64,000 nucleotides of DNA from an uncultured delta proteobacterium. Its GTDB lineage: Bacteria > Desulfobacterota > Desulfobacteria > Desulfobacterales > JAFDCJ01. The notes under the pieces are model-generated. The model was not told the DNA's origin, made no database searches, and saw only the letters and a list, made by a program, of their open reading frames with translations. Positions 1 to 64,000 of the stretch are shown here, one piece after another. The stretch covers positions 160,001 to 224,000 of the forward strand of contig CAVYNY010000007.1 of the NCBI GenBank assembly GCA_963769935.1, in the 5' to 3' direction. The position numbers were made by a program, and so were the translations under genes. The first letter of the stretch is position 1; each line of letters begins with the position of its first letter.

Positions 1-1
1 C

Positions 2-976
2 GACACTCTCCGGATCTGGATCAACCTGAAGCGGTCCGCCAAGACGAATCTGGTGGTTGATCACGATACTTTTTTACTGAATGCATCGCCGGCGGTGAAC
101 CTATTCAAACGACTTGCCGAACCCATTCGAGTCGAACAGCACAAAACAGAGTATCAGGTGGTGGCGGACGTCCGCCGGCCGCATGCCACCGAAGTATTCA
201 GCGTCGATCAGGTTAAGGCAACTTCACTAGGGTCCCCCGGCAAAGAAATCCAATACAAACCGTTCTACTCCATTCGCCATCATCTGGAAAAAGAAGATAC
301 CCGTGAACACCGTGCGTTTTGGCATTTGCAGCGGCAGGCATCGCACCGCAGCGATGTCGGCGGCACCGAGGTCTTTCTGGCCTTCACCGGATCGGACTTC
401 AAACCGCTGGATCCCGGCGTGGAGATTCTGACCGTTCACACCACCTGCACCAATCGGGACCTGCCGGCCCGCTTGCCATTCGGCGATCCGGCCGGTGATT
501 TTGACCTGGAGGTTGAAGCCCCGGTCGCGCACATCGACTGTTTAATCAAACCGACCCCAACCCGCCGGCCGTTTCTGGGCGGGGAGCTGCAGTGGCGACT
601 GATATCGCATCTGTCCTTAAACTACATGTCGCTGGTACAGGGCGGAGAAACGGCGCTCAAGGAAATCCTGAAACTTTACGATTTCGACAACTCGCCTTCC
701 ACCCGCCAGCAGATAGACGGCATCGTTTCGCTGGCTTCCCAACACGTCACCAAACGCCTCGGACAGTCCTTCTGTCGCGGTGTTCAGGTTACCGTCGAGT
801 TTGACGAGGATAAATATGTGGGGGCGGGTCTGTATTTGTTTGCGAGCATCCTGGAAAGATTCCTGGCCCAGTACGTTTCGGTCAACTCCTTTTCTCAAAT
901 GGTCGCTAAAACCATTCAGCAAAAGGAAATTTTGAAAAAGTGGATACCAAGAAGCGGCAATCAGGAACTCCTCTAA
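2..976 (+). CDS. tssF: T6SS baseplate subunit TssF (5' end outside the window)
   Basis: Frame is open from position 2. Shows the TssF C-terminal motifs PAVNLF, TCTNRDLP, WRLISHLSLNY and LERFLAQYVSVNSF, and lies directly upstream of tssG. Confidence 0.95.
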   Translation, partial: DTLRIWINLKRSAKTNLVVDHDTFLLNASPAVNLFKRLAEPIRVEQHKTEYQVVADVRRPHATEVFSVDQVKATSLGSPGKEIQYKPFYSIRHHLEKEDTREHRAFWHLQRQASHRSDVGGTEVFLAFTGSDFKPLDPGVEILTVHTTCTNRDLPARLPFGDPAGDFDLEVEAPVAHIDCLIKPTPTRRPFLGGELQWRLISHLSLNYMSLVQGGETALKEILKLYDFDNSPSTRQQIDGIVSLASQHVTKRLGQSFCRGVQVTVEFDEDKYVGAGLYLFASILERFLAQYVSVNSFSQMVAKTIQQKEILKKWIPRSGNQELL

Positions 977-1962
977 AAGACCGCCTTTTTGAGGAGCATT
1001 ACAAGTTTTCCTTCTTCAAGGCCGTCAGCCTGCTGGAATCCCTTTTTCCGGATAAAAACCCCCTGGGGCAAACCCTGGAGCCGGATAAGGAAGCGTTGCG
1101 GTTTTCCGTCAAACCCGGCCTGGCTTTTCCCGCCAGCGACATCTCGGGACTGGAGCAGAGCCCCGACGGCGGTCCTGCGAAGATGGAAGTGACTTTTATG
1201 GGATTGATCGGACCAGCGGGGGTCTTGCCCCACTGGTACACCGAGCTGGTGGTTGACAGAATCTGGAAAAAAGATCATAGCCTGGCCGGTTTTCTGAACA
1301 TCTTTCATCATCGCTTGATTTCTTTATTTTATCTGGCCTGGAAGAAATATCGCTTTGAAGCCAGCTACCTGCCGGAGGCCCGCGACCGGCTTTCGCACTT
1401 TATCCTGAGCCTGGCAGGACTGGGCACTCCGGGGCTGATCGAAAGGATCGGCCTGCCGGCCGAGTCCCTGGCATTTTACAGCGGACTTCTGTCGCGGTCC
1501 ATTCCCTCCGCCCTGGCCATCGCGTCGGCGGTGGAATATTTTGCCGGCACGGATGTAACCATCGAGCAGTTCATCGAACGCATGCTCCCGATAAGTCCTG
1601 AAGACCAAACCCGATTGGGAGCGGCCAACAGTTATCTGGGCGTCGACGCCGTCTGCGGAGCCTTTATCCGGGAATGCGCGACGAAGTTTCGAATTAACCT
1701 GGGTCCTGTGGGCTATGAAGATTTTTTGCGTTTCCTGCCCACCGGCGATCTGCTGCATCCCATCTTTTCCCTCGTGCGCTGTATGGTCGGGATAGAATAC
1801 GAGTTCGAAATAAAGGTTTTCCTCAAACTTGAGGAGGTACCCCCCTGCATCCTGGGGGCGGACATCCCGACTGCACCGCGGCTGGGCTGGTCGACATGGG
1901 TAAAATCGCCGGAGGCAATCCATGCGGAGAATCCGGCGATCACCTTTGGGGAACAAGTTTAA
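940..1962 (+). CDS. tssG: T6SS baseplate subunit TssG
   Basis: Motifs FSFFKAV, LAFPASDI, FMGLIGPAGVLPHWYT, FHHRLISLFYLAW and C-terminal RLGWSTW. Overlaps the end of tssF. Confidence 0.95.
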   Translation: MDTKKRQSGTPLKDRLFEEHYKFSFFKAVSLLESLFPDKNPLGQTLEPDKEALRFSVKPGLAFPASDISGLEQSPDGGPAKMEVTFMGLIGPAGVLPHWYTELVVDRIWKKDHSLAGFLNIFHHRLISLFYLAWKKYRFEASYLPEARDRLSHFILSLAGLGTPGLIERIGLPAESLAFYSGLLSRSIPSALAIASAVEYFAGTDVTIEQFIERMLPISPEDQTRLGAANSYLGVDAVCGAFIRECATKFRINLGPVGYEDFLRFLPTGDLLHPIFSLVRCMVGIEYEFEIKVFLKLEEVPPCILGADIPTAPRLGWSTWVKSPEAIHAENPAITFGEQV

Positions 1963-1985
1963 CAGCTAAATAGGGGAGTATCGCC

Positions 1986-4628
1986 ATGCCAAGTTCAAAT
2001 CTTAAATCCCTGATCGGAAAACTCAACGATACCTGCCGCCGGGCCTTGGAATCGGCTGCCGGTCTGTGCCTGTCGCAAACCCATTACGAGGTCGACCTCG
2101 AGCATTTCCTGATCAAGCTGCTGGAGATCCCGCAGACGGACTTTCAGCAAATCCTGCGCTATTTCGAGATCAATCAGGACCGCATGACAGCCGACCTTAC
2201 CCGGGCCATGGAGGGTTTCAAGACCGGCAATGCCCGCACGCCGGCTCTGTCACCGCGAATTCCGCGTATGGTGCAGGAAGCCTGGCTGCTGGCCTCCATC
2301 GATTATCAGGCAGCCAGTGTCCGTTCCGGGCACATTCTGCTGGCGCTGATGAGCAGCGACGAATCGGCCCGTATGTTGACCGAGAGCTCACCGGGCTTCA
2401 AACAGATTTCGGTGGAGAAACTGCGCGAGAATCTGCCTGACCTCATTGCCGGTTCAGAAGAAGACAAGGCGGCCGGGTCGACACCTGCTGCCGGGAGGGT
2501 ACCGGGTCAAAAAATGGCCCCGGCAGGCACCAAGGCCCTGGACCAGTTTACCATCAACCTCACCGATCGCGCCCGCAAAGGGGAGATTGATCCGGTGCTT
2601 GGCCGGGATGACGAGATTCGACAGATGGTGGACATCTTGATCCGGCGGCGGCAGAACAACCCCATTCTGACCGGTGAGGCCGGGGTGGGAAAAACCGCCG
2701 TGGTGGAGGGGTTTGCCCTGCGCATTACCCAGGGGGATGTCCCGCCGCCCCTGCAAAATGTTGAGGTCCGCACCCTTGACCTGGGATTGCTCCAGGCCGG
2801 CGCCGGCATCAAAGGGGAGTTTGAAAACCGGCTCAAGTCGGTCATCGAAGAGGTCAAGGCCTCGCCCATACCGGTTGTCCTCTTTATCGATGAGGCGCAC
2901 ACCATGATCGGCGCCGGCGGCGCCGCCGGCTCCGGCGATGCCGCCAACCTGCTTAAACCCGCCCTGGCGCGCGGCGAACTGCGCACGATTGCGGCCACTA
3001 CCTGGTCGGAATACAAAAAATACTTTGAAAAGGACGCGGCCCTGGCCCGCCGCTTCCAGGTGGTCAAGATTGATGAGCCCGACGAGGGCAAGGCCGTGAT
3101 GATGATGCGCGCCATCGCTCCGTTCCTGGAAAACCACCATGGGGTAATGATCACCGACGACGCCCTGCAGGATTCGGTCCGATTGTCCCACCGCTATCTG
3201 ACGGCCCGGCAGCTGCCGGACAAATCCGTCAGTGTGCTGGACACGGCCTGTGCCCGGGTGGCCATTGGACTGAGCGCCACCCCGCCGGCCGTGGAGGCCG
3301 CCGGCCGCCGCATCGGTGAAATCGAGCGGGAAATGAAAATCCTGCAAAGAGAAGCATTGATCGGAAAAGATCATGCCGAACGCCTGGCCGCACTTGAAAA
3401 AGAAAAAGAAACGACCCGCGAGGAAGTTGAAGCCTTAACCCAAAGGTGGCAGTCGGAAATGGACGTCGCCAACCGCATCCAGGCGGTTCGCAAAGAGATC
3501 CAGGAAATTTCCGAGAGTGAATCACCCGATTCGGCGCTGCTGTCGGAAAAACAGGCGGCCTTGAAAGATCTGGAAAAGGAGCTGGCAACCGTGCAGGGCG
3601 ACCCGCCCCTGGTGCAGCTGGCCGTGGATTCGGATATCATCTCCGAGGTGATATCCGGCTGGACCGGCATCCCGACGGGCCGCATGCTGACCGATGAGAT
3701 CGACACGGTTTTGAATATGGAGAAGTTTTTGGCCGAACGCATTATCGGTCAGGACCACGCCCTGGCAGCCGTGGCCCAGATGATTCAGACCGCCCATGCC
3801 GGCATCGAAGATCCGTCCAAGCCCACGGCCGTGTTTATGTTCGTCGGTCCGAGCGGCGTCGGCAAAACCGAAACCGCGCTGGCGCTTTCCGAGCTGCTTT
3901 ACGGCGGCGAGCAGAACCTTGTGACCATCAACATGTCCGAATACCAGGAGGCTCACACGGTCTCCGGTCTGAAGGGGTCACCTCCCGGCTATGTGGGTTA
4001 CGGCGAGGGCGGGGTGCTCACCGAAGCGGTGCGCCGGCGGCCATACAGCGTGGTTCTGCTCGACGAAGTGGAAAAAGCCCACCCCGACGTGATGGAACTT
4101 TTCTACCAGGTGTTTGACAAGGGCCGGCTGGAAGACGGCGAAGGCCGCCAGATCGATTTTAAGAACACGGTCATTATTCTCACCTCCAACCTGGGGACCG
4201 ACACCATAATGAAAGTCTGCGCCGACGAGGAGACCATGCCCGATGCACCCGCCCTGGCCGAAATGCTGCGCCCTGAGCTGCTGAAGCACTTCAAGCCGGC
4301 TTTCATGGGCCGCCTTAAGGTAGTCCCTTATTATCCGATCAGCGATCAGGTGATGCGTCTGATCGTCCGGCTCAAGCTGGACCGCATTGCCAAGCGGATG
4401 CATCAAAACCGTAATGTCGCATTCATCTACGACCAGGAGCTGATCGATTCCGTCGCCGCGCGCTGCACGGAAGTAGAAAGCGGCGCAAGGAATGTCGATC
4501 ATATTCTGACGAATACGCTCCTGCCTGAATTGAGCCGGGAATTGTTGAGTCGAATGGCGGCCGAGGAACAGATCAAGCAGGTCCATGTCGGAATGGACGG
4601 GGAGGGGTTTAAATACGAAATTACTTAA
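1986..4628 (+). CDS. clpV: T6SS AAA+ ATPase ClpV/TssH
   Basis: Two AAA modules: Walker A GEAGVGKT and GPSGVGKT, Walker B FIDEAH and LLDEVEKAH. N-terminus is ClpV-like (LIGKLNDTCRRALESAAGLC). SD GGGGAG upstream. Confidence 0.97.
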   Translation: MPSSNLKSLIGKLNDTCRRALESAAGLCLSQTHYEVDLEHFLIKLLEIPQTDFQQILRYFEINQDRMTADLTRAMEGFKTGNARTPALSPRIPRMVQEAWLLASIDYQAASVRSGHILLALMSSDESARMLTESSPGFKQISVEKLRENLPDLIAGSEEDKAAGSTPAAGRVPGQKMAPAGTKALDQFTINLTDRARKGEIDPVLGRDDEIRQMVDILIRRRQNNPILTGEAGVGKTAVVEGFALRITQGDVPPPLQNVEVRTLDLGLLQAGAGIKGEFENRLKSVIEEVKASPIPVVLFIDEAHTMIGAGGAAGSGDAANLLKPALARGELRTIAATTWSEYKKYFEKDAALARRFQVVKIDEPDEGKAVMMMRAIAPFLENHHGVMITDDALQDSVRLSHRYLTARQLPDKSVSVLDTACARVAIGLSATPPAVEAAGRRIGEIEREMKILQREALIGKDHAERLAALEKEKETTREEVEALTQRWQSEMDVANRIQAVRKEIQEISESESPDSALLSEKQAALKDLEKELATVQGDPPLVQLAVDSDIISEVISGWTGIPTGRMLTDEIDTVLNMEKFLAERIIGQDHALAAVAQMIQTAHAGIEDPSKPTAVFMFVGPSGVGKTETALALSELLYGGEQNLVTINMSEYQEAHTVSGLKGSPPGYVGYGEGGVLTEAVRRRPYSVVLLDEVEKAHPDVMELFYQVFDKGRLEDGEGRQIDFKNTVIILTSNLGTDTIMKVCADEETMPDAPALAEMLRPELLKHFKPAFMGRLKVVPYYPISDQVMRLIVRLKLDRIAKRMHQNRNVAFIYDQELIDSVAARCTEVESGARNVDHILTNTLLPELSRELLSRMAAEEQIKQVHVGMDGEGFKYEIT

Positions 4629-4830
4629 CTGGTAAGCTGTTAAGCTGGTGAGTTCGTAAGCTGATAAGCTCGTAAGTTGGTGAGCTGATAAGCTCATAAG
4701 TTGGTAAGCTCAATAGACTAACCTTTCATCTGCGGATGATATTCATTTTTTGGCTTACCAGATCAACAGCTTACCGGCTTAATAGCTTTGTTGCACAACA
4801 GCTTTCCTGCTCAATAGCTTTCCTGACAAC
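4626..4830. repeat. Imperfect 8-bp tandem array with an inverted second arm
   Basis: About 10 units like taagctgg/taagctcg/tgagctga at 4626-4712. Complementary units (cttaccag, cagcttac, tagcttt) at about 4753-4830. Confidence 0.75.
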
Positions 4831-4850
4831 TCATCGGCAAAACAAGAGAT

Positions 4851-5669
4851 ATGCACATGACTCGATACCAGACCGCTTCTATCGGCCGGAGAACACACTG
4901 CACCGTCTGCAGCAGGCCGCTGTCATTTCACCAGCAGTGGGCCGGCGAAATCTGCGATGACTGGCGCTGCCGCTGGACCAGGCTCGACCGAGAGATAAAA
5001 GCCCATCGGCGGGAGGCGGCTCGTGAGGTCGGTGTGAAGCAGCCGGAGGTCTTCCGCCCCCTGGTGGTGCCGCATCGTCCGGGCGTCATCGAAGACTTGC
5101 CCGCCAAGCGTCAGGAGGATCATCTGAAATTCCTTATTGAGTTAGTGAGGATGACAGCGCAAAACGGAGTCGGCGGCGAGAAATCAAGCAGCGACCGACC
5201 GCATCCGGACAGCGGACCTCGGGCAGCACTGGCCGTTGCCGTGTGCGCGGTCTGTGCGGGTGCCTGCTGCCACCGGGCCGGCGACTACGCATTTCTCGAC
5301 GCGGCGGCCATTGCCCGCTTCCCGGCCCCGAATGGCATTTTGGATCCTGCGAACATTGCAGATACTTATGCTGCCCATTTGCCTGCCCGGTCTTATGCCG
5401 GCTCCTGCGTTTACCATACCTTTGCCGGCTGCGACTTGCCCCGATCCCTGCGGGCCGATATCTGCAATGCCTACCGCTGCAGCGGTTTGAAGCAGGCGGA
5501 AGGCTGGGCTCGCAGCGACGGCACCACCCATGTCTACGTGGTGGTGCGCGAGGACAACAGGATCAAGCGAAGCGCTTTTGTTCAACCTGAAAAAATCCGG
5601 CACTATCCCCCGACGGATGACTTACCGGGATCAGAACGACCGCCATATATAAAACTAATGCGGCGATAA
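4851..5669 (+). CDS. Cysteine-rich hypothetical protein (N-terminal Cys motif plus YkgJ-like CxxCxxxCC cluster)
   Basis: CTVC...CDDWRC at the N-terminus; CAVCAGACC...CVYH...GCDL...CNAYRC in the C-terminal half. Confidence 0.6.
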   Translation: MHMTRYQTASIGRRTHCTVCSRPLSFHQQWAGEICDDWRCRWTRLDREIKAHRREAAREVGVKQPEVFRPLVVPHRPGVIEDLPAKRQEDHLKFLIELVRMTAQNGVGGEKSSSDRPHPDSGPRAALAVAVCAVCAGACCHRAGDYAFLDAAAIARFPAPNGILDPANIADTYAAHLPARSYAGSCVYHTFAGCDLPRSLRADICNAYRCSGLKQAEGWARSDGTTHVYVVVREDNRIKRSAFVQPEKIRHYPPTDDLPGSERPPYIKLMRR

Positions 5670-5818
5670 TTACCTAGAAATGGCTTGTTACTATTTAAAT
5701 GTAGTATTCACCGCAGAGTCGCAGAGAACGCGAAGCTTTCATTTTTTCATTAAAACTGAAATTAGGTAGCTGTTCTTTGGACGTAAGATGCATTTTTAGA
5801 TAGCTAAGGTTTTTTCCC

Positions 5819-7189
5819 GTGAACGAGCGCCATCGAGATCCGAAAGAAGATACCTTGGAATTGCCGGCCGAGCTGACCGTGGACCAGGCCATCGAGCTGG
5901 CCAAGGGATTCCAGCAGCGGCTCGCGCTGGAAGAGGCCGAGACGATCTACCGGCGGATTCTGACCTACTTGCCCAAACACCCGGATGTCCTGCATTTTTT
6001 AGGACTGCTGCAGTATCAGCGCGGCCGGCCGGAAGAGGCCGTGCGCCTCATTTCAGAGGCCATTCGGATTGCTCCCGATTATGTCGACGCCCACAACAAC
6101 CTGGGCAATATCCACCGTGAACAGGAGCGTCTGAATGACGCCGAGACCTGCTACCGGCGGACGATCGAGCTGAATCCCCAAAATGCCGGAGCACACAACA
6201 ATCTGGGAACCGTCCTGCGCGCGAAGGGACTGCTCTCCGAGGCCGAGGCAAGCTATCGGAAAGCGATCGAGCTTGTGCCGAATTTTCCCAATCCCTTCGT
6301 AAACCTGGGCAACCTGCTGAGCCGGCAGGGGAGGGTAGCCGAGGCCGTGGCCCATTACAGCCAGGCCATCGTTTTGAATCCGGACCATTCGGGCTGTGAG
6401 AAAATGCTGGGTATTGCACTATCCTGCCTCGGCCGGGTGGAGGAGGCAGCCGACGTCTTCAGGGAGTGGGCCGCGAAAGAGCCGGACAATCCGGTGGCGC
6501 AGCACTTGCTCACTGCCTGCTCGGGGAAAGATGTCCCGCAGCGCGCGGCCGACGCTTATGTCAGGCAGGTGTTCGACAACTTCGCAGAGCATTTCGAAGA
6601 ACGGTTGGAAAGCCTGGAATACCAGGCACCGGAGTTGGTCGCCCGGGCCGTCGCCGAAATTTACCCGGAGCCGGCCGGCGATCTCGATATTCTCGACGCC
6701 GGCTGTGGGACCGGATTTTGCGGCCGACTGCTGCATCCTTATGCCGGCCGGCTGGAAGGTGTGGATCTGTCCCCAGGGATGCTGGCACGGGCCCGATCGA
6801 CCGGGTGCTACGATGCCCTGGAGGAGGCGGAGCTGACGGAATTCATAAGCTCCCGCAAGGATGCCTATGACATAATCGTGTCGGCCGATACGCTGTGCTA
6901 TTTCGGTGACCTCAGAGCGGTCATGGCCGCCGTGGCAACGGCCGTGCGCCCCGGCGGATTTTTCATATTCACCGTCGAACGCGGTGAGGAAGGCGATGAC
7001 ACCATGCCTGCCGGCTTCCGTCTCAATCCGTTAGGCCGATATAGCCACCAGGAGAGCTATGTCCGTCGCACCGTGGCTGAAGCCGGCCTGAAGTTGTTGA
7101 CTTTAACGCGCGAAGTATTGCGGCAGGAGATGGGGGCGCCGGTCGCCGGGTTGATCGTAACGGCTGAGGTGCGCGGTGCAAACCGTTAG
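5819..7189 (+). CDS. TPR-repeat class I SAM methyltransferase (COG4976-like)
   Basis: Multiple TPRs (AHNNLG..), then YVRQVFDNFA..F, motif I LDAGCGTG, GVDLS, SADTLCYFG and GRYSH. Confidence 0.9.
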   Translation: MNERHRDPKEDTLELPAELTVDQAIELAKGFQQRLALEEAETIYRRILTYLPKHPDVLHFLGLLQYQRGRPEEAVRLISEAIRIAPDYVDAHNNLGNIHREQERLNDAETCYRRTIELNPQNAGAHNNLGTVLRAKGLLSEAEASYRKAIELVPNFPNPFVNLGNLLSRQGRVAEAVAHYSQAIVLNPDHSGCEKMLGIALSCLGRVEEAADVFREWAAKEPDNPVAQHLLTACSGKDVPQRAADAYVRQVFDNFAEHFEERLESLEYQAPELVARAVAEIYPEPAGDLDILDAGCGTGFCGRLLHPYAGRLEGVDLSPGMLARARSTGCYDALEEAELTEFISSRKDAYDIIVSADTLCYFGDLRAVMAAVATAVRPGGFFIFTVERGEEGDDTMPAGFRLNPLGRYSHQESYVRRTVAEAGLKLLTLTREVLRQEMGAPVAGLIVTAEVRGANR

Positions 7190-7251
7190 TGTTTAGGGAT
7201 TCGCAGACAGGCGTGCATGTTGTGAGTTGTTAGTTGTCAGTTGGAAAAAAT

Positions 7252-8703
7252 ATGGAAATCTCGCAGAAGAATAAAGCAGGCAATACCAAAGCCCGGCACG
7301 CGGCTGCTGCGGCGTCAGGGCAAGTGATCCTTACCGCCGATGAAGCCCTGGAGGTTGCGCTTCAACTCCATCGGCACGGATCTTTGGACCCGGCGGAGAA
7401 TCTTTACCGGAAAGTTATCGCCGCCGCACCCGAAAACCTGAACGCCTTGCACTACCTGGGTGTTCTCTGTCATCAGCAGAATCGGCATGCCGAAGCAGCC
7501 GAATCGATCCAGCGCATCATTGACCTCGATCCGCAGAATGCCGACGCCCACAACAATCTGGGCAACGTACTGGAAGGACTGGGAAGATATTCCGATGCCG
7601 AGGCCTGCTACAGAAGGGCGATCGCTCTTCAGCCCGGCCATGACCCGGCCTGCAACAACCTGGGCGTCATCCTGATGGCCCAAAGGAAAGTCGCCGAGGC
7701 CTTGGATGCCTATCGCCGGGCGGTTGCGCTGGCGCCGGAGTCAGCCGACTACCGCTATAACATGGGCAATGCGCTGCGCAAGTCAGGGGATATCGAAGAA
7801 GCTGCCGACGCCTATCGGAAAGCCGTCGATTTGAATCCCGATCACACCGGGGCGCGCCAGGGACTTGCCCGGACCCTGCTCGCAGCCGGCCGGCGTGATG
7901 AAGCCGCTGAAGTTTTCGAGGAATGGCTGCGCAAGGAGCCGGGCAACCCGGCTATCCTCTACCTGCAGGCGGCCTGTCTGGGGAAAGGGGCGCCGGATCG
8001 GGCGCCGGATGCCTATATCCAGCAGGTTTTCGACGACCTGGCCGACAGTTTCGACGCCCACTTGGTCAATAACCTCGACTACCGGGCTCCGGGCCTTGTT
8101 GCTGAGGCCCTCGCGGCGGTGCTCCCTCCGCCGAATGCCAACCTCGACATCCTGGATGCGGGATGCGGCACCGGCCTTTGCGGTCCGCTCCTCCGGCCTT
8201 ACGCCCGTAGATTCGTGGGCGTCGACCTGTCCGCAAAAATGCTGACCAAGGCTGCCGGCCGCAAGACATACGATAATCTGGTAAAATACGAACTGACCGA
8301 ATTTTTAGGTCATCAAAACGAAGCCTTCGACGTCATCGCGTCAGCGGATACCCTCTGCTACTTCGGCACCCTGGGGCCCATTTTGCAGGCCGCCGCCAAA
8401 GCCTTGAAGCCGGGCGGTCTCTTGGCCTTCACGCTCGAGGATGTTGGGAATGGGGCATCAGAATTCAAACTCAATCCGCATGGACGATATTCACACAACA
8501 GGTCATATGTGGAGAGCGCTTTGAATGAATCAGGGCTTGCCGTCACTTCGTTTATGTCCGTGGTTTTGCGAAATGAGGGCAAGCAACCGGTGGCGGGGCA
8601 TCTGGTAGTGGTCAGGAAGTTTGAGAAGAATAAGGAGGTAATGGGTAAAGGCACCAGCTTCTCTACCCAAGGAGGGACATCATGGCTGCCAAACAGGATG
8701 TAA
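7252..8703 (+). CDS. TPR-repeat class I SAM methyltransferase, tandem paralogue
   Basis: Same architecture as 5819-7189 (LDAGCGTG, SADTLCYFG, GRYSH). ATG at 7252 chosen as start. Confidence 0.9.
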   Translation: MEISQKNKAGNTKARHAAAAASGQVILTADEALEVALQLHRHGSLDPAENLYRKVIAAAPENLNALHYLGVLCHQQNRHAEAAESIQRIIDLDPQNADAHNNLGNVLEGLGRYSDAEACYRRAIALQPGHDPACNNLGVILMAQRKVAEALDAYRRAVALAPESADYRYNMGNALRKSGDIEEAADAYRKAVDLNPDHTGARQGLARTLLAAGRRDEAAEVFEEWLRKEPGNPAILYLQAACLGKGAPDRAPDAYIQQVFDDLADSFDAHLVNNLDYRAPGLVAEALAAVLPPPNANLDILDAGCGTGLCGPLLRPYARRFVGVDLSAKMLTKAAGRKTYDNLVKYELTEFLGHQNEAFDVIASADTLCYFGTLGPILQAAAKALKPGGLLAFTLEDVGNGASEFKLNPHGRYSHNRSYVESALNESGLAVTSFMSVVLRNEGKQPVAGHLVVVRKFEKNKEVMGKGTSFSTQGGTSWLPNRM

Positions 8704-9620
8704 TAGACTACGTAAATGACAAGTTTAAGACCAGAGCCGGTTTACTTGACGCACTTCTTTCAATGTTGAACGCATGTGATGACCAGGGAATGGTTCAGCA
8801 TTTGAGAAAGGCCTACATCGACAACAATCCGGACGTTGAATTTACGGAGAATGATGAGGTCGCATCAGGCGCCAACTATGATTCGAACAACAACAAGATC
8901 ACCATAAAACCCGGTGGCAGCAACCTCGACCTGGCCGACAATCTGATCTTCGAGTCGTTTAACTGCACCCATCGCCAAGACTATAAGGATCTTAGCAGTC
9001 GCTTCAACCGGAATACTTTTCCTCCGATGCTCTTTCTAGACTACGGCAAAGAGATGTCCCGGATAGAAGGGATGGTTGTTTATAAATATGTATCACTGCT
9101 GCGCGAGATCCAGAAGAACATATCTCAGGATGCGCCGTTAACTAATGGCGCCCGTCGGGCCCTTCGATCGAACGCCGAAGTGTCTCATGAAGCACAGTTA
9201 ATCGCACGCATGCAGTGGACACCTCACGACCCCAGCGGAACCGGCGACTGGCGCTTTCCGACCCCGGAACACTACGCATTCCGCAAGGTGATGGCATTGA
9301 CCGTGAGCCAAGCCTGGTATCGGATCAAGTATCTAATTGTAATGAGTGGGGGAGGGAACGCCATCGGACACTACAATACTTTGGACTACAACATGAGACT
9401 CCAGAAATGGTTTCAAGGAATATGGTCTAACCTTCAAAATGAATCAAAGCCGACAGCGTTTATAGAGACCTGCGAAGAAGCCAACCGGGTCTTCAAAAAA
9501 AAGATGGGGGCCAATTGGCGAGAAATAACGCTGGCGGACTATCAGTTTTCAACCGCATTGGAGTTGGAAGCGCGGAGGCTGCAAAAGCGCACCTCCCTCA
9601 CCAAGGCACCCGATGTATAG
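8682..9620 (+). CDS. Hypothetical protein, possible T6SS-associated effector
   Basis: 312-aa ORF with SD GGAGG, overlapping the upstream gene. No family recognised with confidence. Confidence 0.7.
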   Translation: MAAKQDVIDYVNDKFKTRAGLLDALLSMLNACDDQGMVQHLRKAYIDNNPDVEFTENDEVASGANYDSNNNKITIKPGGSNLDLADNLIFESFNCTHRQDYKDLSSRFNRNTFPPMLFLDYGKEMSRIEGMVVYKYVSLLREIQKNISQDAPLTNGARRALRSNAEVSHEAQLIARMQWTPHDPSGTGDWRFPTPEHYAFRKVMALTVSQAWYRIKYLIVMSGGGNAIGHYNTLDYNMRLQKWFQGIWSNLQNESKPTAFIETCEEANRVFKKKMGANWREITLADYQFSTALELEARRLQKRTSLTKAPDV

Positions 9621-9712
9621 TGGGATTATGTGCAATCAATAACTGGAGATAACTCGTTCGAATTAATACGAGACGGAATTTATTATCATGCTTTAATCTG
9701 GAGTCTGCTAAA

Positions 9713-9964
9713 ATGAAATTCGGATTAATTGATGCCTGCGATCTCGTCGGTTTTCCCTATGCCCACGGGAGCGCCTTTCAGGAGGTAGCAGACAGCACCA
9801 ATAACATTATTTTATCGCGGGCGCCCGGCATTTATGCCACGGGACTTATCGAAGAGAACTATAGTGTCTTTATTCGTGTTGCCCACCAGTCTAACTATGT
9901 GACCATCGTCAACCCGGCCTGGAGTGGTGATATCATCGCCGCCCATAAAGCCATAGGGTATTAA
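9713..9964 (+). pseudogene. Internally deleted ExoY/edema-factor-like nucleotidyl cyclase toxin remnant
   Basis: GFPYAHGSAFQEVADSTNNIILSRAPGIYATGLIEENY resembles the start of the EF/CyaA/ExoY catalytic domain (G..HA.AF..A...N..I..R.....AT.LI..G). The expected TKG..K.KS loop is absent. The ORF ends in an FI......Y....NP.W-type tail. Confidence 0.6.
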
Positions 9965-9996
9965 AGCCGGAATTATGATTGGAAATGAGGTTCAAA

Positions 9997-11562
9997 ATGG
10001 CTAAGCCCATCTCATTTGGAGAGCTTGATTTCGAGATCGTCGCATCCATGGAAAAAGCCCGGGAAGTTTTAGAACCTGATACGCCGTTTCGCGTTCTTAT
10101 TCTGGGCGATTTCAGCGGCCGTGAGAACCGCCGAGTCTTCGAAAGCGGCGCCGCATTATCTGGTCGTCGTGCCGTTGAGGTGGATCGGGACAATCTGAAT
10201 GAAGTCATGGCGCGCCTGAAGCCCGAAATCCGACTGCCGCTTGCAGGCTCTGAAACGGAGGCTTTGACGATCCGTTTCACCGAGTTGGATGATTTGCATC
10301 CCGACCGGCTTTACGAGCAGCACGAAATTTTCGAATCCATTAGATCGATTCGCCGCAAGTTCGATAATCCGCGAACCTTCGAGGAAGCCGCTACCGAAGT
10401 CAGGAGCTGGATCGGTTCTGAATCATCTGCAGTCCAGGAACCACCGAAAGAACTGCCGACGTCGGCGTCCGATACCGGCCAAAAAGCGTCTGCCGGGCTG
10501 CTTGACCAGATTATTGACGATGTCGAAGGTCGACCGTCGGAGGCCCAGCCCGCTTCAGCCGCTTCCGATTGGAGTCGCTTTTTAAAAGAAATCGTTCGAC
10601 CCCACCTCGTTGCCGACAAGGATCCCCGCCAGATGGAACTGGAGGATACCATTTATGCAGCTGCCGGCGGGATGATGCGGATAATTTTACACCATTCGAA
10701 TTATCAGGCCCTCGAATCAGCCTGGCGGGGGATGGAATTTCTCGTATCCAGGCTGGAAACCGACGCCCGGCTCAAATTGTATATGCTCGACCTTTCGAAA
10801 TCTGAATTGGCTGCTGATCTAAACGGCGCCAATGATCTGCGAAGCACCGGTATATACAAAATCCTGGTGCAGCAAACGGTCGGGATCGCCGGCGGAGAAC
10901 CCTGGGCGGTGATCGGCGGCAACTATACCTTCAGCCAAACCCGGGAAGACGCCGAACTGCTGGGACGCATGGCGAAGATCGCAGCGGCAGCCGGCGCACC
11001 CTTTATCGCGGCTGCCGATGGAAGCCTTCTGGGCTGCGATTCACTGGCCAAGTACCCGGACTCGGATGATTGGCGGTCAACAATGGATGAATACCAACAG
11101 GCGGCCTGGCAGGCACTGCGCAAATTACCCGAAGCCGCTTATCTGGGTCTGGCCCTGCCGCGGTTTTTATTGCGCCTGCCATATGGGGCGGACACCGATC
11201 CCCTGGAGCAGTTTGAATTCGAGGAAATGTCTGAAATACCGGAGCACGAAGATTACCTGTGGGGAAATCCCTGCTTTGCCTGCATCTGTCTGCTCGGCCA
11301 GTCCTTCAGTAAGGGCGGCTGGAACTTTCAAACCGGTGCCGGAGGCGACATCGACAATCTGCCTTTGCACGTTTACCGGGAAGCGGAGGAATCCTGCATT
11401 AAACCCTGTGCCGAAGCCTTGCTGACCGAGCGCGCCGCCGAAATTATCATGAACTCCGGCTTTATGCCGCTGCTGTCATTTCGTGAGCAGGATCGCATTC
11501 GGCTGGCGCGTTTTCAATCCCTGGCCCTGCCGCCGACGCGTCTGGCCGGAAGGTGGGGTTAG
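9997..11562 (+). CDS. T6SS sheath-related TssB-TssC fusion protein
   Basis: TssB-like N-terminus (PFRVLILGDFSGR, VDRDNLNEVM, RFTELDDLHPD) followed in frame by a TssC-like part (ILHH..YQALESAWRG, LALPRFLLRLPYG, YLWGN). SD GAGG before ATG 9997. Confidence 0.85.
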   Translation: MAKPISFGELDFEIVASMEKAREVLEPDTPFRVLILGDFSGRENRRVFESGAALSGRRAVEVDRDNLNEVMARLKPEIRLPLAGSETEALTIRFTELDDLHPDRLYEQHEIFESIRSIRRKFDNPRTFEEAATEVRSWIGSESSAVQEPPKELPTSASDTGQKASAGLLDQIIDDVEGRPSEAQPASAASDWSRFLKEIVRPHLVADKDPRQMELEDTIYAAAGGMMRIILHHSNYQALESAWRGMEFLVSRLETDARLKLYMLDLSKSELAADLNGANDLRSTGIYKILVQQTVGIAGGEPWAVIGGNYTFSQTREDAELLGRMAKIAAAAGAPFIAAADGSLLGCDSLAKYPDSDDWRSTMDEYQQAAWQALRKLPEAAYLGLALPRFLLRLPYGADTDPLEQFEFEEMSEIPEHEDYLWGNPCFACICLLGQSFSKGGWNFQTGAGGDIDNLPLHVYREAEESCIKPCAEALLTERAAEIIMNSGFMPLLSFREQDRIRLARFQSLALPPTRLAGRWG

Positions 11563-11774
11563 GTTAGGATTGAATATTGAAAATTGAAGATTGAATATTT
11601 AAGGAATTCTGTCGTTTTTAATTGTTTAACAAATATCCGATGCTTATTTTTGAAAACCAAGGGTATAAGCGGTTAGAGCGATTGAAATAATGGAACAATC
11701 CAAATTTATCCTATGAAATATACGCAGTATCAGCGAAGCGAATTTCATTAGGACCATCAAAACGCTAAAAAATT

Positions 11775-12719
11775 ATGTCAAAACCATATTTAGAATGGAT
11801 TGATGAAAATCAGCAGACGCATCGGGTAGAGATAGTTGACAGGATCTGTATGGGGCGAACCTGCAAGGGGATTGACCCGCAGAAGCGGATTCTACTGGGG
11901 TTTCCTCCGGTGTCCAGAGATCATGCCGAGATCAACTACACCGCGGGACATCTTCAGATTACCGATACAAGCATAAACGGTACCTGGATTAATGATGTTC
12001 GGATGGCGGCCGGATCGACCAAAACGCTTTCAGACGGGGATACCATTCGCATTGGTTATTCTCTCTTGCGGGTTGTCTATCCTAAAGTTGCCGCCGATGT
12101 CACCCAAACCCATACCCTTACAGAATTGACAATGGTGTCGGCGGTGGTGGGAGTTGTCACCAGCTTGGTGGCAGATTTACGCGGATTCTCAGCCTTTAGC
12201 CAAACCCATGATTCCGCCGATGTTTACGGCATGATCAATGAAATATTTAAACGGTTCAGCAGGATAATCGAAGACTTCAAGGGCACTGTCAAAGATTACG
12301 CCGGGGATTCCGTCATTGCCTTCTGGGAACATCAATTCGGGGAACCTGCCAAGCAGTCCGAGCTGGCGTGTCGGGCAGCCATTCAACAGATGCAAAGCTT
12401 TGATAAAATCCGGGTTAAACTATCCGGTAAACATGCTGATGTTGAAAACCTTAGGATGGGTTGGGGAATCACCACCGGACCGGTTACCCTCTCTCATTTC
12501 GGTTCACGCACAGCCGATCTGGCAATGGTCGGAGACAGCATCAATCTGGCGAGCCGGTTTTCCGGTATGGCAAACAAAGTCATCCCTGAGAATATTCTCA
12601 TCTGCGCTCAAACAGCCGAACTTATCGGAGATGGTTTGGCGCTCAAGGATCTGGGAATGCATTCAATCCAGGGCCGGCAAGGCAGGGAGCACATTTTTGC
12701 GATAGCCACAGCGTCGTAG
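11775..12719 (+). CDS. FHA domain plus class III nucleotidyl cyclase
   Basis: FHA motifs GR, VSRDHA, SINGTWIN and GDTIRIG. Cyclase motifs ADLRGFS, AGD and GDSINLASR. Confidence 0.9.
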   Translation: MSKPYLEWIDENQQTHRVEIVDRICMGRTCKGIDPQKRILLGFPPVSRDHAEINYTAGHLQITDTSINGTWINDVRMAAGSTKTLSDGDTIRIGYSLLRVVYPKVAADVTQTHTLTELTMVSAVVGVVTSLVADLRGFSAFSQTHDSADVYGMINEIFKRFSRIIEDFKGTVKDYAGDSVIAFWEHQFGEPAKQSELACRAAIQQMQSFDKIRVKLSGKHADVENLRMGWGITTGPVTLSHFGSRTADLAMVGDSINLASRFSGMANKVIPENILICAQTAELIGDGLALKDLGMHSIQGRQGREHIFAIATAS

Positions 12720-12729
12720 TTAACGCTAA

Positions 12730-13135
12730 GTACAGAGTTTCATAAATACGGTAACGTATAATCTACTGAAGCCCTGCCGATGATTTGACCTCGTTGCCGA
12801 TGAATGATTTTAAATTTCACCGCAAAAACGCAGAGAGCGCAAAGGGCACTTTTCTTTTCATTTGCCTTTGAGAGGAAGGCAAATGAACAACAACCAGCCT
12901 GCGGCAGAAGATAGTCAGTTTACTTAATTAGATTAACCGCAGATATAAATTATACATTTTTTACCAAACCATGCAATTCGAAGAGCAGATTTGTGATTTG
13001 CCCAGGGGGGCTTGAATCTTATTATTTGCCGTCCTCTCAACGGCAAATATAAATATTTTCTCTCTGCGTCCTTCGCGCCTCTACGGTGAAAAAATATTAC
13101 TGCGAATACGTCATCGTAATTATAAATGGGTGTAC
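12730..13135. mobile_element. MITE-like non-autonomous element with terminal inverted repeats and a TAA duplication
   Basis: Left end TAA|GTACAGAGTTTCATAAATACG and right end CGTAATTATAAATGGGTGTAC|TAA. Nested internal inverted repeats (caccgc..gcagagagcgc / ctctctgcg..cggtg). Related copies at 23317, 24386 and 63275. Confidence 0.7.
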
Positions 13136-13281
13136 TAAGTTATTAATTCAGTTGACATTAAACGTTCGCATTGGTATGTAACTGCTTGAATTCCCAGTCT
13201 ATACCTGAACATCGGATCGAAAGTGAACATCTTGGTTGTCCGACCGTAAAATAATCAATTCTATAAAAAAGGTTGAGATCA

Positions 13282-15526
13282 ATGCCTTACACTCAGGAGA
13301 ACCGATTTATTGCAATTGAGACCCCGCTGGGCAAAGATGAACTCCTTTTGGCAGGCTTCAGAGGTAACGAAGGTATTTCATCCCTTTTTCATTTTGATCT
13401 GAATCTTCTTTCGGAAAACCACAATGTGGTTTTCGAAAATATCATCGGCCAAAATGTTACCATCTCCATGGTATTGAATGACGGTTCCCAGCGGTTCTTC
13501 AACGGCATCATTTCGAGCTTCTGCCAGGAAAGGGGCGGCGGCCTTGTCAGGATCGAATGAGGATCTCGCTTATTATACGGCCGAAATGGTGCCCTGGTTC
13601 TGGCTGCTGACCCGCAGTGCCAACTCCCGTATCTTCCAGCAGCTTTCGGTGCCGGATATCGCCGAAAAAATTTTTCAGGAAAAAGGTATTCTCGATTATA
13701 AGCTGTCGCTGCATGCCACCTATGAGAAACGGGATTACTGTGTTCAATATCGTGAAACCGATTTCAACTTTATCTCACGCCTTCTGGAAGACGAAGGTAT
13801 TTGCTATTTTTTTAACCACGAAAAAGGCAAGCATACTCTGGTGCTGGCGGATACCGTCGAAGATTTCAAACCCTGCCCGAAGCAGGAGGAAGCCAAATAC
13901 CAACTGACGACCGGAGGCTGGCTCGATGAAGATGTGATTACGGGATTTGAAAAGCGTCAGAAGATCACGGCCAGCAAATACACCCACACCGATTATAACT
14001 TCAAAACCCCGGCCACGGATCTGAAAGTGGAAGTGGCCAGCCAGCAGGCCATCGCCCCCAAGGAACTGGAGATTTATGATTATCCGGGAGAATACGACAA
14101 ACGTGCGCTCGGAGAAAAGCGCAGCAATGTGCGCATCCAGGAGGAGGAGATCAAAATCACCACGATTACCGGGTCAAGCAACTGCCGGGCTTTTAGCAGC
14201 GGGTATCGGTTCAAGCTTGACGGCTACTTTCGGGAGGATATGAACAAGAAGCCGTTTGTGCTTGCCTACCTCGACCACACGGCCAATGAAGAGGAGACTT
14301 ACCTGTCGGGTTCCGGCAGCGGTGAATTTGCTTATGTGAATAACTTTACCTGCACGCCCTTTGATGTGCCTTATCGATCCCCCAGAATAACACCCAAGCC
14401 GGTCATGCAGGGTACCCAGACAGCGATCGTCACCGGACCTTCCGGCGAAGAAATCTATACCGATGAGCACGGACGGGTCAAAGTTCAGTTTCACTGGGAC
14501 CGCGAAGGCAAAAAGGACGAGAAAAGCTCCTGCTGGGTGCGGGTCAGCCAGGCCTCGGCCGGCGCCGGCTGGGGGGCTGAATATATTCCCCGCATCGGCC
14601 AGGAAGTGATTGTCGATTTTCTCGAAGGCGATCCGGATAAACCCATCATCATCGGCCGGGTTTATCATGGCAACAACAGGCCTCCCACGGGGCTGCCGGC
14701 AGCCGGAATGGTCAGCGGTATGAAGTCAAACAGCACACCTGGCGGCGGCGGCTATAATCAAATGACGATGGACGACACCAAAGGGCAGGAAAAGATTACA
14801 ATTCACGGTCAATACAATATGGACACCACGGTTGAAAATGATCAAACTCTGACGGTCAACAACAACCGGACGAGTACAATAGCCGTGGACGATTCCGAGA
14901 CCGTGGGCAGCAATCAGACTATCAATGTCGGTTCAAATCAGAACGTCAGCATTGGGGCCGACCAGAGTACCTCTGTGGGCGCCAATCAAACGACCAATGT
15001 CGGCGCCAACCAGAGTGTGGCTGTAGGTTCTGCCCAATCGGTTACCGTCGGAGCGAGCAAGACCGAAACGATTTCGGTTGCCAAAGCATTAAGTATCGGC
15101 GCGGCATATCAGGTGAGCGTAGGCGGCGCAATGAATGAAACGGTCGGCGCTGCAAAAGCGGAGGAGATTGGCGGAGCCAAGATCGTCGGAGTGGGCGGAT
15201 TAAGCAGCGAAAACGTTGCCGCCAAAAAATCCGTAAATGCAGGCGGCAGTATTTCGGAGAAGGCCGGCAGCAATATCTCGAGTACCGCTGGAGGAAAAAT
15301 CGACTTAAGTGCCGGTGGTAATTTTACTGCGTCAAGCAAAGCGAACGCTTTGATCGAAGCTTCGAGCGAAATAACTCTAAAGTGCGGCGGCGCTTCCATC
15401 GTTCTGAAAAGCGGCGGTGATATCACAATCAAAGGCAGCAATATTACTCTTGATGGATCCGGTAAAATAAACGCCAAGGCCGGTGGCACAATGACTTTAA
15501 AAGGAAGCAGTATTAAAGAAAATTAA
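13282..15526 (+). pseudogene. vgrG: VgrG (TssI) split by a +1 frameshift near 13540 (pseudogene or sequence error)
   Basis: N-terminus MPYTQENR..GNEGISSLFHF..RFFNGII stops at 13560. The +1 frame continues with YYTAEMVPWFWLL, YCVQYRETDFNFISRLLE, IYTDEHGRVKVQFHWDR, IPRIGQEVIVDF and gp5-like 8-aa VG.NQ repeats. Confidence 0.9.
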
Positions 15527-15551
15527 GTCAAAATGAAACAGGATACCGATA

Positions 15552-16127
15552 ATGCCAAAAAGCGAAACCAAATCCGAATTCAGCCTTGTTTCTGAAGAAC
15601 AGCCGCAAGGGCTGGTCGATCTGCTGACCGTTGTTTTGTCAAATCCCATGGGGTCGAATAGTCCCGCAACACTTGAGACTCGCTCGCAACCAACGCCGAC
15701 AGAAAAGATAGACGGCATTGTTATCGGTAAGGTCGTCGAAGTCGAAGGCTTGCAGGTTGATTATCCCGGGAATCCCGCCGGAGAACCGTTGAGCGCGCTC
15801 TCTACCCGCAATGTCGGCAGGGAAGATATCGGCAGGGATGTTGCGCTGGCTTTCGAATCCGGCGATCCATGCCGTCCCATTCTAATAGGCTTTATACATC
15901 AGCCGCAGGATATTGAGCGCGAAACCCCGAGAGAATTCGATGTTAAAAACGTTCATTTGGACGGTGAACGATTAGAGTTGACCGCAAAAAAGGAAATTGT
16001 TTTGCGCTGTGGAGAAGCGAGTATCACGCTGACGAGAGCCGGAAAGATTATTATTCGAGGTGCGTATCTGGTTAGCCGTTCGACGGGTGTTAATCGCATT
16101 AAGGGCGGATCAGTCCATATCAACTGA
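15552..16127 (+). CDS. DUF6484-like T6SS-associated protein
   Basis: VALAFESGDPCRPILIG and IVLRCGEASITLTRAGKIIIRGAY..SRSTGVNRIKGGSVHIN. Lies directly after vgrG. Confidence 0.75.
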   Translation: MPKSETKSEFSLVSEEQPQGLVDLLTVVLSNPMGSNSPATLETRSQPTPTEKIDGIVIGKVVEVEGLQVDYPGNPAGEPLSALSTRNVGREDIGRDVALAFESGDPCRPILIGFIHQPQDIERETPREFDVKNVHLDGERLELTAKKEIVLRCGEASITLTRAGKIIIRGAYLVSRSTGVNRIKGGSVHIN

Positions 16128-16140
16128 TGAAGATGCAGCT

Positions 16141-17163
16141 ATGTGGGCCATAAAAAATAGAACACCATATGCAGCGGAGAGCAACTGGGTCCTCGACAAA
16201 AATGCTGAAAAAAGTTGGGTTGTTGTTGTAAAGGGCATTTTCGATATCAAACCCGATGGGACTGCCAACCTGTCGGAAGAGCAGGACGCGCTGCCTCTTT
16301 ACTCGCCTGAATATTCCGGGGAACCAGGAAAATCCAGTCTTGTCTACGAAGCGGATCTTCTTGGCTCCAAGCAATGTACAGATGTCATATTAATCGGTTC
16401 TGCCTATGCAGAGAAAGGAAGACCCGCAACTAAAGTAGACGTTAGTTTGAGGGTCAACAATTTGATCAAGCGGTTAAAAGTGTTCGGTGACCGTTACTGG
16501 AAAAGGGGAATTTTGGGCGGTCTATCAATGACCAGCCCTAAGCCGTTCAAATCAATGCCGATTAAGTATGAGTGCGCTTATGGAGGATGGGACACGCGTT
16601 CAAAGAACCCGGGCGAGCATCGTCTTGAGCCGCGCAACCCCATTGGCACCGGTTTTGCCGTGCGCAGCAAACATCTGGTTGGTCAACCGTTGCCGAACAT
16701 TGAATATCCAAAACAACTGATATCTTCCTGGAAGAATCGTCCCAACCCTGCAGGTTTTGGACCGATTGCCAGCTATTGGACGCCACGGAAGGAATATGCC
16801 GGCACTTATGATGAACAATGGCAAAAGGAAAGATTTCCACTGTGGGCGAAGGACTTCGATGTGAGATTTAATCAGTGCGCTCCATTAGATCAGCAAATGA
16901 CCGGATTTCTGCATGGCGGGCAGCGAGTTGAATTGATAAATCTTAGTCCCAACGGACGTATTAGTTTTGAGTTGCCCAAGGTCTACCCATTTTTTGTCAC
17001 CCGATTTGGTAAAGAACGTGTTGAACATCGCGCTGACCTTCATACGGTCATTCTGGAACCGGAAATCCCCAGGGTTATTATGGTTTGGTACACCAGCCTG
17101 CAGTGCCACCACCGAGTCGATGAATTAGACATGACTGTTATATCTGAAAAGCAGTATATTTAG
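16141..17163 (+). CDS. DUF2169 T6SS effector adaptor
   Basis: NRTPYAA, VVVVKG.F, K..TDV.L.GSAY, VFGDRYW, PAGFGPI...W.PR..YAGTYD..W and FNQCAP.DQ. Confidence 0.9.
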   Translation: MWAIKNRTPYAAESNWVLDKNAEKSWVVVVKGIFDIKPDGTANLSEEQDALPLYSPEYSGEPGKSSLVYEADLLGSKQCTDVILIGSAYAEKGRPATKVDVSLRVNNLIKRLKVFGDRYWKRGILGGLSMTSPKPFKSMPIKYECAYGGWDTRSKNPGEHRLEPRNPIGTGFAVRSKHLVGQPLPNIEYPKQLISSWKNRPNPAGFGPIASYWTPRKEYAGTYDEQWQKERFPLWAKDFDVRFNQCAPLDQQMTGFLHGGQRVELINLSPNGRISFELPKVYPFFVTRFGKERVEHRADLHTVILEPEIPRVIMVWYTSLQCHHRVDELDMTVISEKQYI

Positions 17164-17207
17164 CTTCATCAAAGTGAGAGACGCTGCAAATATATGGGCA
17201 TCGCTTT

Positions 17208-18284
17208 ATGTTGACACCGGCCAATATTAGTCAGGTTGGGATAGTTGGTATCGGCGCTCGCACGCCGGTCGGATTAACAGCTGCGGCTTCTTCTGCTGCC
17301 GTTCGTGCTGCAATTTCAGCGATCGGGGAGCATCCCTATTTTATCGACAAGGCAGGGGAAAAGATGTGCGTTGCGAGAGACGCTAATTTGCCGCCGCAGC
17401 TTGGAGGGGTGGAAAGGTTTTATGAGCTTGCTAAACCCGCCATGGAGGAGGCGCTCCTGCCTTTGATTCAATTCAATAGACAGGTACCTATACCTCTTTT
17501 TCTCGGTTTGCCTGAATCACGTCCGGGCGCGCCTAAGGACCTTGCTCAAGAAATAGCACATCGTCTGGATTCATTCTCATTCGCAAATAATTTACGTTTG
17601 ACGACCACCACGCTTCCTTATGGGCATTCTGCAGGTTTAATGGCCATGGAAGAAGCGTCACGCAGGATTCGGCAAAGGCAACAGGACTGCTGTCTCGTTG
17701 GCGGTGTTGATTCCTACCTGGAAGCCGAAACCCTTGAGTGGCTGGATGATGAAGGGCAGCTGATGTCCGGGGAAAACCGATCGGGCTTTCCACCTGGTGA
17801 AGGTTCGGGATTTTGCCTGCTTGCCTCCAAAGAAGCGGCCCATAGAATCGGTCTTTCGGTTTTAGCCGATATCGTTGAAGTCGCTACAACCATTGAAAAA
17901 AACCGCATTAAAACGGAAACCATTTGCATCGGCGAAGGACTGACTTCTGCCTTTTCAACCGTGGTTAAAGGACTCAAGTTGCCGGAGGAAAAAATCAGCG
18001 AAATTCACTGTGATATGAATGGTGAGCGTTATAGAGTCGAAGAGTTTGTGTATACCGCTTTGCGAATGCAAGCTGCATTTGTCGATGTCAATGATGCCCA
18101 ACATCCTGCTGACTGTTGGGGCGACGTCGGGGCTGCCTCGGGACCGCTATTCGCATGCCTTGCTGTGGCTTCGAGCCAACGTGGATATGCCAATGGGCCG
18201 CTGGCCTTATTATGGACGAGTTCGGAAGGCGGCCAACGCAGCGCTGCATTGCTTCATCTTCCGCTGGAAATAAGTGGGGCCTAA
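17208..18284 (+). CDS. Beta-ketoacyl-synthase-like T6SS accessory protein (probably non-catalytic)
   Basis: Thiolase-fold motifs GIGARTPVG, LVGGVDS, PGEGSG and GDVGAASG. GHSA sits where the catalytic Cys normally is. Confidence 0.85.
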   Translation: MLTPANISQVGIVGIGARTPVGLTAAASSAAVRAAISAIGEHPYFIDKAGEKMCVARDANLPPQLGGVERFYELAKPAMEEALLPLIQFNRQVPIPLFLGLPESRPGAPKDLAQEIAHRLDSFSFANNLRLTTTTLPYGHSAGLMAMEEASRRIRQRQQDCCLVGGVDSYLEAETLEWLDDEGQLMSGENRSGFPPGEGSGFCLLASKEAAHRIGLSVLADIVEVATTIEKNRIKTETICIGEGLTSAFSTVVKGLKLPEEKISEIHCDMNGERYRVEEFVYTALRMQAAFVDVNDAQHPADCWGDVGAASGPLFACLAVASSQRGYANGPLALLWTSSEGGQRSAALLHLPLEISGA

Positions 18285-19163
18285 ATGCCGTCAATTTCAG
18301 TAAATCCACCGAAGACCCCTGTCACCGAAGGCAGTGGCGACGTCGCTCCCGCGACCTTGCCGAATGTATGTAAGATGCCCGGGCCGCCTGCTCCCTTCGT
18401 GCCGACACCGTTGCCGAATATCGGCCAGTCGAGCGACAATCTTGCTGACTGCACAACAAAGGTATTATTTGAGGGCAAGAAAGTCGCTATAAAAGGCTCG
18501 TACTACTTGAGCAAACTATCTGGCGACATGGCCAGCAAAAGCTCCGGCGGTGGAATCGTTTCTGCATCAGAAGAAGGAAAGACAGCCTTTGGCGCTCCGG
18601 GCTCCATGAATGTCAAAGCAGAAGGAAAGAATATTCAGCTGTTGTCGGATGCAATGATGAACAACGGCAGCAATCCTTACAATTCCGGAACAGTTCCCGG
18701 AAATCAGCAAAGCCCGGCACTTTCCGGGGTTGAGAAGATGATCGCCGATGATTTATGTGATGAATTCTGTGAATATTTAAAGGATTGTAAGAAGAATGGA
18801 ACCAAACCATCCTCGCGCGGATTGGAGCAGCGGCTAGCCAATGACCCTAAATGGCAGGGCCTGGGAATAAGTTTCCCACCCAACAGCAGCATCCCGTCGG
18901 TTATCATCGAAGGGACTCCTAACGCCGCGGCCGTTATGGCAAGAAAGGTAATCGACAGTCTGGCTTTGGAGGGCGGTGCATTAAGAGTGATTCAAATAGT
19001 ACCGGACGTTGTCTTTAAACAAAATGGTATAGTTCAGCGTATTTTTGACTTTAAATTCAAGTGCAATAAGGATCGTTGGCGATCTGACGGCGAGTGGGAG
19101 GCTTACACTGAAGCGTCGGGCAAGGAGCCTGTTACCATTACAGAAAGTACTTGTGGCTGCTAA
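18285..19163 (+). CDS. DUF4150 (PAAR-like) protein with a C-terminal PD-(D/E)xK nuclease-type toxin (TseV/VRR-Nuc-like)
   Basis: N-terminus PNVCKMPGPPAPFVPTPLPN..GSMNVKAEGKN. C-terminus VPDVVF...IFDFKF..DRW..EAY...CGC. Followed by DUF3396. Confidence 0.75.
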   Translation: MPSISVNPPKTPVTEGSGDVAPATLPNVCKMPGPPAPFVPTPLPNIGQSSDNLADCTTKVLFEGKKVAIKGSYYLSKLSGDMASKSSGGGIVSASEEGKTAFGAPGSMNVKAEGKNIQLLSDAMMNNGSNPYNSGTVPGNQQSPALSGVEKMIADDLCDEFCEYLKDCKKNGTKPSSRGLEQRLANDPKWQGLGISFPPNSSIPSVIIEGTPNAAAVMARKVIDSLALEGGALRVIQIVPDVVFKQNGIVQRIFDFKFKCNKDRWRSDGEWEAYTEASGKEPVTITESTCGC

Positions 19164-19176
19164 AGGCAGGACGAAC

Positions 19177-20091
19177 ATGACGACACCTGAAAATTTTGAC
19201 GCATTTACGTTCAGGCATGAGGGCTCTATTTATCTAATATTGTGCCTTGACATTACCCTATATTGGACAGGCTCAGTATTCGACCATAAAAAAGAAATAC
19301 TGAATTTCTACAACCGAAGTATGGAAATCGTTGGAAAGGACCTGAAACTCTACCGTACCGAGACGATGCGTCGATATCGTGAAGTCACTGCGGGCACATT
19401 GGAACTGCTTCCTTTCTGGCTGACGGAACCCAGCGCACGTCGCGATTTGTATTTTCTGACCATGAATGGTTCCTTAAATGCAGAAGACGCATCGGATAAG
19501 GCATTTTTTCTTCGCGTAAATGAGGTCAAAAAAAGAGGCGCCTTAAGATTGGTTCTGCCGACAAGCTGGATTAATTCCGCGTCTGACAAGTTAAGCGAAC
19601 TCATAAAAGAGCTGGCGTTTGAGTTCAAATTCGCCTCAGGACATGCGGGCTATTCCTTTAATTTGAGTGACGACATCTCTTTAAGATCCTATGCTCAGAG
19701 TGAACTATATCGTCTGGGTATGAGATATCCCGGCATCGACATACCATCTCTGACCACATCCCTTTTCGTTGTCGATGACGGCATTAAGAGCATCAACTGG
19801 TTGACGCTGGTAGGTAATCAGCATTTGGAACGACTTGGCTCAATTGAATCCCTCAGCCAGATGCTGGGTGATCAAATCTTAATCGAAAATCTTCAGCACG
19901 GGGTCATGTTTCAAGCAGGGCCCGATCCGGAAATCGGGGATGTTAATCGCCACAAGATTTTGCCCTTGTATCACAAGATTGGCAGCGCTCTTTCGATGAT
20001 CCGGGCTTCCGAGCATCCACCATTTATCGTCCGTGAAAAACTCGCAGACGATGATGCTACGCAGGCCTGGTTGAGTCGGTTTGACCATTAA
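19177..20091 (+). CDS. DUF3396 (TsiV-like) T6SS immunity protein
   Basis: SGHAGY, RYPGIDI, IKSINWLTLVG, QAGPDPEIGD and WLSRFD. Lies directly after the toxin. Confidence 0.85.
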   Translation: MTTPENFDAFTFRHEGSIYLILCLDITLYWTGSVFDHKKEILNFYNRSMEIVGKDLKLYRTETMRRYREVTAGTLELLPFWLTEPSARRDLYFLTMNGSLNAEDASDKAFFLRVNEVKKRGALRLVLPTSWINSASDKLSELIKELAFEFKFASGHAGYSFNLSDDISLRSYAQSELYRLGMRYPGIDIPSLTTSLFVVDDGIKSINWLTLVGNQHLERLGSIESLSQMLGDQILIENLQHGVMFQAGPDPEIGDVNRHKILPLYHKIGSALSMIRASEHPPFIVREKLADDDATQAWLSRFDH

Positions 20092-20110
20092 TAAATAAAA
20101 AGGAAACAAT

Positions 20111-20890
20111 GTGAATTCATCGCAATTTACCCAAAAGTTACCGTTTGAGGTGGACATAAGTATTTACCCTCCACTCGAGGAAATGCGATTGCATGTTGTT
20201 GCAAGAAGTAAACAGGCAGGCCAGAATCTGGAACTGTTGAGGGAAGTGCTGTCTTACTTCGTCTCTTCCGCCAACGCGGGGATGTTCTCAAGTCCTCCTT
20301 TCAGCCCTGAGCAGGCTTTCATGCGAATAGAATCTTCAGATGATCCGTCAGGGGACGAAATAAGATCCACGTGGGAGAGCCGATATGTAAGCCTGGGAGC
20401 GTATAAGATTCTCTTGGGAATGGTAGCCCAAAGCCACCATGGCCACGTGCCCCTGGCTTTCTTCGGGTTGTCTTCTGTGTCTAAAGTTGGTAATCTGATG
20501 CGCTTTGAAGGGGTGGTGTCGAGTCTCTATCCTGAACGAGCAGCTAAGGTCCCCTTCGACCTTGATCTGGCAGGAGATCTTGATAGTGTGACAATGCCGG
20601 CTATCCGCATGGAGTTTATAAGAAGTCTCGATCCAAACGAATTTCAGACAGTTGAGCAGTTAATTGCTGATTGGCACACACTTATTTTGCTTGGCGGTTA
20701 TCTGGACTCTTACGAAGCTATGGATAAATTACCAATGAATCCAGGCAAAACTTATCTGGCCTCTCCAACCACAGTAGAACACGTCCTTTATGGTTTTACG
20801 GGTCCATCTGCGGTCTATGACGCTCTGATAAACATGGCGGTGAAGCTGCATAAGAGTTTTTGCCCGATTTCGCGGATTGAAATCGAATAG
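20111..20890 (+). CDS. Hypothetical protein with a two-fold internal repeat
   Basis: 259-aa ORF with SD AGGA. The two halves begin KLPFEVDI and KVPFDLDL and end AYKILLGM..SH..VPL and VYDALINM..LH..CPI. Confidence 0.65.
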   Translation: MNSSQFTQKLPFEVDISIYPPLEEMRLHVVARSKQAGQNLELLREVLSYFVSSANAGMFSSPPFSPEQAFMRIESSDDPSGDEIRSTWESRYVSLGAYKILLGMVAQSHHGHVPLAFFGLSSVSKVGNLMRFEGVVSSLYPERAAKVPFDLDLAGDLDSVTMPAIRMEFIRSLDPNEFQTVEQLIADWHTLILLGGYLDSYEAMDKLPMNPGKTYLASPTTVEHVLYGFTGPSAVYDALINMAVKLHKSFCPISRIEIE

Positions 20891-20940
20891 ACTATATTAT
20901 TCCAAAAAATATCGATTAAAATAAAAGGGAAAACTGGCTG

Positions 20941-22185
20941 TTGATTATCAAAGATATCGTTTATCAACATGCTGAAGAAGCCGCCTTCCTCTGGCTGCAG
21001 CGTAACAGTGCTATTCATCTTCCTCCTTATAAGCTTAAAGACTTAGCTAAGTTGGACTGGCGTGTGGAAGCCCATATCGATGGTTTGCGCATTGCAGGGG
21101 ATGAAGGATGGGAGATTTGCAAGGAGATTCTTGCCCAGGAGGAAGCGGGTGAAGTTTTTACTGCAGCTGTTTTGGCTTTTGAAAGCGCGAACGAGGATCG
21201 GATTGATGGTGTTTTAGACGCAGGAAGCGGCGACCTGCAATTATCCCGCGGAATAATATCAGCACTCGGCTGGCTCTCCTATCCAAAAGCCGAGAAATTT
21301 ATCCAATTTTATTTGGTTTCAGAAACACCTGAACTCCGCCTGATCGGCTTGGGCGCAAGTGCCGTTCATCGCCAGGATCCTGGTAAAATTTTGCTTGATG
21401 GACTAAGTTCACCGGACTCTTTTGTGAAAGCAAGAACCGTCAAGGCCATCGGTGAGCTTGGGAAAAAGGAGTTTGCTGCTGCCGTAAAAGACCACCTGAA
21501 CGACAAGGACGAAAATTGCCGGTTTTATGCGGCTTGGTCGAGTTCATTGCTTGGGAACATGGCCGGGGTGCCGGTAATGAAAACGATTGCGGAGACTGGA
21601 AGCCCGCGCGCGGAAAAGGCATGCTCCATTGCACTGCGCCGGATGGGGGTTCCCGAAGGACATGACTGGCAGAGAGCAATCGCTCAAAACGATAATTTGC
21701 TGAGAATTGCGCTTATCGGTGCGGGGGCAACCGGTGATCCTGTATTGATACCGTGGTTAATCGAGCATATATCGAATCCGGAAATGGCGCGCGTTGCCGG
21801 GGAGTCCTTTTCGATGATTACCGGTGTCGACCTTGCTTACGATGATCTCGACGGGGAAAAACCGGAGGGCTTCGAAGCCGGTCCCACGGAAGAGCCGGAG
21901 GACGAAGACGTAGCAATGGATCCGGATGAGGATCTGCCTTGGCCGGACCCGAAATTAATACATGAATGGTGGAATAAGAATAAGAATAATTTTCGAAATG
22001 GGACGCGATATTTATGCGGTAAGCCGATTTCGGAGCAGCAGTGCCAACATGTGCTCAGATATGGATATCAGCGACAGCGCGCTGCGGCTGCGATCGAATT
22101 GGTGATGATGAAACCCGGTCAACCGCTTTTTGAGGTGCGTGCCGCCGGCTTCCGCCAGCAGAAACTGCTGGGTTTGAAGAAATAG
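20941..22185 (+). CDS. TIGR02270 family HEAT-repeat T6SS accessory protein
   Basis: QHAEEAAFLW, RVEAHIDGL, GDPVLIPWLI, ARVAGESFSMITGVDL, DPDEDLPWPD and GYQRQR. Confidence 0.9.
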   Translation: MIIKDIVYQHAEEAAFLWLQRNSAIHLPPYKLKDLAKLDWRVEAHIDGLRIAGDEGWEICKEILAQEEAGEVFTAAVLAFESANEDRIDGVLDAGSGDLQLSRGIISALGWLSYPKAEKFIQFYLVSETPELRLIGLGASAVHRQDPGKILLDGLSSPDSFVKARTVKAIGELGKKEFAAAVKDHLNDKDENCRFYAAWSSSLLGNMAGVPVMKTIAETGSPRAEKACSIALRRMGVPEGHDWQRAIAQNDNLLRIALIGAGATGDPVLIPWLIEHISNPEMARVAGESFSMITGVDLAYDDLDGEKPEGFEAGPTEEPEDEDVAMDPDEDLPWPDPKLIHEWWNKNKNNFRNGTRYLCGKPISEQQCQHVLRYGYQRQRAAAAIELVMMKPGQPLFEVRAAGFRQQKLLGLKK

Positions 22186-22398
22186 TTTTTAGACAGGTCG
22201 GACACGGATTAACACGGATTACACAGATATATTTTTGGTGTCAAGATTTAAAGAATTACCTCTGAATCCTCCATGGTTGAAAACCACATAAACCCTATTG
22301 CTTTTAAATCCGTGGAGATCTGTGAAAATGTGCTTGCCCTGTGAAATTTATATCTCCTTTCACCGGGGTGTCCCAAAATAAAATGACTGGTATTTGCT

Positions 22399-23310
22399 AT
22401 GGGTAATAACCATTCAAAGCCTGCCCCAAAAAGTCAATTGGTCGGGCAAAAAATCTATCCGGCCAGGACGCCGGGGTCTCTGGGATTGAACGATCAGGGC
22501 GATCCGTCCGTTTACTCGCGCTTGGGCAGCACCCCGGGACCGACGGGATTGAATGATTACGGCGAACAGGTTTGCTGGTCGCCAGGTGCCAGAGAATCCT
22601 CGGAAAGGAGCCGGCTATCCCAACCGCCGGCTGCCGACAATATCGTATCCGATGAGCCGGTTTCGGGTTCGGTTGCCCTTGGTTTTGGAGCGGCGTCGGT
22701 GGTTCGGATACCTGTGCCCGGCAGCGGGGGGCTGCACATCGAGCTGTCGCCGCTGGGATATGTTCCCAGGGGCGGCTCCACCTCAACGCTGTTTATCCAG
22801 GATATTACCGGCAAACGTCATTTGCGGCTGGACTACGGCTACAATAAATCGACCGGTAGGATCGACTACCATTGGAATCAAAAGGGAACGAGCAAAGTAT
22901 TTAACATTGCCGATCATACGCCGGCAGGAAGCGGCGGAGAGGCGCTGTATAAGGGCGCCAAGTATTTTCGCTACGGCGGCCGGGTGCTGCTGGTTGTCGG
23001 CGCCGCCGTCGATATATATTCAATCGTCGTTGCCAAGAAGCGTGTGCGTCAGGCTGCCAAAGTGATATCGGGATGGGCCGGCGCCTGGGTCGGCTGCAAG
23101 ATCGTGGGTGCCGGCGGGGCGGCTGCCGGTACTTTCATAGAGCCGGGCGGTGGCACAGCAGTCGGCGGTTTTGGGGGGTGCGTCGTAGGCAGCATCGGCG
23201 GCTATTTCGGTGCTTCCTGGGCGGCCGGTGAACTGTATGACTGGGTTGAAGACACGTTTTTTGAACCTCTCCCTGAAACAAAGGCGCCGACTGGTTTTCA
23301 ATTGCAGTAA
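22399..23310 (+). CDS. Hypothetical protein with a C-terminal glycine zipper, possible effector
   Basis: Duplicated TPG..GLND motif near the N-terminus. Hydrophobic GxxxG-rich C-terminus (GWAGAWVG...GGFGGCVVGSIGGYFGA). Confidence 0.7.
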   Translation: MGNNHSKPAPKSQLVGQKIYPARTPGSLGLNDQGDPSVYSRLGSTPGPTGLNDYGEQVCWSPGARESSERSRLSQPPAADNIVSDEPVSGSVALGFGAASVVRIPVPGSGGLHIELSPLGYVPRGGSTSTLFIQDITGKRHLRLDYGYNKSTGRIDYHWNQKGTSKVFNIADHTPAGSGGEALYKGAKYFRYGGRVLLVVGAAVDIYSIVVAKKRVRQAAKVISGWAGAWVGCKIVGAGGAAAGTFIEPGGGTAVGGFGGCVVGSIGGYFGASWAAGELYDWVEDTFFEPLPETKAPTGFQLQ

Positions 23311-23316
23311 CACCAA

Positions 23317-23636
23317 GTACATAATTTCATAAATACTGCTGAATCTCACCACAGAGGCACAGAGGACACAGTCCGCCGGAGGCGGATTCTTTTTACCCAT
23401 TCCGCCAGAGGCGGACCGATGGGCAAAAAAGGTCTGCACCTTCGGTGATAATTCTAAGCCTTAATCCACTGGCAATGGCCGTATGCCTATTAAGCGGATG
23501 CTTTTCGTTTGCCGTCGTCTCCCGGCAATCGAAAAAAATTACATCTCAGTGCCCTCTGTGCCTCCGTGGTGAAATTAATATTTTTTCAATATTCGGCCTT
23601 ATTATTATACGTTAGCGTATTTACGAATACATGCAC
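23317..23636. mobile_element. MITE-like element (same family as 12730 and 63275)
   Basis: Ends GTACATAATTTCATAAATAC and CGTATTTACGAATACATGCAC. Internal inverted repeat caccacagaggcacagagg / cctctgtgcctccgtggtg. About 130 bp nearly identical to 63434-63566. Confidence 0.7.
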
Positions 23637-23726
23637 TAGGTAAACCACTACAGAGTTAGAAAGCACAAAGAAAAATGCGTCGACTGGTTCTGACAATAAA
23701 TCCTCAGGATTCATGCTGGGAGCTTT

Positions 23727-24347
23727 ATGCCGGCAAGCGCGCCTGGAGTGCGGGCGTTGCTGGGGTGGGTCAGTGATGCAAAAACCGTCGATGCCGGTGT
23801 CCCGACTGCCGTCGCAGCCTTACTGACGCAGGCTCTATGTCGATGCGTCACGTTGACCTTTTTATGGCGGCCGGGCATGAGCAAATCATTATCCGAAAGC
23901 TGGCAGCCGGTCGAAAAAGGCCGGGCAAAACACCTAAAAGCCGGCCTCCTGGACAGGGTGCGCGGAAACCCACCCTTTACGCTGCTGGCCACCCATGATC
24001 CGGCGGAAGCGGAAAATCTCTTCTACAACGACGACTTCAGTTGGGAATTGCGTGCCCAGCGGGTAATTTTATCCCCGATCGATGTGCTTCCCGACCTGGA
24101 CTACCGCCTTGTCAGCACAATTTTCAATTGGCCTGCCAAGCTGGACGTCGCGGCGCATTTCCAGGGAACCAACGTGAGCGGCCTTTTGCTCCCCGGAGTG
24201 GATGGCGACTTTGCCGAACTGGTCGTATTCGACGACGATAAATGGCCGCCCTTGCAGCAGTCATTGGCGCAGGAATGTGCAGCTCGCGACTTTGACTTTC
24301 AGATTGTAGACGAACCGACATTCAAGCAGACAAAATGGGAGGGTTAG
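23727..24347 (+). CDS. Hypothetical protein, possible immunity partner (5' end may be frameshifted, alternative ATG 23675)
   Basis: 206-aa ORF after the glycine-zipper gene. An upstream ATG at 23675 (MRRLVLTINPQDSCWEL) is one base out of frame. Confidence 0.55.
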   Translation: MPASAPGVRALLGWVSDAKTVDAGVPTAVAALLTQALCRCVTLTFLWRPGMSKSLSESWQPVEKGRAKHLKAGLLDRVRGNPPFTLLATHDPAEAENLFYNDDFSWELRAQRVILSPIDVLPDLDYRLVSTIFNWPAKLDVAAHFQGTNVSGLLLPGVDGDFAELVVFDDDKWPPLQQSLAQECAARDFDFQIVDEPTFKQTKWEG

Positions 24348-24385
24348 GACACGGATTTTCACGGATGAACACAGATAAGAATTTT

Positions 24386-24608
24386 TTTCACCGCAGAGGC
24401 GCTGAGGCCGCAGAGAGTGATTAATTTTTATTTGCCGTTGAGAGGACGGCAAACATAAATAGCAATCCGCATATGTTCTACGCCGTGTAACCGGCCACGC
24501 AAAACGATTGCCCGAAGGGCCTGTAGTTTTAACATTCTGGCCTCTCAACAGAACGTTAAAAAAAAGCTCCTCTGCGACCTTTGCGACTCGAGCGAAGCGG
24601 GCGGTGAA
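24386..24608. repeat. Inverted-repeat element related to the internal part of the 12730 MITE
   Basis: ttcaccgcagagg...gcggtgaa arms. Internal atttgccgttgagaggacggcaaa matches atttgcctttgagaggaaggcaaa at 12860. Confidence 0.65.
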
Positions 24609-24938
24609 TCAATATTCATTGTCATTTCAAATACCACCGATCCACCGCTTCCCAAAATAAAAATTTTATTCAATAAATTAAATAAATTGCCTATGATATT
24701 GACATTTTCTTGATTAAATGCGCCTTGATTAAATGCGCCTTTTTAGATGTGCATCTGTGTAACATCCGGAATGGAATGTTATACATTTAGAAAGACCGTT
24801 AAATCTGCAGATTTAACAAGCAAGCAATAATATATTTGAAAGATCTAAAGAAGCTACTCAATCACTGGTTATGAGGATAAATGAATAATCCCAACGGTAG
24901 ACGCCTTTCTTTCACTCGGCTGGGAGTGCCACGATGAG

Positions 24939-25805
24939 TTGTTTGAGGATATTTGTGACGCTTTTATGAATGACGCTTGGTTTCCATGTTCCGACGGATG
25001 GTGGTTAGGGGTACACGAACACTTGCGCCGCAAGTACGCATGGGAGGGGTTTGTTCGATTAACGAAACATAAAACAAGGTATTTTTTTTTAAATCACAGC
25101 GAGGATGATTTTGATTGCCATGAAGATTACCCTCCAGCAAAAATTTTGGAAATTATATGTGAGGACATTCTGCGATTTGGCATGCTAAAGGAACTACCTA
25201 CTGGGACGGATTTATTCCGTGTTCGCACGGCTCACAGTGATGCTTCTTTTGAAACGTTTAATGAACTTGGGCCTCCTCCACCTCATTTAGCAAATGCTGG
25301 ACGCATGAATCCTCCAGGGATAAGCTATGGTTACTTCGCGAATTCGGAGCGTACCGCAGTGCTTGAGGTTTGTGACACTCCGCCAACTGAGCTTGCACTT
25401 GGTAATTTTAAATTAAAAACACCTGTAATGGCGATAGATTTATCGAGCATACCAACCCCACACTCTATATTTGAGGTTGAAAAAATGTTGGATAGAGATG
25501 CTATTCTATTTTTAAAGTCGTTTGTTACTGCCATCGCCACTCCAGTAGCAAAGAAAGGCAGACAGCATATTGAGTATGTTCCTTCACAAATTTTATCAGA
25601 ATATTTTTATCAAATATTTAGAATAAACGCAGATCAATCGATTGGTGCGTTGTTGTATCCAAGTTCACTTGATCCAGGAGGGGTTAATATAGTGATATTT
25701 CCTCCGAGAAATATTCTGGATAGTTGGAAGACATTATTTGAGCTTCGTAGCGCTAAAAAAATAATTTTTGAAAATTGGGAAAATTTTAAGAAATTTTTAT
25801 CATGA
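24939..25805 (+). CDS. RES-domain protein (possibly 5'-truncated)
   Basis: FRVR, GRMNPPGISYGYFA, AVLE, YVPSQILSEY and LYPSS. AT-rich compared with the flanks. Confidence 0.8.
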   Translation: MFEDICDAFMNDAWFPCSDGWWLGVHEHLRRKYAWEGFVRLTKHKTRYFFLNHSEDDFDCHEDYPPAKILEIICEDILRFGMLKELPTGTDLFRVRTAHSDASFETFNELGPPPPHLANAGRMNPPGISYGYFANSERTAVLEVCDTPPTELALGNFKLKTPVMAIDLSSIPTPHSIFEVEKMLDRDAILFLKSFVTAIATPVAKKGRQHIEYVPSQILSEYFYQIFRINADQSIGALLYPSSLDPGGVNIVIFPPRNILDSWKTLFELRSAKKIIFENWENFKKFLS

Positions 25806-25840
25806 ATTAATAAAAATAGGTCGACACCATATGGTATGGC

Positions 25841-25930
25841 TCATAACAAAATAGTTGAGCTGACGGCGTGATCTATGCGAATTTTGGTATGGAACCGTGC
25901 AAGATCGACACACATTGGGGCCGCAGCTAC
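25841..25930 (+). other. Degenerate integron attC site (right end lost)
   Basis: TCATAAC-AAAAT-AGTTGAGC-TGAC-GGC...GCC-GCA-GCT. Same L'' box as the attC at 36423, with an internal gatct..tgc/gcaagatc hairpin. Confidence 0.55.
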
Positions 25931-26207
25931 GACCCCAAGTCAGTATATCAAACGTCGATAATCGGAATTCTTTTAATGTGTCTACAACCATGTTTTTGCC
26001 GCTGGAAAGTGTTTCCTCAGAATGAATGACGACTATTTCCTGGCGATGCCTTCCTAAACCAAGAGGACATTGCTTGATCCGGCAAAAAATACGTACCCTC
26101 TATCCTCATATAGAAATTAAGTACATAGCTATGACCAGCCCCGGGGAATAAAGAGAACTACAGAAGTTTAGGGTAAGAGGAGATAGCCCAGATGGGAGTA
26201 AATCATA

Positions 26208-27149
26208 ATGACCAACGATCAGATTTTCATCAGCTATCGTCGCGATGACTCCGCGGGCTACGTCCGCGCCCTCTATGACAGACTTGTTCAGCATTTTGCC
26301 AAAGAGCGAGTTTTCATGGATGTGGATGAAATCGATCCCGGGCTTCCGTTTGATGAAGCCATCAAACATGCTTTAGATCAATGCAAGGTACAGCTCGTAA
26401 TAATCGGCAGGCGCTGGATGGACAAGAAGGCAGGCAAGGAGCCGCGCATCAACGATCCGAAGGATTTTGTACGGATCGAAATAGCAGCGGCGTTATCGCG
26501 CAACATATACGTGATTCCAGTATTGGTTGACGGCGCCAGCATGCCAGGCGAAGAAGAATTGCCGGAACGGCTTCGTTCACTGGCAAAACGAAACGCGATT
26601 GAGATCAGCAACAGCCGCTTTGACACAGATACTGAAACGCTGATAGCGGCTGTCCGTAAGGCCCTGGACGAAACTGATAGGCGCGCCACCCCGCGGAAAT
26701 TACGCAGGAGCAAACCTTTCTTGTATTGGTTGGCAGGTGGATTAGCGGTGGGGGGGCTTGTTACGATGGCATACCTCTATTCGGGGTTGCAGGACATGCG
26801 GCCTGACATCAACGGCGAATGGAGGGCAGATGTAACTTACAATTGGCTGAATGCAAGATATATCGAGAAATTCTACTTTCGTGGTAAAGGAGAGGAAGTG
26901 TACGGAACCGCTTCATTTCTTGGGACAAAGAGGGGAATTCTCGAGGGGAGCATAAGAAAGAATGTGCTCCAATTTATCACACGCACGAAGGAATTCCGTG
27001 GTGCAGATTCCAAGAACCCAAGAGATAGTGTGCATCATTACCGCGGTGCGCTCTTGGGAAAGGACATCAAGTTCATCATGCAGACTGAAAGCGGCTATTC
27101 GGAGCACGTTCCTATAGATTTCATAGCAAAAAAAGTGCCTAACCCATAA
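26208..27149 (+). CDS. TIR domain - transmembrane helix - C-terminal beta domain protein
   Basis: IFISYRRDDS, VFMDV and DFVRIEIAAAL (catalytic Glu retained). Hydrophobic segment FLYWLAGGLAVGGLVTMAYLY. Confidence 0.9.
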   Translation: MTNDQIFISYRRDDSAGYVRALYDRLVQHFAKERVFMDVDEIDPGLPFDEAIKHALDQCKVQLVIIGRRWMDKKAGKEPRINDPKDFVRIEIAAALSRNIYVIPVLVDGASMPGEEELPERLRSLAKRNAIEISNSRFDTDTETLIAAVRKALDETDRRATPRKLRRSKPFLYWLAGGLAVGGLVTMAYLYSGLQDMRPDINGEWRADVTYNWLNARYIEKFYFRGKGEEVYGTASFLGTKRGILEGSIRKNVLQFITRTKEFRGADSKNPRDSVHHYRGALLGKDIKFIMQTESGYSEHVPIDFIAKKVPNP

Positions 27150-27426
27150 GAATTGATACGACCTTCAAGGTCGTTTTCAATCCATGGTTCAAGAAGCCCG
27201 GTTGTTCATATGTGGCAGGCATAGGGGACGTTTTTCGGATTTACGGTTTACAAGTTCGGAATGCATATGATCCCGGGGAGACATGCCTTGAAAAGTTTGA
27301 ATAGACGTCCATGGAAAGCTGCAGCACATCATCGTATCCAAACCTGGTGTTAAACCCGGATAATGGCGGTAGTTAAAATTTAAACAATGACGGCTGGGCT
27401 AAATGGTTTCTATGGGGAGGGGTGTC

Positions 27427-28600
27427 ATGAATAAAAGAGGTTTTGATTTTGATTTTATAGTTGTCGGTTCAGGGTTTGGTGGAAGTGTCTCTGCCCTGCG
27501 TCTTTCTGAAAAAGGCTATGATGTTGCTGTATTGGAGAAAGGTAAGCGTTGGCAAAAAGATGATTTTCCGAAAACCAACTGGATGCACTTTTTGCGGATC
27601 ATGCATGGTGGGGTGCCCGGTTGGCGCTAAGAACACGCTGGATAAAAATTACTTGCACCTGGCAGAGGGTTTGGGGGCTCAAATCATTCCTGAAACTGAA
27701 GTAAGCGGTGTCAGGCCCTGGAATGATGGTTATGAGGTATTCATCAGGAAATCGACTGGTGTGTCTCATCCTAAAAAAACCTTTCGGACCAAAGGCGTCA
27801 TATTTAGCGGTGGTGTCCTGGGTTCCGTTAAGCTTTTGATGAAATGCAGGCAAAAAGGGCTTCTCCCCAATCTTTCCAATCAGCTCGGCAATTATGTCCG
27901 CACCAATTCTGAAGCATTGCTGGGAGTAAAATCAAGAGACAAGAATACCGACTGGAACGATCAAATCGCTATCACTTCCGGAATCTATGCGGACGACACA
28001 ACGCATGTCGAAATGGTTCGATATAATAAAGGGTCGGACGTTTTGCTTAATCTTCTTACTTTGATGACCGATGGTGGCGGCAAAATCCCGCGAACGTTAA
28101 GATTTTTTGGAAATATTGTAAAACATCCGGTTCAATTCGTGCAACTTCTATGGCCTTCTGGAAAGGCTTCGACGACGACTGTGGTGTTGGTCATGCAGAC
28201 CGATGAAAACTACCTTAAACTCGATTACAAATCCCGTTGGTGGCGGCTTGGTGGGCAAAGCATGAACTCAACTGTGCCTTCCGGAATGCGCAGAGCCCCT
28301 TCCTATATACCGATCGCCAATGAAATCACCAGACGTCTGGCCCGCAAAATGAATGGCACCCCCCTGAGTGCCTGGCCGGAAGCTGCCTTCAATGCATCCA
28401 CGACAGCCCATATCCTTGGAGGATGCTGCATGGGCGAGTCGCCTGAAAAAGGTGTTGTCGGGTTCAATGGTGAAATTTTCGGCTATCCTAATCTATTCGT
28501 TGCGGATGGGTCCATAGTGCCGGCTAACTTGGGGGTCAATCCAAGCCTGACAATCACGGCACTATCCGAATATATTATGTCCCAGATCTCTGGGAAATAA
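27427..28600 (+). pseudogene. GMC oxidoreductase (cholesterol oxidase-like) with an internal out-of-frame deletion
   Basis: [22 protein letters not shown] runs straight into [22 protein letters not shown] in another frame at about 27580. C-terminus TAHILGG and GVNPSLTI intact. Confidence 0.85.
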
Positions 28601-28645
28601 TTAGCGTTCCAATTTTTACAACCACACAATTTGTGTCGACGAAGG

Positions 28646-29403
28646 TCAGTAAGCTGTCGAAGATTTGAAGAAAATAACCGAGACAATCGTGCCCGTCAGA
28701 CCCACCAGGCCTCCCACAAGGAAGGCCACGGGGATGCTGGAGATATCGGCGATCACCCCAAACAGAATCGGTCCCAACACCTGCCCGAGGCTCAGCGAAG
28801 TCGTGAAAGCTCCCGTAGCAGATCCCATTCCATAGATTCTCCCCCTTTCAGTCCTGATCGCGATGGCCGAGGCACGCGAAACGGAACTGAATCCACCCAT
28901 GCTTATCGCCAGGACCACAAACATCAACATGCTGTGCGAGTAGGCGACGGCACACATGGACAAGGCGCTGCAGGTGCCTCCCATTAAAATGAGATTAACC
29001 TTCTGGGCTGGAAATTTATCGGCCATCAACCCGAACGGATACTGCATTATGCTTCCAAAGAGCATGTAGACGGAAAGAACCAGACCGATATCGGCCGGGC
29101 TCATTTTTTCTGCTCTTACGGCAATCAGCGGAAAGAATGTATTGAATCCCCACCGGTAAAATCCCCTTGTAATCATGTACACCATGATGCCGATCATGGG
29201 TTTGTCCTTGAAGACCGGAAGAAGGGACTTGAAGAAAGATGCCCGTTGCTTGCCCCGGCTCTTGACGGCGGGGCTTTCCGGCACGAGGAAAAGCATCAAT
29301 AGCAATACCAGCAGGGACAGCCCTCCCATGGCGTAGAAAGGCGCTTTAATATTGAACCGGTCGGTGAGATATCCGCCGAGGAATGGGCCGATCGCCATCC
29401 CCA
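28646..29403 (-). pseudogene. 5'-truncated duplicate of the MFS transporter at 33987-35159
   Basis: Near-identical protein from GMAIGP to the C-terminus. The N-terminal ~138 codons are replaced by unrelated sequence. Confidence 0.9.
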
Positions 29404-29526
29404 TAGGGCTATATTGAGCTTTGGGAGCAAAATACAGCGATATAGCAATGGCAAGAGCAAAAAGGCATTCCATACCGCCGTTAAGTCGGATAGGCACATG
29501 ATAATGCATTCAACTTTGGAATATAA

Positions 29527-29570
29527 ACTGTAACAAAATTGTTGACACTGTAACAAAAAATGTTACTATA
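29527..29570 (+). promoter_or_regulatory. higBA sigma70-type promoter with an overlapping operator palindrome
   Basis: TTGACA (29542-47), 16 bp, TACTAT. Palindrome GTAACA-N5-TGTTAC at 29550-66 and a second imperfect copy at 29530-46. Confidence 0.7.
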
Positions 29571-29576
29571 TAGCGT

Positions 29577-29852
29577 ATGATAAAAAGCTTTAAGCACAAG
29601 GGGCTATGTGAGCTGTTTGAAACCGGAGCAACACGCCGTGTTCGTCCGGATTTGCAGTCACGTTGTCTACGACGCTTGGAAGCTTTGGATCAAGCCGAGA
29701 TTTTAGCTGATTTGAATGTGCCTGGATTCAATTTCCACGGCCTTCGTGGAGTACCTAAACGTTACAGTATCCACGTTAATGGCCCTTGGTGCATCACCTT
29801 TGAATGGAAAGAGGGCGAGGCGCTACGGGTCGATCTTGAACAATATCATTGA
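29577..29852 (+). CDS. higB: HigB (RelE/ParE family) toxin
   Basis: MIKSFKHKGL..LF...YSIHVNGPWCITF..VDLEQYH. Confidence 0.9.
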   Translation: MIKSFKHKGLCELFETGATRRVRPDLQSRCLRRLEALDQAEILADLNVPGFNFHGLRGVPKRYSIHVNGPWCITFEWKEGEALRVDLEQYH

Positions 29853-29860
29853 GGTTAACC

Positions 29861-30178
29861 ATGCGAGAATATTATACAAAACGACCCTTAAATCGACCAC
29901 CGATTCATCCTGGTGAAATTTTGCGGGAAGATGTGCTTCCTGCGCTCGGACTTTCTGTCAGTGAAGCTGCCCGGAGATTGGGTATTTCAAGACAACAGTT
30001 GCATCGTGTATTGGCTTGTACCCATCCCATCACAATTGAGATGGCGCTCAGGATTGGAAAGTTTGCGGGAAACGGTCCCGGGCTATGGTTACGTATGCAG
30101 CAAGCGTATGATTTATGGCATACCGAGCAAGTGATGAAAGACGAACTGTCAAAGATTGAAACAGCTGCATCGGCTTGA
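29861..30178 (+). CDS. higA: HigA antitoxin (HTH)
   Basis: PIHPGEILRED, helix-turn-helix, ITIEMALR and WLRMQQAYDLW. Confidence 0.92.
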   Translation: MREYYTKRPLNRPPIHPGEILREDVLPALGLSVSEAARRLGISRQQLHRVLACTHPITIEMALRIGKFAGNGPGLWLRMQQAYDLWHTEQVMKDELSKIETAASA

Positions 30179-30319
30179 ATCATCATCATTTACAGGGTCG
30201 ACTGTTTTAGGGGAATGTCAAGTCTTGCGATCTTGCGGTACAGGGTTTTGCGGTCGATATCCAGCAGGCGGGCGGTTTTGGCCTTGTTCCAATCGGAGGG
30301 ACCGCGGTCCGGAGGGGAC

Positions 30320-30478
30320 ATTAGGGACGGGTATTGATATATTGATCGTTAGGCGGGAGCCTGGCATTTCGCAACCTACGGATAGCCAGCCGGTAAAACG
30401 AGGCGAAAAGATTGTGAAAGAAAAGGGACTTAAGCTGATCGGGTAATTTATTCCAATATATCAATACCCGTCCCTAAT
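30320..30478. mobile_element. Perfect 25-bp inverted repeat enclosing a RAYT-like transposase 3' remnant
   Basis: ATTAGGGACGGGTATTGATATATTG (30320-44) and its exact reverse complement (30454-78). The inside translates to GISQPT.SQ.VKRGEKIVKEKGLKL*. Confidence 0.7.
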
Positions 30479-30487
30479 TATCCCTTT

Positions 30488-31023
30488 TTTGTGGATGGGG
30501 GGTAACAACGTATAATAATCCGGCATTTCTGGCCTTCCAGATGGCCACTGCCAAGCCTTACGGACTTAATTGGTCGACTGGAGAGGATAACCTACTGCTT
30601 GTCTGCGTCGGCACCGGTAGCGCGCCCAAGGCGCGGCCTGGTTTGAAAGAAGATGACTTGTGGTTTTTAGATCATGCCAAAAACATACCCTCGGCACTCA
30701 TGAACGGAGCTTCGGCCGGTTGGGACATGGCCTGCCGGATTCTGGGAAATTGCCGATTCGGCGCCCAAATCGACAGGGAGTTTGGCGACATGGTTTATAG
30801 TGATGAAGAGGGTTCGAACTGGACAGGAACGAAACTCTTCACGTATGTGCGCTACGATCCGGATGTCACTGCTAAAGGTCTAAATGATCTGGATCTGGCG
30901 GATATCAAACCCGCCCATGTCCAGATAATGGACTCGGTGGATCATATCGACGATATCCAACGGGTCGGAAAAGCATATGCAGATAGGTACTTTCAGCTTT
31001 CTCATTTATGTTCATTTGTTTAA
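30488..31023 (+). pseudogene. C-terminal remnant of a patatin-like phospholipase
   Basis: FVDGG, then a 1-nt shift in the G run, then TTYNNPAFLAFQMAT...LLLVCVGTG. The N-terminal GxSxG half is missing. Confidence 0.75.
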
Positions 31024-31036
31024 GGGGAGTTATACT

Positions 31037-32269
31037 ATGCCTAAAAAATGTTTTGTCATTCAAGGTTTCGGGAAGAAACAAGATTACGAACAGGGAAAAA
31101 TGTTCGATCTGGATGCTTCCTATATGGTCATCAAAGACGCCATGGAGGAGGCCGGACTGGAATGTCATCGGGCCGACGAACTGCGCACCAATGCGCTCAT
31201 CGACCAAGTAATGTACGATCAGCTTCTGGGCGCGGATCTGGTGCTGGCAGACATTACGACGCTAAATTTCAACGCCGGCTTCGAACTCGGGGTGCGATAC
31301 GCCCTGAGGCCCTATGCGACGCTTGTGGTGGGCGAAGAGGGGATGAATTTCCCCTTCGACATCAACCATATTTACATTCACAGATACAAGCATCTGGGCG
31401 AAGATATCGGTTTTTCGGAAGCGCGGCGGTTTCAGAAAGAATTGAAAGCACTCGCTTCGGAGGCCGTTGAAAAGGCGCAAACGGACAGCCCAGTATACAC
31501 CTATTTGAAACAATTGCCGCCCGACGGCTATTTGGATAAGACCAAGGAGTCGTTATCGCCGTCAACCGAGGAATCCGCCAAAACGGAGGCGTCTTCCCTG
31601 CGCGATCTGATTGATAAGGCCAATGGAGCAATGAGGGGTGGAGATTTTACCGGTGCGGTCGAATATTGGTCTAAAGCTCGCGACATATCGGGTAAGAACG
31701 ACTATATCGTCCAGCAGCTTGCATTGGCCACTTACAAGAGCAAGCAACCGGACGAAGAAGTCGCGCTTAATAAAGCCAAATCGATTTTGGCGTACCTGAA
31801 GCCGCATGGCAGCTTCGATGCCGAGACGCTGGGTTTATGGGCCGCCCTGCATAAACGTTTGTTTGATATTAACGCGGATCGCGGTGTTCTGGAAGAGGCC
31901 ATTTTTGCGCTTGAACGCGGGTTTTTTATTAAAGGCGACTATTATAACGGCATCAATCTGGCCTTTATGATGGATGTTAAAGCCTCAATCAGCAAAGCCC
32001 CTGAAAGAGAAGAACTGCACAGCCTGGCGCGCTATATCCGACGTAAAGTTAAGCATATTTGCAAACAGGCGATTGCCGCAGAAGATATTCGGGAAGATGA
32101 AAAATTCTGGGTCCTGGCAACCCTCTATGAGGCATGCGTGGGTGTCGGAGACAATGAGGAAGCCGACAAGTGGTATGCCGAAGCTGAAAAGGTGGCCAAA
32201 GATCAATGGATGAAGGCAACGATGGATGAACAGGATAAGAAATTGCGTGCCATTTTGAACGCGATTTAA
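31037..32269 (+). CDS. NDT/TIR-like N-terminal domain plus TRAF-binding-like (DUF4071) TPR protein
   Basis: KCFVIQGFG, CHRADE, ADITTLNFNAGFELGVRYALRP and PFD, then QQLALATYK, ETLGL and DYYNGINLA. SD GGGGAG. Confidence 0.8.
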   Translation: MPKKCFVIQGFGKKQDYEQGKMFDLDASYMVIKDAMEEAGLECHRADELRTNALIDQVMYDQLLGADLVLADITTLNFNAGFELGVRYALRPYATLVVGEEGMNFPFDINHIYIHRYKHLGEDIGFSEARRFQKELKALASEAVEKAQTDSPVYTYLKQLPPDGYLDKTKESLSPSTEESAKTEASSLRDLIDKANGAMRGGDFTGAVEYWSKARDISGKNDYIVQQLALATYKSKQPDEEVALNKAKSILAYLKPHGSFDAETLGLWAALHKRLFDINADRGVLEEAIFALERGFFIKGDYYNGINLAFMMDVKASISKAPEREELHSLARYIRRKVKHICKQAIAAEDIREDEKFWVLATLYEACVGVGDNEEADKWYAEAEKVAKDQWMKATMDEQDKKLRAILNAI

Positions 32270-32304
32270 TTTTTGTATCATCGCATAGATGACGGGCAGG
32301 CATG

Positions 32305-32391
32305 GGCGCCGGGCAAACACCCGCTCACGGTGAAGGCCAGCAGTTTATTATGTTATTGGGCGGTAAGAAAGCTGGGTATCACTGCCACCAA
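32305..32391 (+). mobile_element. RAYT-like transposase C-terminal fragment
   Basis: Translates to GKHPLTVKASSLLCYWAVRKLGITAT, similar to the fragments at 35544 and 35867. Confidence 0.6.
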
Positions 32392-32625
32392 ATGTCTCCT
32401 ATTGGGGCGGACCACCGCAAGGTTTTGTATCCATGGTAAAAAGGTTGAAAAGCACGGGTAATTTTTGACCTTGGAAGCATATTTTGAGCCATGAAAATGC
32501 GGTTCTAAGGTCTCAAAAGGGGTATCTATGATAGGCTATTGAAAACATATCAGAATGATGGTGTGGTCCGATCACGCAGGACCGGACCCCGCAGGACCGC
32601 GGGCGCAAACCGAGGAATTCGGAAA

Positions 32626-33774
32626 ATGAAAACCGATTGGATGATTTACGTCAAATGGCACACCATCGTGAAATGGAAGCGCAGAATGAATCTCGACAGC
32701 GAGCCGGGTCAGCGGGAGTACCCTTTTCAATACGCCAGCAATGGACGGCGATTCCGGGAAATTAAAGCTGGAGATGTTCTCTGGGTGGTGACCAATCCCC
32801 GTTTCAGTAAAACGGGCCGGCCGGTGACATACGGCCGGCCCCTCCCAATCGCTGTCATGGCAAGGCTTCGGGTCCGCACCGTGTGCTGCCAGGGCCATGA
32901 CGTTACGATAGTGTGCGGGAAAAAACTCCCCAGCTGTTTAGACGTTCCAAACCTCAGAATCCACCAGGCCTCGGACAGACTTGTCGGGGACATCCTGGTC
33001 GTTGGTGAAGCGGACGTAGATGATGCAGGCCCTCTTGAAGTCACTTATCCGCCGCTGTACAACATTTTCGGCATCCTGGGTCAACTGGCATTTCAAAACA
33101 AGCGGGGGAATTCGAATCTCGATGCCTACCTCGCTTGGGTGAAATCCGGCAACTACTGGCGGACAGGCGTGCCAGAGCCGGGAAAGGACGAGCCGGGCCC
33201 ACACTGGAAACTGGGTCAGCACCTTCAGTCCTTGAGGAAGCTGACACCGGAGGCCGGGGCCCTTCTCGACGGTGTTCACACATCTGCCGTGAATGGCCGT
33301 CGTATCTTTCTCAGTTACCGCCATGCCGATGTGAAGAATCTCGCTGAGGCAGGCACTCCGGAGCGCAGCATGGAACAGTGGATGGCGGCGCTGGCAGAAG
33401 AGCTGGAAAAAAAGGCGTTTGTCTCGTGGCTCGACAAGCATCAAATCTTGGACAACGGTGCAAATATCGGACTGCTGGACCAAACACTGCGGGACGGTGT
33501 GCGCCAAGCTGTGTTTTTCGTCGCCTTGATAACACCAGGATATGCCGTATCAAAAATAGGGCAGGAGAGGAACTGGACACGCGAAGAATGGGATAGCGCC
33601 GGCAAACAGGTCAACAATCCCAGCCGCCGAGACCAGCTGATTCGAATCGGACTGCTTTGCGGCGGGGATGCCGGCACCCTGCCCAAAGAGCCGATCGACC
33701 GATTCGTGGAAACCAAAGCCACGCCTCAAGCCATTGCGAGAGCGATCGACGCGGTTGCAGCGGAAATCGTCTGA
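32626..33774 (+). CDS. Protein with a C-terminal TIR domain and a possible PUA/EVE-like N-terminus
   Basis: RIFLSYRH, WLDK, FVALITPGY and WTREEW. The N-terminus has IKAGDVLWVV. Confidence 0.75.
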   Translation: MKTDWMIYVKWHTIVKWKRRMNLDSEPGQREYPFQYASNGRRFREIKAGDVLWVVTNPRFSKTGRPVTYGRPLPIAVMARLRVRTVCCQGHDVTIVCGKKLPSCLDVPNLRIHQASDRLVGDILVVGEADVDDAGPLEVTYPPLYNIFGILGQLAFQNKRGNSNLDAYLAWVKSGNYWRTGVPEPGKDEPGPHWKLGQHLQSLRKLTPEAGALLDGVHTSAVNGRRIFLSYRHADVKNLAEAGTPERSMEQWMAALAEELEKKAFVSWLDKHQILDNGANIGLLDQTLRDGVRQAVFFVALITPGYAVSKIGQERNWTREEWDSAGKQVNNPSRRDQLIRIGLLCGGDAGTLPKEPIDRFVETKATPQAIARAIDAVAAEIV

Positions 33775-33986
33775 CCGGCCTGATGAGCGTTGGAAGCGAA
33801 TTGTGGGTCGGACCGTAACGAATTGTGGGTCAGACCACCGTAAGGTTAAAAATTCGTGATAAAAGGATTGAAAAGTAGGGGCGATTTTTAACCTCAGAAG
33901 TGTTATATGGGCCATGAAAATGCGGTTTTAAGGGCTCAAAACGGGTATCTTTGGTGCGACCCGCGAGAGATTTGTGTTGACGAAGG

Positions 33987-35159
33987 TCAGTAAGTTGTCG
34001 AAGATTTGAAGAAAATAACCGAGACAATCGTGCCCGCCAGACCAACCAAGCCCCCCACAAGAAAGGCCACAGGGATGCTGGAGACATCGGCGATCACCCC
34101 AAACAGAATCGGTCCCAACACCTGCCCGAGGCTCAGCGAAGTCGTGAAAGCTCCCGTAACAGATCCCATTCCATAGATTCTCCCCCTTTCAGTCCGGATC
34201 GCGATAGCCGAAGCACGCGAAACGGAACTGAATCCCCCCATGCTTATCGCCAGGACCACAAACATCAACATGCTGTGCGAGTAGGCGGCGGCACACATGG
34301 ACAAGGCACTGCAGGTGCCTCCTATTAAAATGAGATTAACCTTCTGGGATGGAAATTTATCCGCCATCAATCCAAACGGAAACTGCATTATGCTTCCAAA
34401 GAGCATGTAGACAGAAAGAACCAGACCGATATCGGCAGGGCTCATTTTTTCTGCTCTTACGGCAATCAGCGGAAAGAATGTATTGAATCCCCACCTGTAA
34501 AATCCCCTCGTAACCATGTATGCCATGATGCCGATCATGGGTTTGTCTTTGAAAACCGGAAGAATGGCCTTTAAGAAAGACGCCCTTTTCTTGTCACGGC
34601 TCTTGAAGGCGGGACTTTCCGGCACGAGGAAAAGCATCAATACCAATACCAGCAGTGACAGTCCTCCCATGGCGTAGAAAGGAGCTTTTATATTGAACCG
34701 GTCGGTGAGATATCCTCCGAGGTATGGGCCTATCGCCATCCCCGCAAAGAAGGACATGAAGAATAGATTCATGTATTTGCCCTCCTTTCCGACCGGCGTT
34801 AAGTCGCCGACGTAGGCCTGGGCCACCGGCGTGACTAACACCACCGCGAATCCCTGCAGGAGCCTGATAAGAGTCAAAGTCAGCGGAGAGCCGGCGTAAA
34901 CAAAGCAGGCAGAAACCACGGTGAAGAGAACCAATCCGGCTATCATGAGGTATTTCCTGCCGTGTCGATCCGAGTACTGGCCAATAAATGGGGCAAATAT
35001 GCTTCTCGACAATGCGAAGCCGGCGAAGATAATTCCCAACTGGACCCCGGTCGCCTTCATGCTCTTAGCATACAGGGGCAAGATCGGGTCGATTATTCCC
35101 AGCCCAGTCATCGTGATGACTGTGGCAAAAAATAGGGTGATGTAGATTTTCTTATTCAT
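33987..35159 (-). CDS. MFS transporter (TetA/DHA1-like)
   Basis: About 12 hydrophobic segments; motif A GQYSDRHGRK. Confidence 0.92.
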   Translation of the reverse strand: MNKKIYITLFFATVITMTGLGIIDPILPLYAKSMKATGVQLGIIFAGFALSRSIFAPFIGQYSDRHGRKYLMIAGLVLFTVVSACFVYAGSPLTLTLIRLLQGFAVVLVTPVAQAYVGDLTPVGKEGKYMNLFFMSFFAGMAIGPYLGGYLTDRFNIKAPFYAMGGLSLLVLVLMLFLVPESPAFKSRDKKRASFLKAILPVFKDKPMIGIMAYMVTRGFYRWGFNTFFPLIAVRAEKMSPADIGLVLSVYMLFGSIMQFPFGLMADKFPSQKVNLILIGGTCSALSMCAAAYSHSMLMFVVLAISMGGFSSVSRASAIAIRTERGRIYGMGSVTGAFTTSLSLGQVLGPILFGVIADVSSIPVAFLVGGLVGLAGTIVSVIFFKSSTTY

Positions 35160-35267
35160 ATCAGTTGGATTTTTCTGAGTTTAAAAATACGATTGAAGAG
35201 CACCTGGGTCAAGAAGTGATGTGTGAATGCCAAATTTTAAATTATCCATTGGAGCTGCGGTATTAGA

Positions 35268-35950
35268 TGAGGCAAAAGAGCGGTTAGAGGAGCGTTATCG
35301 GCTTCGGGCTTAAGGGTATGATTTAGAAATTTATAATTTTCAGGGTCTCTTGGGTCAGGCCTAATGCCGTTAACTTAAGAAAAATATTTTTAACCGACAT
35401 CATCTCTCGCTTAGGTCTGGGACTGGGAAAGATTGAAAAGACTGGATTCCGGCCTTCGCCGGAATGACGAAAAAAGCAATCACATAAGGGTCAGAAGGCT
35501 TAAGTTAATGGCATTAGGTCCGACCCGGCAGTTGGGGTAAGAATTTGAATGGTTGGTAGATCGAGTGACCAGCTTCTTCGGTCTTACTTCCAAGGAGTTA
35601 TTGACGGTCGGAAAGCAACGGAGAACGGTAAAGGCCCGGAGCGTGTTATGCTATTGGGGGACGCGGGAACTTGGGATGAGCGCGGTTTGGATATCGAAAA
35701 AAACTGAACATCGCGTCCTCGACGGCAAGCGAATCCGCGGCGAGGGGTCGGCAAATCGTCGAAAGGCAAGGGTTGAATCTTGTGGACGAAAATATTGAAT
35801 AATCCGAAAATCCGAGGAACGCCCCGGTATACGCGGTATACGGGGTATATGCTGTCCGAGTGGCGGCAAGAAGTCTGCTGTGTTATAGGGCCGTGCGCGA
35901 GCTGGGCTTTTCAGCCACCGAGTTGGCAAAACGACTTAAGATGACACAAC
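35268..35950 (+). pseudogene. Fragmented RAYT (REP-associated tyrosine transposase)-like C-terminal remnants
   Basis: EAKERLEERYRLRA*GYD, then an insertion, then FEWLVDRV..VKARSVLCYWGTRELGMS with a frameshift. A further ARSLLCY.AVRELG.SATELAKRL fragment starts at 35867. Confidence 0.65.
35360..35518. mobile_element. 159-bp MITE with 20-bp terminal inverted repeats and an internal REP-like hairpin
   Basis: CCTAATGCCGTTAACTTAAG ... CTTAAGTTAATGGCATTAGG (19/20 match). Internal GGATTCCGGCCTTCGCCGGAATGAC at 35444-68. Confidence 0.8.
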
Positions 35951-36011
35951 TTGTACCCCCCTGAATTTTATTGTATTCTGGTGTGGTTAAAGGCATTGTG
36001 GAGGATACCCC

Positions 36012-36329
36012 ATGATTGAGAAGACCAACGCTAAAGAGTTAATATTTAAGCGTATCTTAGACGAAAAAAAACAACTTGCGTTCTATGGCGTCAAAAATAT
36101 TAGATTATTCGGTTCCTTTGTCCGGGGTGACCAGACGCCCTTGAGCGACATAGATATTCTCGTGGAATTCACGCCTGAAAAGCACACTTTCGACAATTTT
36201 ATGGAAGTTGCATTCCTATTGGAAGAGATCCTGGGACGCAAAGTAGAGTTGATTACGCCAGAGGCTCTCAGTCCGCACATCGGGCCTCACATCCTAAGGG
36301 AGGTTGAGCGTGCCCCTATCGCCGCATGA
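36012..36329 (+). CDS. Minimal nucleotidyltransferase (MNT) antitoxin
   Basis: LFGSFVRG..SDIDILVEF and LGRKVEL. SD GGAGG. Confidence 0.9.
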   Translation: MIEKTNAKELIFKRILDEKKQLAFYGVKNIRLFGSFVRGDQTPLSDIDILVEFTPEKHTFDNFMEVAFLLEEILGRKVELITPEALSPHIGPHILREVERAPIAA

Positions 36330-36440
36330 ATATATCCATCATATCTTTGATGAGATCGACTACATTTTAACCCAGATATCGGACGCTCGAAGCTTCAGAC
36401 TCTGCTTGAAGCAATCGAAAAAAGCCAACCAAACAGTTGA
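36310..36440 (+). pseudogene. HepT/DUF86 toxin with an internal deletion
   Basis: N-terminus (V)PLSPHEYIHHIFDEIDYI overlaps the MNT gene and joins out of frame to KLQTLLEAIEK*. No RxxxxH motif is left. Confidence 0.65.
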
Positions 36441-36510
36441 GCGGACGCGGGCAACTTGAGGGATTTTTCATGTCGGTATGATGCCGCGCCGCTCACTTCC
36501 CAGGTTATGT
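36423..36510 (+). other. Integron attC recombination site
   Basis: R'' AGCCAAC, 5 bp, L'' AGT(T)GAGC, GG(A)C GCGG...CCGC GCC, L' GCTCACT, 6 bp, R' GTTATGT. Spacing is canonical and two unpaired bases are present. Confidence 0.8.
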
Positions 36511-36677
36511 TTTTATCAAAACATCTTTGAAAATCGATCAAAATTATGGGAGGTGAGAAGCAGCGAGAAGACCTTCCCCGGTCACTTAGCACAATTTCAG
36601 ATGCTTAAATTTCTCGCCCTCTTTCACTTTGAGTATAAAAATTCCAAGCTCTAAAAAACCGATAACCCCAATCTTGG

Positions 36678-39600
36678 CTACTGCACCTGCGCTTGATACG
36701 GTTCCAGGGGAAGCGCCAGGGGTGAGTTGTCGACGACCGGGTTGCGCGTATCCGGCATGGCGCCGTAGAGATAGCGAACCGTTGCGCTTTCGGTAAGCGG
36801 ATTTTCCAACGTGATGCTGATGGTCGTCGGATTAAGGCGTTTGACCTCTGCGATGGGCTGGGCCGTTTCATTCACCAGGACTTCCCAGCCGGAAATACCA
36901 TCGACCGGCGTAAAATCCGATCCCCCCCGGTGTTCAATGCTGACATCTATGCGGCGGTCGTTAATTCGCCTGGCCGCGGTTGCCGTCGGTCCGCGATAAT
37001 ATTGCGCTTTCCCCAGGATATATAAAACCGTTTGCGCAACCCGGTATCCCATGGCCGTATACGCGTCCGGCTGCATATGCTGCTTTCCTCGATTTTTAAG
37101 ATCAAGAGTGGTGGCGGCCAGATAGCACTCAGGCACGTTTTCGGCAACGTATTTTTGAGCATTGCGGATGGCCTGGTGAGGTTCGTCCCAGCCCCCGGGA
37201 CGTCTGGTCATCATAATGACCAGAAAAGGCAGATGTTTACGATCCGAGCCGTTGGCAATGTCGGTCCGTACCTGATTCGTGATGAAGCTTTCGAGAGAGT
37301 CGCGATACTCCGTTTCGGTTACGGTTCTTCGGGCGGCATCCGCTTCACCCTGAAACCAGATGACAAATTCCAATACGCCGCCGACCTTTGACGCCCCGGC
37401 AACAAAATGGCTATAAATGGAGCCCGGCGCAGTATTTTCCCAGTAACCCGTGCCCCAGTCCGCCTCCTTGCGCAATCCGGAGCCGTTAACAGCAAAATCC
37501 AGCAATCCGACCGGTATTCCTAAGCTTTCGACCAGCCGGTTGCCGAAGGCCAGGGCCCCGTTGCCTCGGCTGCCCAATGACGTCCAGCCTTTATGCGAAT
37601 ATTTTCGAAGCATGGAATGCGCTTTAAATGATTCACCCGCATGGAACCACTCTTTCATGTTTGACTGACCCAGGCAGGCAATCAAGATTCCGACGCCCCA
37701 TTGATTCGATCCCTTGTCTGAAACTGAAGTTTTGCGGCCGAACCGAACCTGAAGATTGTACCAGCCTCCCTGGGGTACGCCGGCCAGCACACCCACAAAA
37801 ATACCGTTCTGCGGCGAATTGTCAATGATGGTCCAGGGCACAATATCTTCGCTGCTGTCCGCTCTGACGACCCTGGCCTCGATGGGTTCGACCGCTCCGG
37901 TACAGGTGCCGGATACGATGATATCCGCCCGGCGGTTATTGCGCTGGAAAATGCGTCCGTCTTCAAAGTCGGTCAATGTGATCGAAGGCGGATCCTCATC
38001 TGATTTTTGCACTTTCTCAGAAACGATTGGTTTGACATCGATGCTGCCTTCCATATTGCCGGTATGACTGACGCCGCTATCGGGTTTTGCTGTTGGTTCG
38101 GCATTTTCAGGCTCCGGCACAGGGGCAATAACGGCCGGTTTCCATTCGTGATCGGAGACTTTATCTCCGGCCTCATCGGGCTGATATCTATCGGAACGCG
38201 GGGGAGTACGGTCTTCAACAGCCTGATCATGGTCCGGCGGAATATCAGACTGGTTCGAGATTTTGGAATCGGCTTTTGCACCCAAGTCATGGTCCGGCGG
38301 AATATCAGACTGGGTCGAGATCGTGGAATCGGCTTTTGCAATCAAGTCATGGTCCGGCGGAATATCAGACTGGTTCGAGATTTCGGAATCGGCTTTTGCA
38401 ACTAAATCATGTTCCGGCAGGATTTTAGGTTCGCTTGAGAGATCAGAATTGGCTTCCGGTTTGGATGACTCGGCAGCCGTTTCAGGTTTAGCGGCGGTTG
38501 ATTCAATCTCAGGCTCGATTTTCACCTTCAGGTAACTTTTCGATGATCGATATTCCGCATCACCGGACGGTGTCCCGTCACCTGCCGCATCGATTATATC
38601 GGCATTCAAAGGGGGCGAGGGAAAGTTAAAAGCAGCGTCCTGTTCGGAAGTTTCCGCAATCCGGCCTCCAACAGATGCATATTCACCCGCATCAGGAGAT
38701 TCAGCGGCCGCTACCGTTTCGTTGCGAGGCGGTTGGTCCGTTGCCGGACGATCGGAAAATTCGATCAATTCGGCTGAGCGCAGCACGATCAGGCCGGCCT
38801 TTTCGCCCGGAAAAAATCGCAGCGACACCGTTTCCTGAAAGGGCAGCGGCAGGAAAAATTCCGTGATTCCCGGCTTGATGATTTTATGGACTGCATCCAG
38901 CAGCGGTATCCGGTATTGAATCGTCATGCGGTCCGACTGGCGCGCTGCCAGCGACAGCTTGAGCACCCGGAAAACATGATTGTTCGAGGCGGCCACGTCC
39001 GGCAATTCAAACGCGGACCCGGCTCCCAATGATTTGATTTCCAAACCATCCGGCCGATTAGCCAATGATGTTTGTGAGACCGGAGCCACTGTGGCCAAAT
39101 CCAGTGCAATTCTATGGGTGCTTTGCGCTTCGGGCTCCAGCATGGCATAGATTCGGTCAACGTCGATGTTCAGCGTCTGCAGCGCCGTTTGAGCGCTTTC
39201 CAACAATATGTATTTATACGCAAGCCAATCTTCCTTGTGCTGAATGGAGGGGATCCGGTCGGCCGGGACGACGGCAAGCTGTTTGAACATCTGCAACAGG
39301 TAGGGGGAAAGATTTTGCTGGAACAAGTCGCCGTATAGAATACCGGCCGGCAGATCGGACCGGTTGGAGCCGGCAAGGCGGCGGAAGGGCGTCTCCACGA
39401 TTTCCGCCGACAGTCCCATCAGACGGACGCCCAGATCGCCGATCCCGTCGTCGTGACTTGCGATGTAATCCAATGGGCCTGAACCGGCAGCAGCGTCATG
39501 GATGCGGTGATAGATGCTTTCGGCGGCCACCAACGCGCCCAGGCCGTTCCAGTGGGCATGCGTTTTGTCGTACAGCAGCGCCCGGCTTCTTTTGGCGGCT

Positions 39601-40172
39601 TTTATCACCTCGTCAAGCGGAACATAACTTTTTAGCGGATGGCGGTCCAGGCACCCCAGCAGCAGATCGAGTTGGCTGCGTCCGCTGTTGAGGAATTCGG
39701 GAGCCAGGCCGAGAAACTCGGGATAAACGATTGCCTTAGCCGGTGCCACGATGAATAAAAAACGCCGGCCTGAGGCGGTGACGATCTTCTCGATAGCGTG
39801 AAGCTGGAGCGCCAGCCGCTCCATATCAGCATCTTTGGCATCGTCTGCATTGCGGTAGTCCGTGATAGACTTGCGGCTGTACAACCAGCCGTCCCGGCCG
39901 ATGTGGACATCCTTCGCATCGGTTGTCCGAAACAGATTGAAATCAATCCAATTTTTGGCCAACATCAGCGGACCGCGCATTGAGAAACTGTCATCAAAAT
40001 ATTGCCCAAAAGCCCGGTAGTATTCTTTTTCCAGGAAGGCCCGGCCATAAGGTTGCGGAAATTTAAGTCCGAGCCGATTGATGTTGATGCCGAAATCCAG
40101 GCCCAGGATCCAGGCTGCGGTCGGCACAATCAGCAGGGAAACAAATAGTATGGCCAAAAATTTTCTCATCAA
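36678..40172 (-). CDS. AlgJ/AlgX-like domain, repeat-rich linker and C-terminal SGNH (sialate O-acetylesterase-like) domain
   Basis: N-terminal TM, GRDGWLY, APAKAIVYPE and HWN. C-terminal GQSNM, WFQGEAD and YLYG..P. Lies downstream of an MBOAT gene. Confidence 0.8.
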   Translation of the reverse strand: MMRKFLAILFVSLLIVPTAAWILGLDFGININRLGLKFPQPYGRAFLEKEYYRAFGQYFDDSFSMRGPLMLAKNWIDFNLFRTTDAKDVHIGRDGWLYSRKSITDYRNADDAKDADMERLALQLHAIEKIVTASGRRFLFIVAPAKAIVYPEFLGLAPEFLNSGRSQLDLLLGCLDRHPLKSYVPLDEVIKAAKRSRALLYDKTHAHWNGLGALVAAESIYHRIHDAAAGSGPLDYIASHDDGIGDLGVRLMGLSAEIVETPFRRLAGSNRSDLPAGILYGDLFQQNLSPYLLQMFKQLAVVPADRIPSIQHKEDWLAYKYILLESAQTALQTLNIDVDRIYAMLEPEAQSTHRIALDLATVAPVSQTSLANRPDGLEIKSLGAGSAFELPDVAASNNHVFRVLKLSLAARQSDRMTIQYRIPLLDAVHKIIKPGITEFFLPLPFQETVSLRFFPGEKAGLIVLRSAELIEFSDRPATDQPPRNETVAAAESPDAGEYASVGGRIAETSEQDAAFNFPSPPLNADIIDAAGDGTPSGDAEYRSSKSYLKVKIEPEIESTAAKPETAAESSKPEANSDLSSEPKILPEHDLVAKADSEISNQSDIPPDHDLIAKADSTISTQSDIPPDHDLGAKADSKISNQSDIPPDHDQAVEDRTPPRSDRYQPDEAGDKVSDHEWKPAVIAPVPEPENAEPTAKPDSGVSHTGNMEGSIDVKPIVSEKVQKSDEDPPSITLTDFEDGRIFQRNNRRADIIVSGTCTGAVEPIEARVVRADSSEDIVPWTIIDNSPQNGIFVGVLAGVPQGGWYNLQVRFGRKTSVSDKGSNQWGVGILIACLGQSNMKEWFHAGESFKAHSMLRKYSHKGWTSLGSRGNGALAFGNRLVESLGIPVGLLDFAVNGSGLRKEADWGTGYWENTAPGSIYSHFVAGASKVGGVLEFVIWFQGEADAARRTVTETEYRDSLESFITNQVRTDIANGSDRKHLPFLVIMMTRRPGGWDEPHQAIRNAQKYVAENVPECYLAATTLDLKNRGKQHMQPDAYTAMGYRVAQTVLYILGKAQYYRGPTATAARRINDRRIDVSIEHRGGSDFTPVDGISGWEVLVNETAQPIAEVKRLNPTTISITLENPLTESATVRYLYGAMPDTRNPVVDNSPLALPLEPYQAQVQ
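38227..38420 (-). repeat. In-frame 60-bp tandem repeat (3 copies plus a partial copy)
   Basis: Lines 38221, 38281 and 38341 are nearly identical and encode DHDLxAKADSxISxQSDIPP. Confidence 0.95.
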
Positions 40173-40176
40173 TGCC

Positions 40177-41604
40177 TTAAAACCGGTAGTATATAAAGGG
40201 GGTGTTGGCCCCGCCCATAATCAGGGCGGCACAGAACGGCAGCAGCAGCAGGATCATCAGGACACCGGTGAAGAGGGGAATGGGGTCTTTTCTATCCATT
40301 AAATATCGCAGACCGGAGAAATCGCGCGGCATGAAAAATACCGTTAATGCGGTCATCAAAAACAGGACATTGCGATAATTTAATACCAGGCTCAGTTCGT
40401 AAGACACCGGCCAATTCGTTATCGTAAACATTCTGGATATAAACGCGAATGCCTGGAAGATGTTTGCGGAGCGAAAGACCACCCAGCCCAGGATGACCAG
40501 CAGCAGGGTGGCCGCACGACGCACCGCATGGTGTTTTTCAGCCGGCAGATTGCGGATGCCGCTGATTCGTTCCAGCATGAGCAAAGCACCGTGGAAAATT
40601 CCCCAGAACACAAACGTCCAATTCGCTCCATGCCACAGCCCGCAGAGGATAAACACGAGGCTCAAATTCAGGCAGGTTCGGCCGGTGCCTTTTTGATTGC
40701 CGCCTAAAGGAATGTAGAGATAGTCCCGAAACCAACGACCCAGCGTGATGTGCCAGCGATGCCAGAAATCCGTGATGCTTACCGAGGAGTAGGGGCGGTT
40801 GAAATTTTCGGGGAATTTAAAACCGAACAGCATCCCCAGGCCGATGGCCATATCGGAATAGGCGGAAAAATCGAAATAGATCTGAAGGGTGTAGGCAATC
40901 GCCCCCAGCCAAGCCATTTTGGTATCGAGCAGTTCGGGGCGGAGGGCAAAGGTGAAGTCGGCGATTCGGCCGCAGGCATCGGCAATTACGACTTTTTTGG
41001 CCAGTCCCCAGCAAAAGCGGATGATGCCGTCATAAAAGAGAGACCAGGATTCCCGGCGTTGTTTGAGCTGGCTGTGAACGGCGTGATACCGCATGATCGG
41101 GCCGGCAATCAACTCCGGAAATACGGCCACATAGAGCGCAAAATCAACGATATTTTTTTGGGCGCGGGCCTTGCCCTGATATACGTCCAGGATATAACTG
41201 AGCTTTTTAAATGTGAAAAACGAGATCCCGATCGGCAGAATAACTTCCTGCCATTGGATGCGTGCGAAACCGAATCGGGCAAAAACGATGTTCAAGTTGT
41301 CGACAAAAAAGTCGGCATATTTAAAATAGACCAATAGCCCGATGTTGAGAAGCACCGCCAGCACCATCCACAATCGTTTACGTGGGGCATCACGTTCGAT
41401 GAGCAGACCGAGCAAATAATCAGCCGTGGTGGAGCCGATCAGGATCAGCACAAAGGCGGCCGCACCGTAAAGATAGAATAGATAGCTGCCAAAAAGAAGG
41501 ACGGCGTTGCGCAGGTTTTTCGGACCCAGCAATTGCTGTGCGTAATATAGGATGATAACGGCCGGTAGAAAGCCGAACAGGAATATGGTGCTTGAAAATA
41601 CCAT
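40177..41604 (-). CDS. MBOAT O-acyltransferase, AlgI/PatA-like
   Basis: MVFSS..FLF, LPIGISFFTF, QIYFDFSAYSDMAIG, FWHRWHITL..WFRDYLYIPLGG, GLWHGA and C-terminal PFIYYRF. Confidence 0.95.
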   Translation of the reverse strand: MVFSSTIFLFGFLPAVIILYYAQQLLGPKNLRNAVLLFGSYLFYLYGAAAFVLILIGSTTADYLLGLLIERDAPRKRLWMVLAVLLNIGLLVYFKYADFFVDNLNIVFARFGFARIQWQEVILPIGISFFTFKKLSYILDVYQGKARAQKNIVDFALYVAVFPELIAGPIMRYHAVHSQLKQRRESWSLFYDGIIRFCWGLAKKVVIADACGRIADFTFALRPELLDTKMAWLGAIAYTLQIYFDFSAYSDMAIGLGMLFGFKFPENFNRPYSSVSITDFWHRWHITLGRWFRDYLYIPLGGNQKGTGRTCLNLSLVFILCGLWHGANWTFVFWGIFHGALLMLERISGIRNLPAEKHHAVRRAATLLLVILGWVVFRSANIFQAFAFISRMFTITNWPVSYELSLVLNYRNVLFLMTALTVFFMPRDFSGLRYLMDRKDPIPLFTGVLMILLLLPFCAALIMGGANTPFIYYRF

Positions 41605-41984
41605 CGTAATTTATCCGCCGCCCCGTTTCTAAACTGATTTTCCCATTTTTAAGCGTAAATTTGATGAACAGCTTGAGGTGTTGTTATGGGCGGATAAATT
41701 AATTTAACCATAATTCGAGTAAACACTCAAATGGTTATTCCAAAATTGAAAACCTGATCCTCTGGGCCAGGATGCTTTGCTTGCTTTGGGTGTTTTGCCT
41801 TTCAGGGCAACCCGGCAGACGGGTAAGAACCCCTTGAGGACTGAGCGCAGCCTAACTCTCCTTCGAAACGTATTCGCCGCTGTTGGTTTTTGGGGTTTCG
41901 ATTTTTATAATATCGTTTGATATTTGATGCGAAGAAATGACACCCGCCAGGAAATCGTCCCGGAATTCAAATCACGAAGCAAAT

Positions 41985-43622
41985 TTACCGGGCGGCGGTT
42001 TTGTCGTTGCGGTCGAAATGTTCATTCATGAATTTCGCAAGGTCTGATGTGTCGAATGTGAATTTCATGTTTTTCCTGAATTTAGCGAGGTCGTCATACA
42101 AAGCTGAAGCGCTCTGATATCTTACCTCTTTTTTCTTTGCCAGGCATTTCATAACGATGTCATTGAGTTCGGCCGGGATCCCCTCTCTCGCTTGCATTAA
42201 AGGTTCGATCTCCAATGTTGGAATAGCTCGAATAGCTTCCACATCCGTGTCAAAAGCGTAGACTTTTTTTCCACTGATAGTTTCATAGAGAACCAGACCA
42301 AGGGCATAAATGTCGGTTCTTTGGTCGATGGGTTCTCCTAGTGATTGCTCGGGGGATAAATAAGCCAATTTTCCTTTAATGACGCCGGCCAGGGTTAGGC
42401 TCGGCTCGGATATTGCCTTGGATATGCCGAAATCGCTTATTTTTACCTCGCCTTCATAGGAGATCAGCATATTTTGCGGACTGATATCCCGATGGATAAT
42501 TTCAAGGGGTTGGCCGCTGTCGTCATCCCGCCGGCTGTGAGAATAATCCAGGCCTTTGCATATTTTGGAAATGATGAATACGGAATGTTCAATGGGCAGC
42601 CCCTTTCCCAAAGCTGTCAGGATTTCCTTTAAATTTTTCCCATGGATATATTCCATGGCAATGAAATAGGCGTTTTCGATATTGCCGTAGTCGAAAATTT
42701 GAACAACATTGGGGTGTTGTAATAGCGCGGCCAGGCGCGCTTCCCGGGTGAACATCTTGATGAATTCCGAATTTCCAGCCAGGTGCGGCAGGATGCGTTT
42801 TATGGCAACCTTTCTTCGAAAACCGTCTTCCCGTTCGTAATCCGCCAAAAACAATTCGGCCATTCCGCCCTGGGCAACCTTTTGACGAATCAGATAGGGC
42901 CCGATGCGCTCCATGTTTGCAATTTCCTGCTTGATTTTTAACACCCTGGCTTTGGCCCTGCGGTCATGCCAGAAAATTATCGCAACGGCTAAGACAGCAA
43001 GCAGAGCGATCCCGGAAAAATATATGCTCCGTGAAAAATTTATGAATCGATTAAGATCGGCGGTTGAAAGGTCGATATAGACCGCTCCGATCTTCACATT
43101 AGAAAACGTTATATCTTTAAAAAAACCGATATCTTCCGTGTTGTCCGGTAAATGATTTGCAGTTACCGTGACTTCGTCCCTTACAGCGATCGGTTTTTGA
43201 TTCTGAGGGGGCTCGAACTTACCAACTCTCGGTTCAGCGCCTGCCTGCGCCAGAATCGTATTTGTGTGATCAGTAATCACTGCGAAATTAAGGCTTTTGA
43301 TCTTCTCCAGTTCTCTGATTTCAACGCTAAGGGCAAGCTGCTCTTTTTCCAATACCAATGGTGCGCTTTTGGCTGCCAAATCGGCGGTAGCTGCGAGACC
43401 TTGCTGATAAAGATCATTTCTTGCCCGCTCAACGCCGGAGCGATAAACAAAATAGCCGGCTAAACCGGCAACCAGCCAGACAGCGAGGCAGAGGACGATT
43501 GTTTTGCCATTGCGGCGCATAAATTCCATTTCTTTTATATTTTTTGATATTCGGTTGAAAATGCTCGTTGAAAATTCCTTTACTTTTACCGCCGTCGTTG
43601 ACGCAATATCGGTCGCAAACAT
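41985..43622 (-). CDS. Membrane receptor Ser/Thr kinase (TM - periplasmic domain - TM - kinase)
   Basis: GGMAELF, VAIK, HRDISPQN, DFG and YLSPEQ. Two TM helices. SD AGGAGG before 43622. Confidence 0.93.
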   Translation of the reverse strand: MFATDIASTTAVKVKEFSTSIFNRISKNIKEMEFMRRNGKTIVLCLAVWLVAGLAGYFVYRSGVERARNDLYQQGLAATADLAAKSAPLVLEKEQLALSVEIRELEKIKSLNFAVITDHTNTILAQAGAEPRVGKFEPPQNQKPIAVRDEVTVTANHLPDNTEDIGFFKDITFSNVKIGAVYIDLSTADLNRFINFSRSIYFSGIALLAVLAVAIIFWHDRRAKARVLKIKQEIANMERIGPYLIRQKVAQGGMAELFLADYEREDGFRRKVAIKRILPHLAGNSEFIKMFTREARLAALLQHPNVVQIFDYGNIENAYFIAMEYIHGKNLKEILTALGKGLPIEHSVFIISKICKGLDYSHSRRDDDSGQPLEIIHRDISPQNMLISYEGEVKISDFGISKAISEPSLTLAGVIKGKLAYLSPEQSLGEPIDQRTDIYALGLVLYETISGKKVYAFDTDVEAIRAIPTLEIEPLMQAREGIPAELNDIVMKCLAKKKEVRYQSASALYDDLAKFRKNMKFTFDTSDLAKFMNEHFDRNDKTAAR

Positions 43623-43671
43623 CGGACAACCTCCTAACGAATACTGAGTTTAGGGATTATTAATTCATGGC

Positions 43672-44550
43672 CTAGGCGGTCAATTTTTGAATAATTTCAG
43701 CGCATCGCAATATGATCTGACGTTTGATCCCATAAAGATCCTGGCGGTCGGCAATCTCCGATAAATCAATTCCTTTTAAGTCAGCATGGCATTCAGCGTT
43801 CTGCCCGGGATTCGAAATCTTCGCGATCGATTTTTCGTAAAGATGGGGGTGATAAAATCCATCGGCATTGACGGTTTTATTTGTGCCGCACATGGGACAC
43901 ATGATCACGTGTTTATCCGCTCTCGGCGCCTCTTGACGCCGGTGCCAGAAAAAATCCTTCAGCAGCCGTGGGTTGACGTTGATTTTTCGCCAGCCCAGCA
44001 TTACCATGAACAGCAATAGACATAGAAAGCTTAAAGCCGCGGCGATCATAAATTGATTTCTGACCATTACCGTTTTTGCGGCTGAAAGCGCAAGGTAAAT
44101 TTCACCAATTTGGGTGCCGGCATAATGGATGCCTGATGTAAAACTGACAATTTTTTTTTGGTTTGGAAATTCGCCTTTCCAAAAGGTTATTTGATCCTTT
44201 TTTTGCACGGAATCATTTCTGACGGGTTTGACATTTTGGGCACCCGCAACGGCTACAATTTCATCGCGATAATCGGACACCGCCAGATATAGGATGTCCT
44301 TTCTTTGCCCGATATCCATTACCTGTCTACGGATGGCCGGCGTATCTTTTTCTAAAAGCTTAACACTGATTTGTTTGGCAAGTCCGCTAACGATATTGAT
44401 TCCGGATTCCTGAATGCCGGAATTGATGTGCTCCAATCGAAGGGCCGTGACGGCGTAGCCCAGGGCTATCAATATCCACCAGACGACAATACCCAAAATT
44501 AAATGGCGGGAGTTAAAACCTGCTCTTTTTAGCCGGCTCAAGTCCATCAA
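43672..44550 (-). CDS. Membrane protein with the same periplasmic domain as the adjacent kinase and a cytoplasmic CxxC tail
   Basis: Two TMs. FTSGIHYAGTQIGEIYLALS resembles FFKDITFSNVKIGAVYIDLS in the kinase. CPMC motif in the tail. Confidence 0.7.
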   Translation of the reverse strand: MMDLSRLKRAGFNSRHLILGIVVWWILIALGYAVTALRLEHINSGIQESGINIVSGLAKQISVKLLEKDTPAIRRQVMDIGQRKDILYLAVSDYRDEIVAVAGAQNVKPVRNDSVQKKDQITFWKGEFPNQKKIVSFTSGIHYAGTQIGEIYLALSAAKTVMVRNQFMIAAALSFLCLLLFMVMLGWRKINVNPRLLKDFFWHRRQEAPRADKHVIMCPMCGTNKTVNADGFYHPHLYEKSIAKISNPGQNAECHADLKGIDLSEIADRQDLYGIKRQIILRCAEIIQKLTA

Positions 44551-44913
44551 TAAAATGATCCCCGCAAATTGCGAAGTTACAGTTCTTTCCGGTCCAGCGT
44601 TGTTATCGAAAGGCGCACATTGACCACAAGAGCGATGCGTGAATTATCATTTAATTTATTCGTCCGCGGGCGCCTTGTCAAGTAAATTAACGTTCGGAAT
44701 TTACTATATTTAATCTGCGCAGCGACCCGTTGCGGGGTAAATTTTAACTCAATTGATTGATTAAACCCGTTCAAATCTTAACTGAAATAATTTGACAAGA
44801 CATTGATATTCAGACTAATAATAGCCTGGTAGATTCCGCCGGTTGCCTGAGGTACGGTGATGGTTTTGGCAGGCTGAAGTCCAGCGCAAACAAAAACCGA
44901 ATGGGTTCTCAAG

Positions 44914-45933
44914 GTGATGACTTATATTCAGATTATTCTATTAGCCGCTCTGATAATGCCGGCAGGTTTACTTTCCTGCGTTCCTATCGGTCCAGCCTCA
45001 GGGTATTCTTCCTCAGGGGACTCATCCCAAAATATTTTTAGATCAAAGGAATTTATCGTCTATCAGTTGCCGACAGCCGCAACGTCGACTGAATTGGCCG
45101 AACGGTTTCTGGGAGACAGCCATAAGTCGTGGCTGATCGAGGAGTCCAATCCAGGCGCTGGCTTTAACAGCGGCGAGCTGATTGTCATTCCGCTGAATCA
45201 TTTCGACAGGGGTGGATTGTGGAGAGACGGTATACAGACAATACCCATCCTCACCTATCACCGGTTTTCCAATGATTGCAGTTCACCGCTTTGCGTGGGC
45301 AGCAGCATTTTTGAGAATCAGATGAGATATCTGAAAGAAAATGATTTCCATGTCATTTCACCGGAGCAGCTGCTCGCCTTTCTGGAATACAGGGAGGGCT
45401 TGCCGAAAAAATCCGTATTGATCACTATGGACGATGGATATCGTTCAGCTTATGAGATTGCTTATCCCATCCTCAAAAAATATGGCTTCACGGCGACGTT
45501 TTTTATTTATACGAATTTTGTCGGCGTATCCAAAATGGCCATTACCTGGGATCAACTGAAAGAACTGAAAGCAAATGGATTTTCAATCGGTTCTCATACC
45601 ATAAGCCACAGCGATTTGACCCAGCGCGAGGACGGGGAAACCGAGGCTGATTGGATGGCCAGGATTGATAAGGAACTTCACGGTTCCAAGCAAATACTCG
45701 ATAAAAAATTGAACCAGGATACGATATCGCTGGCCTATCCGTACGGCAAATATGACCAACGTGCCATCGAAACTGCCCGAAAAGCCGGCTACAAAATGGC
45801 GATGTCGGTCCAAAGAGGCGGCAACCCCTTTTTTGCCGATCCCCTGTATCTGCGAAGGGACATGATATTGAAAAAGGATCTGCAAACATTTATCTCCAGA
45901 CTGAATACTTTTAAACCCATGTCGTTAAAGTGA
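44914..45933 (+). CDS. Lipoprotein: LysM-like domain plus CE4 polysaccharide deacetylase
   Basis: Lipobox LLSC. ILTYH, ITMDDG, SHTISH and AYPYG. The N-terminal LAERFLGD..W.I..N..GELIVIP is LysM-like. Confidence 0.88.
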   Translation: MMTYIQIILLAALIMPAGLLSCVPIGPASGYSSSGDSSQNIFRSKEFIVYQLPTAATSTELAERFLGDSHKSWLIEESNPGAGFNSGELIVIPLNHFDRGGLWRDGIQTIPILTYHRFSNDCSSPLCVGSSIFENQMRYLKENDFHVISPEQLLAFLEYREGLPKKSVLITMDDGYRSAYEIAYPILKKYGFTATFFIYTNFVGVSKMAITWDQLKELKANGFSIGSHTISHSDLTQREDGETEADWMARIDKELHGSKQILDKKLNQDTISLAYPYGKYDQRAIETARKAGYKMAMSVQRGGNPFFADPLYLRRDMILKKDLQTFISRLNTFKPMSLK

Positions 45934-45940
45934 GAATGCC

Positions 45941-47365
45941 ATGAAAACAAGAGCTGGAATTATCGGTATTATCTTTTTGTGCGTGCTGGCAAACGGTTGC
46001 GCAACCTTGGGGACCAAGTCGTCCCCCAAAAATCGTGAGCAGTTGGCTGATGAGTATCAGACCAAAGCCCGGGATTACGAAGCGAAAGGTGAATTGGTTG
46101 AAGCGCTGGAACAATACAGACTTTGGCTCACGGTAGATCCTGAAAACAAATCGGCTCAGGATAAAAGCACGCAGATCGGACAGGAACTTCAAAAGTTGGC
46201 CGAAAGCCATTATCAAAGCGGACTGGCCTACTATCAAAAGGGGCAATACACTCCGGCCCGCCAGGAATTTTTAACTGCCCTCAGAGATGATCCGGATCAC
46301 CAGGGGGCAAAAGAGATGCTTATAGCCAATCGAGAGTTGGAACAGGTCGACAGATATGTATTGCATACGATCCAACCGAATGAGACCCTTGCAACATTGG
46401 CCAAACAATACTACGGCGACTATAAGAAATTTCATTTGATCGCCATATACAATGGCATCGAGGACGCCACTAAAGTCAGGGTCGGACAGCAGATTAAGGT
46501 TCCGGTCTTCGAGGGGGTCCCGATTATGGCAGATCCATCGAAAATTCTGACTGTTTCCGGCAAAGCTCCTCAAGCAAAACCGGAAGAAATCATAACGGTT
46601 AAAGGTTTCGTCGTCCATACCGTTAAAGCTGAGGATACCCTGTCGAAGCTGGCAAAAGAGTATTACGGCGATTTAAAAAAATTTGATCTCATTGCCAAGT
46701 TTAACGACATGCAGGTATCCGACAGTCTGCAGGTCGGACAGGAGATTAAAATCCCTGAGGTCGAGGGCGTGCCGTTTCTGGCACCTGAAGCCAAAGAGCT
46801 GACAGAGATCAAAACGCCGGAAGCGGAGGCCCCGGCGGCGAAAGAAGCACAGCCGGAAAAAGCTGCAGAGGAGCCGGCAACAGCCAAAGTGGAGGCCTCC
46901 GAAGAAGACCAGGCGGCCGCTTACCGGAAGTCCGGCATTGAGTTCTATCAGGATAAGAACTATGCGGACGCGGTAGTAGAACTGCAGAAGGCTTTAAGTG
47001 CAAATCCGGATGATAAGGTTACTAAGGATTATCTGTCGTTAGCCTACTTTGAACAAGGAGTTGCTTCCTTTAACAAAGAGGACTATTCTCAGTCCATCAA
47101 GGCGTTCGAAACCTCCCGGCAGTTCAACAGCAGCTGTGAAAAATGTGAATCGTATCTAAAGCAAAGCCAGGAAAAATTCAAAGATCTTCATTATCGCCAA
47201 GGGGTCTCGTATTTCGGGCAGGAAAAACTGGCCGAAGCCATCAGCGAATGGCAACAGGTTTATAACATGGATCCGAACTACAAGGACGTCAGCAAAAATA
47301 TATCCAAGGCTCAAACATTGCTGCAACGCCTTGAGGAAATACAAAAGAGCAATCAAAAAAAATAA
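45941..47365 (+). CDS. Lipoprotein with TPRs and two LysM domains
   Basis: Lipobox ANGC. HTIQPNETLATLAKQYYGD and HTVKAEDTLSKLAKEYYGD. TPRs on both sides. Confidence 0.9.
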   Translation: MKTRAGIIGIIFLCVLANGCATLGTKSSPKNREQLADEYQTKARDYEAKGELVEALEQYRLWLTVDPENKSAQDKSTQIGQELQKLAESHYQSGLAYYQKGQYTPARQEFLTALRDDPDHQGAKEMLIANRELEQVDRYVLHTIQPNETLATLAKQYYGDYKKFHLIAIYNGIEDATKVRVGQQIKVPVFEGVPIMADPSKILTVSGKAPQAKPEEIITVKGFVVHTVKAEDTLSKLAKEYYGDLKKFDLIAKFNDMQVSDSLQVGQEIKIPEVEGVPFLAPEAKELTEIKTPEAEAPAAKEAQPEKAAEEPATAKVEASEEDQAAAYRKSGIEFYQDKNYADAVVELQKALSANPDDKVTKDYLSLAYFEQGVASFNKEDYSQSIKAFETSRQFNSSCEKCESYLKQSQEKFKDLHYRQGVSYFGQEKLAEAISEWQQVYNMDPNYKDVSKNISKAQTLLQRLEEIQKSNQKK

Positions 47366-47515
47366 CCCGAATTAAATCCAAATTGAGTCAAAAGTCTACG
47401 TGTGCTGCCGAAATGCGATTCGCTCCCGCAAAACAACAGACCTGAAACCGCGCAGATTTCTCTCATTAACATCCGTCATAATATCTCTGAATCTGCTAAA
47501 TAGAATTTTGAGACA

Positions 47516-49009
47516 ATGGCCAACCAAACCGCAACCACGTCGATTGCGCCCGCCCCCCCGCCGATCAGGGTGAGAATCGAAAAAGGCACTGCCGACAAAA
47601 GCGAGTATGTGTTTACCCAACCATTTCGCTGCGGGCGCGATGAAAGCTGTGAGGTACGACTTGCCGATACGGCGGTGAGTAGATTTCATGCCGAATTTTG
47701 GTTTTCGGCCGGAAGATGGTGGATACTCGATTTGCAAAGTGGCAATGGATCGTACCTGGATGGAACGAAAGTCGAACGTGCGCCGATAGCAACCCTGGCC
47801 AGAGTCCAGCTGGGCGATGATGGTCCGGTGCTTCTCTTGACGGTTGAACGGGTTCCAACGGCTGAAGACGTTAAAGAAGATAAAAAGGTTCAAGACCGGC
47901 CCCGCTCACTTGAACACTACCAGGAGCACTATTTCCAGGATACTGAAAAAGGCAATGTCGGCGAGCATACGATGATGATCCGGCAAGCCTTTAAAAGGGT
48001 CCAAAACCGCCAGAGAGGAAGATTTATCGCTGTCATCTCGATTTTGAGTTTTTTGGTTCTAGCCGCCGGTATATATGCTCTGTACAAACATCAGGAAGTT
48101 TCCAAGCAAAAATTATTGGCCGAGGATATTTTCTATGCCATGAAATCCATGGAGCTTGAGTTTGCGCCGCTTGTAAAGATGGCCAGACTCAGCCAGGATG
48201 CCAACCTTCTGGCTAAGGTCCAGGAGTACCAAGCCCGCCGCAAAGTGCTGGAAAACAAGTATGACAAGTTTATCGAAGCACTTGAAATCTATAAGAAAAG
48301 CATCAGTCCCGAAGAAAGGATCATTCTGCGTATCGCCCGTATTTTCGGTGAGTGTGAAATAAAAATGCCTGAGGGTTTTGTGCACGAAGTGTTGAATTAC
48401 ATTGAGAAATGGAAAGCCACCCCCAGGCTGAAAATGGCTGTTCAACGGGCCCGGCAAAGAGGCTACACCACCAAAATAGCTGAAACCTTGCTGGCTCATG
48501 ATTTGCCCCCCCAGTATTTTTATCTGGCCCTTCAAGAGAGTAATTTTGACCCCGAGGCTTGCGGACCGGAAACCAAATGGGGCATTGCAAAAGGAATGTG
48601 GCAATTCATACCGGATACAGCTGTTGTTTTCGGTCTTCGCACCGGCCCCCTGCAAGATCAGCGACGGCCGGATCCGCTCGACGATCGCCATGATTTTGAA
48701 AAGTCGACCGAAGCGGCCGCCAAGTACATTAAGGCCATTTATGATACGGATGCCCAGGCTTCCGGGCTGCTGGTTATGGCCTCCTACAACTGGGGTGAAA
48801 GACGGGTGAACCGGCTCATTAAAACAATGCCTGAAAATCCACAGGAAAGAAATTTCTGGCTTCTGCTGGACAAATATAAAAAGCAAATTCCCCGTGAGAC
48901 TTACGACTATGTGTTTTCCATCTTTTCAGCCGCCGTCATCGGCGAAAACCCCGCTCTTTTCGGCTTTGACTTTGAAAATCCGCTGATGCATATCGAAAGC
49001 CGATTGTAA
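47516..49009 (+). CDS. FHA - TM - lytic transglycosylase (SLT/MltD-like) fusion
   Basis: FHA GR, VSRFHA and SGNGSY. TM FIAVISILSFLVLAAGIYAL. SLT motifs QESNF, GMWQFIP.TA, ASYNWGE and ETYDYV. Confidence 0.9.
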   Translation: MANQTATTSIAPAPPPIRVRIEKGTADKSEYVFTQPFRCGRDESCEVRLADTAVSRFHAEFWFSAGRWWILDLQSGNGSYLDGTKVERAPIATLARVQLGDDGPVLLLTVERVPTAEDVKEDKKVQDRPRSLEHYQEHYFQDTEKGNVGEHTMMIRQAFKRVQNRQRGRFIAVISILSFLVLAAGIYALYKHQEVSKQKLLAEDIFYAMKSMELEFAPLVKMARLSQDANLLAKVQEYQARRKVLENKYDKFIEALEIYKKSISPEERIILRIARIFGECEIKMPEGFVHEVLNYIEKWKATPRLKMAVQRARQRGYTTKIAETLLAHDLPPQYFYLALQESNFDPEACGPETKWGIAKGMWQFIPDTAVVFGLRTGPLQDQRRPDPLDDRHDFEKSTEAAAKYIKAIYDTDAQASGLLVMASYNWGERRVNRLIKTMPENPQERNFWLLLDKYKKQIPRETYDYVFSIFSAAVIGENPALFGFDFENPLMHIESRL

Positions 49010-49531
49010 AGCGCGGTGAGATCATCCAAATCATCCCTTGACAACCGATTAAATTTTAATTACAGAGAACAAGCTTTGTGAACATCTGCCTCATAAAGCT
49101 CATTTCAGTATTCAGCTAAACCCTCTCATCTGATAATTTCTGTAGCGCTAACAGTGGAACTATTCAAGGTGTTGCGCAATATGTCTTCTAATTTTTTAAT
49201 GGTGCTATGGAGGCAGATTCCAATTTTCCCGCAATTGAATCGGATCAAATGTAGTATAGATTTCATAAAATTATGTAGCTCTTTGCTTAATTTTTTTGAT
49301 CCAAATATTCGGCTTTCTATCTAAAATACTGTAATTATTGTTTATATGTTTTCAGTCGTTTTTTGTATAATTTTTGCATGAGAAGGCGACATCTGGGCGT
49401 AAAAATTCCGTGTCTTATGCGAAATGCTTTGAATGTCAAATGAATCATGGGGATTTTTCGGTGATTCTATCATAGGGCAGGATAACAGAGGAATTCTCCA
49501 AATCCGTGGGCATCCAAACAGGAGGTGACAT

Positions 49532-50887
49532 ATGTGTAAAAAGATCATTTATCTTCGGATACTTTTTATATTTGGACTAGTGATGCTTTCGGGCTGCACG
49601 TCGTATATGAAAGGTACCATGGATTTGGAGCGGGAAAATTATGAAGCTGCCATCGAAAACTTCCAGCAGGAACTGTCAAAAAACCCAAACAACTGGCAGG
49701 CCAGGCAGCAACTCGGGTTCGCTTATCTGAAAACCGGTCGGAATGACCAGGCAATTGCCGAGTTGCAATACGTCCTGGGGCAAGAGCCGGCTGACGTAAC
49801 GGCCTTGAGCTACGCCCCCAAGGATGTCGAGCGCGGGCTGGGGCAAAAACCGGATGCCCCTTACGCGAATTATTACCTGGGACTGGCGTATTTGCGCAAC
49901 GGACAGCGAAGTGAGGCCGTTGAAACCTGGCGGACCTACAATAATCCGCGTGAGCCGATACTGGCAGACGAAATCAAAAAACAGGTAACGGTCGTCGATA
50001 TCTATGACAGTCTGTATCTTGCCAGGCAAGCCCTGGAAGAGGAGAAAAAGCTTGAAACGACGCCGCCCAAACCGGGAACGGTCGCCGTATTTTATTTCAA
50101 GGATCTCAGCCCGGACAATCGCTTTCGCTATCTGCAAAAAGCAATGGCTGAAATGATTATCACGGATTTGACGAAGGTGAAATCTTTGCAGGTTCTGGAA
50201 CGGACGCGCGTACAGTATCTTTTGTATGAGATGAAAATGGGACAGACAGGCATTGTTGAAGAAAAAACGGCACCTCGAGCGGGTCGGCTGCTCGGGGCCG
50301 AAAACCTGCTCGTGGGCAGCCTCGAACCCGGCAGCATAGAAGCCAAGGCCAGCGTAGCTTCCACGACATCCAAGGATGTGGTCGGCGCCTTTTCAGTCAA
50401 AGCGGAGCAGGAAGAGTTTTTTGTGCTGGAAAAAGAAATAGTCTATAACGTATTGAAAGTATTGCCGGTTACTTTCACTCCGGAGGAAGAAGCGCAATTT
50501 AAAGGGTATCACACCAAAAACCTGCAGGCCGTCCTTTACTTCGGCCAGGGACTCGATGCCCTGGATGCGGGTCAATGGAAAGATGCCAGGGTTTCCTTCA
50601 AAAGGGCCACTGAAGAGGACCCGGACTTTAAATTGGCCCAATATTATCTGGAGCGATGCCCTGCTGCAACTGTCGCCAGTTTAACTACCCTGGGTGGGAT
50701 GACGGTGGGGCAAATGGCCGACAATGTCGAAGCGGCTGTGGATCAGGCCTCAAGTGCTCAAGCGGCCATAACATCCGGCCAGGGAACAGGGCCTGGAGAA
50801 GGGGGTGTTCCTTCTGGCCCAACGCCGGCACCGGCGCCGACACCGACTCCGGGACCTACTACCGGAAATGTATCCATCAGCTGGTAG
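49532..50887 (+). CDS. TPR lipoprotein with a CsgG/TolB-N-like domain
   Basis: Lipobox LSGC; TPRs; VAVFYF..MIITDL..LQVLER..GRLLGAENLLVGS. SD AGGAGG. Confidence 0.82.
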   Translation: MCKKIIYLRILFIFGLVMLSGCTSYMKGTMDLERENYEAAIENFQQELSKNPNNWQARQQLGFAYLKTGRNDQAIAELQYVLGQEPADVTALSYAPKDVERGLGQKPDAPYANYYLGLAYLRNGQRSEAVETWRTYNNPREPILADEIKKQVTVVDIYDSLYLARQALEEEKKLETTPPKPGTVAVFYFKDLSPDNRFRYLQKAMAEMIITDLTKVKSLQVLERTRVQYLLYEMKMGQTGIVEEKTAPRAGRLLGAENLLVGSLEPGSIEAKASVASTTSKDVVGAFSVKAEQEEFFVLEKEIVYNVLKVLPVTFTPEEEAQFKGYHTKNLQAVLYFGQGLDALDAGQWKDARVSFKRATEEDPDFKLAQYYLERCPAATVASLTTLGGMTVGQMADNVEAAVDQASSAQAAITSGQGTGPGEGGVPSGPTPAPAPTPTPGPTTGNVSISW

Positions 50888-50954
50888 TGGATTGCAGCTC
50901 CAAAAGATATGGAAAAACTCAGCTTTTCGAAACGTCCACAAGCGGGAGGATAAG

Positions 50955-52799
50955 ATGAAGCCCCTGAATAGTAAATCAAATGCCAATTTGATGGTTTTGA
51001 ATTTAGCGTTTTGCTGTTTGATTGCTCTCTTTTATTCCTGCGGCAGCGGCGGCGGAGGTGATTCCGCCGCAGCCTTCGGGAAAGGCTCGGTCGGCTTCAG
51101 TCTTGCCCTGGATAACCCGGCCGCTGCCCGGGCCGTGAGTTTCAGGGCAGCGGCTGATGCGGAGGTGCAATTCGCATGTGAAGACTATCAAATTGCAACA
51201 ATTGAAGCCCAGGTGGTTGACAAAAACGGGGCCGTGCTTGTTGAAGGCAGCTGGGCCTGTGATGAGCACCAGGCGACTATAAGCGGAATAACGCCGGGAG
51301 ACGGCATCGTCGTCAAGGTATTTGGAAGGGATGCGGACGGGGTTGTTCTCTTCGAGGGGCAAAGCGACGAGCTAATTGTTGTCGCAGGGCAAACGACCGA
51401 CGCGGGGCTGATTATTCTTGAACCGGTACCTTTCCTTGACACTGTTGCCCGGGTGAGTGTGGATTCAAACGCGCAAGAAGGAAACAATGCTTCTTTGTTC
51501 CCATCCGTCAGCGGCAGTGGCCGGCTGGTAGCCTACGGCTCATTTGCAGACAACCTTGCGACCGGTGACAGCAATGAACGGGCGGATGTATTTGTACACG
51601 ACCTGATTTCCGGCATCACAGAACTGGTCAGCGTGGCGTCTGATGGAACTCAGGGCAACGATGACAGCGGCCTTTACAGAGGGGAGGGCATATCCGCGTC
51701 TATAGCCATCGGTTCGAATGGTCGCTTTGTGGCTTTCGCATCTAATGCTTCCAATCTGGTCTCCGGTGATAGCAATGGATCAGCAGATGTATTTGTTCGC
51801 GACCGACAGTTGGAGACTACGGCGGTAGTCAGCGTTGCTTCGGACGGCACCATAGGAGACGACTGGAGCGGATTTGAGTATAAAATTGGAATCAGCTCCA
51901 ATGGGCGCCATGTGGCCTTTGCGTCATGGGCTGCAAATCTGGTGGCCAATGACACTAATGAGTCTATCGATATTTTTGTGAATGACCGCGATACGGATGC
52001 AGACGGCGTTTTTGATGAACCCGGCGCTATTGCGACCGTCCGAGCCAGCGTTGCGTCAGACGGCAGCGCCGGCAACGATAACAGTTATGATCCGGCAGTC
52101 AGCAGTGACGGGCGGTTTATAGCCTTTGCGTCGAATGCAACCAATCTGGTGGCTGATGATGCCAATTCTTACAGCGATGTTTTTGTGCATGACCGTGATG
52201 CCGATGAAAATGGAACATTTGATGAATCCGGCGGTATCTCAACCGTCCGAGTGAGTGTTGCTTCAGATGGCAGCCCTGCCAACTCTTACTGCTATAATCC
52301 CGCGATCAGCGGCAATGGACGTTATGTAGCCTTCACATCCAATGCAACTAATCTGGTGCCCGGTGACACCAATAATTCCAGCGATATCTTTGTGCATGAC
52401 CGCGATGCGGGCACGACCGTCCGGGTGAGTGTGGCGTCAGGCGGCAATGCCGGCAACGATGATTGTTATAATCCCGCGATCAGCGACGACGGCCGGTTTG
52501 TAGTATTTGAGTCATGGGCAGACAATCTGGTGCCCGATGACACCAATGACTCCATAGATATTTTTGTGCATGACCGCGATGCCAATGAAAACGGCGTATT
52601 TGATGAACCCGGCGGTGTTTCGACCGAACGCGTCAGTGTTGCTTTCAGCGGTACCGATGCCAACAGTAGTTCAGCGAATCCTGCAATCAGTTCGAACGGA
52701 CGCATCGTAGCATTCGATTCATACGCAACCAATCTCGTCAGCGGCGATAACAATGAGGTGCAGGACGTCTTTGCAGCGCCAAACCCATTTGTGCCCTAA
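50955..52799 (+). CDS. Lipoprotein with TolB/WD40-like beta-propeller repeats
   Basis: Lipobox FYSC. Repeated RVSVASDG...PAIS.DGR.VAF.S.A.NLV.GD.N...DVFV.D units. SD GGAGG. Confidence 0.88.
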   Translation: MKPLNSKSNANLMVLNLAFCCLIALFYSCGSGGGGDSAAAFGKGSVGFSLALDNPAAARAVSFRAAADAEVQFACEDYQIATIEAQVVDKNGAVLVEGSWACDEHQATISGITPGDGIVVKVFGRDADGVVLFEGQSDELIVVAGQTTDAGLIILEPVPFLDTVARVSVDSNAQEGNNASLFPSVSGSGRLVAYGSFADNLATGDSNERADVFVHDLISGITELVSVASDGTQGNDDSGLYRGEGISASIAIGSNGRFVAFASNASNLVSGDSNGSADVFVRDRQLETTAVVSVASDGTIGDDWSGFEYKIGISSNGRHVAFASWAANLVANDTNESIDIFVNDRDTDADGVFDEPGAIATVRASVASDGSAGNDNSYDPAVSSDGRFIAFASNATNLVADDANSYSDVFVHDRDADENGTFDESGGISTVRVSVASDGSPANSYCYNPAISGNGRYVAFTSNATNLVPGDTNNSSDIFVHDRDAGTTVRVSVASGGNAGNDDCYNPAISDDGRFVVFESWADNLVPDDTNDSIDIFVHDRDANENGVFDEPGGVSTERVSVAFSGTDANSSSANPAISSNGRIVAFDSYATNLVSGDNNEVQDVFAAPNPFVP

Positions 52800-52847
52800 T
52801 TAAAAAAAAGAATTTAATTCAGCCTAAATCCGTAAATAGCAGTCCAG

Positions 52848-52886
52848 AAAGCCCACGAGGCGTAACATTTCCCCGTGGGCTTTTTT
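52848..52886 (+). terminator. Rho-independent terminator
   Basis: AAAGCCCACG...CGTGGGCTTT stem followed by a T run. Confidence 0.8.
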
Positions 52887-53166
52887 GTTGCAAAAGCAAT
52901 TTGGAATTCCAATGGATCCGTTGTCGGCACGGGTGGTCGTTTCGAAAAGCTTCTGTCTGAAATTATTAAGGATTATTTCCTTGACAGACAGATGTTACTT
53001 GGCATATGAAATTTGGGATATCTGATTTGGGAAAAAAGGATTCTACCGCCACCTGAACCGTTGAAGTAGCAACTCGTATTCTCGCGCCCCGCAAAACCAA
53101 GTTTCTCAGGAAATTATCGACCAGACCTAATTGTGACTAGAAAAGCACTGTTCAGCGGTAAAAGCC

Positions 53167-54123
53167 ATGTTATGGAAAATGAAAACCATAAAATCCGTAA
53201 TGATCAGTTGTTTGTTGATTTGCCCGATCTTTTTTTTTGATTCCCCATGTGCCGGATCGGAAACCTCCTCCCGGTTGTATTCTCTTCCTATCAGCGAACT
53301 GGAAGCCATAATGTCAGATTGGCTCACCCGGTCCGGTTTTCAAATACAGCGTTCCAAGCCTGAAATGGGCGATGTTCAGTTAACCATTACGCGACCGGCC
53401 GAAAAATTACAAATCGTTTTAAAACCTCATTCAGCCGTGACGACCGAGCTTCATGCCCTGCCTGCGGCGATCGCTTCCCAGGAAAATGCCACCATTGACC
53501 GCATGGCGGCCTATCTTGAGAAGTATATCCAGGCACTGGCCGAACAAAAGGAAAACTCCAATCAAATTATTCCGCCGGTGGTCCTGGCGCAGATCGGAAA
53601 TGTGGTCTGCCTGAAAACAAGATTCCATGATAAAACAGCACAGTATTCCGGCGTTATTGTGGATACTCAGGGCCTTATTCTGAGCACAATCCATGATGTC
53701 CAGACGCTGCATGGTATTACGATCACCCTTTTTGATGGCCGTGAAACAACGGGCGAGATCATTAAAAGGGACATCAAACACGACCTTGCTCTGATAGACA
53801 TCGGATCGAGTGTTGAGCATGCCGTTTCTCTGGCCCAGAGTCGCAACCTGCTGGGGATGGGCGAGAGAGTGTACTCGGTCGGGTGCCCGATGGATCTGGT
53901 CGGCTCGGTTTTTCCCGGCATCATTAACGGACCTCCCCGGCGAGTCGGGGATTTGCCGTACTGGCAGGTCAACATGGAGATTCATCCGGGCAGCAGCGGC
54001 AGTCCTGTTTTTGATGTCCAAGGCAATCTGGTCGGAATTGTAAAGGGCCGCTACCGGGGTACCGAAACCATCGGTTTTCTAATCCCGATCGAGACCATCA
54101 TCGCATTTGTGAAAGGACCGTAA
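53167..54123 (+). CDS. Exported trypsin-like serine protease
   Basis: Signal-like N-terminus. Triad STIH, DLAL and PGSSGSP. No PDZ domain. Confidence 0.88.
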   Translation: MLWKMKTIKSVMISCLLICPIFFFDSPCAGSETSSRLYSLPISELEAIMSDWLTRSGFQIQRSKPEMGDVQLTITRPAEKLQIVLKPHSAVTTELHALPAAIASQENATIDRMAAYLEKYIQALAEQKENSNQIIPPVVLAQIGNVVCLKTRFHDKTAQYSGVIVDTQGLILSTIHDVQTLHGITITLFDGRETTGEIIKRDIKHDLALIDIGSSVEHAVSLAQSRNLLGMGERVYSVGCPMDLVGSVFPGIINGPPRRVGDLPYWQVNMEIHPGSSGSPVFDVQGNLVGIVKGRYRGTETIGFLIPIETIIAFVKGP

Positions 54124-54126
54124 AAT

Positions 54127-55311
54127 ATGAACTACGGTCGGTACGAGGTTGTTGATGAAATTGGCCAGGGTTCAATGGGGGTTGTTTATCGGGCCTATGA
54201 TCCCCAAATCAATCGGCACATTGCTTTGAAGCTATTGCGCCAGGACCGGGTCACCAGCGAGGAATTGGTGCAGCGATTTCTCAAAGAGGCCCAGGCCATG
54301 GGAGGGCTTTCGCATCCCAACATCGCCACCGTTTACGATACGGGACAGGATCACGGCACCATCTTCATTGCCATGGAAATATTGAGGGGTAAATCCCTCA
54401 AAGACCTTATGGGGGAAAAGAAATTAAGTCTTAATGAAATTGTTCATATCGGCGTTCAGGTCGCCGAAGCGCTTGACTTTGCCCACCAGAAAGGCATTGT
54501 GCACCGGGACATAAAGCCCTCCAATATCATTATAGATCCTAAAGGCAATGCAAAAATCACAGACTTCGGCATTGCGCACATCGAGGATCCTGCCGGCACC
54601 CAGCAAACGATACCCGGACAAATTTTAGGCACCCCCCTTTACATGTCGCCCGAGCAGGTCATGAGCAATCCCGTGGACGGGCGCTCGGATCTTTATTCTT
54701 TGGGGGTTATCCTATATGAGATGACCACCGGAACCCCTCCCTTTAAAGGCGATAACCTCGCCGCCATCTTCCAGGCAATTTTGCAGGGGACACCCCGGGC
54801 GCCGGAGCTGGACGGATCTCCTGTTTCCCGGAACCTCTCCAATCTGATTATGAAGAGTTTGAACAAAGATCCCGCCAAGCGATTTCAGACGGGCCTGGAG
54901 ATGGCACAACCGCTCAAAGGTTGTCTTCAGAGGAGGCAGTCGGATACCATCCGGGGCGTGAGGCGTCCTGAAAAACGCAAACGCCTTTTTCCCATGGTGT
55001 TGGCAGCCATAGTACTCCTTGCCGCAGCCGCCGGATTGATTTATTTTAAGACCGGCAAAAGTACCCCGCCGGAAAACAAGCTTTTAGCAGTTTTAAAAGT
55101 CGAGAGCGATCCCTCGGGCGCCAACGTTTTTTTAAACGACTCCCTTAAAGGCCAAACTCCTCTGACCATTGATCTGCCTCTCGGGAAATATGAAATTCGT
55201 TTAAGTCGCCAAAATTTCAATGAATGGGAAGCTCAACTTCAACTGGATGAAGCGGGTGAAACGCCTTTGTTTGTAAGGCTTATTGCCGTGGAAAAAAATC
55301 AGAACCCATAA
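54127..55311 (+). CDS. Ser/Thr kinase - TM - PEGA domain
   Basis: GQGSMGVV, IALK, HRDIKPSN, DFG and GTPLYMSPEQ; TM; PEGA SDPSGANVFLN..GQTP. Confidence 0.95.
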   Translation: MNYGRYEVVDEIGQGSMGVVYRAYDPQINRHIALKLLRQDRVTSEELVQRFLKEAQAMGGLSHPNIATVYDTGQDHGTIFIAMEILRGKSLKDLMGEKKLSLNEIVHIGVQVAEALDFAHQKGIVHRDIKPSNIIIDPKGNAKITDFGIAHIEDPAGTQQTIPGQILGTPLYMSPEQVMSNPVDGRSDLYSLGVILYEMTTGTPPFKGDNLAAIFQAILQGTPRAPELDGSPVSRNLSNLIMKSLNKDPAKRFQTGLEMAQPLKGCLQRRQSDTIRGVRRPEKRKRLFPMVLAAIVLLAAAAGLIYFKTGKSTPPENKLLAVLKVESDPSGANVFLNDSLKGQTPLTIDLPLGKYEIRLSRQNFNEWEAQLQLDEAGETPLFVRLIAVEKNQNP

Positions 55312-55332
55312 CCCACGAAGCGATTAAAAGGA

Positions 55333-57288
55333 GTGATTAAAATGAGGTCCCTTATAAAAATGCTTGCCTGCTCGGCAGCACTTGTCGGCCTCGCTGTCAT
55401 CATCAGCGAGCCGGGCTACGGCCAAATTGCTGCCGGCCGACAGGCACCCGCCTTTGCCTTGGAGGATATCGGCGGTAAGCACCATGAGCTGGCAACGCTG
55501 GAAAACACGCCGATGGTTATTCTCTATTTTTTTGACGTAACGTCCCGACCCAGTCAAGAAGGCCTGTTGGCGCTGGATAATCTTGCCGGACGCTATGCGC
55601 AGGCCGATTTGAAAGTGTGGGCGATCACCCGTTCCGCCAAAGAAAATGTGTCTGAATTTGTTTCCCGGAGCCGAATTTCCTACCCGGTTCTCGTAGACAA
55701 TTCCAAAGTCAGCGATCTTTACCAGGCCCGCTTCGTGCTGCCGACGGTTTGCATCCTTGGCCCCGGGTTGAAAGTGCTGGATTATATACAGGGAGGCGGC
55801 AAAACCACCGAAATTATGCTGGTGAAGTTGGCTGAAAAAGAATTGCAGCGTAAACAGACAACGATCGCGAGAGAGATCAGTGAAGATGTTGTCCGCAAGG
55901 ACCCGCAAAATGTAGATGCTAAAATGGTCAAGGGATACGCGGAACTCAAAGGCGGCGATCTGGCTGCCGCTGAAAAAACCTTCAACTCCCTGTCTCAAGA
56001 CGCGGGCCAGGGCAAAGTTCTGGGCGAAGAGGGGATGGTTTCCGTGTATGCCGAGAAAGGACAGACCCAAGAGGCTTTGGACCTGGCCGAGAAAGTAGAG
56101 CAAAAAGCACCGGATCGGGGGTATGTGAATACCGTCAAGGCAGATATTTTATATGCCAAAGGCCAAAAAAAAGAAGCCCAGGCCGAATACCGCAAGGCCG
56201 TGAGTAAAAAATCGGCCGCTCCTTTTCAAAAGGCGGTTTCGCTGAATAAGCTCGGGCGCCTGCAGGCCAGTATCGGGAATTTGTCCGGGGCCCGGGAGCT
56301 TTATGATCAGGCGGTGGCAATTGATCCTTATTACATTGAAGCAACCGCCAATTCTGCCAAGACTTACGAAAAAGAGGGCAAGTGGGATAAAGCCCTGGGT
56401 GCGTACCGCCAGGCTCTGGCAGTCGATAAAGATGATGTGTTTGCCGCGACCCTGGCGAAAAGAGCTCAGATGATGGTTGCGCTCCAGAATGATGTTGAGA
56501 GAAAAAAACGCATGGACGCCCTGGTCAAGCGCCTGGCCGAGCGCTATCGCAGCCAGCAGCAATCCAAAACCAAAGCAGCGGAAGACTCCTGGACGTCGCG
56601 GCCCATGGTGATGACTTTCGTCGATTTGCAGGAAAAAGGCGGATTATCCGAACGGGATGGATTGCCCACCGTTTTAATGTTTCAACTGTCCGATGAGCTC
56701 AATGCATCCGGCCGAATTCATGTGGTCGAACGGATCTTGATTGAAAAACTGCTCGAGGAATTAGATCTCGGCTCCTCGGACTTGGCCGATCCCGATACGG
56801 CCTTAAAACTGGGCAAAATACTGGCCGCTAAAATCATCGGTACCGGTTCTATTTACTATCTTCCGGCCGGCAATATTCTGAGTCTGCGCTTGATCGATAC
56901 CGAAACCTCGGAGCTGCCCAAGATCATCAACCGCCAGTTCGGTCCGAAAGTGTCGCTGGATAAAGAACTGAATCAGCTTTATCACGAAATTCTGACAGCT
57001 GTTATGCAAACTTATCCGTTGCGAGGCTACATTGTGCAGGTATCTTCGGATCGGATTATGATCAACCTGGGATCAAAACAGGGTGTGAGCCAGGGCACTA
57101 AATTTGAGGTATTAAAAGAAAAGGAACCCATCGAGTACAAGGGTAAAATCCTGCACGGTGCACCCGAAGCCGTTGCATTATTGCAGGTGGAGCAAGTCGA
57201 GCCGGATCTTTCTTACGCGCGCATTCTGAGCAAGCAAATCCCCATCGCCCGCGATGACAAGATTCAGGAGAAAGTGGGAAAACTCTAG
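55333..57288 (+). CDS. Exported redoxin-fold, TPR, CsgG-like and FlgT-C-like multidomain protein
   Basis: APAFALED..YPVLVD thioredoxin fold with SRPS in place of CxxC; TPRs; HVVER..LLEEL..LGKILAA; INLGSKQGV..G.KFEV. Confidence 0.8.
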   Translation: MIKMRSLIKMLACSAALVGLAVIISEPGYGQIAAGRQAPAFALEDIGGKHHELATLENTPMVILYFFDVTSRPSQEGLLALDNLAGRYAQADLKVWAITRSAKENVSEFVSRSRISYPVLVDNSKVSDLYQARFVLPTVCILGPGLKVLDYIQGGGKTTEIMLVKLAEKELQRKQTTIAREISEDVVRKDPQNVDAKMVKGYAELKGGDLAAAEKTFNSLSQDAGQGKVLGEEGMVSVYAEKGQTQEALDLAEKVEQKAPDRGYVNTVKADILYAKGQKKEAQAEYRKAVSKKSAAPFQKAVSLNKLGRLQASIGNLSGARELYDQAVAIDPYYIEATANSAKTYEKEGKWDKALGAYRQALAVDKDDVFAATLAKRAQMMVALQNDVERKKRMDALVKRLAERYRSQQQSKTKAAEDSWTSRPMVMTFVDLQEKGGLSERDGLPTVLMFQLSDELNASGRIHVVERILIEKLLEELDLGSSDLADPDTALKLGKILAAKIIGTGSIYYLPAGNILSLRLIDTETSELPKIINRQFGPKVSLDKELNQLYHEILTAVMQTYPLRGYIVQVSSDRIMINLGSKQGVSQGTKFEVLKEKEPIEYKGKILHGAPEAVALLQVEQVEPDLSYARILSKQIPIARDDKIQEKVGKL

Positions 57289-57300
57289 CTGGAGAAAGCC

Positions 57301-57801
57301 GTGTCGCTGCCAAAGCAACTCATAGGACTGTCACTGCTGCTGCTTGCGTTTTTATCCGGATGCACCCCGCTGCCTAAGCCAAGTGTGGACCGGCAGACGT
57401 CGGCGGTTGCTGTCTGGGATTTGGAAAACTTGAATCCGGACGAGGGCATCGGGACCGATATGGGCGAACTTTTGGCGTCGGAAGTGATCGAGACGTTCAA
57501 AGAATCCAGTACATTTCAGGTAGTCGAAAGGCAGCGTCTCATCCTGGCGCTGGAAGAGTTGAATCTGGGCAGCTCTTCTTTGGCCAACGAGGCGACGCGC
57601 TTGAGAATCGGCCGCATCGTGGGCGCCCGTTTCATGGTATTCGGCGGTTATTTCGTGCTCGGCGATATGATGCGTCTGGATTTGCGATTGGTGGAGGTTG
57701 AAACCGGCGCGATCGTCAAAGCGGCAGAGAAGACAACTGCTGCCGGTGATTTGAACGGCTGGCTGAAAGCCACGCGGCAGGCAGCCGAGGAATTGATTTA
57801 G
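57301..57801 (+). CDS. Small CsgG/HfaB-like lipoprotein
   Basis: Lipobox LSGC; VAVWDL, FQVVER..LEEL, IGRIVGARFMVFG and LRLVEVETG. Confidence 0.85.
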   Translation: MSLPKQLIGLSLLLLAFLSGCTPLPKPSVDRQTSAVAVWDLENLNPDEGIGTDMGELLASEVIETFKESSTFQVVERQRLILALEELNLGSSSLANEATRLRIGRIVGARFMVFGGYFVLGDMMRLDLRLVEVETGAIVKAAEKTTAAGDLNGWLKATRQAAEELI

Positions 57802-57802
57802 A

Positions 57803-59515
57803 ATGATCGAGGGGGGACTATTGCCCACGATGCGTTTCAAAATCGTTAACACGGATGATCCCAATCTTGTTTTTGAGACAGATCGGCGAGAATTCGCACT
57901 CGGCAGATCCAAAGAGTGTGAGATCGTCATCCAAGATCCTTCTATTTCAAGGGTTCAGGCCCGGGTTCGGTTTGAAAGCAACCGTTTTTACATTGAAAAT
58001 ACAGGGCAAAATCCCGTTCAGATAAATGGCGCACCCACAGCCGGCCAGTTTCTCAATGACGGTGATCAAATTACGCTGGGCACAACCAGTTTCCGGTTTC
58101 AAGCAGACCGGACTTTTGATGTAACACCGCATCCGATCGCTTTTGACGAGAAAACAATCGCCGTTGGCTCCCTGCCGAATCATACATTGGGTCCACGCCT
58201 GGTTCTCACCACCGATGCCGGCGACACGCAAGCATACCCCATGAATAAGGACCGCCTTATCATCGGTCGGTCCGAAGATGCAGACATCGCTTTGCAGGAT
58301 CCCTCCATTTCGCGCCAACACGGCATAATCGAACAGCGGGAAGACGGGTATTTTGTCAAAAACTTGAGCCAAACCAATCCGTTATTGCTCAATGATGCGA
58401 CCGTTTCCGACAATCGCCTTTATTCAGGGGATCTTATTCGCGTCGGCTCTTTTTATTTGACTTTCGTATCAGACCGGCCCGAGGACGCCAAACCCATCGA
58501 GGAGAAGATCATCACTCAGCAAAAGGGACCGGGGTGGGCGCTCTGGCTGGCAGCGGCCTGCTTAATTCTGATTGCTGGAAGCTTCTTGCTTTACCGGCAT
58601 GCTTACTATCCCTGGAAAATTAATCGGAACCTGAAATCAATTGCCGGTCAAATTGCGGCGGGCAAATATCAGCCGGCCCAAGACGCGCTGCGGCGTCTGC
58701 TCACTAAAGGCGTCTCGCCGGACAGCAGGCGCAGGGCCAGAGAGCTGCTGGCTCAGACGGCGCTGGCGATTGTGCAGAATCTGGCCGAAGCCGGCAAGCT
58801 TCCGGAGGCGGAACAATACCTGATTGCCTATCTGAAAGAATATGGCGGCGGCAAAGAAGCGGACACTCTCTGGGAGCGCCTGGATATGTACCGGGTCGAA
58901 ATCGCTCAAAACCTGGAAACCGCCTCGCAGTATCAGGCCGCTTTGGGCCTGTATGCAGCGGTGAGAGAAGACAGCCCCTATTATGGCCGCGCCCAGCAGG
59001 GCATCCGGCGAATTTGGCTTGCGTCCCAGCAGGAACAACGCCGGGATCAGAATGTGGCCCAATTGCTTCAGGAGGCTGATCAGGATTTCAGAGCCAAACG
59101 CTACCTGACGCCGGTCAACAGCAATGCCTATTCTGTTTATCAGGCCGTTCTGGCCGCAGATCCTGAGAACTCCATTGCTCTGGAGCGCATCGAGCAAATG
59201 AAAGACTTCTATCTCAGATACGGCGAAGAGTATTTTAATAAAAATAGCTGGCGCAATGCCCTGACCTATTTTGAACGATATGTTTTTATGGCACCCGATT
59301 CACCGGACATCCAGCAGAAAATCGACCTCTGCCGCGCTAAGTTGAAAGCATCCGATTCGAACGGTCCGCAGACCGGGGCAAAATCAGCCGCACCGGAAAA
59401 GAGCCGCGAGCAGGTCAAAAAATTACTCGAAGAATCCGGCGTTGAAAGTTCGCGCATCATCAAATTTCTTTATGAGGATCCGGGCGGTGAAAAAGATCCC
59501 GAAAAACCCTGGTAG
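57803..59515 (+). CDS. FHA-FHA - TM - periplasmic TPR protein
   Basis: Two GRS..I.DPSISR FHA motifs; TM WALWLAAACLILIAGSFLLY; helical TPR C-terminus. Confidence 0.88.
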   Translation: MIEGGLLPTMRFKIVNTDDPNLVFETDRREFALGRSKECEIVIQDPSISRVQARVRFESNRFYIENTGQNPVQINGAPTAGQFLNDGDQITLGTTSFRFQADRTFDVTPHPIAFDEKTIAVGSLPNHTLGPRLVLTTDAGDTQAYPMNKDRLIIGRSEDADIALQDPSISRQHGIIEQREDGYFVKNLSQTNPLLLNDATVSDNRLYSGDLIRVGSFYLTFVSDRPEDAKPIEEKIITQQKGPGWALWLAAACLILIAGSFLLYRHAYYPWKINRNLKSIAGQIAAGKYQPAQDALRRLLTKGVSPDSRRRARELLAQTALAIVQNLAEAGKLPEAEQYLIAYLKEYGGGKEADTLWERLDMYRVEIAQNLETASQYQAALGLYAAVREDSPYYGRAQQGIRRIWLASQQEQRRDQNVAQLLQEADQDFRAKRYLTPVNSNAYSVYQAVLAADPENSIALERIEQMKDFYLRYGEEYFNKNSWRNALTYFERYVFMAPDSPDIQQKIDLCRAKLKASDSNGPQTGAKSAAPEKSREQVKKLLEESGVESSRIIKFLYEDPGGEKDPEKPW

Positions 59516-59728
59516 TTTCCGGCGGGGCGGCCATGCAATTTAAATATTTCCTCAGACACTTAACTGAGCGATATCGACAATTTGTTGTCGATGTTGATTA
59601 ACCGCTGGCAGTTCTATGTATGAATGAACTAAAATTAAAAATGACTAAAATGAGCTAAAATTTTGGAATCCTATCGATTTAAAAAGACAGAATACCGCAA
59701 ATATTCAATATTCGATTTTCAATCTTCA

Positions 59729-61366
59729 ATGAAAAAGCGCAGGGCCTACCTTTTAATTTCTGTGATCATCGTCATACTGGCCGCCTGTGCTATGACGGAG
59801 ACGGCAGAGACACCGCAACCCGAAGTGGCCGACAAAAGCCTGCTGCCGCACAAGGTCGCTATTCTGCCGTTTGTCAATCAAACCTCCAATCCGAAAGCTG
59901 CCGCAGTTATGCGACGGATGTTTTACAATTTCTTCAGTTCTCTGAATTACCTGGATGTGGAACCCTCTTTCATCGATGAGAAGCTGGCCGGGACCGATGT
60001 TTATCAAAAAATCACGGCCGGCGAAGCTGTTTCCCCCCAGCAGCTGGGCCAAATGCTGGGCGTCGATGCCGTCGTGTTCGGTGAGGTTCTCAGCCTCGGT
60101 AAAGTTTATGCAGTATTATATTCCGATACGGAGGCCAGCCTCAGGGCCCGGCTGGTCAGCTGTCAATCCGGCCAAACCATTTGGGAGCTTGAACATACAG
60201 CGCACCTCAGAGAAGGGGACGTACCCTTAAGCATTACCGGGCTGGCCGCGGCGATTATCAAGACGGCTATCAGCCATGAAATGGCTGATGTCATGCAGGC
60301 TGCTTCCAAGCTCTGTATGCAGATGATTGCCACCATTCCCGACCGGCCGGCGCTCGCTGAATCTCCGCCTCGGATCCAGGTGATGGTTCACAACGGCGCC
60401 GGTACGCTCCTGCGGCCGGGGAGTCTTTTGAAAGTGGTCATGGTCGGTGATGAAAAAATGGAAGCCAGCTGGAGTGTCCCGCCCTTGATTGAAAATCTTG
60501 CGATGAAAGAAGATGAACCGGGAGTCTATTTTGCCAGCTATCGCATTAAACCGCAGGATCGGCTGCCATACGGCCGGCTGGTAGGTCATCTGCGATCAAA
60601 AAAAGGGCTCCAGAGCCAATGGGTGGATATTTTGGGACCGATAACGATCGGTGAACCGACCGTGCTGCCGTCGGTCATCTCCGGGGACCAGGTACTGGAG
60701 TCTTCGCAGAGTCCCTATCTGGTGAAAGATGCGCTGGTGGTGCTGCCCGGTGCGAAGCTCACGATGAATCCCGGCACGGTTGTATGGTTCCGTCGCATGG
60801 GAATCGTTGTAAAGGGCGAACTGAATATTATGGGATCGGCAGACAACCCGGTTCACCTGGCGGGTATGGGTGATTCCGGCTGGAAAGGGATCCTGCTGGA
60901 TCAGAGCCGGTCGGACAATGTTTTATCCTTCGCAACGATATCCAATGCTGAATTCGGATTCAAAGCCGCCGGCTCCAATGTTAAATTTCAGCATTGCCTT
61001 CTGCAGGAAAATAAATGGGGAATCGTGCTTGACAATACGTCAGCCGAAATACATGACAGCCTTATCCGCACCTCTGAAAAAACAGGCATCTCCGCGCGTA
61101 CGTCTCAACTGCTGGTAAAAGGATCAACCATCTCAGAGAATGGTTTTGGCGGATTTTTACTGGAAAATTCAACGGCCCGGATCGAGCAGAACAATATTTC
61201 AAATAACGGCAGCTGGGCCATTAAGGTAGTTCAGAGCCCGGGCCCAGTCGGCGCGGCCAATAACTGGTGGGGGAACAAAAATTTTGACCCGGAAACAATG
61301 ATTATCGGACCGGTGAAAATTCAGCCCACCCTGGCTAAACCTCCCGCGATCCAGATGCTGGAGTAA
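59729..61366 (+). CDS. Lipoprotein: DUF799/GNA1162-like domain plus right-handed beta-helix
   Basis: Lipobox LAAC; VAILPF.N..LGVDAVVFG; SPYLV..LT..PG, parallel beta-helix repeats and NNWWG. Confidence 0.8.
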   Translation: MKKRRAYLLISVIIVILAACAMTETAETPQPEVADKSLLPHKVAILPFVNQTSNPKAAAVMRRMFYNFFSSLNYLDVEPSFIDEKLAGTDVYQKITAGEAVSPQQLGQMLGVDAVVFGEVLSLGKVYAVLYSDTEASLRARLVSCQSGQTIWELEHTAHLREGDVPLSITGLAAAIIKTAISHEMADVMQAASKLCMQMIATIPDRPALAESPPRIQVMVHNGAGTLLRPGSLLKVVMVGDEKMEASWSVPPLIENLAMKEDEPGVYFASYRIKPQDRLPYGRLVGHLRSKKGLQSQWVDILGPITIGEPTVLPSVISGDQVLESSQSPYLVKDALVVLPGAKLTMNPGTVVWFRRMGIVVKGELNIMGSADNPVHLAGMGDSGWKGILLDQSRSDNVLSFATISNAEFGFKAAGSNVKFQHCLLQENKWGIVLDNTSAEIHDSLIRTSEKTGISARTSQLLVKGSTISENGFGGFLLENSTARIEQNNISNNGSWAIKVVQSPGPVGAANNWWGNKNFDPETMIIGPVKIQPTLAKPPAIQMLE

Positions 61367-61457
61367 AGTATTCGAGCTCCACAATTTTTGCTCTAAAATT
61401 GAAAAACAGGTCCTCTGGGCTTGGATTCTTTACTTGAGCGCTTAACGGACAGAATAC

Positions 61458-62354
61458 TTAGGATTTGAAAAATTTGCCGAAAATTTTTTTAGCAACTTTA
61501 GGGGAAGCGGTGGTTTTGTTTTCAGCTGGCGGCGGGGTTTCCGGCGCCTGAGGAGGCACATCGGTTCTTTGCAATGGTGCGTCTTCAATTTCTGCCAGAC
61601 GGCCGGCGCCCAAAAACCGGAAGTTGGGTCCGTCGGCGCTCAGGGAGAGGCGACTTTCGGGCTGCAGTGCAGCTTGAGACGGCACGGGCGACCCATTGAT
61701 GGCAACCTGGTTTCGGCCGGTCAGATCTTTTACCCAATATTGTCCCTGATGGAAGAAAATCTGGGCGTGTTGCTCCAAAATACCGGGATGGTCGATGCTG
61801 AAATCACACGCCGGGTTCCGGCCGATGGTGACGGGCAGTTCCTTGAACGTACGCAGGGTCGGCCCATACTGAATGATCAGGGGCATCTTTGTTCTTTCGA
61901 TCTCCATTGCCGGAGCCGGCATCTCCGGCGGAGGCGGGGAAGGGGCCCGCGGAGTTTGAGGTTGAGAAGGCCGGGGCCGATTCATCCGGTCTGCTGGTAT
62001 TTCCGGAGTTTGCTGAAAATCCGCCGGTGATTCAGCAATTTTGGTCAGAAAACTGACTTTAGGCCCACCGTCGGCAAAAAGTAAAATATCGCCGTCTTTT
62101 AAGATTGCTTCGGTTATCCGTGTCCCGTTTAAAAACGTTCCGTTGGTGCTCTGATCAATTAATTTGAAACGATTGCCTTCCCTGACGATGCGAGCATGTT
62201 CGCGGGAAATGATGGCCAGATCTTTTGGGAAGCGCACATGGCAGGACGGCTGACGCCCGATGGATATTTCATTATCAGGAAATTCCTGAATTTCCCCCTT
62301 CATGGGACCCTGAATATGAACCAATTGCATAATAATGAGAGGTGCTTTTTTCAT
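61458..62354 (-). CDS. Cytoplasmic FHA-FHA protein with a Pro-rich linker
   Basis: IGR..ISREHA..STNGTFLNG. Second, degenerate FHA TIGR..ILEQHA. Confidence 0.88.
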   Translation of the reverse strand: MKKAPLIIMQLVHIQGPMKGEIQEFPDNEISIGRQPSCHVRFPKDLAIISREHARIVREGNRFKLIDQSTNGTFLNGTRITEAILKDGDILLFADGGPKVSFLTKIAESPADFQQTPEIPADRMNRPRPSQPQTPRAPSPPPPEMPAPAMEIERTKMPLIIQYGPTLRTFKELPVTIGRNPACDFSIDHPGILEQHAQIFFHQGQYWVKDLTGRNQVAINGSPVPSQAALQPESRLSLSADGPNFRFLGAGRLAEIEDAPLQRTDVPPQAPETPPPAENKTTASPKVAKKIFGKFFKS

Positions 62355-62518
62355 ATTCCCAATGATTCTCCATTTGGCTTGTCGGATTGAATGGCGCTTG
62401 CCTTTATCTGATAAAGTGCTTTAAAGTACCCCTCTCTGTCAAGAAAATAATGAAGAAGAGCTGACTGTCGGTCCCGTCCGGTCCGACAAATCATATAAAT
62501 ATTAACCCCAGGATTTAG

Positions 62519-63265
62519 GTGCAGATGACTATGCTGAACATTAATTTTGCTGGAAAAACCAACATCGGCCTCAAGCGAACCGCCAATGAGGACGTGTTTA
62601 TCATTGAAGGCCAACGGGGATTTTGCCTGGTAGCCGACGGTTTGGGTGGGGCCGCAGCTGGTGATGTAGCCAGCCGGTTTTTTGCCGAAGCAACGGCGGA
62701 AGTATTTCGGCAGGCCGCCGATTTGGATGAAGAAAATGTCGTCAAGCGAGTTCAGGAGTCTTTCCGCCTGGCCCATGATAAAATACGGGATCATATAAAG
62801 ATAAATCCCTTACACAATGGCATGGGGTGCACTGCCGAATTGTTGGCGTTTTCCGATCAAGGGTTTGTTGTCGGACATTTGGGGGACAGCCGGACATATC
62901 GTTTCAGAGACGGCCATTTGAAACAATTGACGCACGACCATTCCCTGGTTCAGGATCAACTTGACAAGGGGCTTATCGGCGAGGAAAAGGCCAGGCGGCA
63001 TCCCCTTAGAAACGTTATTCTCAAGGCAGTTGGTATCGAGGAGGATCTGGCCCTTGATTTGATCCGCGGGCGGACCTACCCCGAGGACCAATTCCTGCTC
63101 TGTTCGGATGGATTGACGGATATGGTCGAAGACGTTGCCATCGGCAAGGTCTTTAACTCACCGATCCCGGCCGGCAAAAAAGTAGACCAGCTCATTGATC
63201 TGGCGCTTGCCGGCGGCGGCAAGGACAATATAACCGTGGTTCTCATAGATATCAAAGGATCATGA
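62519..63265 (+). CDS. PP2C-family Ser/Thr phosphatase (Stp1/PppA-like)
   Basis: R..NED, VADGLGG, GDSR, DHS, LCSDGL and GGKDNIT. Confidence 0.95.
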   Translation: MQMTMLNINFAGKTNIGLKRTANEDVFIIEGQRGFCLVADGLGGAAAGDVASRFFAEATAEVFRQAADLDEENVVKRVQESFRLAHDKIRDHIKINPLHNGMGCTAELLAFSDQGFVVGHLGDSRTYRFRDGHLKQLTHDHSLVQDQLDKGLIGEEKARRHPLRNVILKAVGIEEDLALDLIRGRTYPEDQFLLCSDGLTDMVEDVAIGKVFNSPIPAGKKVDQLIDLALAGGGKDNITVVLIDIKGS

Positions 63266-63274
63266 GATTACTAA

Positions 63275-63566
63275 GTACATAGTTTCATAAATACGGTAAA
63301 CGTGTAATCTATTGAAGAGCTAACGACTATTGGATCTCACCACAAGGCACAAAGGACACGGAGTTAGATTTTCTTTTTGCCCATCGGGAGACCCGCCCGC
63401 CTCGCCTGAGCGAGAGCGATGGCGGGCAGGCGACGATGGGCAAAAAAGGTCTGACCCTTCGGTGATAATTCTAAGCCTTAATCCGCTGGCAATGGCCGTA
63501 CGCCTATTAAGCGGATGCTTTTCGTTTGCCGTTGTCTCCCGGCAATCGAAAAAAATTTCATCTCAG
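63275..63566. mobile_element. MITE-like element, right end missing
   Basis: TAA|GTACATAGTTTCATAAATACGGT left end as at 12730. Body nearly identical to 23417-23549. Confidence 0.7.
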
Positions 63567-63784
63567 GATAGCGGACGTTTACATTATTGGTTCTATTTAT
63601 CAAAATCCGACCAAGTTTCATTTAAATATTGATATACAGGATAAGATACCGCCAACTATCCAAGTCTTTATGTTCTGGCTATCATACAGAGCTTGGGTCG
63701 GTGAGCGAGGTTGGCACCTAATTCCAATCGCTGGCAGAATCCGAGGCTAAAACGAATAAGAGTTCCTAATCCAGACTCGCCGCT

Positions 63785-63985
63785 CTGCATGGTCTGAACC
63801 GGAAGGAAGCCGCTGGGCTTATGCGACCATTGGCTGAATCGCGCGGGTTCTTGGGCATGGACGTGACCATTTACAACCCAAACTTCGACCCGGACCGGCG
63901 CTATGCCGAGCAAATCATCAGCACTCTGGCTGATGTGTTGGCACCCCGCCCGTACCAGAACCATACAAGGAATGGTGCAGGATAG
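63785..63985 (+). pseudogene. C-terminal fragment of an arginase-family protein
   Basis: Translates to GLNRKEAAGLMRPL..GMDVTIYNPNFDPD, similar to an arginase C-terminus. No N-terminal part upstream. Confidence 0.55.
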
Positions 63986-64000
63986 CCTGTCGATTCAGGT

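Follow-up and report, generated by a model that had tools for sequence, protein, structure and literature searches.

What does a cluster of kinases, FHA proteins, cell-wall enzymes and lipoproteins do near a type VI secretion system (T6SS)? The cluster occupies positions 41985 to 63265 of the window, a 64,000-nucleotide stretch of DNA from an uncultured delta proteobacterium. A first-pass annotation described one phosphothreonine (pThr) controlled machine of about 15 genes, either a remote activator of the T6SS or a stand-alone apparatus. We think that the cluster is probably the control arm of the organism's own T6SS: a pThr switch (g09, g15, and g14) with a predicted envelope sensor as its input.

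Gene content and the conserved core

An ORF survey of the window gave 15 ORFs across 41985..63265, all uninterrupted. Pfam and NCBIfam searches of the 15 proteins identified two Pkinase genes, a PP2C, a lytic transglycosylase (SLT), a CE4 deacetylase, a trypsin-like protease, PD40 propeller and beta-helix lipoproteins, five FHA domains across three proteins, and CsgG-family matches in three proteins (E 1e-11 to 2e-6). Catalytic motifs are complete in both kinases, the PP2C, the protease (H176/D206/S277), the SLT (QESNF), and the CE4 enzyme. Thus, the first-pass view of about 15 contiguous intact genes, with two Hanks kinases as writers and a PP2C as eraser, was borne out. Its inventory needs correction. 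The count of five FHA domains is right, but they are not all intact readers (g14 FHA2 lacks the conserved Ser and g12 FHA1 lacks the conserved His); LysM is present, but Pfam detects it in only one protein (45941-47365); and three proteins do match the CsgG family, but only two have a lipobox, as g10 has a plain signal peptide. Also, the genes form four orientation blocks, which rules out a single operon.

The arrangement is beyond chance, because the first 11 genes occur in identical order on an independent metagenome contig (L162, 79-90% identity) and the core gene order recurs in dozens of genomes. This core comprises seven genes (tandem FHA, PP2C, protease, kinase-PEGA, a thioredoxin-TPR-FlgT-like protein, and two CsgG-like proteins) and was seen in Desulfobacterota, Nitrospirota, and Bacteriovoracaceae records. 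The four tightest families are present in 59-77 of 79 core loci, and the FHA, PP2C, and TPR-CsgG families in 31-37. The remaining genes are accessory and are found in only 0-6 of the 79. So the neighbourhood comparison upholds co-conservation for about seven genes and not for the rest, and the idea of one 15-gene machine is not supported.

The accessory genes form blocks (Cache kinase/CE4/LysM, FHA-membrane-lytic transglycosylase, and FHA-TPR/beta-helix) that occur, outside the conserved core, within T6SS loci of other genomes. In the first block, g01 (41985..43622, minus strand, likely start 43520) is a TM-Cache-like-TM-Hanks kinase with two TM segments and the kinase motifs (Pkinase E 7.5e-39, sCache_3_2 E 4e-4), and its homologs sit between the core FHA and PP2C genes in L170, L205, and L209. 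The TM-Cache-like-TM protein g02 (43672..44550, minus strand) has no enzyme domain and no Pfam match at 1e-3; it is a paralog of the sensor part of g01 (BLAST E 4e-11), and its homologs adjoin those of g01 in L170 and L205. A lipoprotein CE4 polysaccharide deacetylase, g03 (44914..45933, plus strand; PF01522 E 4e-29, lipobox and motifs present), has homologs in 6/19 core-positive, 3/29 TssF-only, and 2/31 control genomes. It is paired with g04 (45941..47365, plus strand), a TPR-LysM-LysM-TPR lipoprotein with two LysM domains by Pfam, and similar pairs occur in L097, L098, L100, L108, L113-L115, and L156.

The second block is g05 (47516..49009, plus strand), with a cytoplasmic FHA domain, a TM segment, and a periplasmic MltD-type lytic transglycosylase domain (FHA and SLT matches; E 2.5e-10 against 8rhe with the catalytic Glu aligned). 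Among metagenome loci of at least 10 kb that contain g05, 23/29 have T6SS or core genes and 6/29 have neither. In the third block, g12 (57803..59515, plus strand; Pfam and motifs) is an FHA-FHA-TM protein with periplasmic TPRs, and homologs are found in T6SS loci L102, L111, and L196. Its partner g13 (59663..61366, plus strand, likely start 59729) is a lipoprotein with a beta-helix and a GNA1162-like domain, which belongs to the fold family of the CsgG-like proteins. At E<=1e-40, g13 was found in 4/19 core-positive (two of them full length), 1/29 TssF-only, and 0/31 control genomes.

Association with type VI secretion

The distal half of a T6SS locus lies at 53..22185 on the plus strand (the end of tssF, tssG, tssH, a TssB-TssC fusion, an FHA-cyclase at 11775-12719, vgrG, DUF2169, and PAAR), and tssJKLM, tagF, tagJ, tssABC, hcp, and tssE are directly upstream of the window. 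This is most likely the T6SS that the module serves. The locus includes tagF and lacks a PpkA kinase, a PP2C (PppA), and TagH. A distance of 54 kb separates the cluster from tssF and includes about 20 kb of unrelated genes, and the genome has other kinase, FHA, and PP2C genes that could serve the T6SS.

We used g10 as the marker of the core. In a 401-genome sample of the phylum, TssF was present in 20/20 g10-positive genomes versus 29/381 g10-negative genomes (Fisher p 1e-20, with kin genomes not being independent). In a quick tree of 45 TssF rows, the g10-positive rows imply at least six label changes on starred branches, and TssF branches far apart show the same pairing. In a collection scan of 79 g10 genomes, 65 had TssF, four more had a TssC-family match, and 10 had neither. 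The two genes share a contig in 22 of the 65 (median gap 19 kb; less than 50 kb in 21 and 282 kb in G097). In L156, vgrG adjoins a kinase and homologs of g03, g04, g06, g08, g09, g10, g11, g14, and g15. A g10-positive single-chromosome record (G087) has no TssF, TssC, or TssK, and G757 and G795 likewise have the core without a T6SS. Conversely, g10 is absent from 29/49 T6SS genomes (and from 4/5 of those re-searched at E 1e-12), so it is not generally required by these T6SSs.

Homologs of the tandem FHA protein g14 were found in 17/19 core-positive, 5/29 TssF-only, and 0/31 control genomes, or 22/48 TssF-positive versus 0/31 TssF-negative genomes. These results support remote control of the nearby T6SS (TssF accompanies the marker throughout the sample, and other genomes have accessory genes inside T6SS loci) and a conserved trans-envelope pThr module; the near-strict tie to T6SS argues against a stand-alone apparatus.

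The putative phosphothreonine switch and its predicted envelope input

The core kinase g09 (54127..55311, plus strand; 63/79 loci) has a Pkinase domain (6-254), a TM helix (287-305), and a periplasmic PEGA domain (322-380). Its activation-loop residues T161 and T169 are invariant across 47 sequences. In a PDB search, PknB, StkP, and PknA ranked first, with no PpkA among the best 60 of 97 matches. The PP2C phosphatase g15 (62519..63265, plus strand; Pfam and NCBIfam) scores 221.5 bits against NF033484 (cut-off 230), and a g15-type PP2C is encoded with the kinase in 37/79 loci, usually two genes upstream of it. The third protein, g14 (61458..62354, minus strand; Pfam and motif alignment), is cytoplasmic, with tandem FHA domains joined by a Pro-rich linker. 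The pThr-binding residues of FHA1 (G33, R34, S50, and H53) are invariant in 32/32 sequences, while FHA2 is degenerate, its conserved Ser being absent from each of the 32 family members aligned. It is the genome's best match to TIGR03354, below threshold (53 bits of 120), and no match above the cut-off was found anywhere in the genome. Judged by its sequence, g14 is not a canonical TagH. We infer PpkA-like, PppA-like, and Fha-like roles for g09, g15, and g14, respectively.

We compared the cluster to the T6SS threonine phosphorylation pathway (TPP; PpkA(TagE)-PppA(TagG)-Fha(TagH) with TagF) of the P. aeruginosa H1-T6SS, S. marcescens, A. tumefaciens, and A. citrulli. Common to both are a membrane Hanks kinase with a cytoplasmic kinase domain, one TM helix, and a periplasmic C-terminal domain (g09), a PP2C, an FHA protein with intact pThr-binding residues (g14 FHA1), a genomic tie to a T6SS with tagF, and envelope-located inputs. 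TagF is a post-translational regulator that acts on Fha, and the input protein differs among TPP systems, being TagQRST, RtkS, or TssW (excerpts of PMC6082577, PMC12607579, and PMC13584744). In contrast to those systems, the kinase here carries PEGA as its periplasmic domain, the FHA protein consists of two FHA domains and lacks the C-terminal part of TagH, further FHA proteins span the membrane (g05 joins FHA to a lytic transglycosylase), and the module can be distant from the T6SS locus or present in genomes that have no T6SS. The predicted input also differs, consisting of a protease and TolB-N/FlgT-fold proteins; Pfam and NCBIfam found no TagR-type periplasmic protein or TagS/TagT ABC-like complex among the 15 proteins.

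The protease, g08 (53167..54123, plus strand; 59/79 loci), is an exported trypsin-like (HtrA-type) enzyme with an intact triad and no Pfam match to a PDZ domain. Next to g09 is g10 (55333..57288, plus strand), a periplasmic protein with thioredoxin-like, TPR, and FlgT-like middle (alpha/beta) and C-terminal (beta) domains, with no conserved Cys that could form a lipobox. Foldseek with its AF2 model (pLDDT 85.7) placed FlgT first (8z5n and 3w1e, E 2e-9 and 3e-9) and ResA next, and Pfam FlgT_C matches at E 8e-8. Where FlgT of the Vibrio flagellar H/T ring, which the C-terminal half of g10 resembles, has its N-terminal domain, g10 has a redox-dead thioredoxin fold followed by TPRs. A thiol-disulfide oxidoreductase of the ResA/TlpA type was rejected because CxxC is missing although the fold matches; the site is D68-x-x-S71-x-x-S74, invariant in 37 sequences.

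The small lipoprotein g11 (57301..57801, plus strand; 60/79 loci; lipobox C21 invariant; AF2 pLDDT 89.4) has the alpha/beta fold of the TolB-N/LpoB/PelC/CsgG family, with VIA Z scores of 13.1 for TolB, 12.9 for LpoB, 12.3 for PelC, 12.2 for FlgT, and 10.9 for CsgG. The core-associated g06 (49532..50887, plus strand) is a TPR-CsgG-like-TPR lipoprotein with a Pro/Thr-rich tail; in its family (32/79 loci) C-termini vary and the lipobox is mostly absent. Finally, g07 (50955..52799, plus strand, ORF open from 50805) is a lipoprotein whose N-terminal domain is conserved and whose passenger varies, being a beta-propeller (PD40) in this case. The N-terminal domain is common to 11 larger lipoproteins in eight core loci, and two of these lipoproteins bear Ig, beta-helix, or PKD domains.

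In a complex prediction, the PEGA domain with g10 scored 0.52 versus 0.07 for the best of three controls (partner pLDDT 79 or more; runs sharing 76% or more of their contacts), and the placement of PEGA depended on g10. The mark for such folds was reached by 116/157 solved complexes and 2/215 mismatches. As only 18/157 solved complexes score 0.60 or under, the model lends weak support to binding, and the PEGA domain may bind g10.

A proposed mechanism and its alternatives

The topology, intact catalytic sites, conserved core order, and near-strict T6SS tie come from sequence and searches; the steps of the mechanism are ones we infer. A surface or wall cue (contact or damage) would be picked up by the variable-tipped g06/g07 and by g11. 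Then g11 and the periplasmic scaffold g10 might cluster the kinase via PEGA, with g08 tuning or resetting the g10/g11/kinase complex. The kinase would autophosphorylate and then phosphorylate a T6SS target. By analogy with Pseudomonas and Serratia, g14 FHA1 would bind the pThr, lift TagF repression, and license membrane-complex assembly. The FHA-TM-SLT protein g05 could be drawn to the same pThr spot and open peptidoglycan locally, and g15 would switch the signal off. Genes g01-g04 and g12-g13 would be optional extra input blocks. Thus, the envelope group likely signals the time and place for building and firing the T6SS, and the core is best read as a version of the T6SS threonine-phosphorylation pathway that has an envelope input of an undescribed kind. 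The earlier claim that no named system has this gene set holds for that input, but the PpkA/PppA/Fha pathway type was already known.

The peptidoglycan-cutting enzymes MltE (E. coli) and TagX (Acinetobacter) are tied to T6SS membrane-complex assembly (excerpts of PMC13584744). Like them, g05 is predicted to be such an enzyme with a T6SS link, but its SLT is of the MltD type, and because the protein is anchored in the inner membrane and has an FHA domain on the cytoplasmic side, its recruitment could be phosphorylation-gated; the excerpted T6SS wall-enzyme literature (PMC13584744) describes no phosphorylation-gated wall enzyme of this kind. FHA-focused peptidoglycan opening is plausible for g05.

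An unlikely alternative is that the core senses envelope stress in general and acts here through transcription or cyclic-nucleotide signaling (e.g., of T6SS genes) rather than by direct control of assembly. T6SS-less copies of the core lack g14 (its query matches in 23/80 genomes) and adjoin FHA-FHA-sigma54 activators and FHA-GAF-HisKA proteins (L054, L056, and L063), with FHA-GAF-like genes in L094; the organism's own T6SS locus has an FHA-cyclase; and g03/g04 homologs pair with Cache-cyclases, including in two T6SS-less genomes. Against a transcriptional output, Pfam and NCBIfam found no DNA-binding protein among the 15, all g14 carriers are TssF-positive (22/22 genomes and 31/31 loci), and the T6SS locus has tagF, a post-translational regulator.

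It is somewhat less probable that g10, g11, and g06 have a structural role. They would form a FlgT/PelC-like ring to brace or position the membrane complex of the T6SS and would keep the kinase bound constitutively, without a cue. The C-terminal half of g10 does match FlgT, g11 matches ring-forming PelC, FlgT, and CsgG, and part of what TssW and RtkS do is to position or stabilize PpkA (excerpts of PMC12607579 and PMC6082577). But g11 scores as high with monomeric TolB-N and LpoB as with ring formers, the core is kept in genomes without a T6SS, and the variability of the g06/g07 tips suggests that they recognize ligands.

We give little credence to a mosaic of independent signaling blocks in one island, of which only g14, g15, and g09 concern the T6SS. 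The rarity of accessory genes in core loci, an unlinked paralog pair of g12-g13 on C1 (the g12 paralog is at G000:C1:107755-109233), g14 without g10 in G417, G507, and G359, and the two on separate contigs in G511 and G428 would fit a mosaic. However, g08-g09-g10-g11 are mutually adjacent in most core loci, the fold control ties PEGA to g10, and every accessory block is found within T6SS or core loci of unrelated genomes.

A stand-alone apparatus for secretion or attack, with outer-membrane pores of the CsgG type, is largely refuted and very improbable: despite three CsgG-family matches, a beta-barrel gene in 31/79 homologous loci, and the T6SS-less copies, both CsgG membrane hairpins are absent from the three proteins (g06 judged from sequence, g10 and g11 also by models, where tight turns replace them; about 30 residues separate the matched strands in CsgG versus about 6 in g11), the barrel was not found in the organism's genome, no ATPase, secretin, pilin, or inner-membrane platform is in the cluster by Pfam/NCBIfam, csgE/F/A/B are absent from the window (Pfam/NCBIfam) and from 16 annotated neighbor families, and no flagellar or curli context occurs among the recurring neighbors. 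The Tad-like Kil system of Myxococcus, which has a contact-killing context, also combines many FHA proteins and lipoproteins, but the secretin, CpaF ATPase, TadB/C platform, and pilins that define it (excerpts of PMC8460266) have no match among the 15 proteins.

Returning to the control-arm reading, because T6SS-less copies adjoin FHA-sigma54 activators, the sensor appears to be portable. More tentatively, and on balance doubtfully, FlgT/TolB-fold proteins, interchangeable tips, and a protease may form a portable trans-envelope sensor that sets one pThr mark for swappable FHA adaptors: a tandem FHA would fire the T6SS, an FHA-TM-transglycosylase would punch the wall at the same spot, and an FHA-sigma54 protein would drive transcription in T6SS-less Nitrospirota.

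How T6SS assembly is triggered and positioned has been answered in only a few Proteobacteria (TagQRST, RtkS, TssW, and TslA), and this module would be a conserved, unrelated input for T6SSs of Desulfobacterota and their neighbors. It offers testable links: PEGA-g10 binding, the activation-loop threonines, g14 FHA1, and the FHA-transglycosylase fusion, which would couple a phospho-signal to local peptidoglycan opening. In syntrophic sulfate reducers, an effect of T6SS on the choice of partner has been proposed (excerpt of PMC10553843), so a T6SS sensor would matter there too. The T6SS-less copies wired to sigma54 activators suggest that the same sensor serves other outputs. If the portable-sensor reading is true, the sensor would define a new class of contact-sensing signal systems in bacteria, and its wall-punching adaptor would be the first case of a secretion machine whose wall opening is phospho-gated.

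Core and accessory genes of the cluster

The 15 ORFs at 41985-63265 of the window (g01 to g15) are uninterrupted, and the domains listed by the first-pass annotation were recovered with Pfam and NCBIfam. Hydropathy and motif checks place in the inner membrane g01 (TM-Cache-like-TM-kinase), g02, g05 (FHA inside, SLT outside), g09 (kinase inside, PEGA outside), and g12 (two FHA domains inside, TPR outside). The lipoproteins are g03 (a CE4 deacetylase), g04 (TPR-LysM), g06 (TPR and CsgG-like), g07 (a propeller), g11 (small, with a TolB-N fold), and g13 (a beta-helix); the protease g08 and the thioredoxin-TPR-FlgT-like g10 are exported, and the tandem-FHA protein g14 and the PP2C phosphatase g15 are cytoplasmic. 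As predicted from sequence, this layout across the envelope is coherent. By motif checks, the catalytic residues of both kinases, the phosphatase, the protease, the transglycosylase (the enzyme part of g05, of MltD type), and the deacetylase are intact, and T161 and T169 of the kinase g09 are invariant. About three of the five FHA domains appear to be canonical readers, because the pThr-binding Ser is missing from the second FHA domain of g14 in 32 of 32 family members and the His from the first of g12. An assembly artefact is ruled out: the order g01-g11 recurs in an independent metagenome contig (L162), at 79-90% identity. Rfam gave 0 matches over the window, a scan upstream of the cluster found no sigma54-type motif, and the ESM Atlas leads for the N-terminal domain of g07 were all below 0.9.

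The 15 genes had been proposed to form a single machine. To examine their neighborhoods, we used 79 loci in the genome collection that match a g10 alignment (from the best 80 of 156 confirmed stretches; record titles include Desulfobacterota, Nitrospirota, and Bacteriovoracaceae among others). The following family counts are over these loci, many of them truncated at contig ends. The kinase g09 was present in 63/79, g11 in 60, the protease g08 in 59, the PP2C g15 in 37, the g06 family in 32, g14 in 31, and an outer-membrane beta-barrel (PF13557) in 31. Most commonly, g14 is divergent from g15-g08-g09-g10-g11, with the barrel and g06 convergent. The accessory genes were in only 0-6 of these 79 loci (g05 in six, g03 and g04 in three each, g12 in two, g01 in one, g02 and g13 in none), so we reject the single machine and view the window as a rearranged core with three accessory blocks. 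HMMs for the neighboring barrel and for two unnamed neighbor families gave no match in the source genome (the assembly is 96.7% complete). The distribution of g10 is patchy, as none of 22 genomes of the same genus and 2 of 18 of the same order gave a full-length ortholog; g05 is also rare in the phylum (2/331).

The source genome carries related genes elsewhere. An unlinked g12-g13 paralog pair (L004:15755-18921; G000:C1:107755-110921) lies amid housekeeping genes, is 44% and 57% identical to the cluster's pair, and has one FHA domain only. A kinase-TPR gene with a LysM protein (L006:8255-11226; G000:C11:502255-505226) resembles the kinase and small lipoprotein that adjoin g03/g04 in L108 and L156.

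Association with type VI secretion

For the same loci (best 80 of 156), T6SS-related genes lie within 10 kb in 27/79, TssF is found genome-wide in 65 of the 79 genomes, and four of the other 14 have a TssC-family match. g10 and tssF share a contig in 22 of the 65 (median gap 19 kb; 21 under 50 kb); in the source genome the gap is 54 kb. We also sampled the phylum evenly, taking 401 genomes, each at least 90% complete, with the source genome among them. Here g10 was present in 20 and TssF in 49: TssF was found in 20/20 g10-positive versus 29/381 g10-negative genomes. Because related genomes are not independent in this count, we built a TssF tree (a quick version with 45 of the 49 genomes, omitting four in which TssF is fragmented or short). 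The g10 label changes seven times on this tree, and at least six changes are forced by the starred branches, so g10 is repeatedly paired with T6SS lineages that lie far apart.

We scored other genes of the cluster in three groups of genomes: 19 with the core, 29 with TssF only, and 31 with neither (31 of 352 such genomes). g14 was found in 17, 5, and 0 of these, respectively; g05 in 2, 1, and 0; g13 in 4 (two full length), 1, and 0; and g03 in 6, 3, and 2. The accessory blocks also occur within T6SS loci of the fetched regions. L102 and L103 read tssH-g12-g13...g14-g15-g08-g09-g10-g11; in L111, g05-g12 follow vgrG; in L097, L098, L108, and L115, g03-g04 adjoin g14; and in L156, vgrG is followed by the barrel, the g06 family, g11, g10, g09, g08, g15, g14, g04, g03, and a kinase. 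Among 29 metagenome g05 loci of at least 10 kb (51 shorter ones were left out), 16 have T6SS genes, 18 have core genes, and 23 have either.

The T6SS locus of the source genome encodes tssJKLM, tagF, tagJ, tssABC, hcp, tssEFGH, and vgrG, with no kinase and no PP2C. The source genome has no canonical TagH, and the best sub-threshold match is g14.

Some observations count against reading the cluster as a T6SS control. Most T6SSs of the phylum lack the g10 module, and the source genome has other kinases, other FHA proteins, and a second PP2C. Neither TssF nor TssC was found in 10 of the 79 g10 genomes (best 80 of 156), most of the 10 being fragmented. In G087, a single 3.17 Mb chromosome record, we did not find TssF, TssC, TssK, or g14. 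Genes for an FHA-FHA-sigma54 activator and an FHA-GAF-HisKA protein come after the core there, and likewise in L054 and L056. In the phylum of G087, g10 occurs in 6 of 301 genomes, with T6SS markers in three of the six and not in the other three. Diverged g08-g09-g10-g11-g06 copies (~35% identical) accompany large unannotated lipoproteins in L158 and L159, whose genomes had no detected TssF, TssC, or g14.

The T6SS locus has further features. Besides the normal tssB and tssC, it includes a TssB-TssC fusion gene (9979-11562 of the window; L019:4170-5735). A more divergent fusion (~23% identical) adjoins g14 in 12 of the 79 core loci (best 80 of 156), and one possibility for the fusion is a sheath-like regulatory role linked to the FHA protein. 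An FHA-adenylate/guanylate cyclase gene (11775-12719) may provide the pThr signal with a second output. Two TPR-methyltransferase genes (5819-8703) have homologs, 50-60% identical, that adjoin tssH or vgrG in L053, L116, L117, and L212. Three unnamed genes head the locus (L002:3840-6808; G000:C7:143840-146808). The first two match a single ORF of 794-835 aa in L046 and L050, and the first gave only IBR-like leads in the ESM Atlas (scores of at most 0.85); the third has a homolog with a weak T6SS_FHA_C match (E = 1.6e-4), hinting at a split Fha. At 18285-20091, the gene of a C-terminally extended PAAR-like protein precedes a TsiV-type immunity gene, and the two are likely an antibacterial effector-immunity pair. 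Between the T6SS and the cluster (22399-41604) are defence-like genes (RES, two TIR, TPR-S, and nucleotidyltransferase; GC content 0.43 at 24-26 kb), MFS transporters, and an MBOAT and AlgX/SASA pair for O-acetylation, which shares the strand of g01 and comes immediately downstream of it.

CsgG-like proteins and the kinase

The first-pass annotation noted that CsgG forms an outer-membrane pore. The g11 profile matches CsgG on either side of its first membrane hairpin, which is absent from g11 (~6 residues versus ~30), and models of g10 (pLDDT 85.7) and g11 (pLDDT 89.4) have tight turns at the hairpin positions; we therefore reject a CsgG pore. The nearest structural neighbor of g11 is TolB-N (Z 13.1, rmsd 2.2, 111 aligned), then LpoB (12.9), PelC (12.3), FlgT (12.2), and CsgG (10.9). 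For g10, Foldseek ranked FlgT on top (E = 2e-9 and 3e-9) and ResA next. The thioredoxin site of g10 has invariant serines in place of CxxC, which rules against a redox enzyme. Membership in Kil/Tad was also rejected. These models suggest that g10/g11-type proteins are periplasmic interaction modules, possibly forming rings.

Proteins of the g06 family end in variable tails, and in core loci the N-terminal domain of g07 is shared by lipoproteins whose passengers are Ig, PKD, or beta-helix domains. From sequence, the tails and passengers look like exchangeable recognition tips.

When g10, g11, and the kinase's PEGA domain were folded together as three chains, PEGA scored 0.52 versus 0.07 for the best control, with partner pLDDT of at least 79 and contact agreement of at least 76%; the placement was lost when g10 was replaced. 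Of 157 solved complexes, 116 reached the mark for such folds, as did 2 of 215 mismatches. As just 18 of the 157 reached it at 0.60 or under, the fold weakly suggests that PEGA binds g10.

A probable threonine-phosphorylation pathway with its own input

In the known pathway, an envelope input leads to dimerisation and autophosphorylation of PpkA. Fha either becomes phosphorylated or binds phospho-TssL, repression by TagF ends, and PppA resets the system. The input protein varies by species (PMC13584744, PMC6082577, PMC12607579). By analogy, we think it fairly probable that the cluster is a T6SS threonine-phosphorylation control with its own envelope input. The input would be g11/g06/g07 with g10; g09, with its two invariant threonines, would be the PpkA equivalent, g14 the reader, and g15 the eraser. 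The protease g08 would regulate the periplasmic complex, and g05 would be a wall-opening enzyme recruited via its own FHA domain, a job like that of MltE and TagX in other T6SSs.

A second input appears to be formed by g01-g04. Kinases or cyclases with a Cache domain accompany g03/g04. In G417 and G507, where g10 was not found, a cNMP-binding domain is part of the PEGA kinase, whose gene adjoins that of a Cache-cyclase. In L098 and L115, from T6SS genomes in which g10 was not found, a cNMP-binding-kinase-PEGA fusion adjoins a Cache-domain cyclase, g03, g04, and g14; we regard this arrangement as an alternative cyclic-nucleotide input.

This type of pathway is already known. In the literature searched (supplements and subscription papers were outside its scope), we found no description of the envelope input, the tandem FHA, or the FHA-TM-SLT fusion. 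The combination of FHA, CsgG, kinase, lytic transglycosylase, and Desulfobacterota gave no literature match (a mention in a supplementary table is possible), and matches for a link of PEGA-kinase, CsgG, or PpkA to T6SS were unrelated, judging by title and the start of the abstract. In the main text of a 2026 review on accessory factors of the T6SS, the words CsgG, thioredoxin, protease, and Desulfo never occur. Our analysis contributes the accessory blocks, a test on the TssF tree, a fold assignment, and variants that lack a T6SS; the last suggest that the sensor is portable and that the T6SS is its main but not its only partner.

Follow-up and report, generated by a model that had tools for sequence, protein, structure and literature searches.

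Background

The start of T6SS assembly is known to involve both threonine phosphorylation (PpkA/Fha) and dedicated hydrolases that act on the cell's own wall. MltE of enteroaggregative E. coli and TagX of Acinetobacter are two such hydrolases, and both are needed for assembly. MltE is a housekeeping enzyme that is encoded outside the T6SS cluster, recruited by TssM and activated by it in the periplasm. TagX is a VanY-type endopeptidase with an inner-membrane anchor and a periplasmic C-terminal enzyme (for all these statements see the available parts of PMC13584744 and PMC9251886). How such mechanisms achieve their precise place and time is called unclear in the accessible portion of PMC9251886.

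Some FHA domains take a threonine of their own protein as the ligand. The self-ligands of DgcB and OdhI have Glu at position -2, hydrophobic residues at -3, +2 and +3, and Ser at +1; the modes described for self-ligand FHA domains are cis, trans and fibre (PMC6733907, in the part at hand).

In the current work we analyze a gene whose product joins an FHA domain to a lytic transglycosylase (SLT) domain. We call this product the FHA-SLT protein. The gene lies in a 64-kb stretch of DNA, the whole of which is designated "the window"; coordinates refer to the window unless a locus is named.

Homologues and alignments

The set of homologues consists of the best 120 of 7999 candidates scored in a word-index search. 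The loci of relatives are the best 80 of 292 matching stretches obtained by a genome scan. To compare the state of the FHA pocket with that of other residues, we pooled the loci with representative sequences. Seven duplicate or broken loci, representatives shorter than 420 aa, and rows with less than 75% of the periplasmic columns were left out. The 226 remaining rows, which include a few near-duplicates, comprise 193 rows with an intact pocket (R, S, and N), 19 rows with a degenerate pocket, and 14 rows without a complete FHA domain. A FastTree tree was built on the periplasmic columns.

Architecture of the FHA-SLT protein

The gene is present in one copy in the 7.99-Mb genome. Its features and those of its neighbourhood are collected in Table 1. 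Both domains exceed their Pfam cut-offs: FHA (PF00498) at residues 38-100 has 50.5 bits (cut-off 20.7), and SLT (PF01464) at residues 333-441 has 53.4 bits (cut-off 21.3). The FHA pocket is complete (G40-R41, S55-x-x-H58, N77-G78). Its residues G40, R41, S55, H58, N77, and G78 are kept in 119, 117, 119, 117, 116, and 117 of the 119 homologue rows that cover the domain, respectively. In the catalytic domain E341-S342, G360, W362-Q363-F364, and Y424-N425-W426-G427 are kept in all 120 best homologues. The protein ends seven residues past this domain, with no LysM match.

The hydrophobic segment 171-189 is the only strong one in the protein (Kyte-Doolittle 2.54). A membrane-helix peak is present in all 121 homologue rows, four of which show a second one exceeding 1.6. 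The stretch of 15 residues ahead of the helix contains 6.4 K/R on average, compared to 3.8 after it; K/R are commoner before the helix in 103 of the 121 rows and commoner after it in nine. Because of this excess of K/R before the segment, hydropathy and the positive-inside rule, the sole bases of our topology, would place the FHA domain inside and the SLT domain outside. The initial annotation described a cytoplasmic FHA domain with intact GR/SxxH/NG residues, linked through a single transmembrane helix to a periplasmic SLT domain that retains its catalytic Glu (QES). The domain composition, the single hydrophobic segment, and both sets of residues are as described there, and the predicted topology fits that description.

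An AlphaFold2 model (74-row alignment, mean pLDDT 88.9, pTM 0.65) consists of an FHA sandwich, a low-confidence linker at residues 118-148, a short helix at 132-140, one continuous helix at 148-226, a second helix at 229-256, and the catalytic domain in the C-terminal part. A Foldseek search with the model matched the FHA domains of GarA, Rv1747, and DgcB, as well as MltD of P. aeruginosa (8rhe/8rhf/8rhi). Of the solved structures, Rv1747/GarA come closest to the FHA domain and MltD to the C-terminal part. A homodimer prediction for residues 10-495 scored 0.14, the mark being 0.42. A scan of positions 44400-49700 for promoters and terminators remained at chance level (7 vs 7.3; 9 vs 7.0).

Table 1. 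Features of the FHA-SLT gene and of its surroundings in the window
Feature	Position	Strand	Basis or remark
FHA-TM-stalk-lytic transglycosylase gene	47516..49009	+	497 aa, one ORF
FHA domain, approximately residues 17-110; G40-R41, S55, H58, N77-G78	47564..47845	+	Pfam, model, Foldseek, conservation
Juxtamembrane motif G149-E-H-T152-M-M-I-R156	47960..47983	+	conserved, co-lost with FHA pocket
Thr152, proposed own phosphosite (inferred)	47969-47971	+	only [DE]-x-T-x-x-hydrophobic site in the protein
Single predicted membrane helix, residues 171-189, after a K/R-rich stretch; ends with G185-x-x-A188	48026..48082	+	
Predicted periplasmic helical stalk, residues 190-256	48083..48283	+	AlphaFold2 model
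MltD-like family 1 lytic transglycosylase domain, without LysM	48308..48985	+	
Catalytic Glu341	48536-48538	+	sequence motif conservation
Membrane Ser/Thr kinase, 545 aa, candidate writer	41985..43622	-	Hanks type, HRD and DFG motifs
Ser/Thr kinase-TM-PEGA protein, 394 aa, candidate writer	54127..55311	+	Hanks type, HRD and DFG motifs
PP2C phosphatase, candidate eraser	62519..63265	+	Stp1 model 221.5 bits, cut-off 230
Double-FHA protein	61458..62354	-	its cluster is found in 15/80 related loci
FHA-FHA-TM-TPR protein with D-E-K-T-I-A-V motif	57803..59515	+	
Polysaccharide deacetylase and TPR-LysM-LysM genes	44914..47365	+	just upstream of the FHA-SLT gene
Distal part of T6SS cluster: tssF end, tssG, clpV, vgrG, DUF2169, PAAR-like, TsiV-like immunity	53..20091	+	

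Conservation and spread of the family

Both domains are present in 119 of the 120 best homologues, the remaining one being a 336-aa fragment. This excludes a chance fusion or a frameshift artefact. Clustered at 50% identity, the family has at least 150 representatives, each of which scores E<1e-94 against the FHA-SLT profile. Judging by their record titles, the 80 loci span Desulfobacterota, Acidobacteriota, betaproteobacteria, Myxococcota, Bacteroidota, Aminicenantes, KSB1, and Nitrospiria, and the homologues are 45-60% identical across phyla. Cultured carriers among these loci are Desulfopila sp. IMCC35008 and Aquabacterium humicola. The distribution is patchy: besides the genome under study, one of 300 genomes of its phylum has the gene (E<=1e-60). 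Phospho-gated fusions had initially been called unusual. The present fusion is rare, but with so many representatives it is not a one-off.

NCBIfam has no model that covers the fusion. We found no description of it in the literature, although domain-architecture tables in supplements may list it; the available parts of PMC3482391, PMC12419801, and PMC6653060 contain none. The architecture is real and conserved, and apparently undescribed in the literature.

Thr152 as a candidate self-ligand

Thr152 is kept in 73 of the 78 close loci. Like the self-ligands of DgcB and OdhI, it is preceded by Glu at -2 (E150) and followed by hydrophobic residues at +2 (M154) and +3 (I155). The site departs from those of DgcB and OdhI by Gly at -3, Met at +1, and its position C-terminal to the FHA domain.

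In the pooled rows, Thr occupies column 152 in 161 of the 193 sequences with an intact pocket vs 4 of the 19 with a degenerate one. Ser takes its place in only 4 of the 193 intact-pocket rows. Nearby columns are affected likewise: G149 is found in 163/192 intact vs 7/19 degenerate rows, and E/D150 in 115/192 vs 4/19. The degenerate rows still keep a hydrophobic residue at 155 (15/18), Q166, F206, Y249, and E341. Some general relaxation must have taken place in them because R156 drops too (11/19 vs 164/192). An alignment-free count gave the motif in 174/193 intact vs 5/19 degenerate rows, and in 64/193 for a background window. A Q-T-x-x-I/M-type motif is retained in a distant subfamily.

On the tree of periplasmic columns the FHA state has approximately 12 changes, which are losses. 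A paired co-loss test on supported branches, which is underpowered, was not significant: it yielded six pairs, 3.4 concordant and 0.0 discordant, with a median p of 0.25. The co-loss of Thr152 and the FHA pocket is one-directional, but short of proof. It is likely that Thr152 is the protein's own phosphosite, similar to those of DgcB and GarA. A structural role of Thr152, which the model places in a helix, is also conceivable.

Four members have a degenerate FHA pocket with Ser replacing Thr152 (L037:2429-4375, L062:9533-11344, P0144, and P0155). Two of the FHA-degenerate members, L037 and L062, are located inside T6SS clusters; therefore the T6SS role may do without the phospho-switch.

Association with T6SS across genomes

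Of the 80 carrier genomes, many of which are drafts, 67 (35/40 and 32/40) have the T6SS gene tssG (PF06996). The background is 33 of 300 genomes (11%) in the phylum of the genome under study, and 21 of 200 in the phylum of another carrier, G345, where two of the 21 are weak partial matches. The only other carrier among the 300 genomes (G200) has tssG. Within the order of G345, with G345 itself excluded, tssG is present in 8/8 close carriers vs 40/142 other genomes (Fisher p 7e-5), and within the order of G309 in 5/5 vs 27/145 (p 3e-4); both p values overstate the significance because some carriers are close kin or already belong to the 80 loci. The phylum-wide sample around G345 (Acidobacteriota) gave 2/5 close carriers vs 19/195 (p 0.09).

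In the order of G309 all five close carriers have the gene on the tssG contig, at a distance of at most 17 kb. The order-matched carriers with tssG include Bryobacterales, whose FHA-SLT gene and T6SS cluster are often far apart. Two phyla have the FHA-SLT gene directly behind tssM or tssM-tagF, namely in the arrangements tssK-tssL-tssM-FHA-SLT gene with a 21-bp gap (G702) and tssJ-K-L-M-tagF-FHA-SLT gene with a 47-bp gap (L012). Of the 80 fetched loci, 19 include T6SS genes, 25 a kinase, and 19 a PP2C; the 61 loci with no T6SS gene nearby include many short contigs. According to PMC13584744, a T6SS-associated gene (TAG) is encoded in a T6SS locus and is required for T6SS activity or modulates it. 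As to location the picture is mixed: the FHA-SLT gene stands directly behind tssM or tagF in G702 and L012, but 28 kb from the cluster in the genome under study.

A rule that the gene always accompanies T6SS is excluded by tssG-negative carriers and by the distant subfamily. Five tssG-negative carriers, all of them draft genomes (G476, G473, G424, G500, and G395), have no tssC match either, and the distant subfamily has tssG in 7/17 genomes, which is near background. Most T6SS-bearing genomes have no FHA-SLT gene: it is present in 1/33, 8/48, and 5/32 of them. The association with T6SS is strong, yet non-obligate. From the tssG-negative carriers, the subfamily, and the gene-less T6SS genomes we conclude that the gene is an optional accessory of one branch and not a core part. 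The results suggest that Desulfobacterota, Acidobacteriota, and other little-studied phyla have a T6SS accessory family that still lacks a name. Making room for a secretion complex was the example of a function given initially, and tssG co-occurrence and gene order both support this and narrow it to T6SS.

Two further families of approximately 255-260 aa with no Pfam or NCBIfam match (L012:12112-12879 and L062:11482-12264) were noticed in 16 and 14 of the 80 loci. They are often encoded directly behind the FHA-SLT gene in T6SS clusters.

Gene neighbourhood in the genome under study

The FHA-SLT gene belongs to a cluster that encodes two Hanks kinases, a PP2C, two double-FHA proteins, CsgG-like/TPR proteins, and a trypsin-like protease. 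The deacetylase and TPR-LysM-LysM genes, which are also part of this cluster, adjoin 9 and 10 of the 80 homologues, respectively. A T6SS is encoded upstream. The end of its PAAR gene is 28 kb away from the FHA-SLT gene, and its tssJKLM, tagF, tagJ, tssABC, hcp, and tssE are found shortly before the window begins. The TssL of this genome has 221 aa and consists of DotU only, with no N-terminal extension before the DotU domain. Among the scanned ORFs of the T6SS region of this genome, no match was found for a wall hydrolase, TagH, or an OmpA-type domain.

Several other genes of the region deserve mention. The T6SS cluster includes a 527-aa protein with Pfam matches to both TssB (VipA) and TssC (VipB) (9979-11562, +). 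It is additional to the normal tssB and tssC products, and several related loci encode similar proteins. The same cluster has an FHA domain fused to an adenylate/guanylate cyclase domain (11775-12719, +). Three ORFs with no Pfam match stand directly before tssJ (L086:3840-6808, from the same genome), and homologues occupy the same place in L012. Between the T6SS and the kinase cluster (24939-33774) there are RES/HEPN, TIR, and TPR-S proteins that look related to defence. The 545-aa kinase is paired here and in 5/80 loci with a 292-aa membrane protein that has no family match (43672-44550, -).

An MBOAT gene followed by a gene of a 1164-aa AlgX-like SGNH and SASA esterase fusion is found at 36678-41604 (-). 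The fusion is a putative writer and eraser of O-acetylation in one protein. O-acetylation would block lytic transglycosylases. A functional tie of the FHA-SLT gene to these upstream genes was rejected since the MBOAT and AlgX/SASA neighbours are not conserved (0/80 and 1/80 loci).

Proposed mechanism and alternatives

Our main reading, whose probability we estimate at roughly one half (about 0.52), is that the FHA-SLT protein is an inner-membrane lytic transglycosylase that opens the cell's own peptidoglycan for the T6SS membrane complex upon phosphorylation of Thr152 and its capture by the FHA domain. One of the Hanks kinases of the cluster (41985 or 54127) would phosphorylate Thr152, and the PP2C would remove the phosphate. 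The FHA domain would capture pThr152 either in cis or in trans, in the manner of GarA/OdhI, DgcB, or TIFA; approximately 40 flexible residues separate the domain from Thr152. In the AlphaFold2 model the helix whose first turn contains Thr152 continues unbroken through the membrane into the stalk. Because of this continuity, the capture would reposition the long helix or cluster the enzyme, so that cutting would be confined to the spot where the kinase is active. The opening in the wall would serve the TssJLM complex, which is the job of MltE in enteroaggregative E. coli and of TagX in Acinetobacter.

A more specific version is possible but doubtful. According to it, the protein is a complete transmembrane switch: the kinase phosphorylates Thr152, the protein's own FHA domain grips pThr152 and unwinds or re-registers the first turn of the helix, and the periplasmic enzyme is turned on or clustered at the T6SS site. 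If true, this switch would physically connect the T6SS threonine-phosphorylation pathway to wall opening, a link missing so far, and an FHA domain would here signal to an enzyme on the other side of a membrane. As to the earlier idea that a pThr reader is coupled to wall cutting, the conservation of both sites and the gene context speak for it, while gating, as opposed to mere localisation, is a proposal. The phosphorylated kinases had been named as the ligand of the FHA domain; our results favour the protein's own Thr152 at least as much.

Is the gene dedicated to T6SS at all? It might instead belong to a mobile kinase/FHA/PP2C module for envelope signalling, in which PEGA, CsgG-like, TPR, LysM, and deacetylase proteins are partners. 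The FHA-SLT protein would then be the output of this module, remodelling the wall, and the module would travel near T6SS clusters but serve other envelope events, for example stress repair or another trans-envelope machine. We consider this unlikely. Here the gene does belong to a cluster of this kind and is separated from the T6SS effector genes by 28 kb, a kinase is found in more loci than T6SS genes (25/80 vs 19/80), the distant subfamily is not enriched in T6SS, and G476, in which no tssG or tssC was found, has the gene right behind that of a 941-aa kinase. Against it stand the presence of tssG in all close carriers of the order-matched samples (8/8 and 5/5) and the position of the gene directly behind tssM or tssM-tagF in two phyla. 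That position also argues against a T6SS-delivered antibacterial muramidase effector, which we find hardly credible. Desulfobulbales loci do have the gene after vgrG, DUF2169, and PAAR, the usual place of an effector gene, but the membrane helix and the FHA domain are conserved, identity across phyla is 45-60%, and no downstream partner is conserved across the family.

With a T6SS wall opener accepted, the FHA domain may merely tether it to another phosphoprotein (a kinase, the double-FHA protein, or TssL), the enzyme being ungated and Thr152 structural. The pThr to which Fha binds in known T6SS pathways is that of PpkA or TssL (PMC13584744 and PMC9251886, as far as their available text goes). 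The model places Thr152 in a helix, one helix alone would conduct a signal poorly unless the protein oligomerises, and the paired co-loss test was not significant. Nevertheless, we regard ungated tethering as rather improbable: Ser seldom replaces Thr152 while the pocket is intact (4/193), G149, E150, and T152 are selectively lost as the pocket decays, and the 221-aa TssL of this genome has no extension before its DotU domain. Finally, segment 160-188 could be an internal signal peptide, so that a cut after Ala188 would free the enzyme and phosphorylation would control its export or release. The region of G185-x-x-A188 fits the -3/-1 rule: a basic stretch and approximately 12 hydrophobic residues precede G185-x186-x187-A188, and the close homologues have G/S/A/T at 186 in 69/78 and Ala188 in 70/78 cases. 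However, our protein has Ile at -3, hydrophobic or aromatic residues go on at 189-190 and are followed by K-H, as in an uncleaved helix, and small residues at i and i+3/i+4 fit helix packing as well. We regard a cleaved form as very improbable.

Comparison with described systems

By profile, fold, and motifs the FHA-SLT protein is a family 1 (SLT) lytic transglycosylase and a predicted enzyme. The best match of its catalytic domain, both in sequence and in fold, is MltD (family 1D; PRK10783), and its catalytic E-S, GxWQF, and YNxG motifs align with those of MltD 8rhe. MltD is a lipoprotein. It has a C-terminal LysM, which the FHA-SLT protein does not, and the FHA domain and the membrane helix stand where MltD has its lipoprotein signal. 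With 56.2 bits against the PRK10783 cut-off of 508 and no LysM, the FHA-SLT protein is excluded from MltD proper. Membership in TagH/Fha1 (TIGR03354) is excluded too, there being no profile match at E<=0.001. TagH is soluble, whereas the FHA domain studied here is fused to a wall enzyme. The components of the T6SS threonine-phosphorylation pathway (PpkA/TagE, PppA/TagG, Fha1/TagH, TagF) have counterparts nearby: a kinase, a PP2C, an FHA protein, and TagF occur in the same genomes and loci.

The FHA-SLT protein shares with DgcB of Bdellovibrio and with GarA/OdhI an FHA domain joined to an output domain and to a conserved Thr of its own (here a candidate) in the context E-x-T-x-hydrophobic-hydrophobic. 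In those proteins the Thr is in the N-terminal tail, whereas the candidate Thr is C-terminal to the FHA domain and starts the membrane-crossing helix (PMC6733907 in its available part). The output also differs, as it is an enzyme on the other side of the membrane.

By analogy, and in keeping with our main reading, the FHA-SLT protein probably works like MltE or TagX, opening the wall for T6SS. It resembles TagX in its inner-membrane anchor and periplasmic C-terminal enzyme, both predicted. It differs from both in its FHA domain, since MltE and TagX have no cytoplasmic phospho-reader as they are described in the available portions of PMC13584744 and PMC9251886. The FHA-SLT protein is probably a variant of the dedicated T6SS wall hydrolases. 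Its family unites phospho-reading and a wall hydrolase in one polypeptide, in which R41, T152, and E341 are the residues to mutate.
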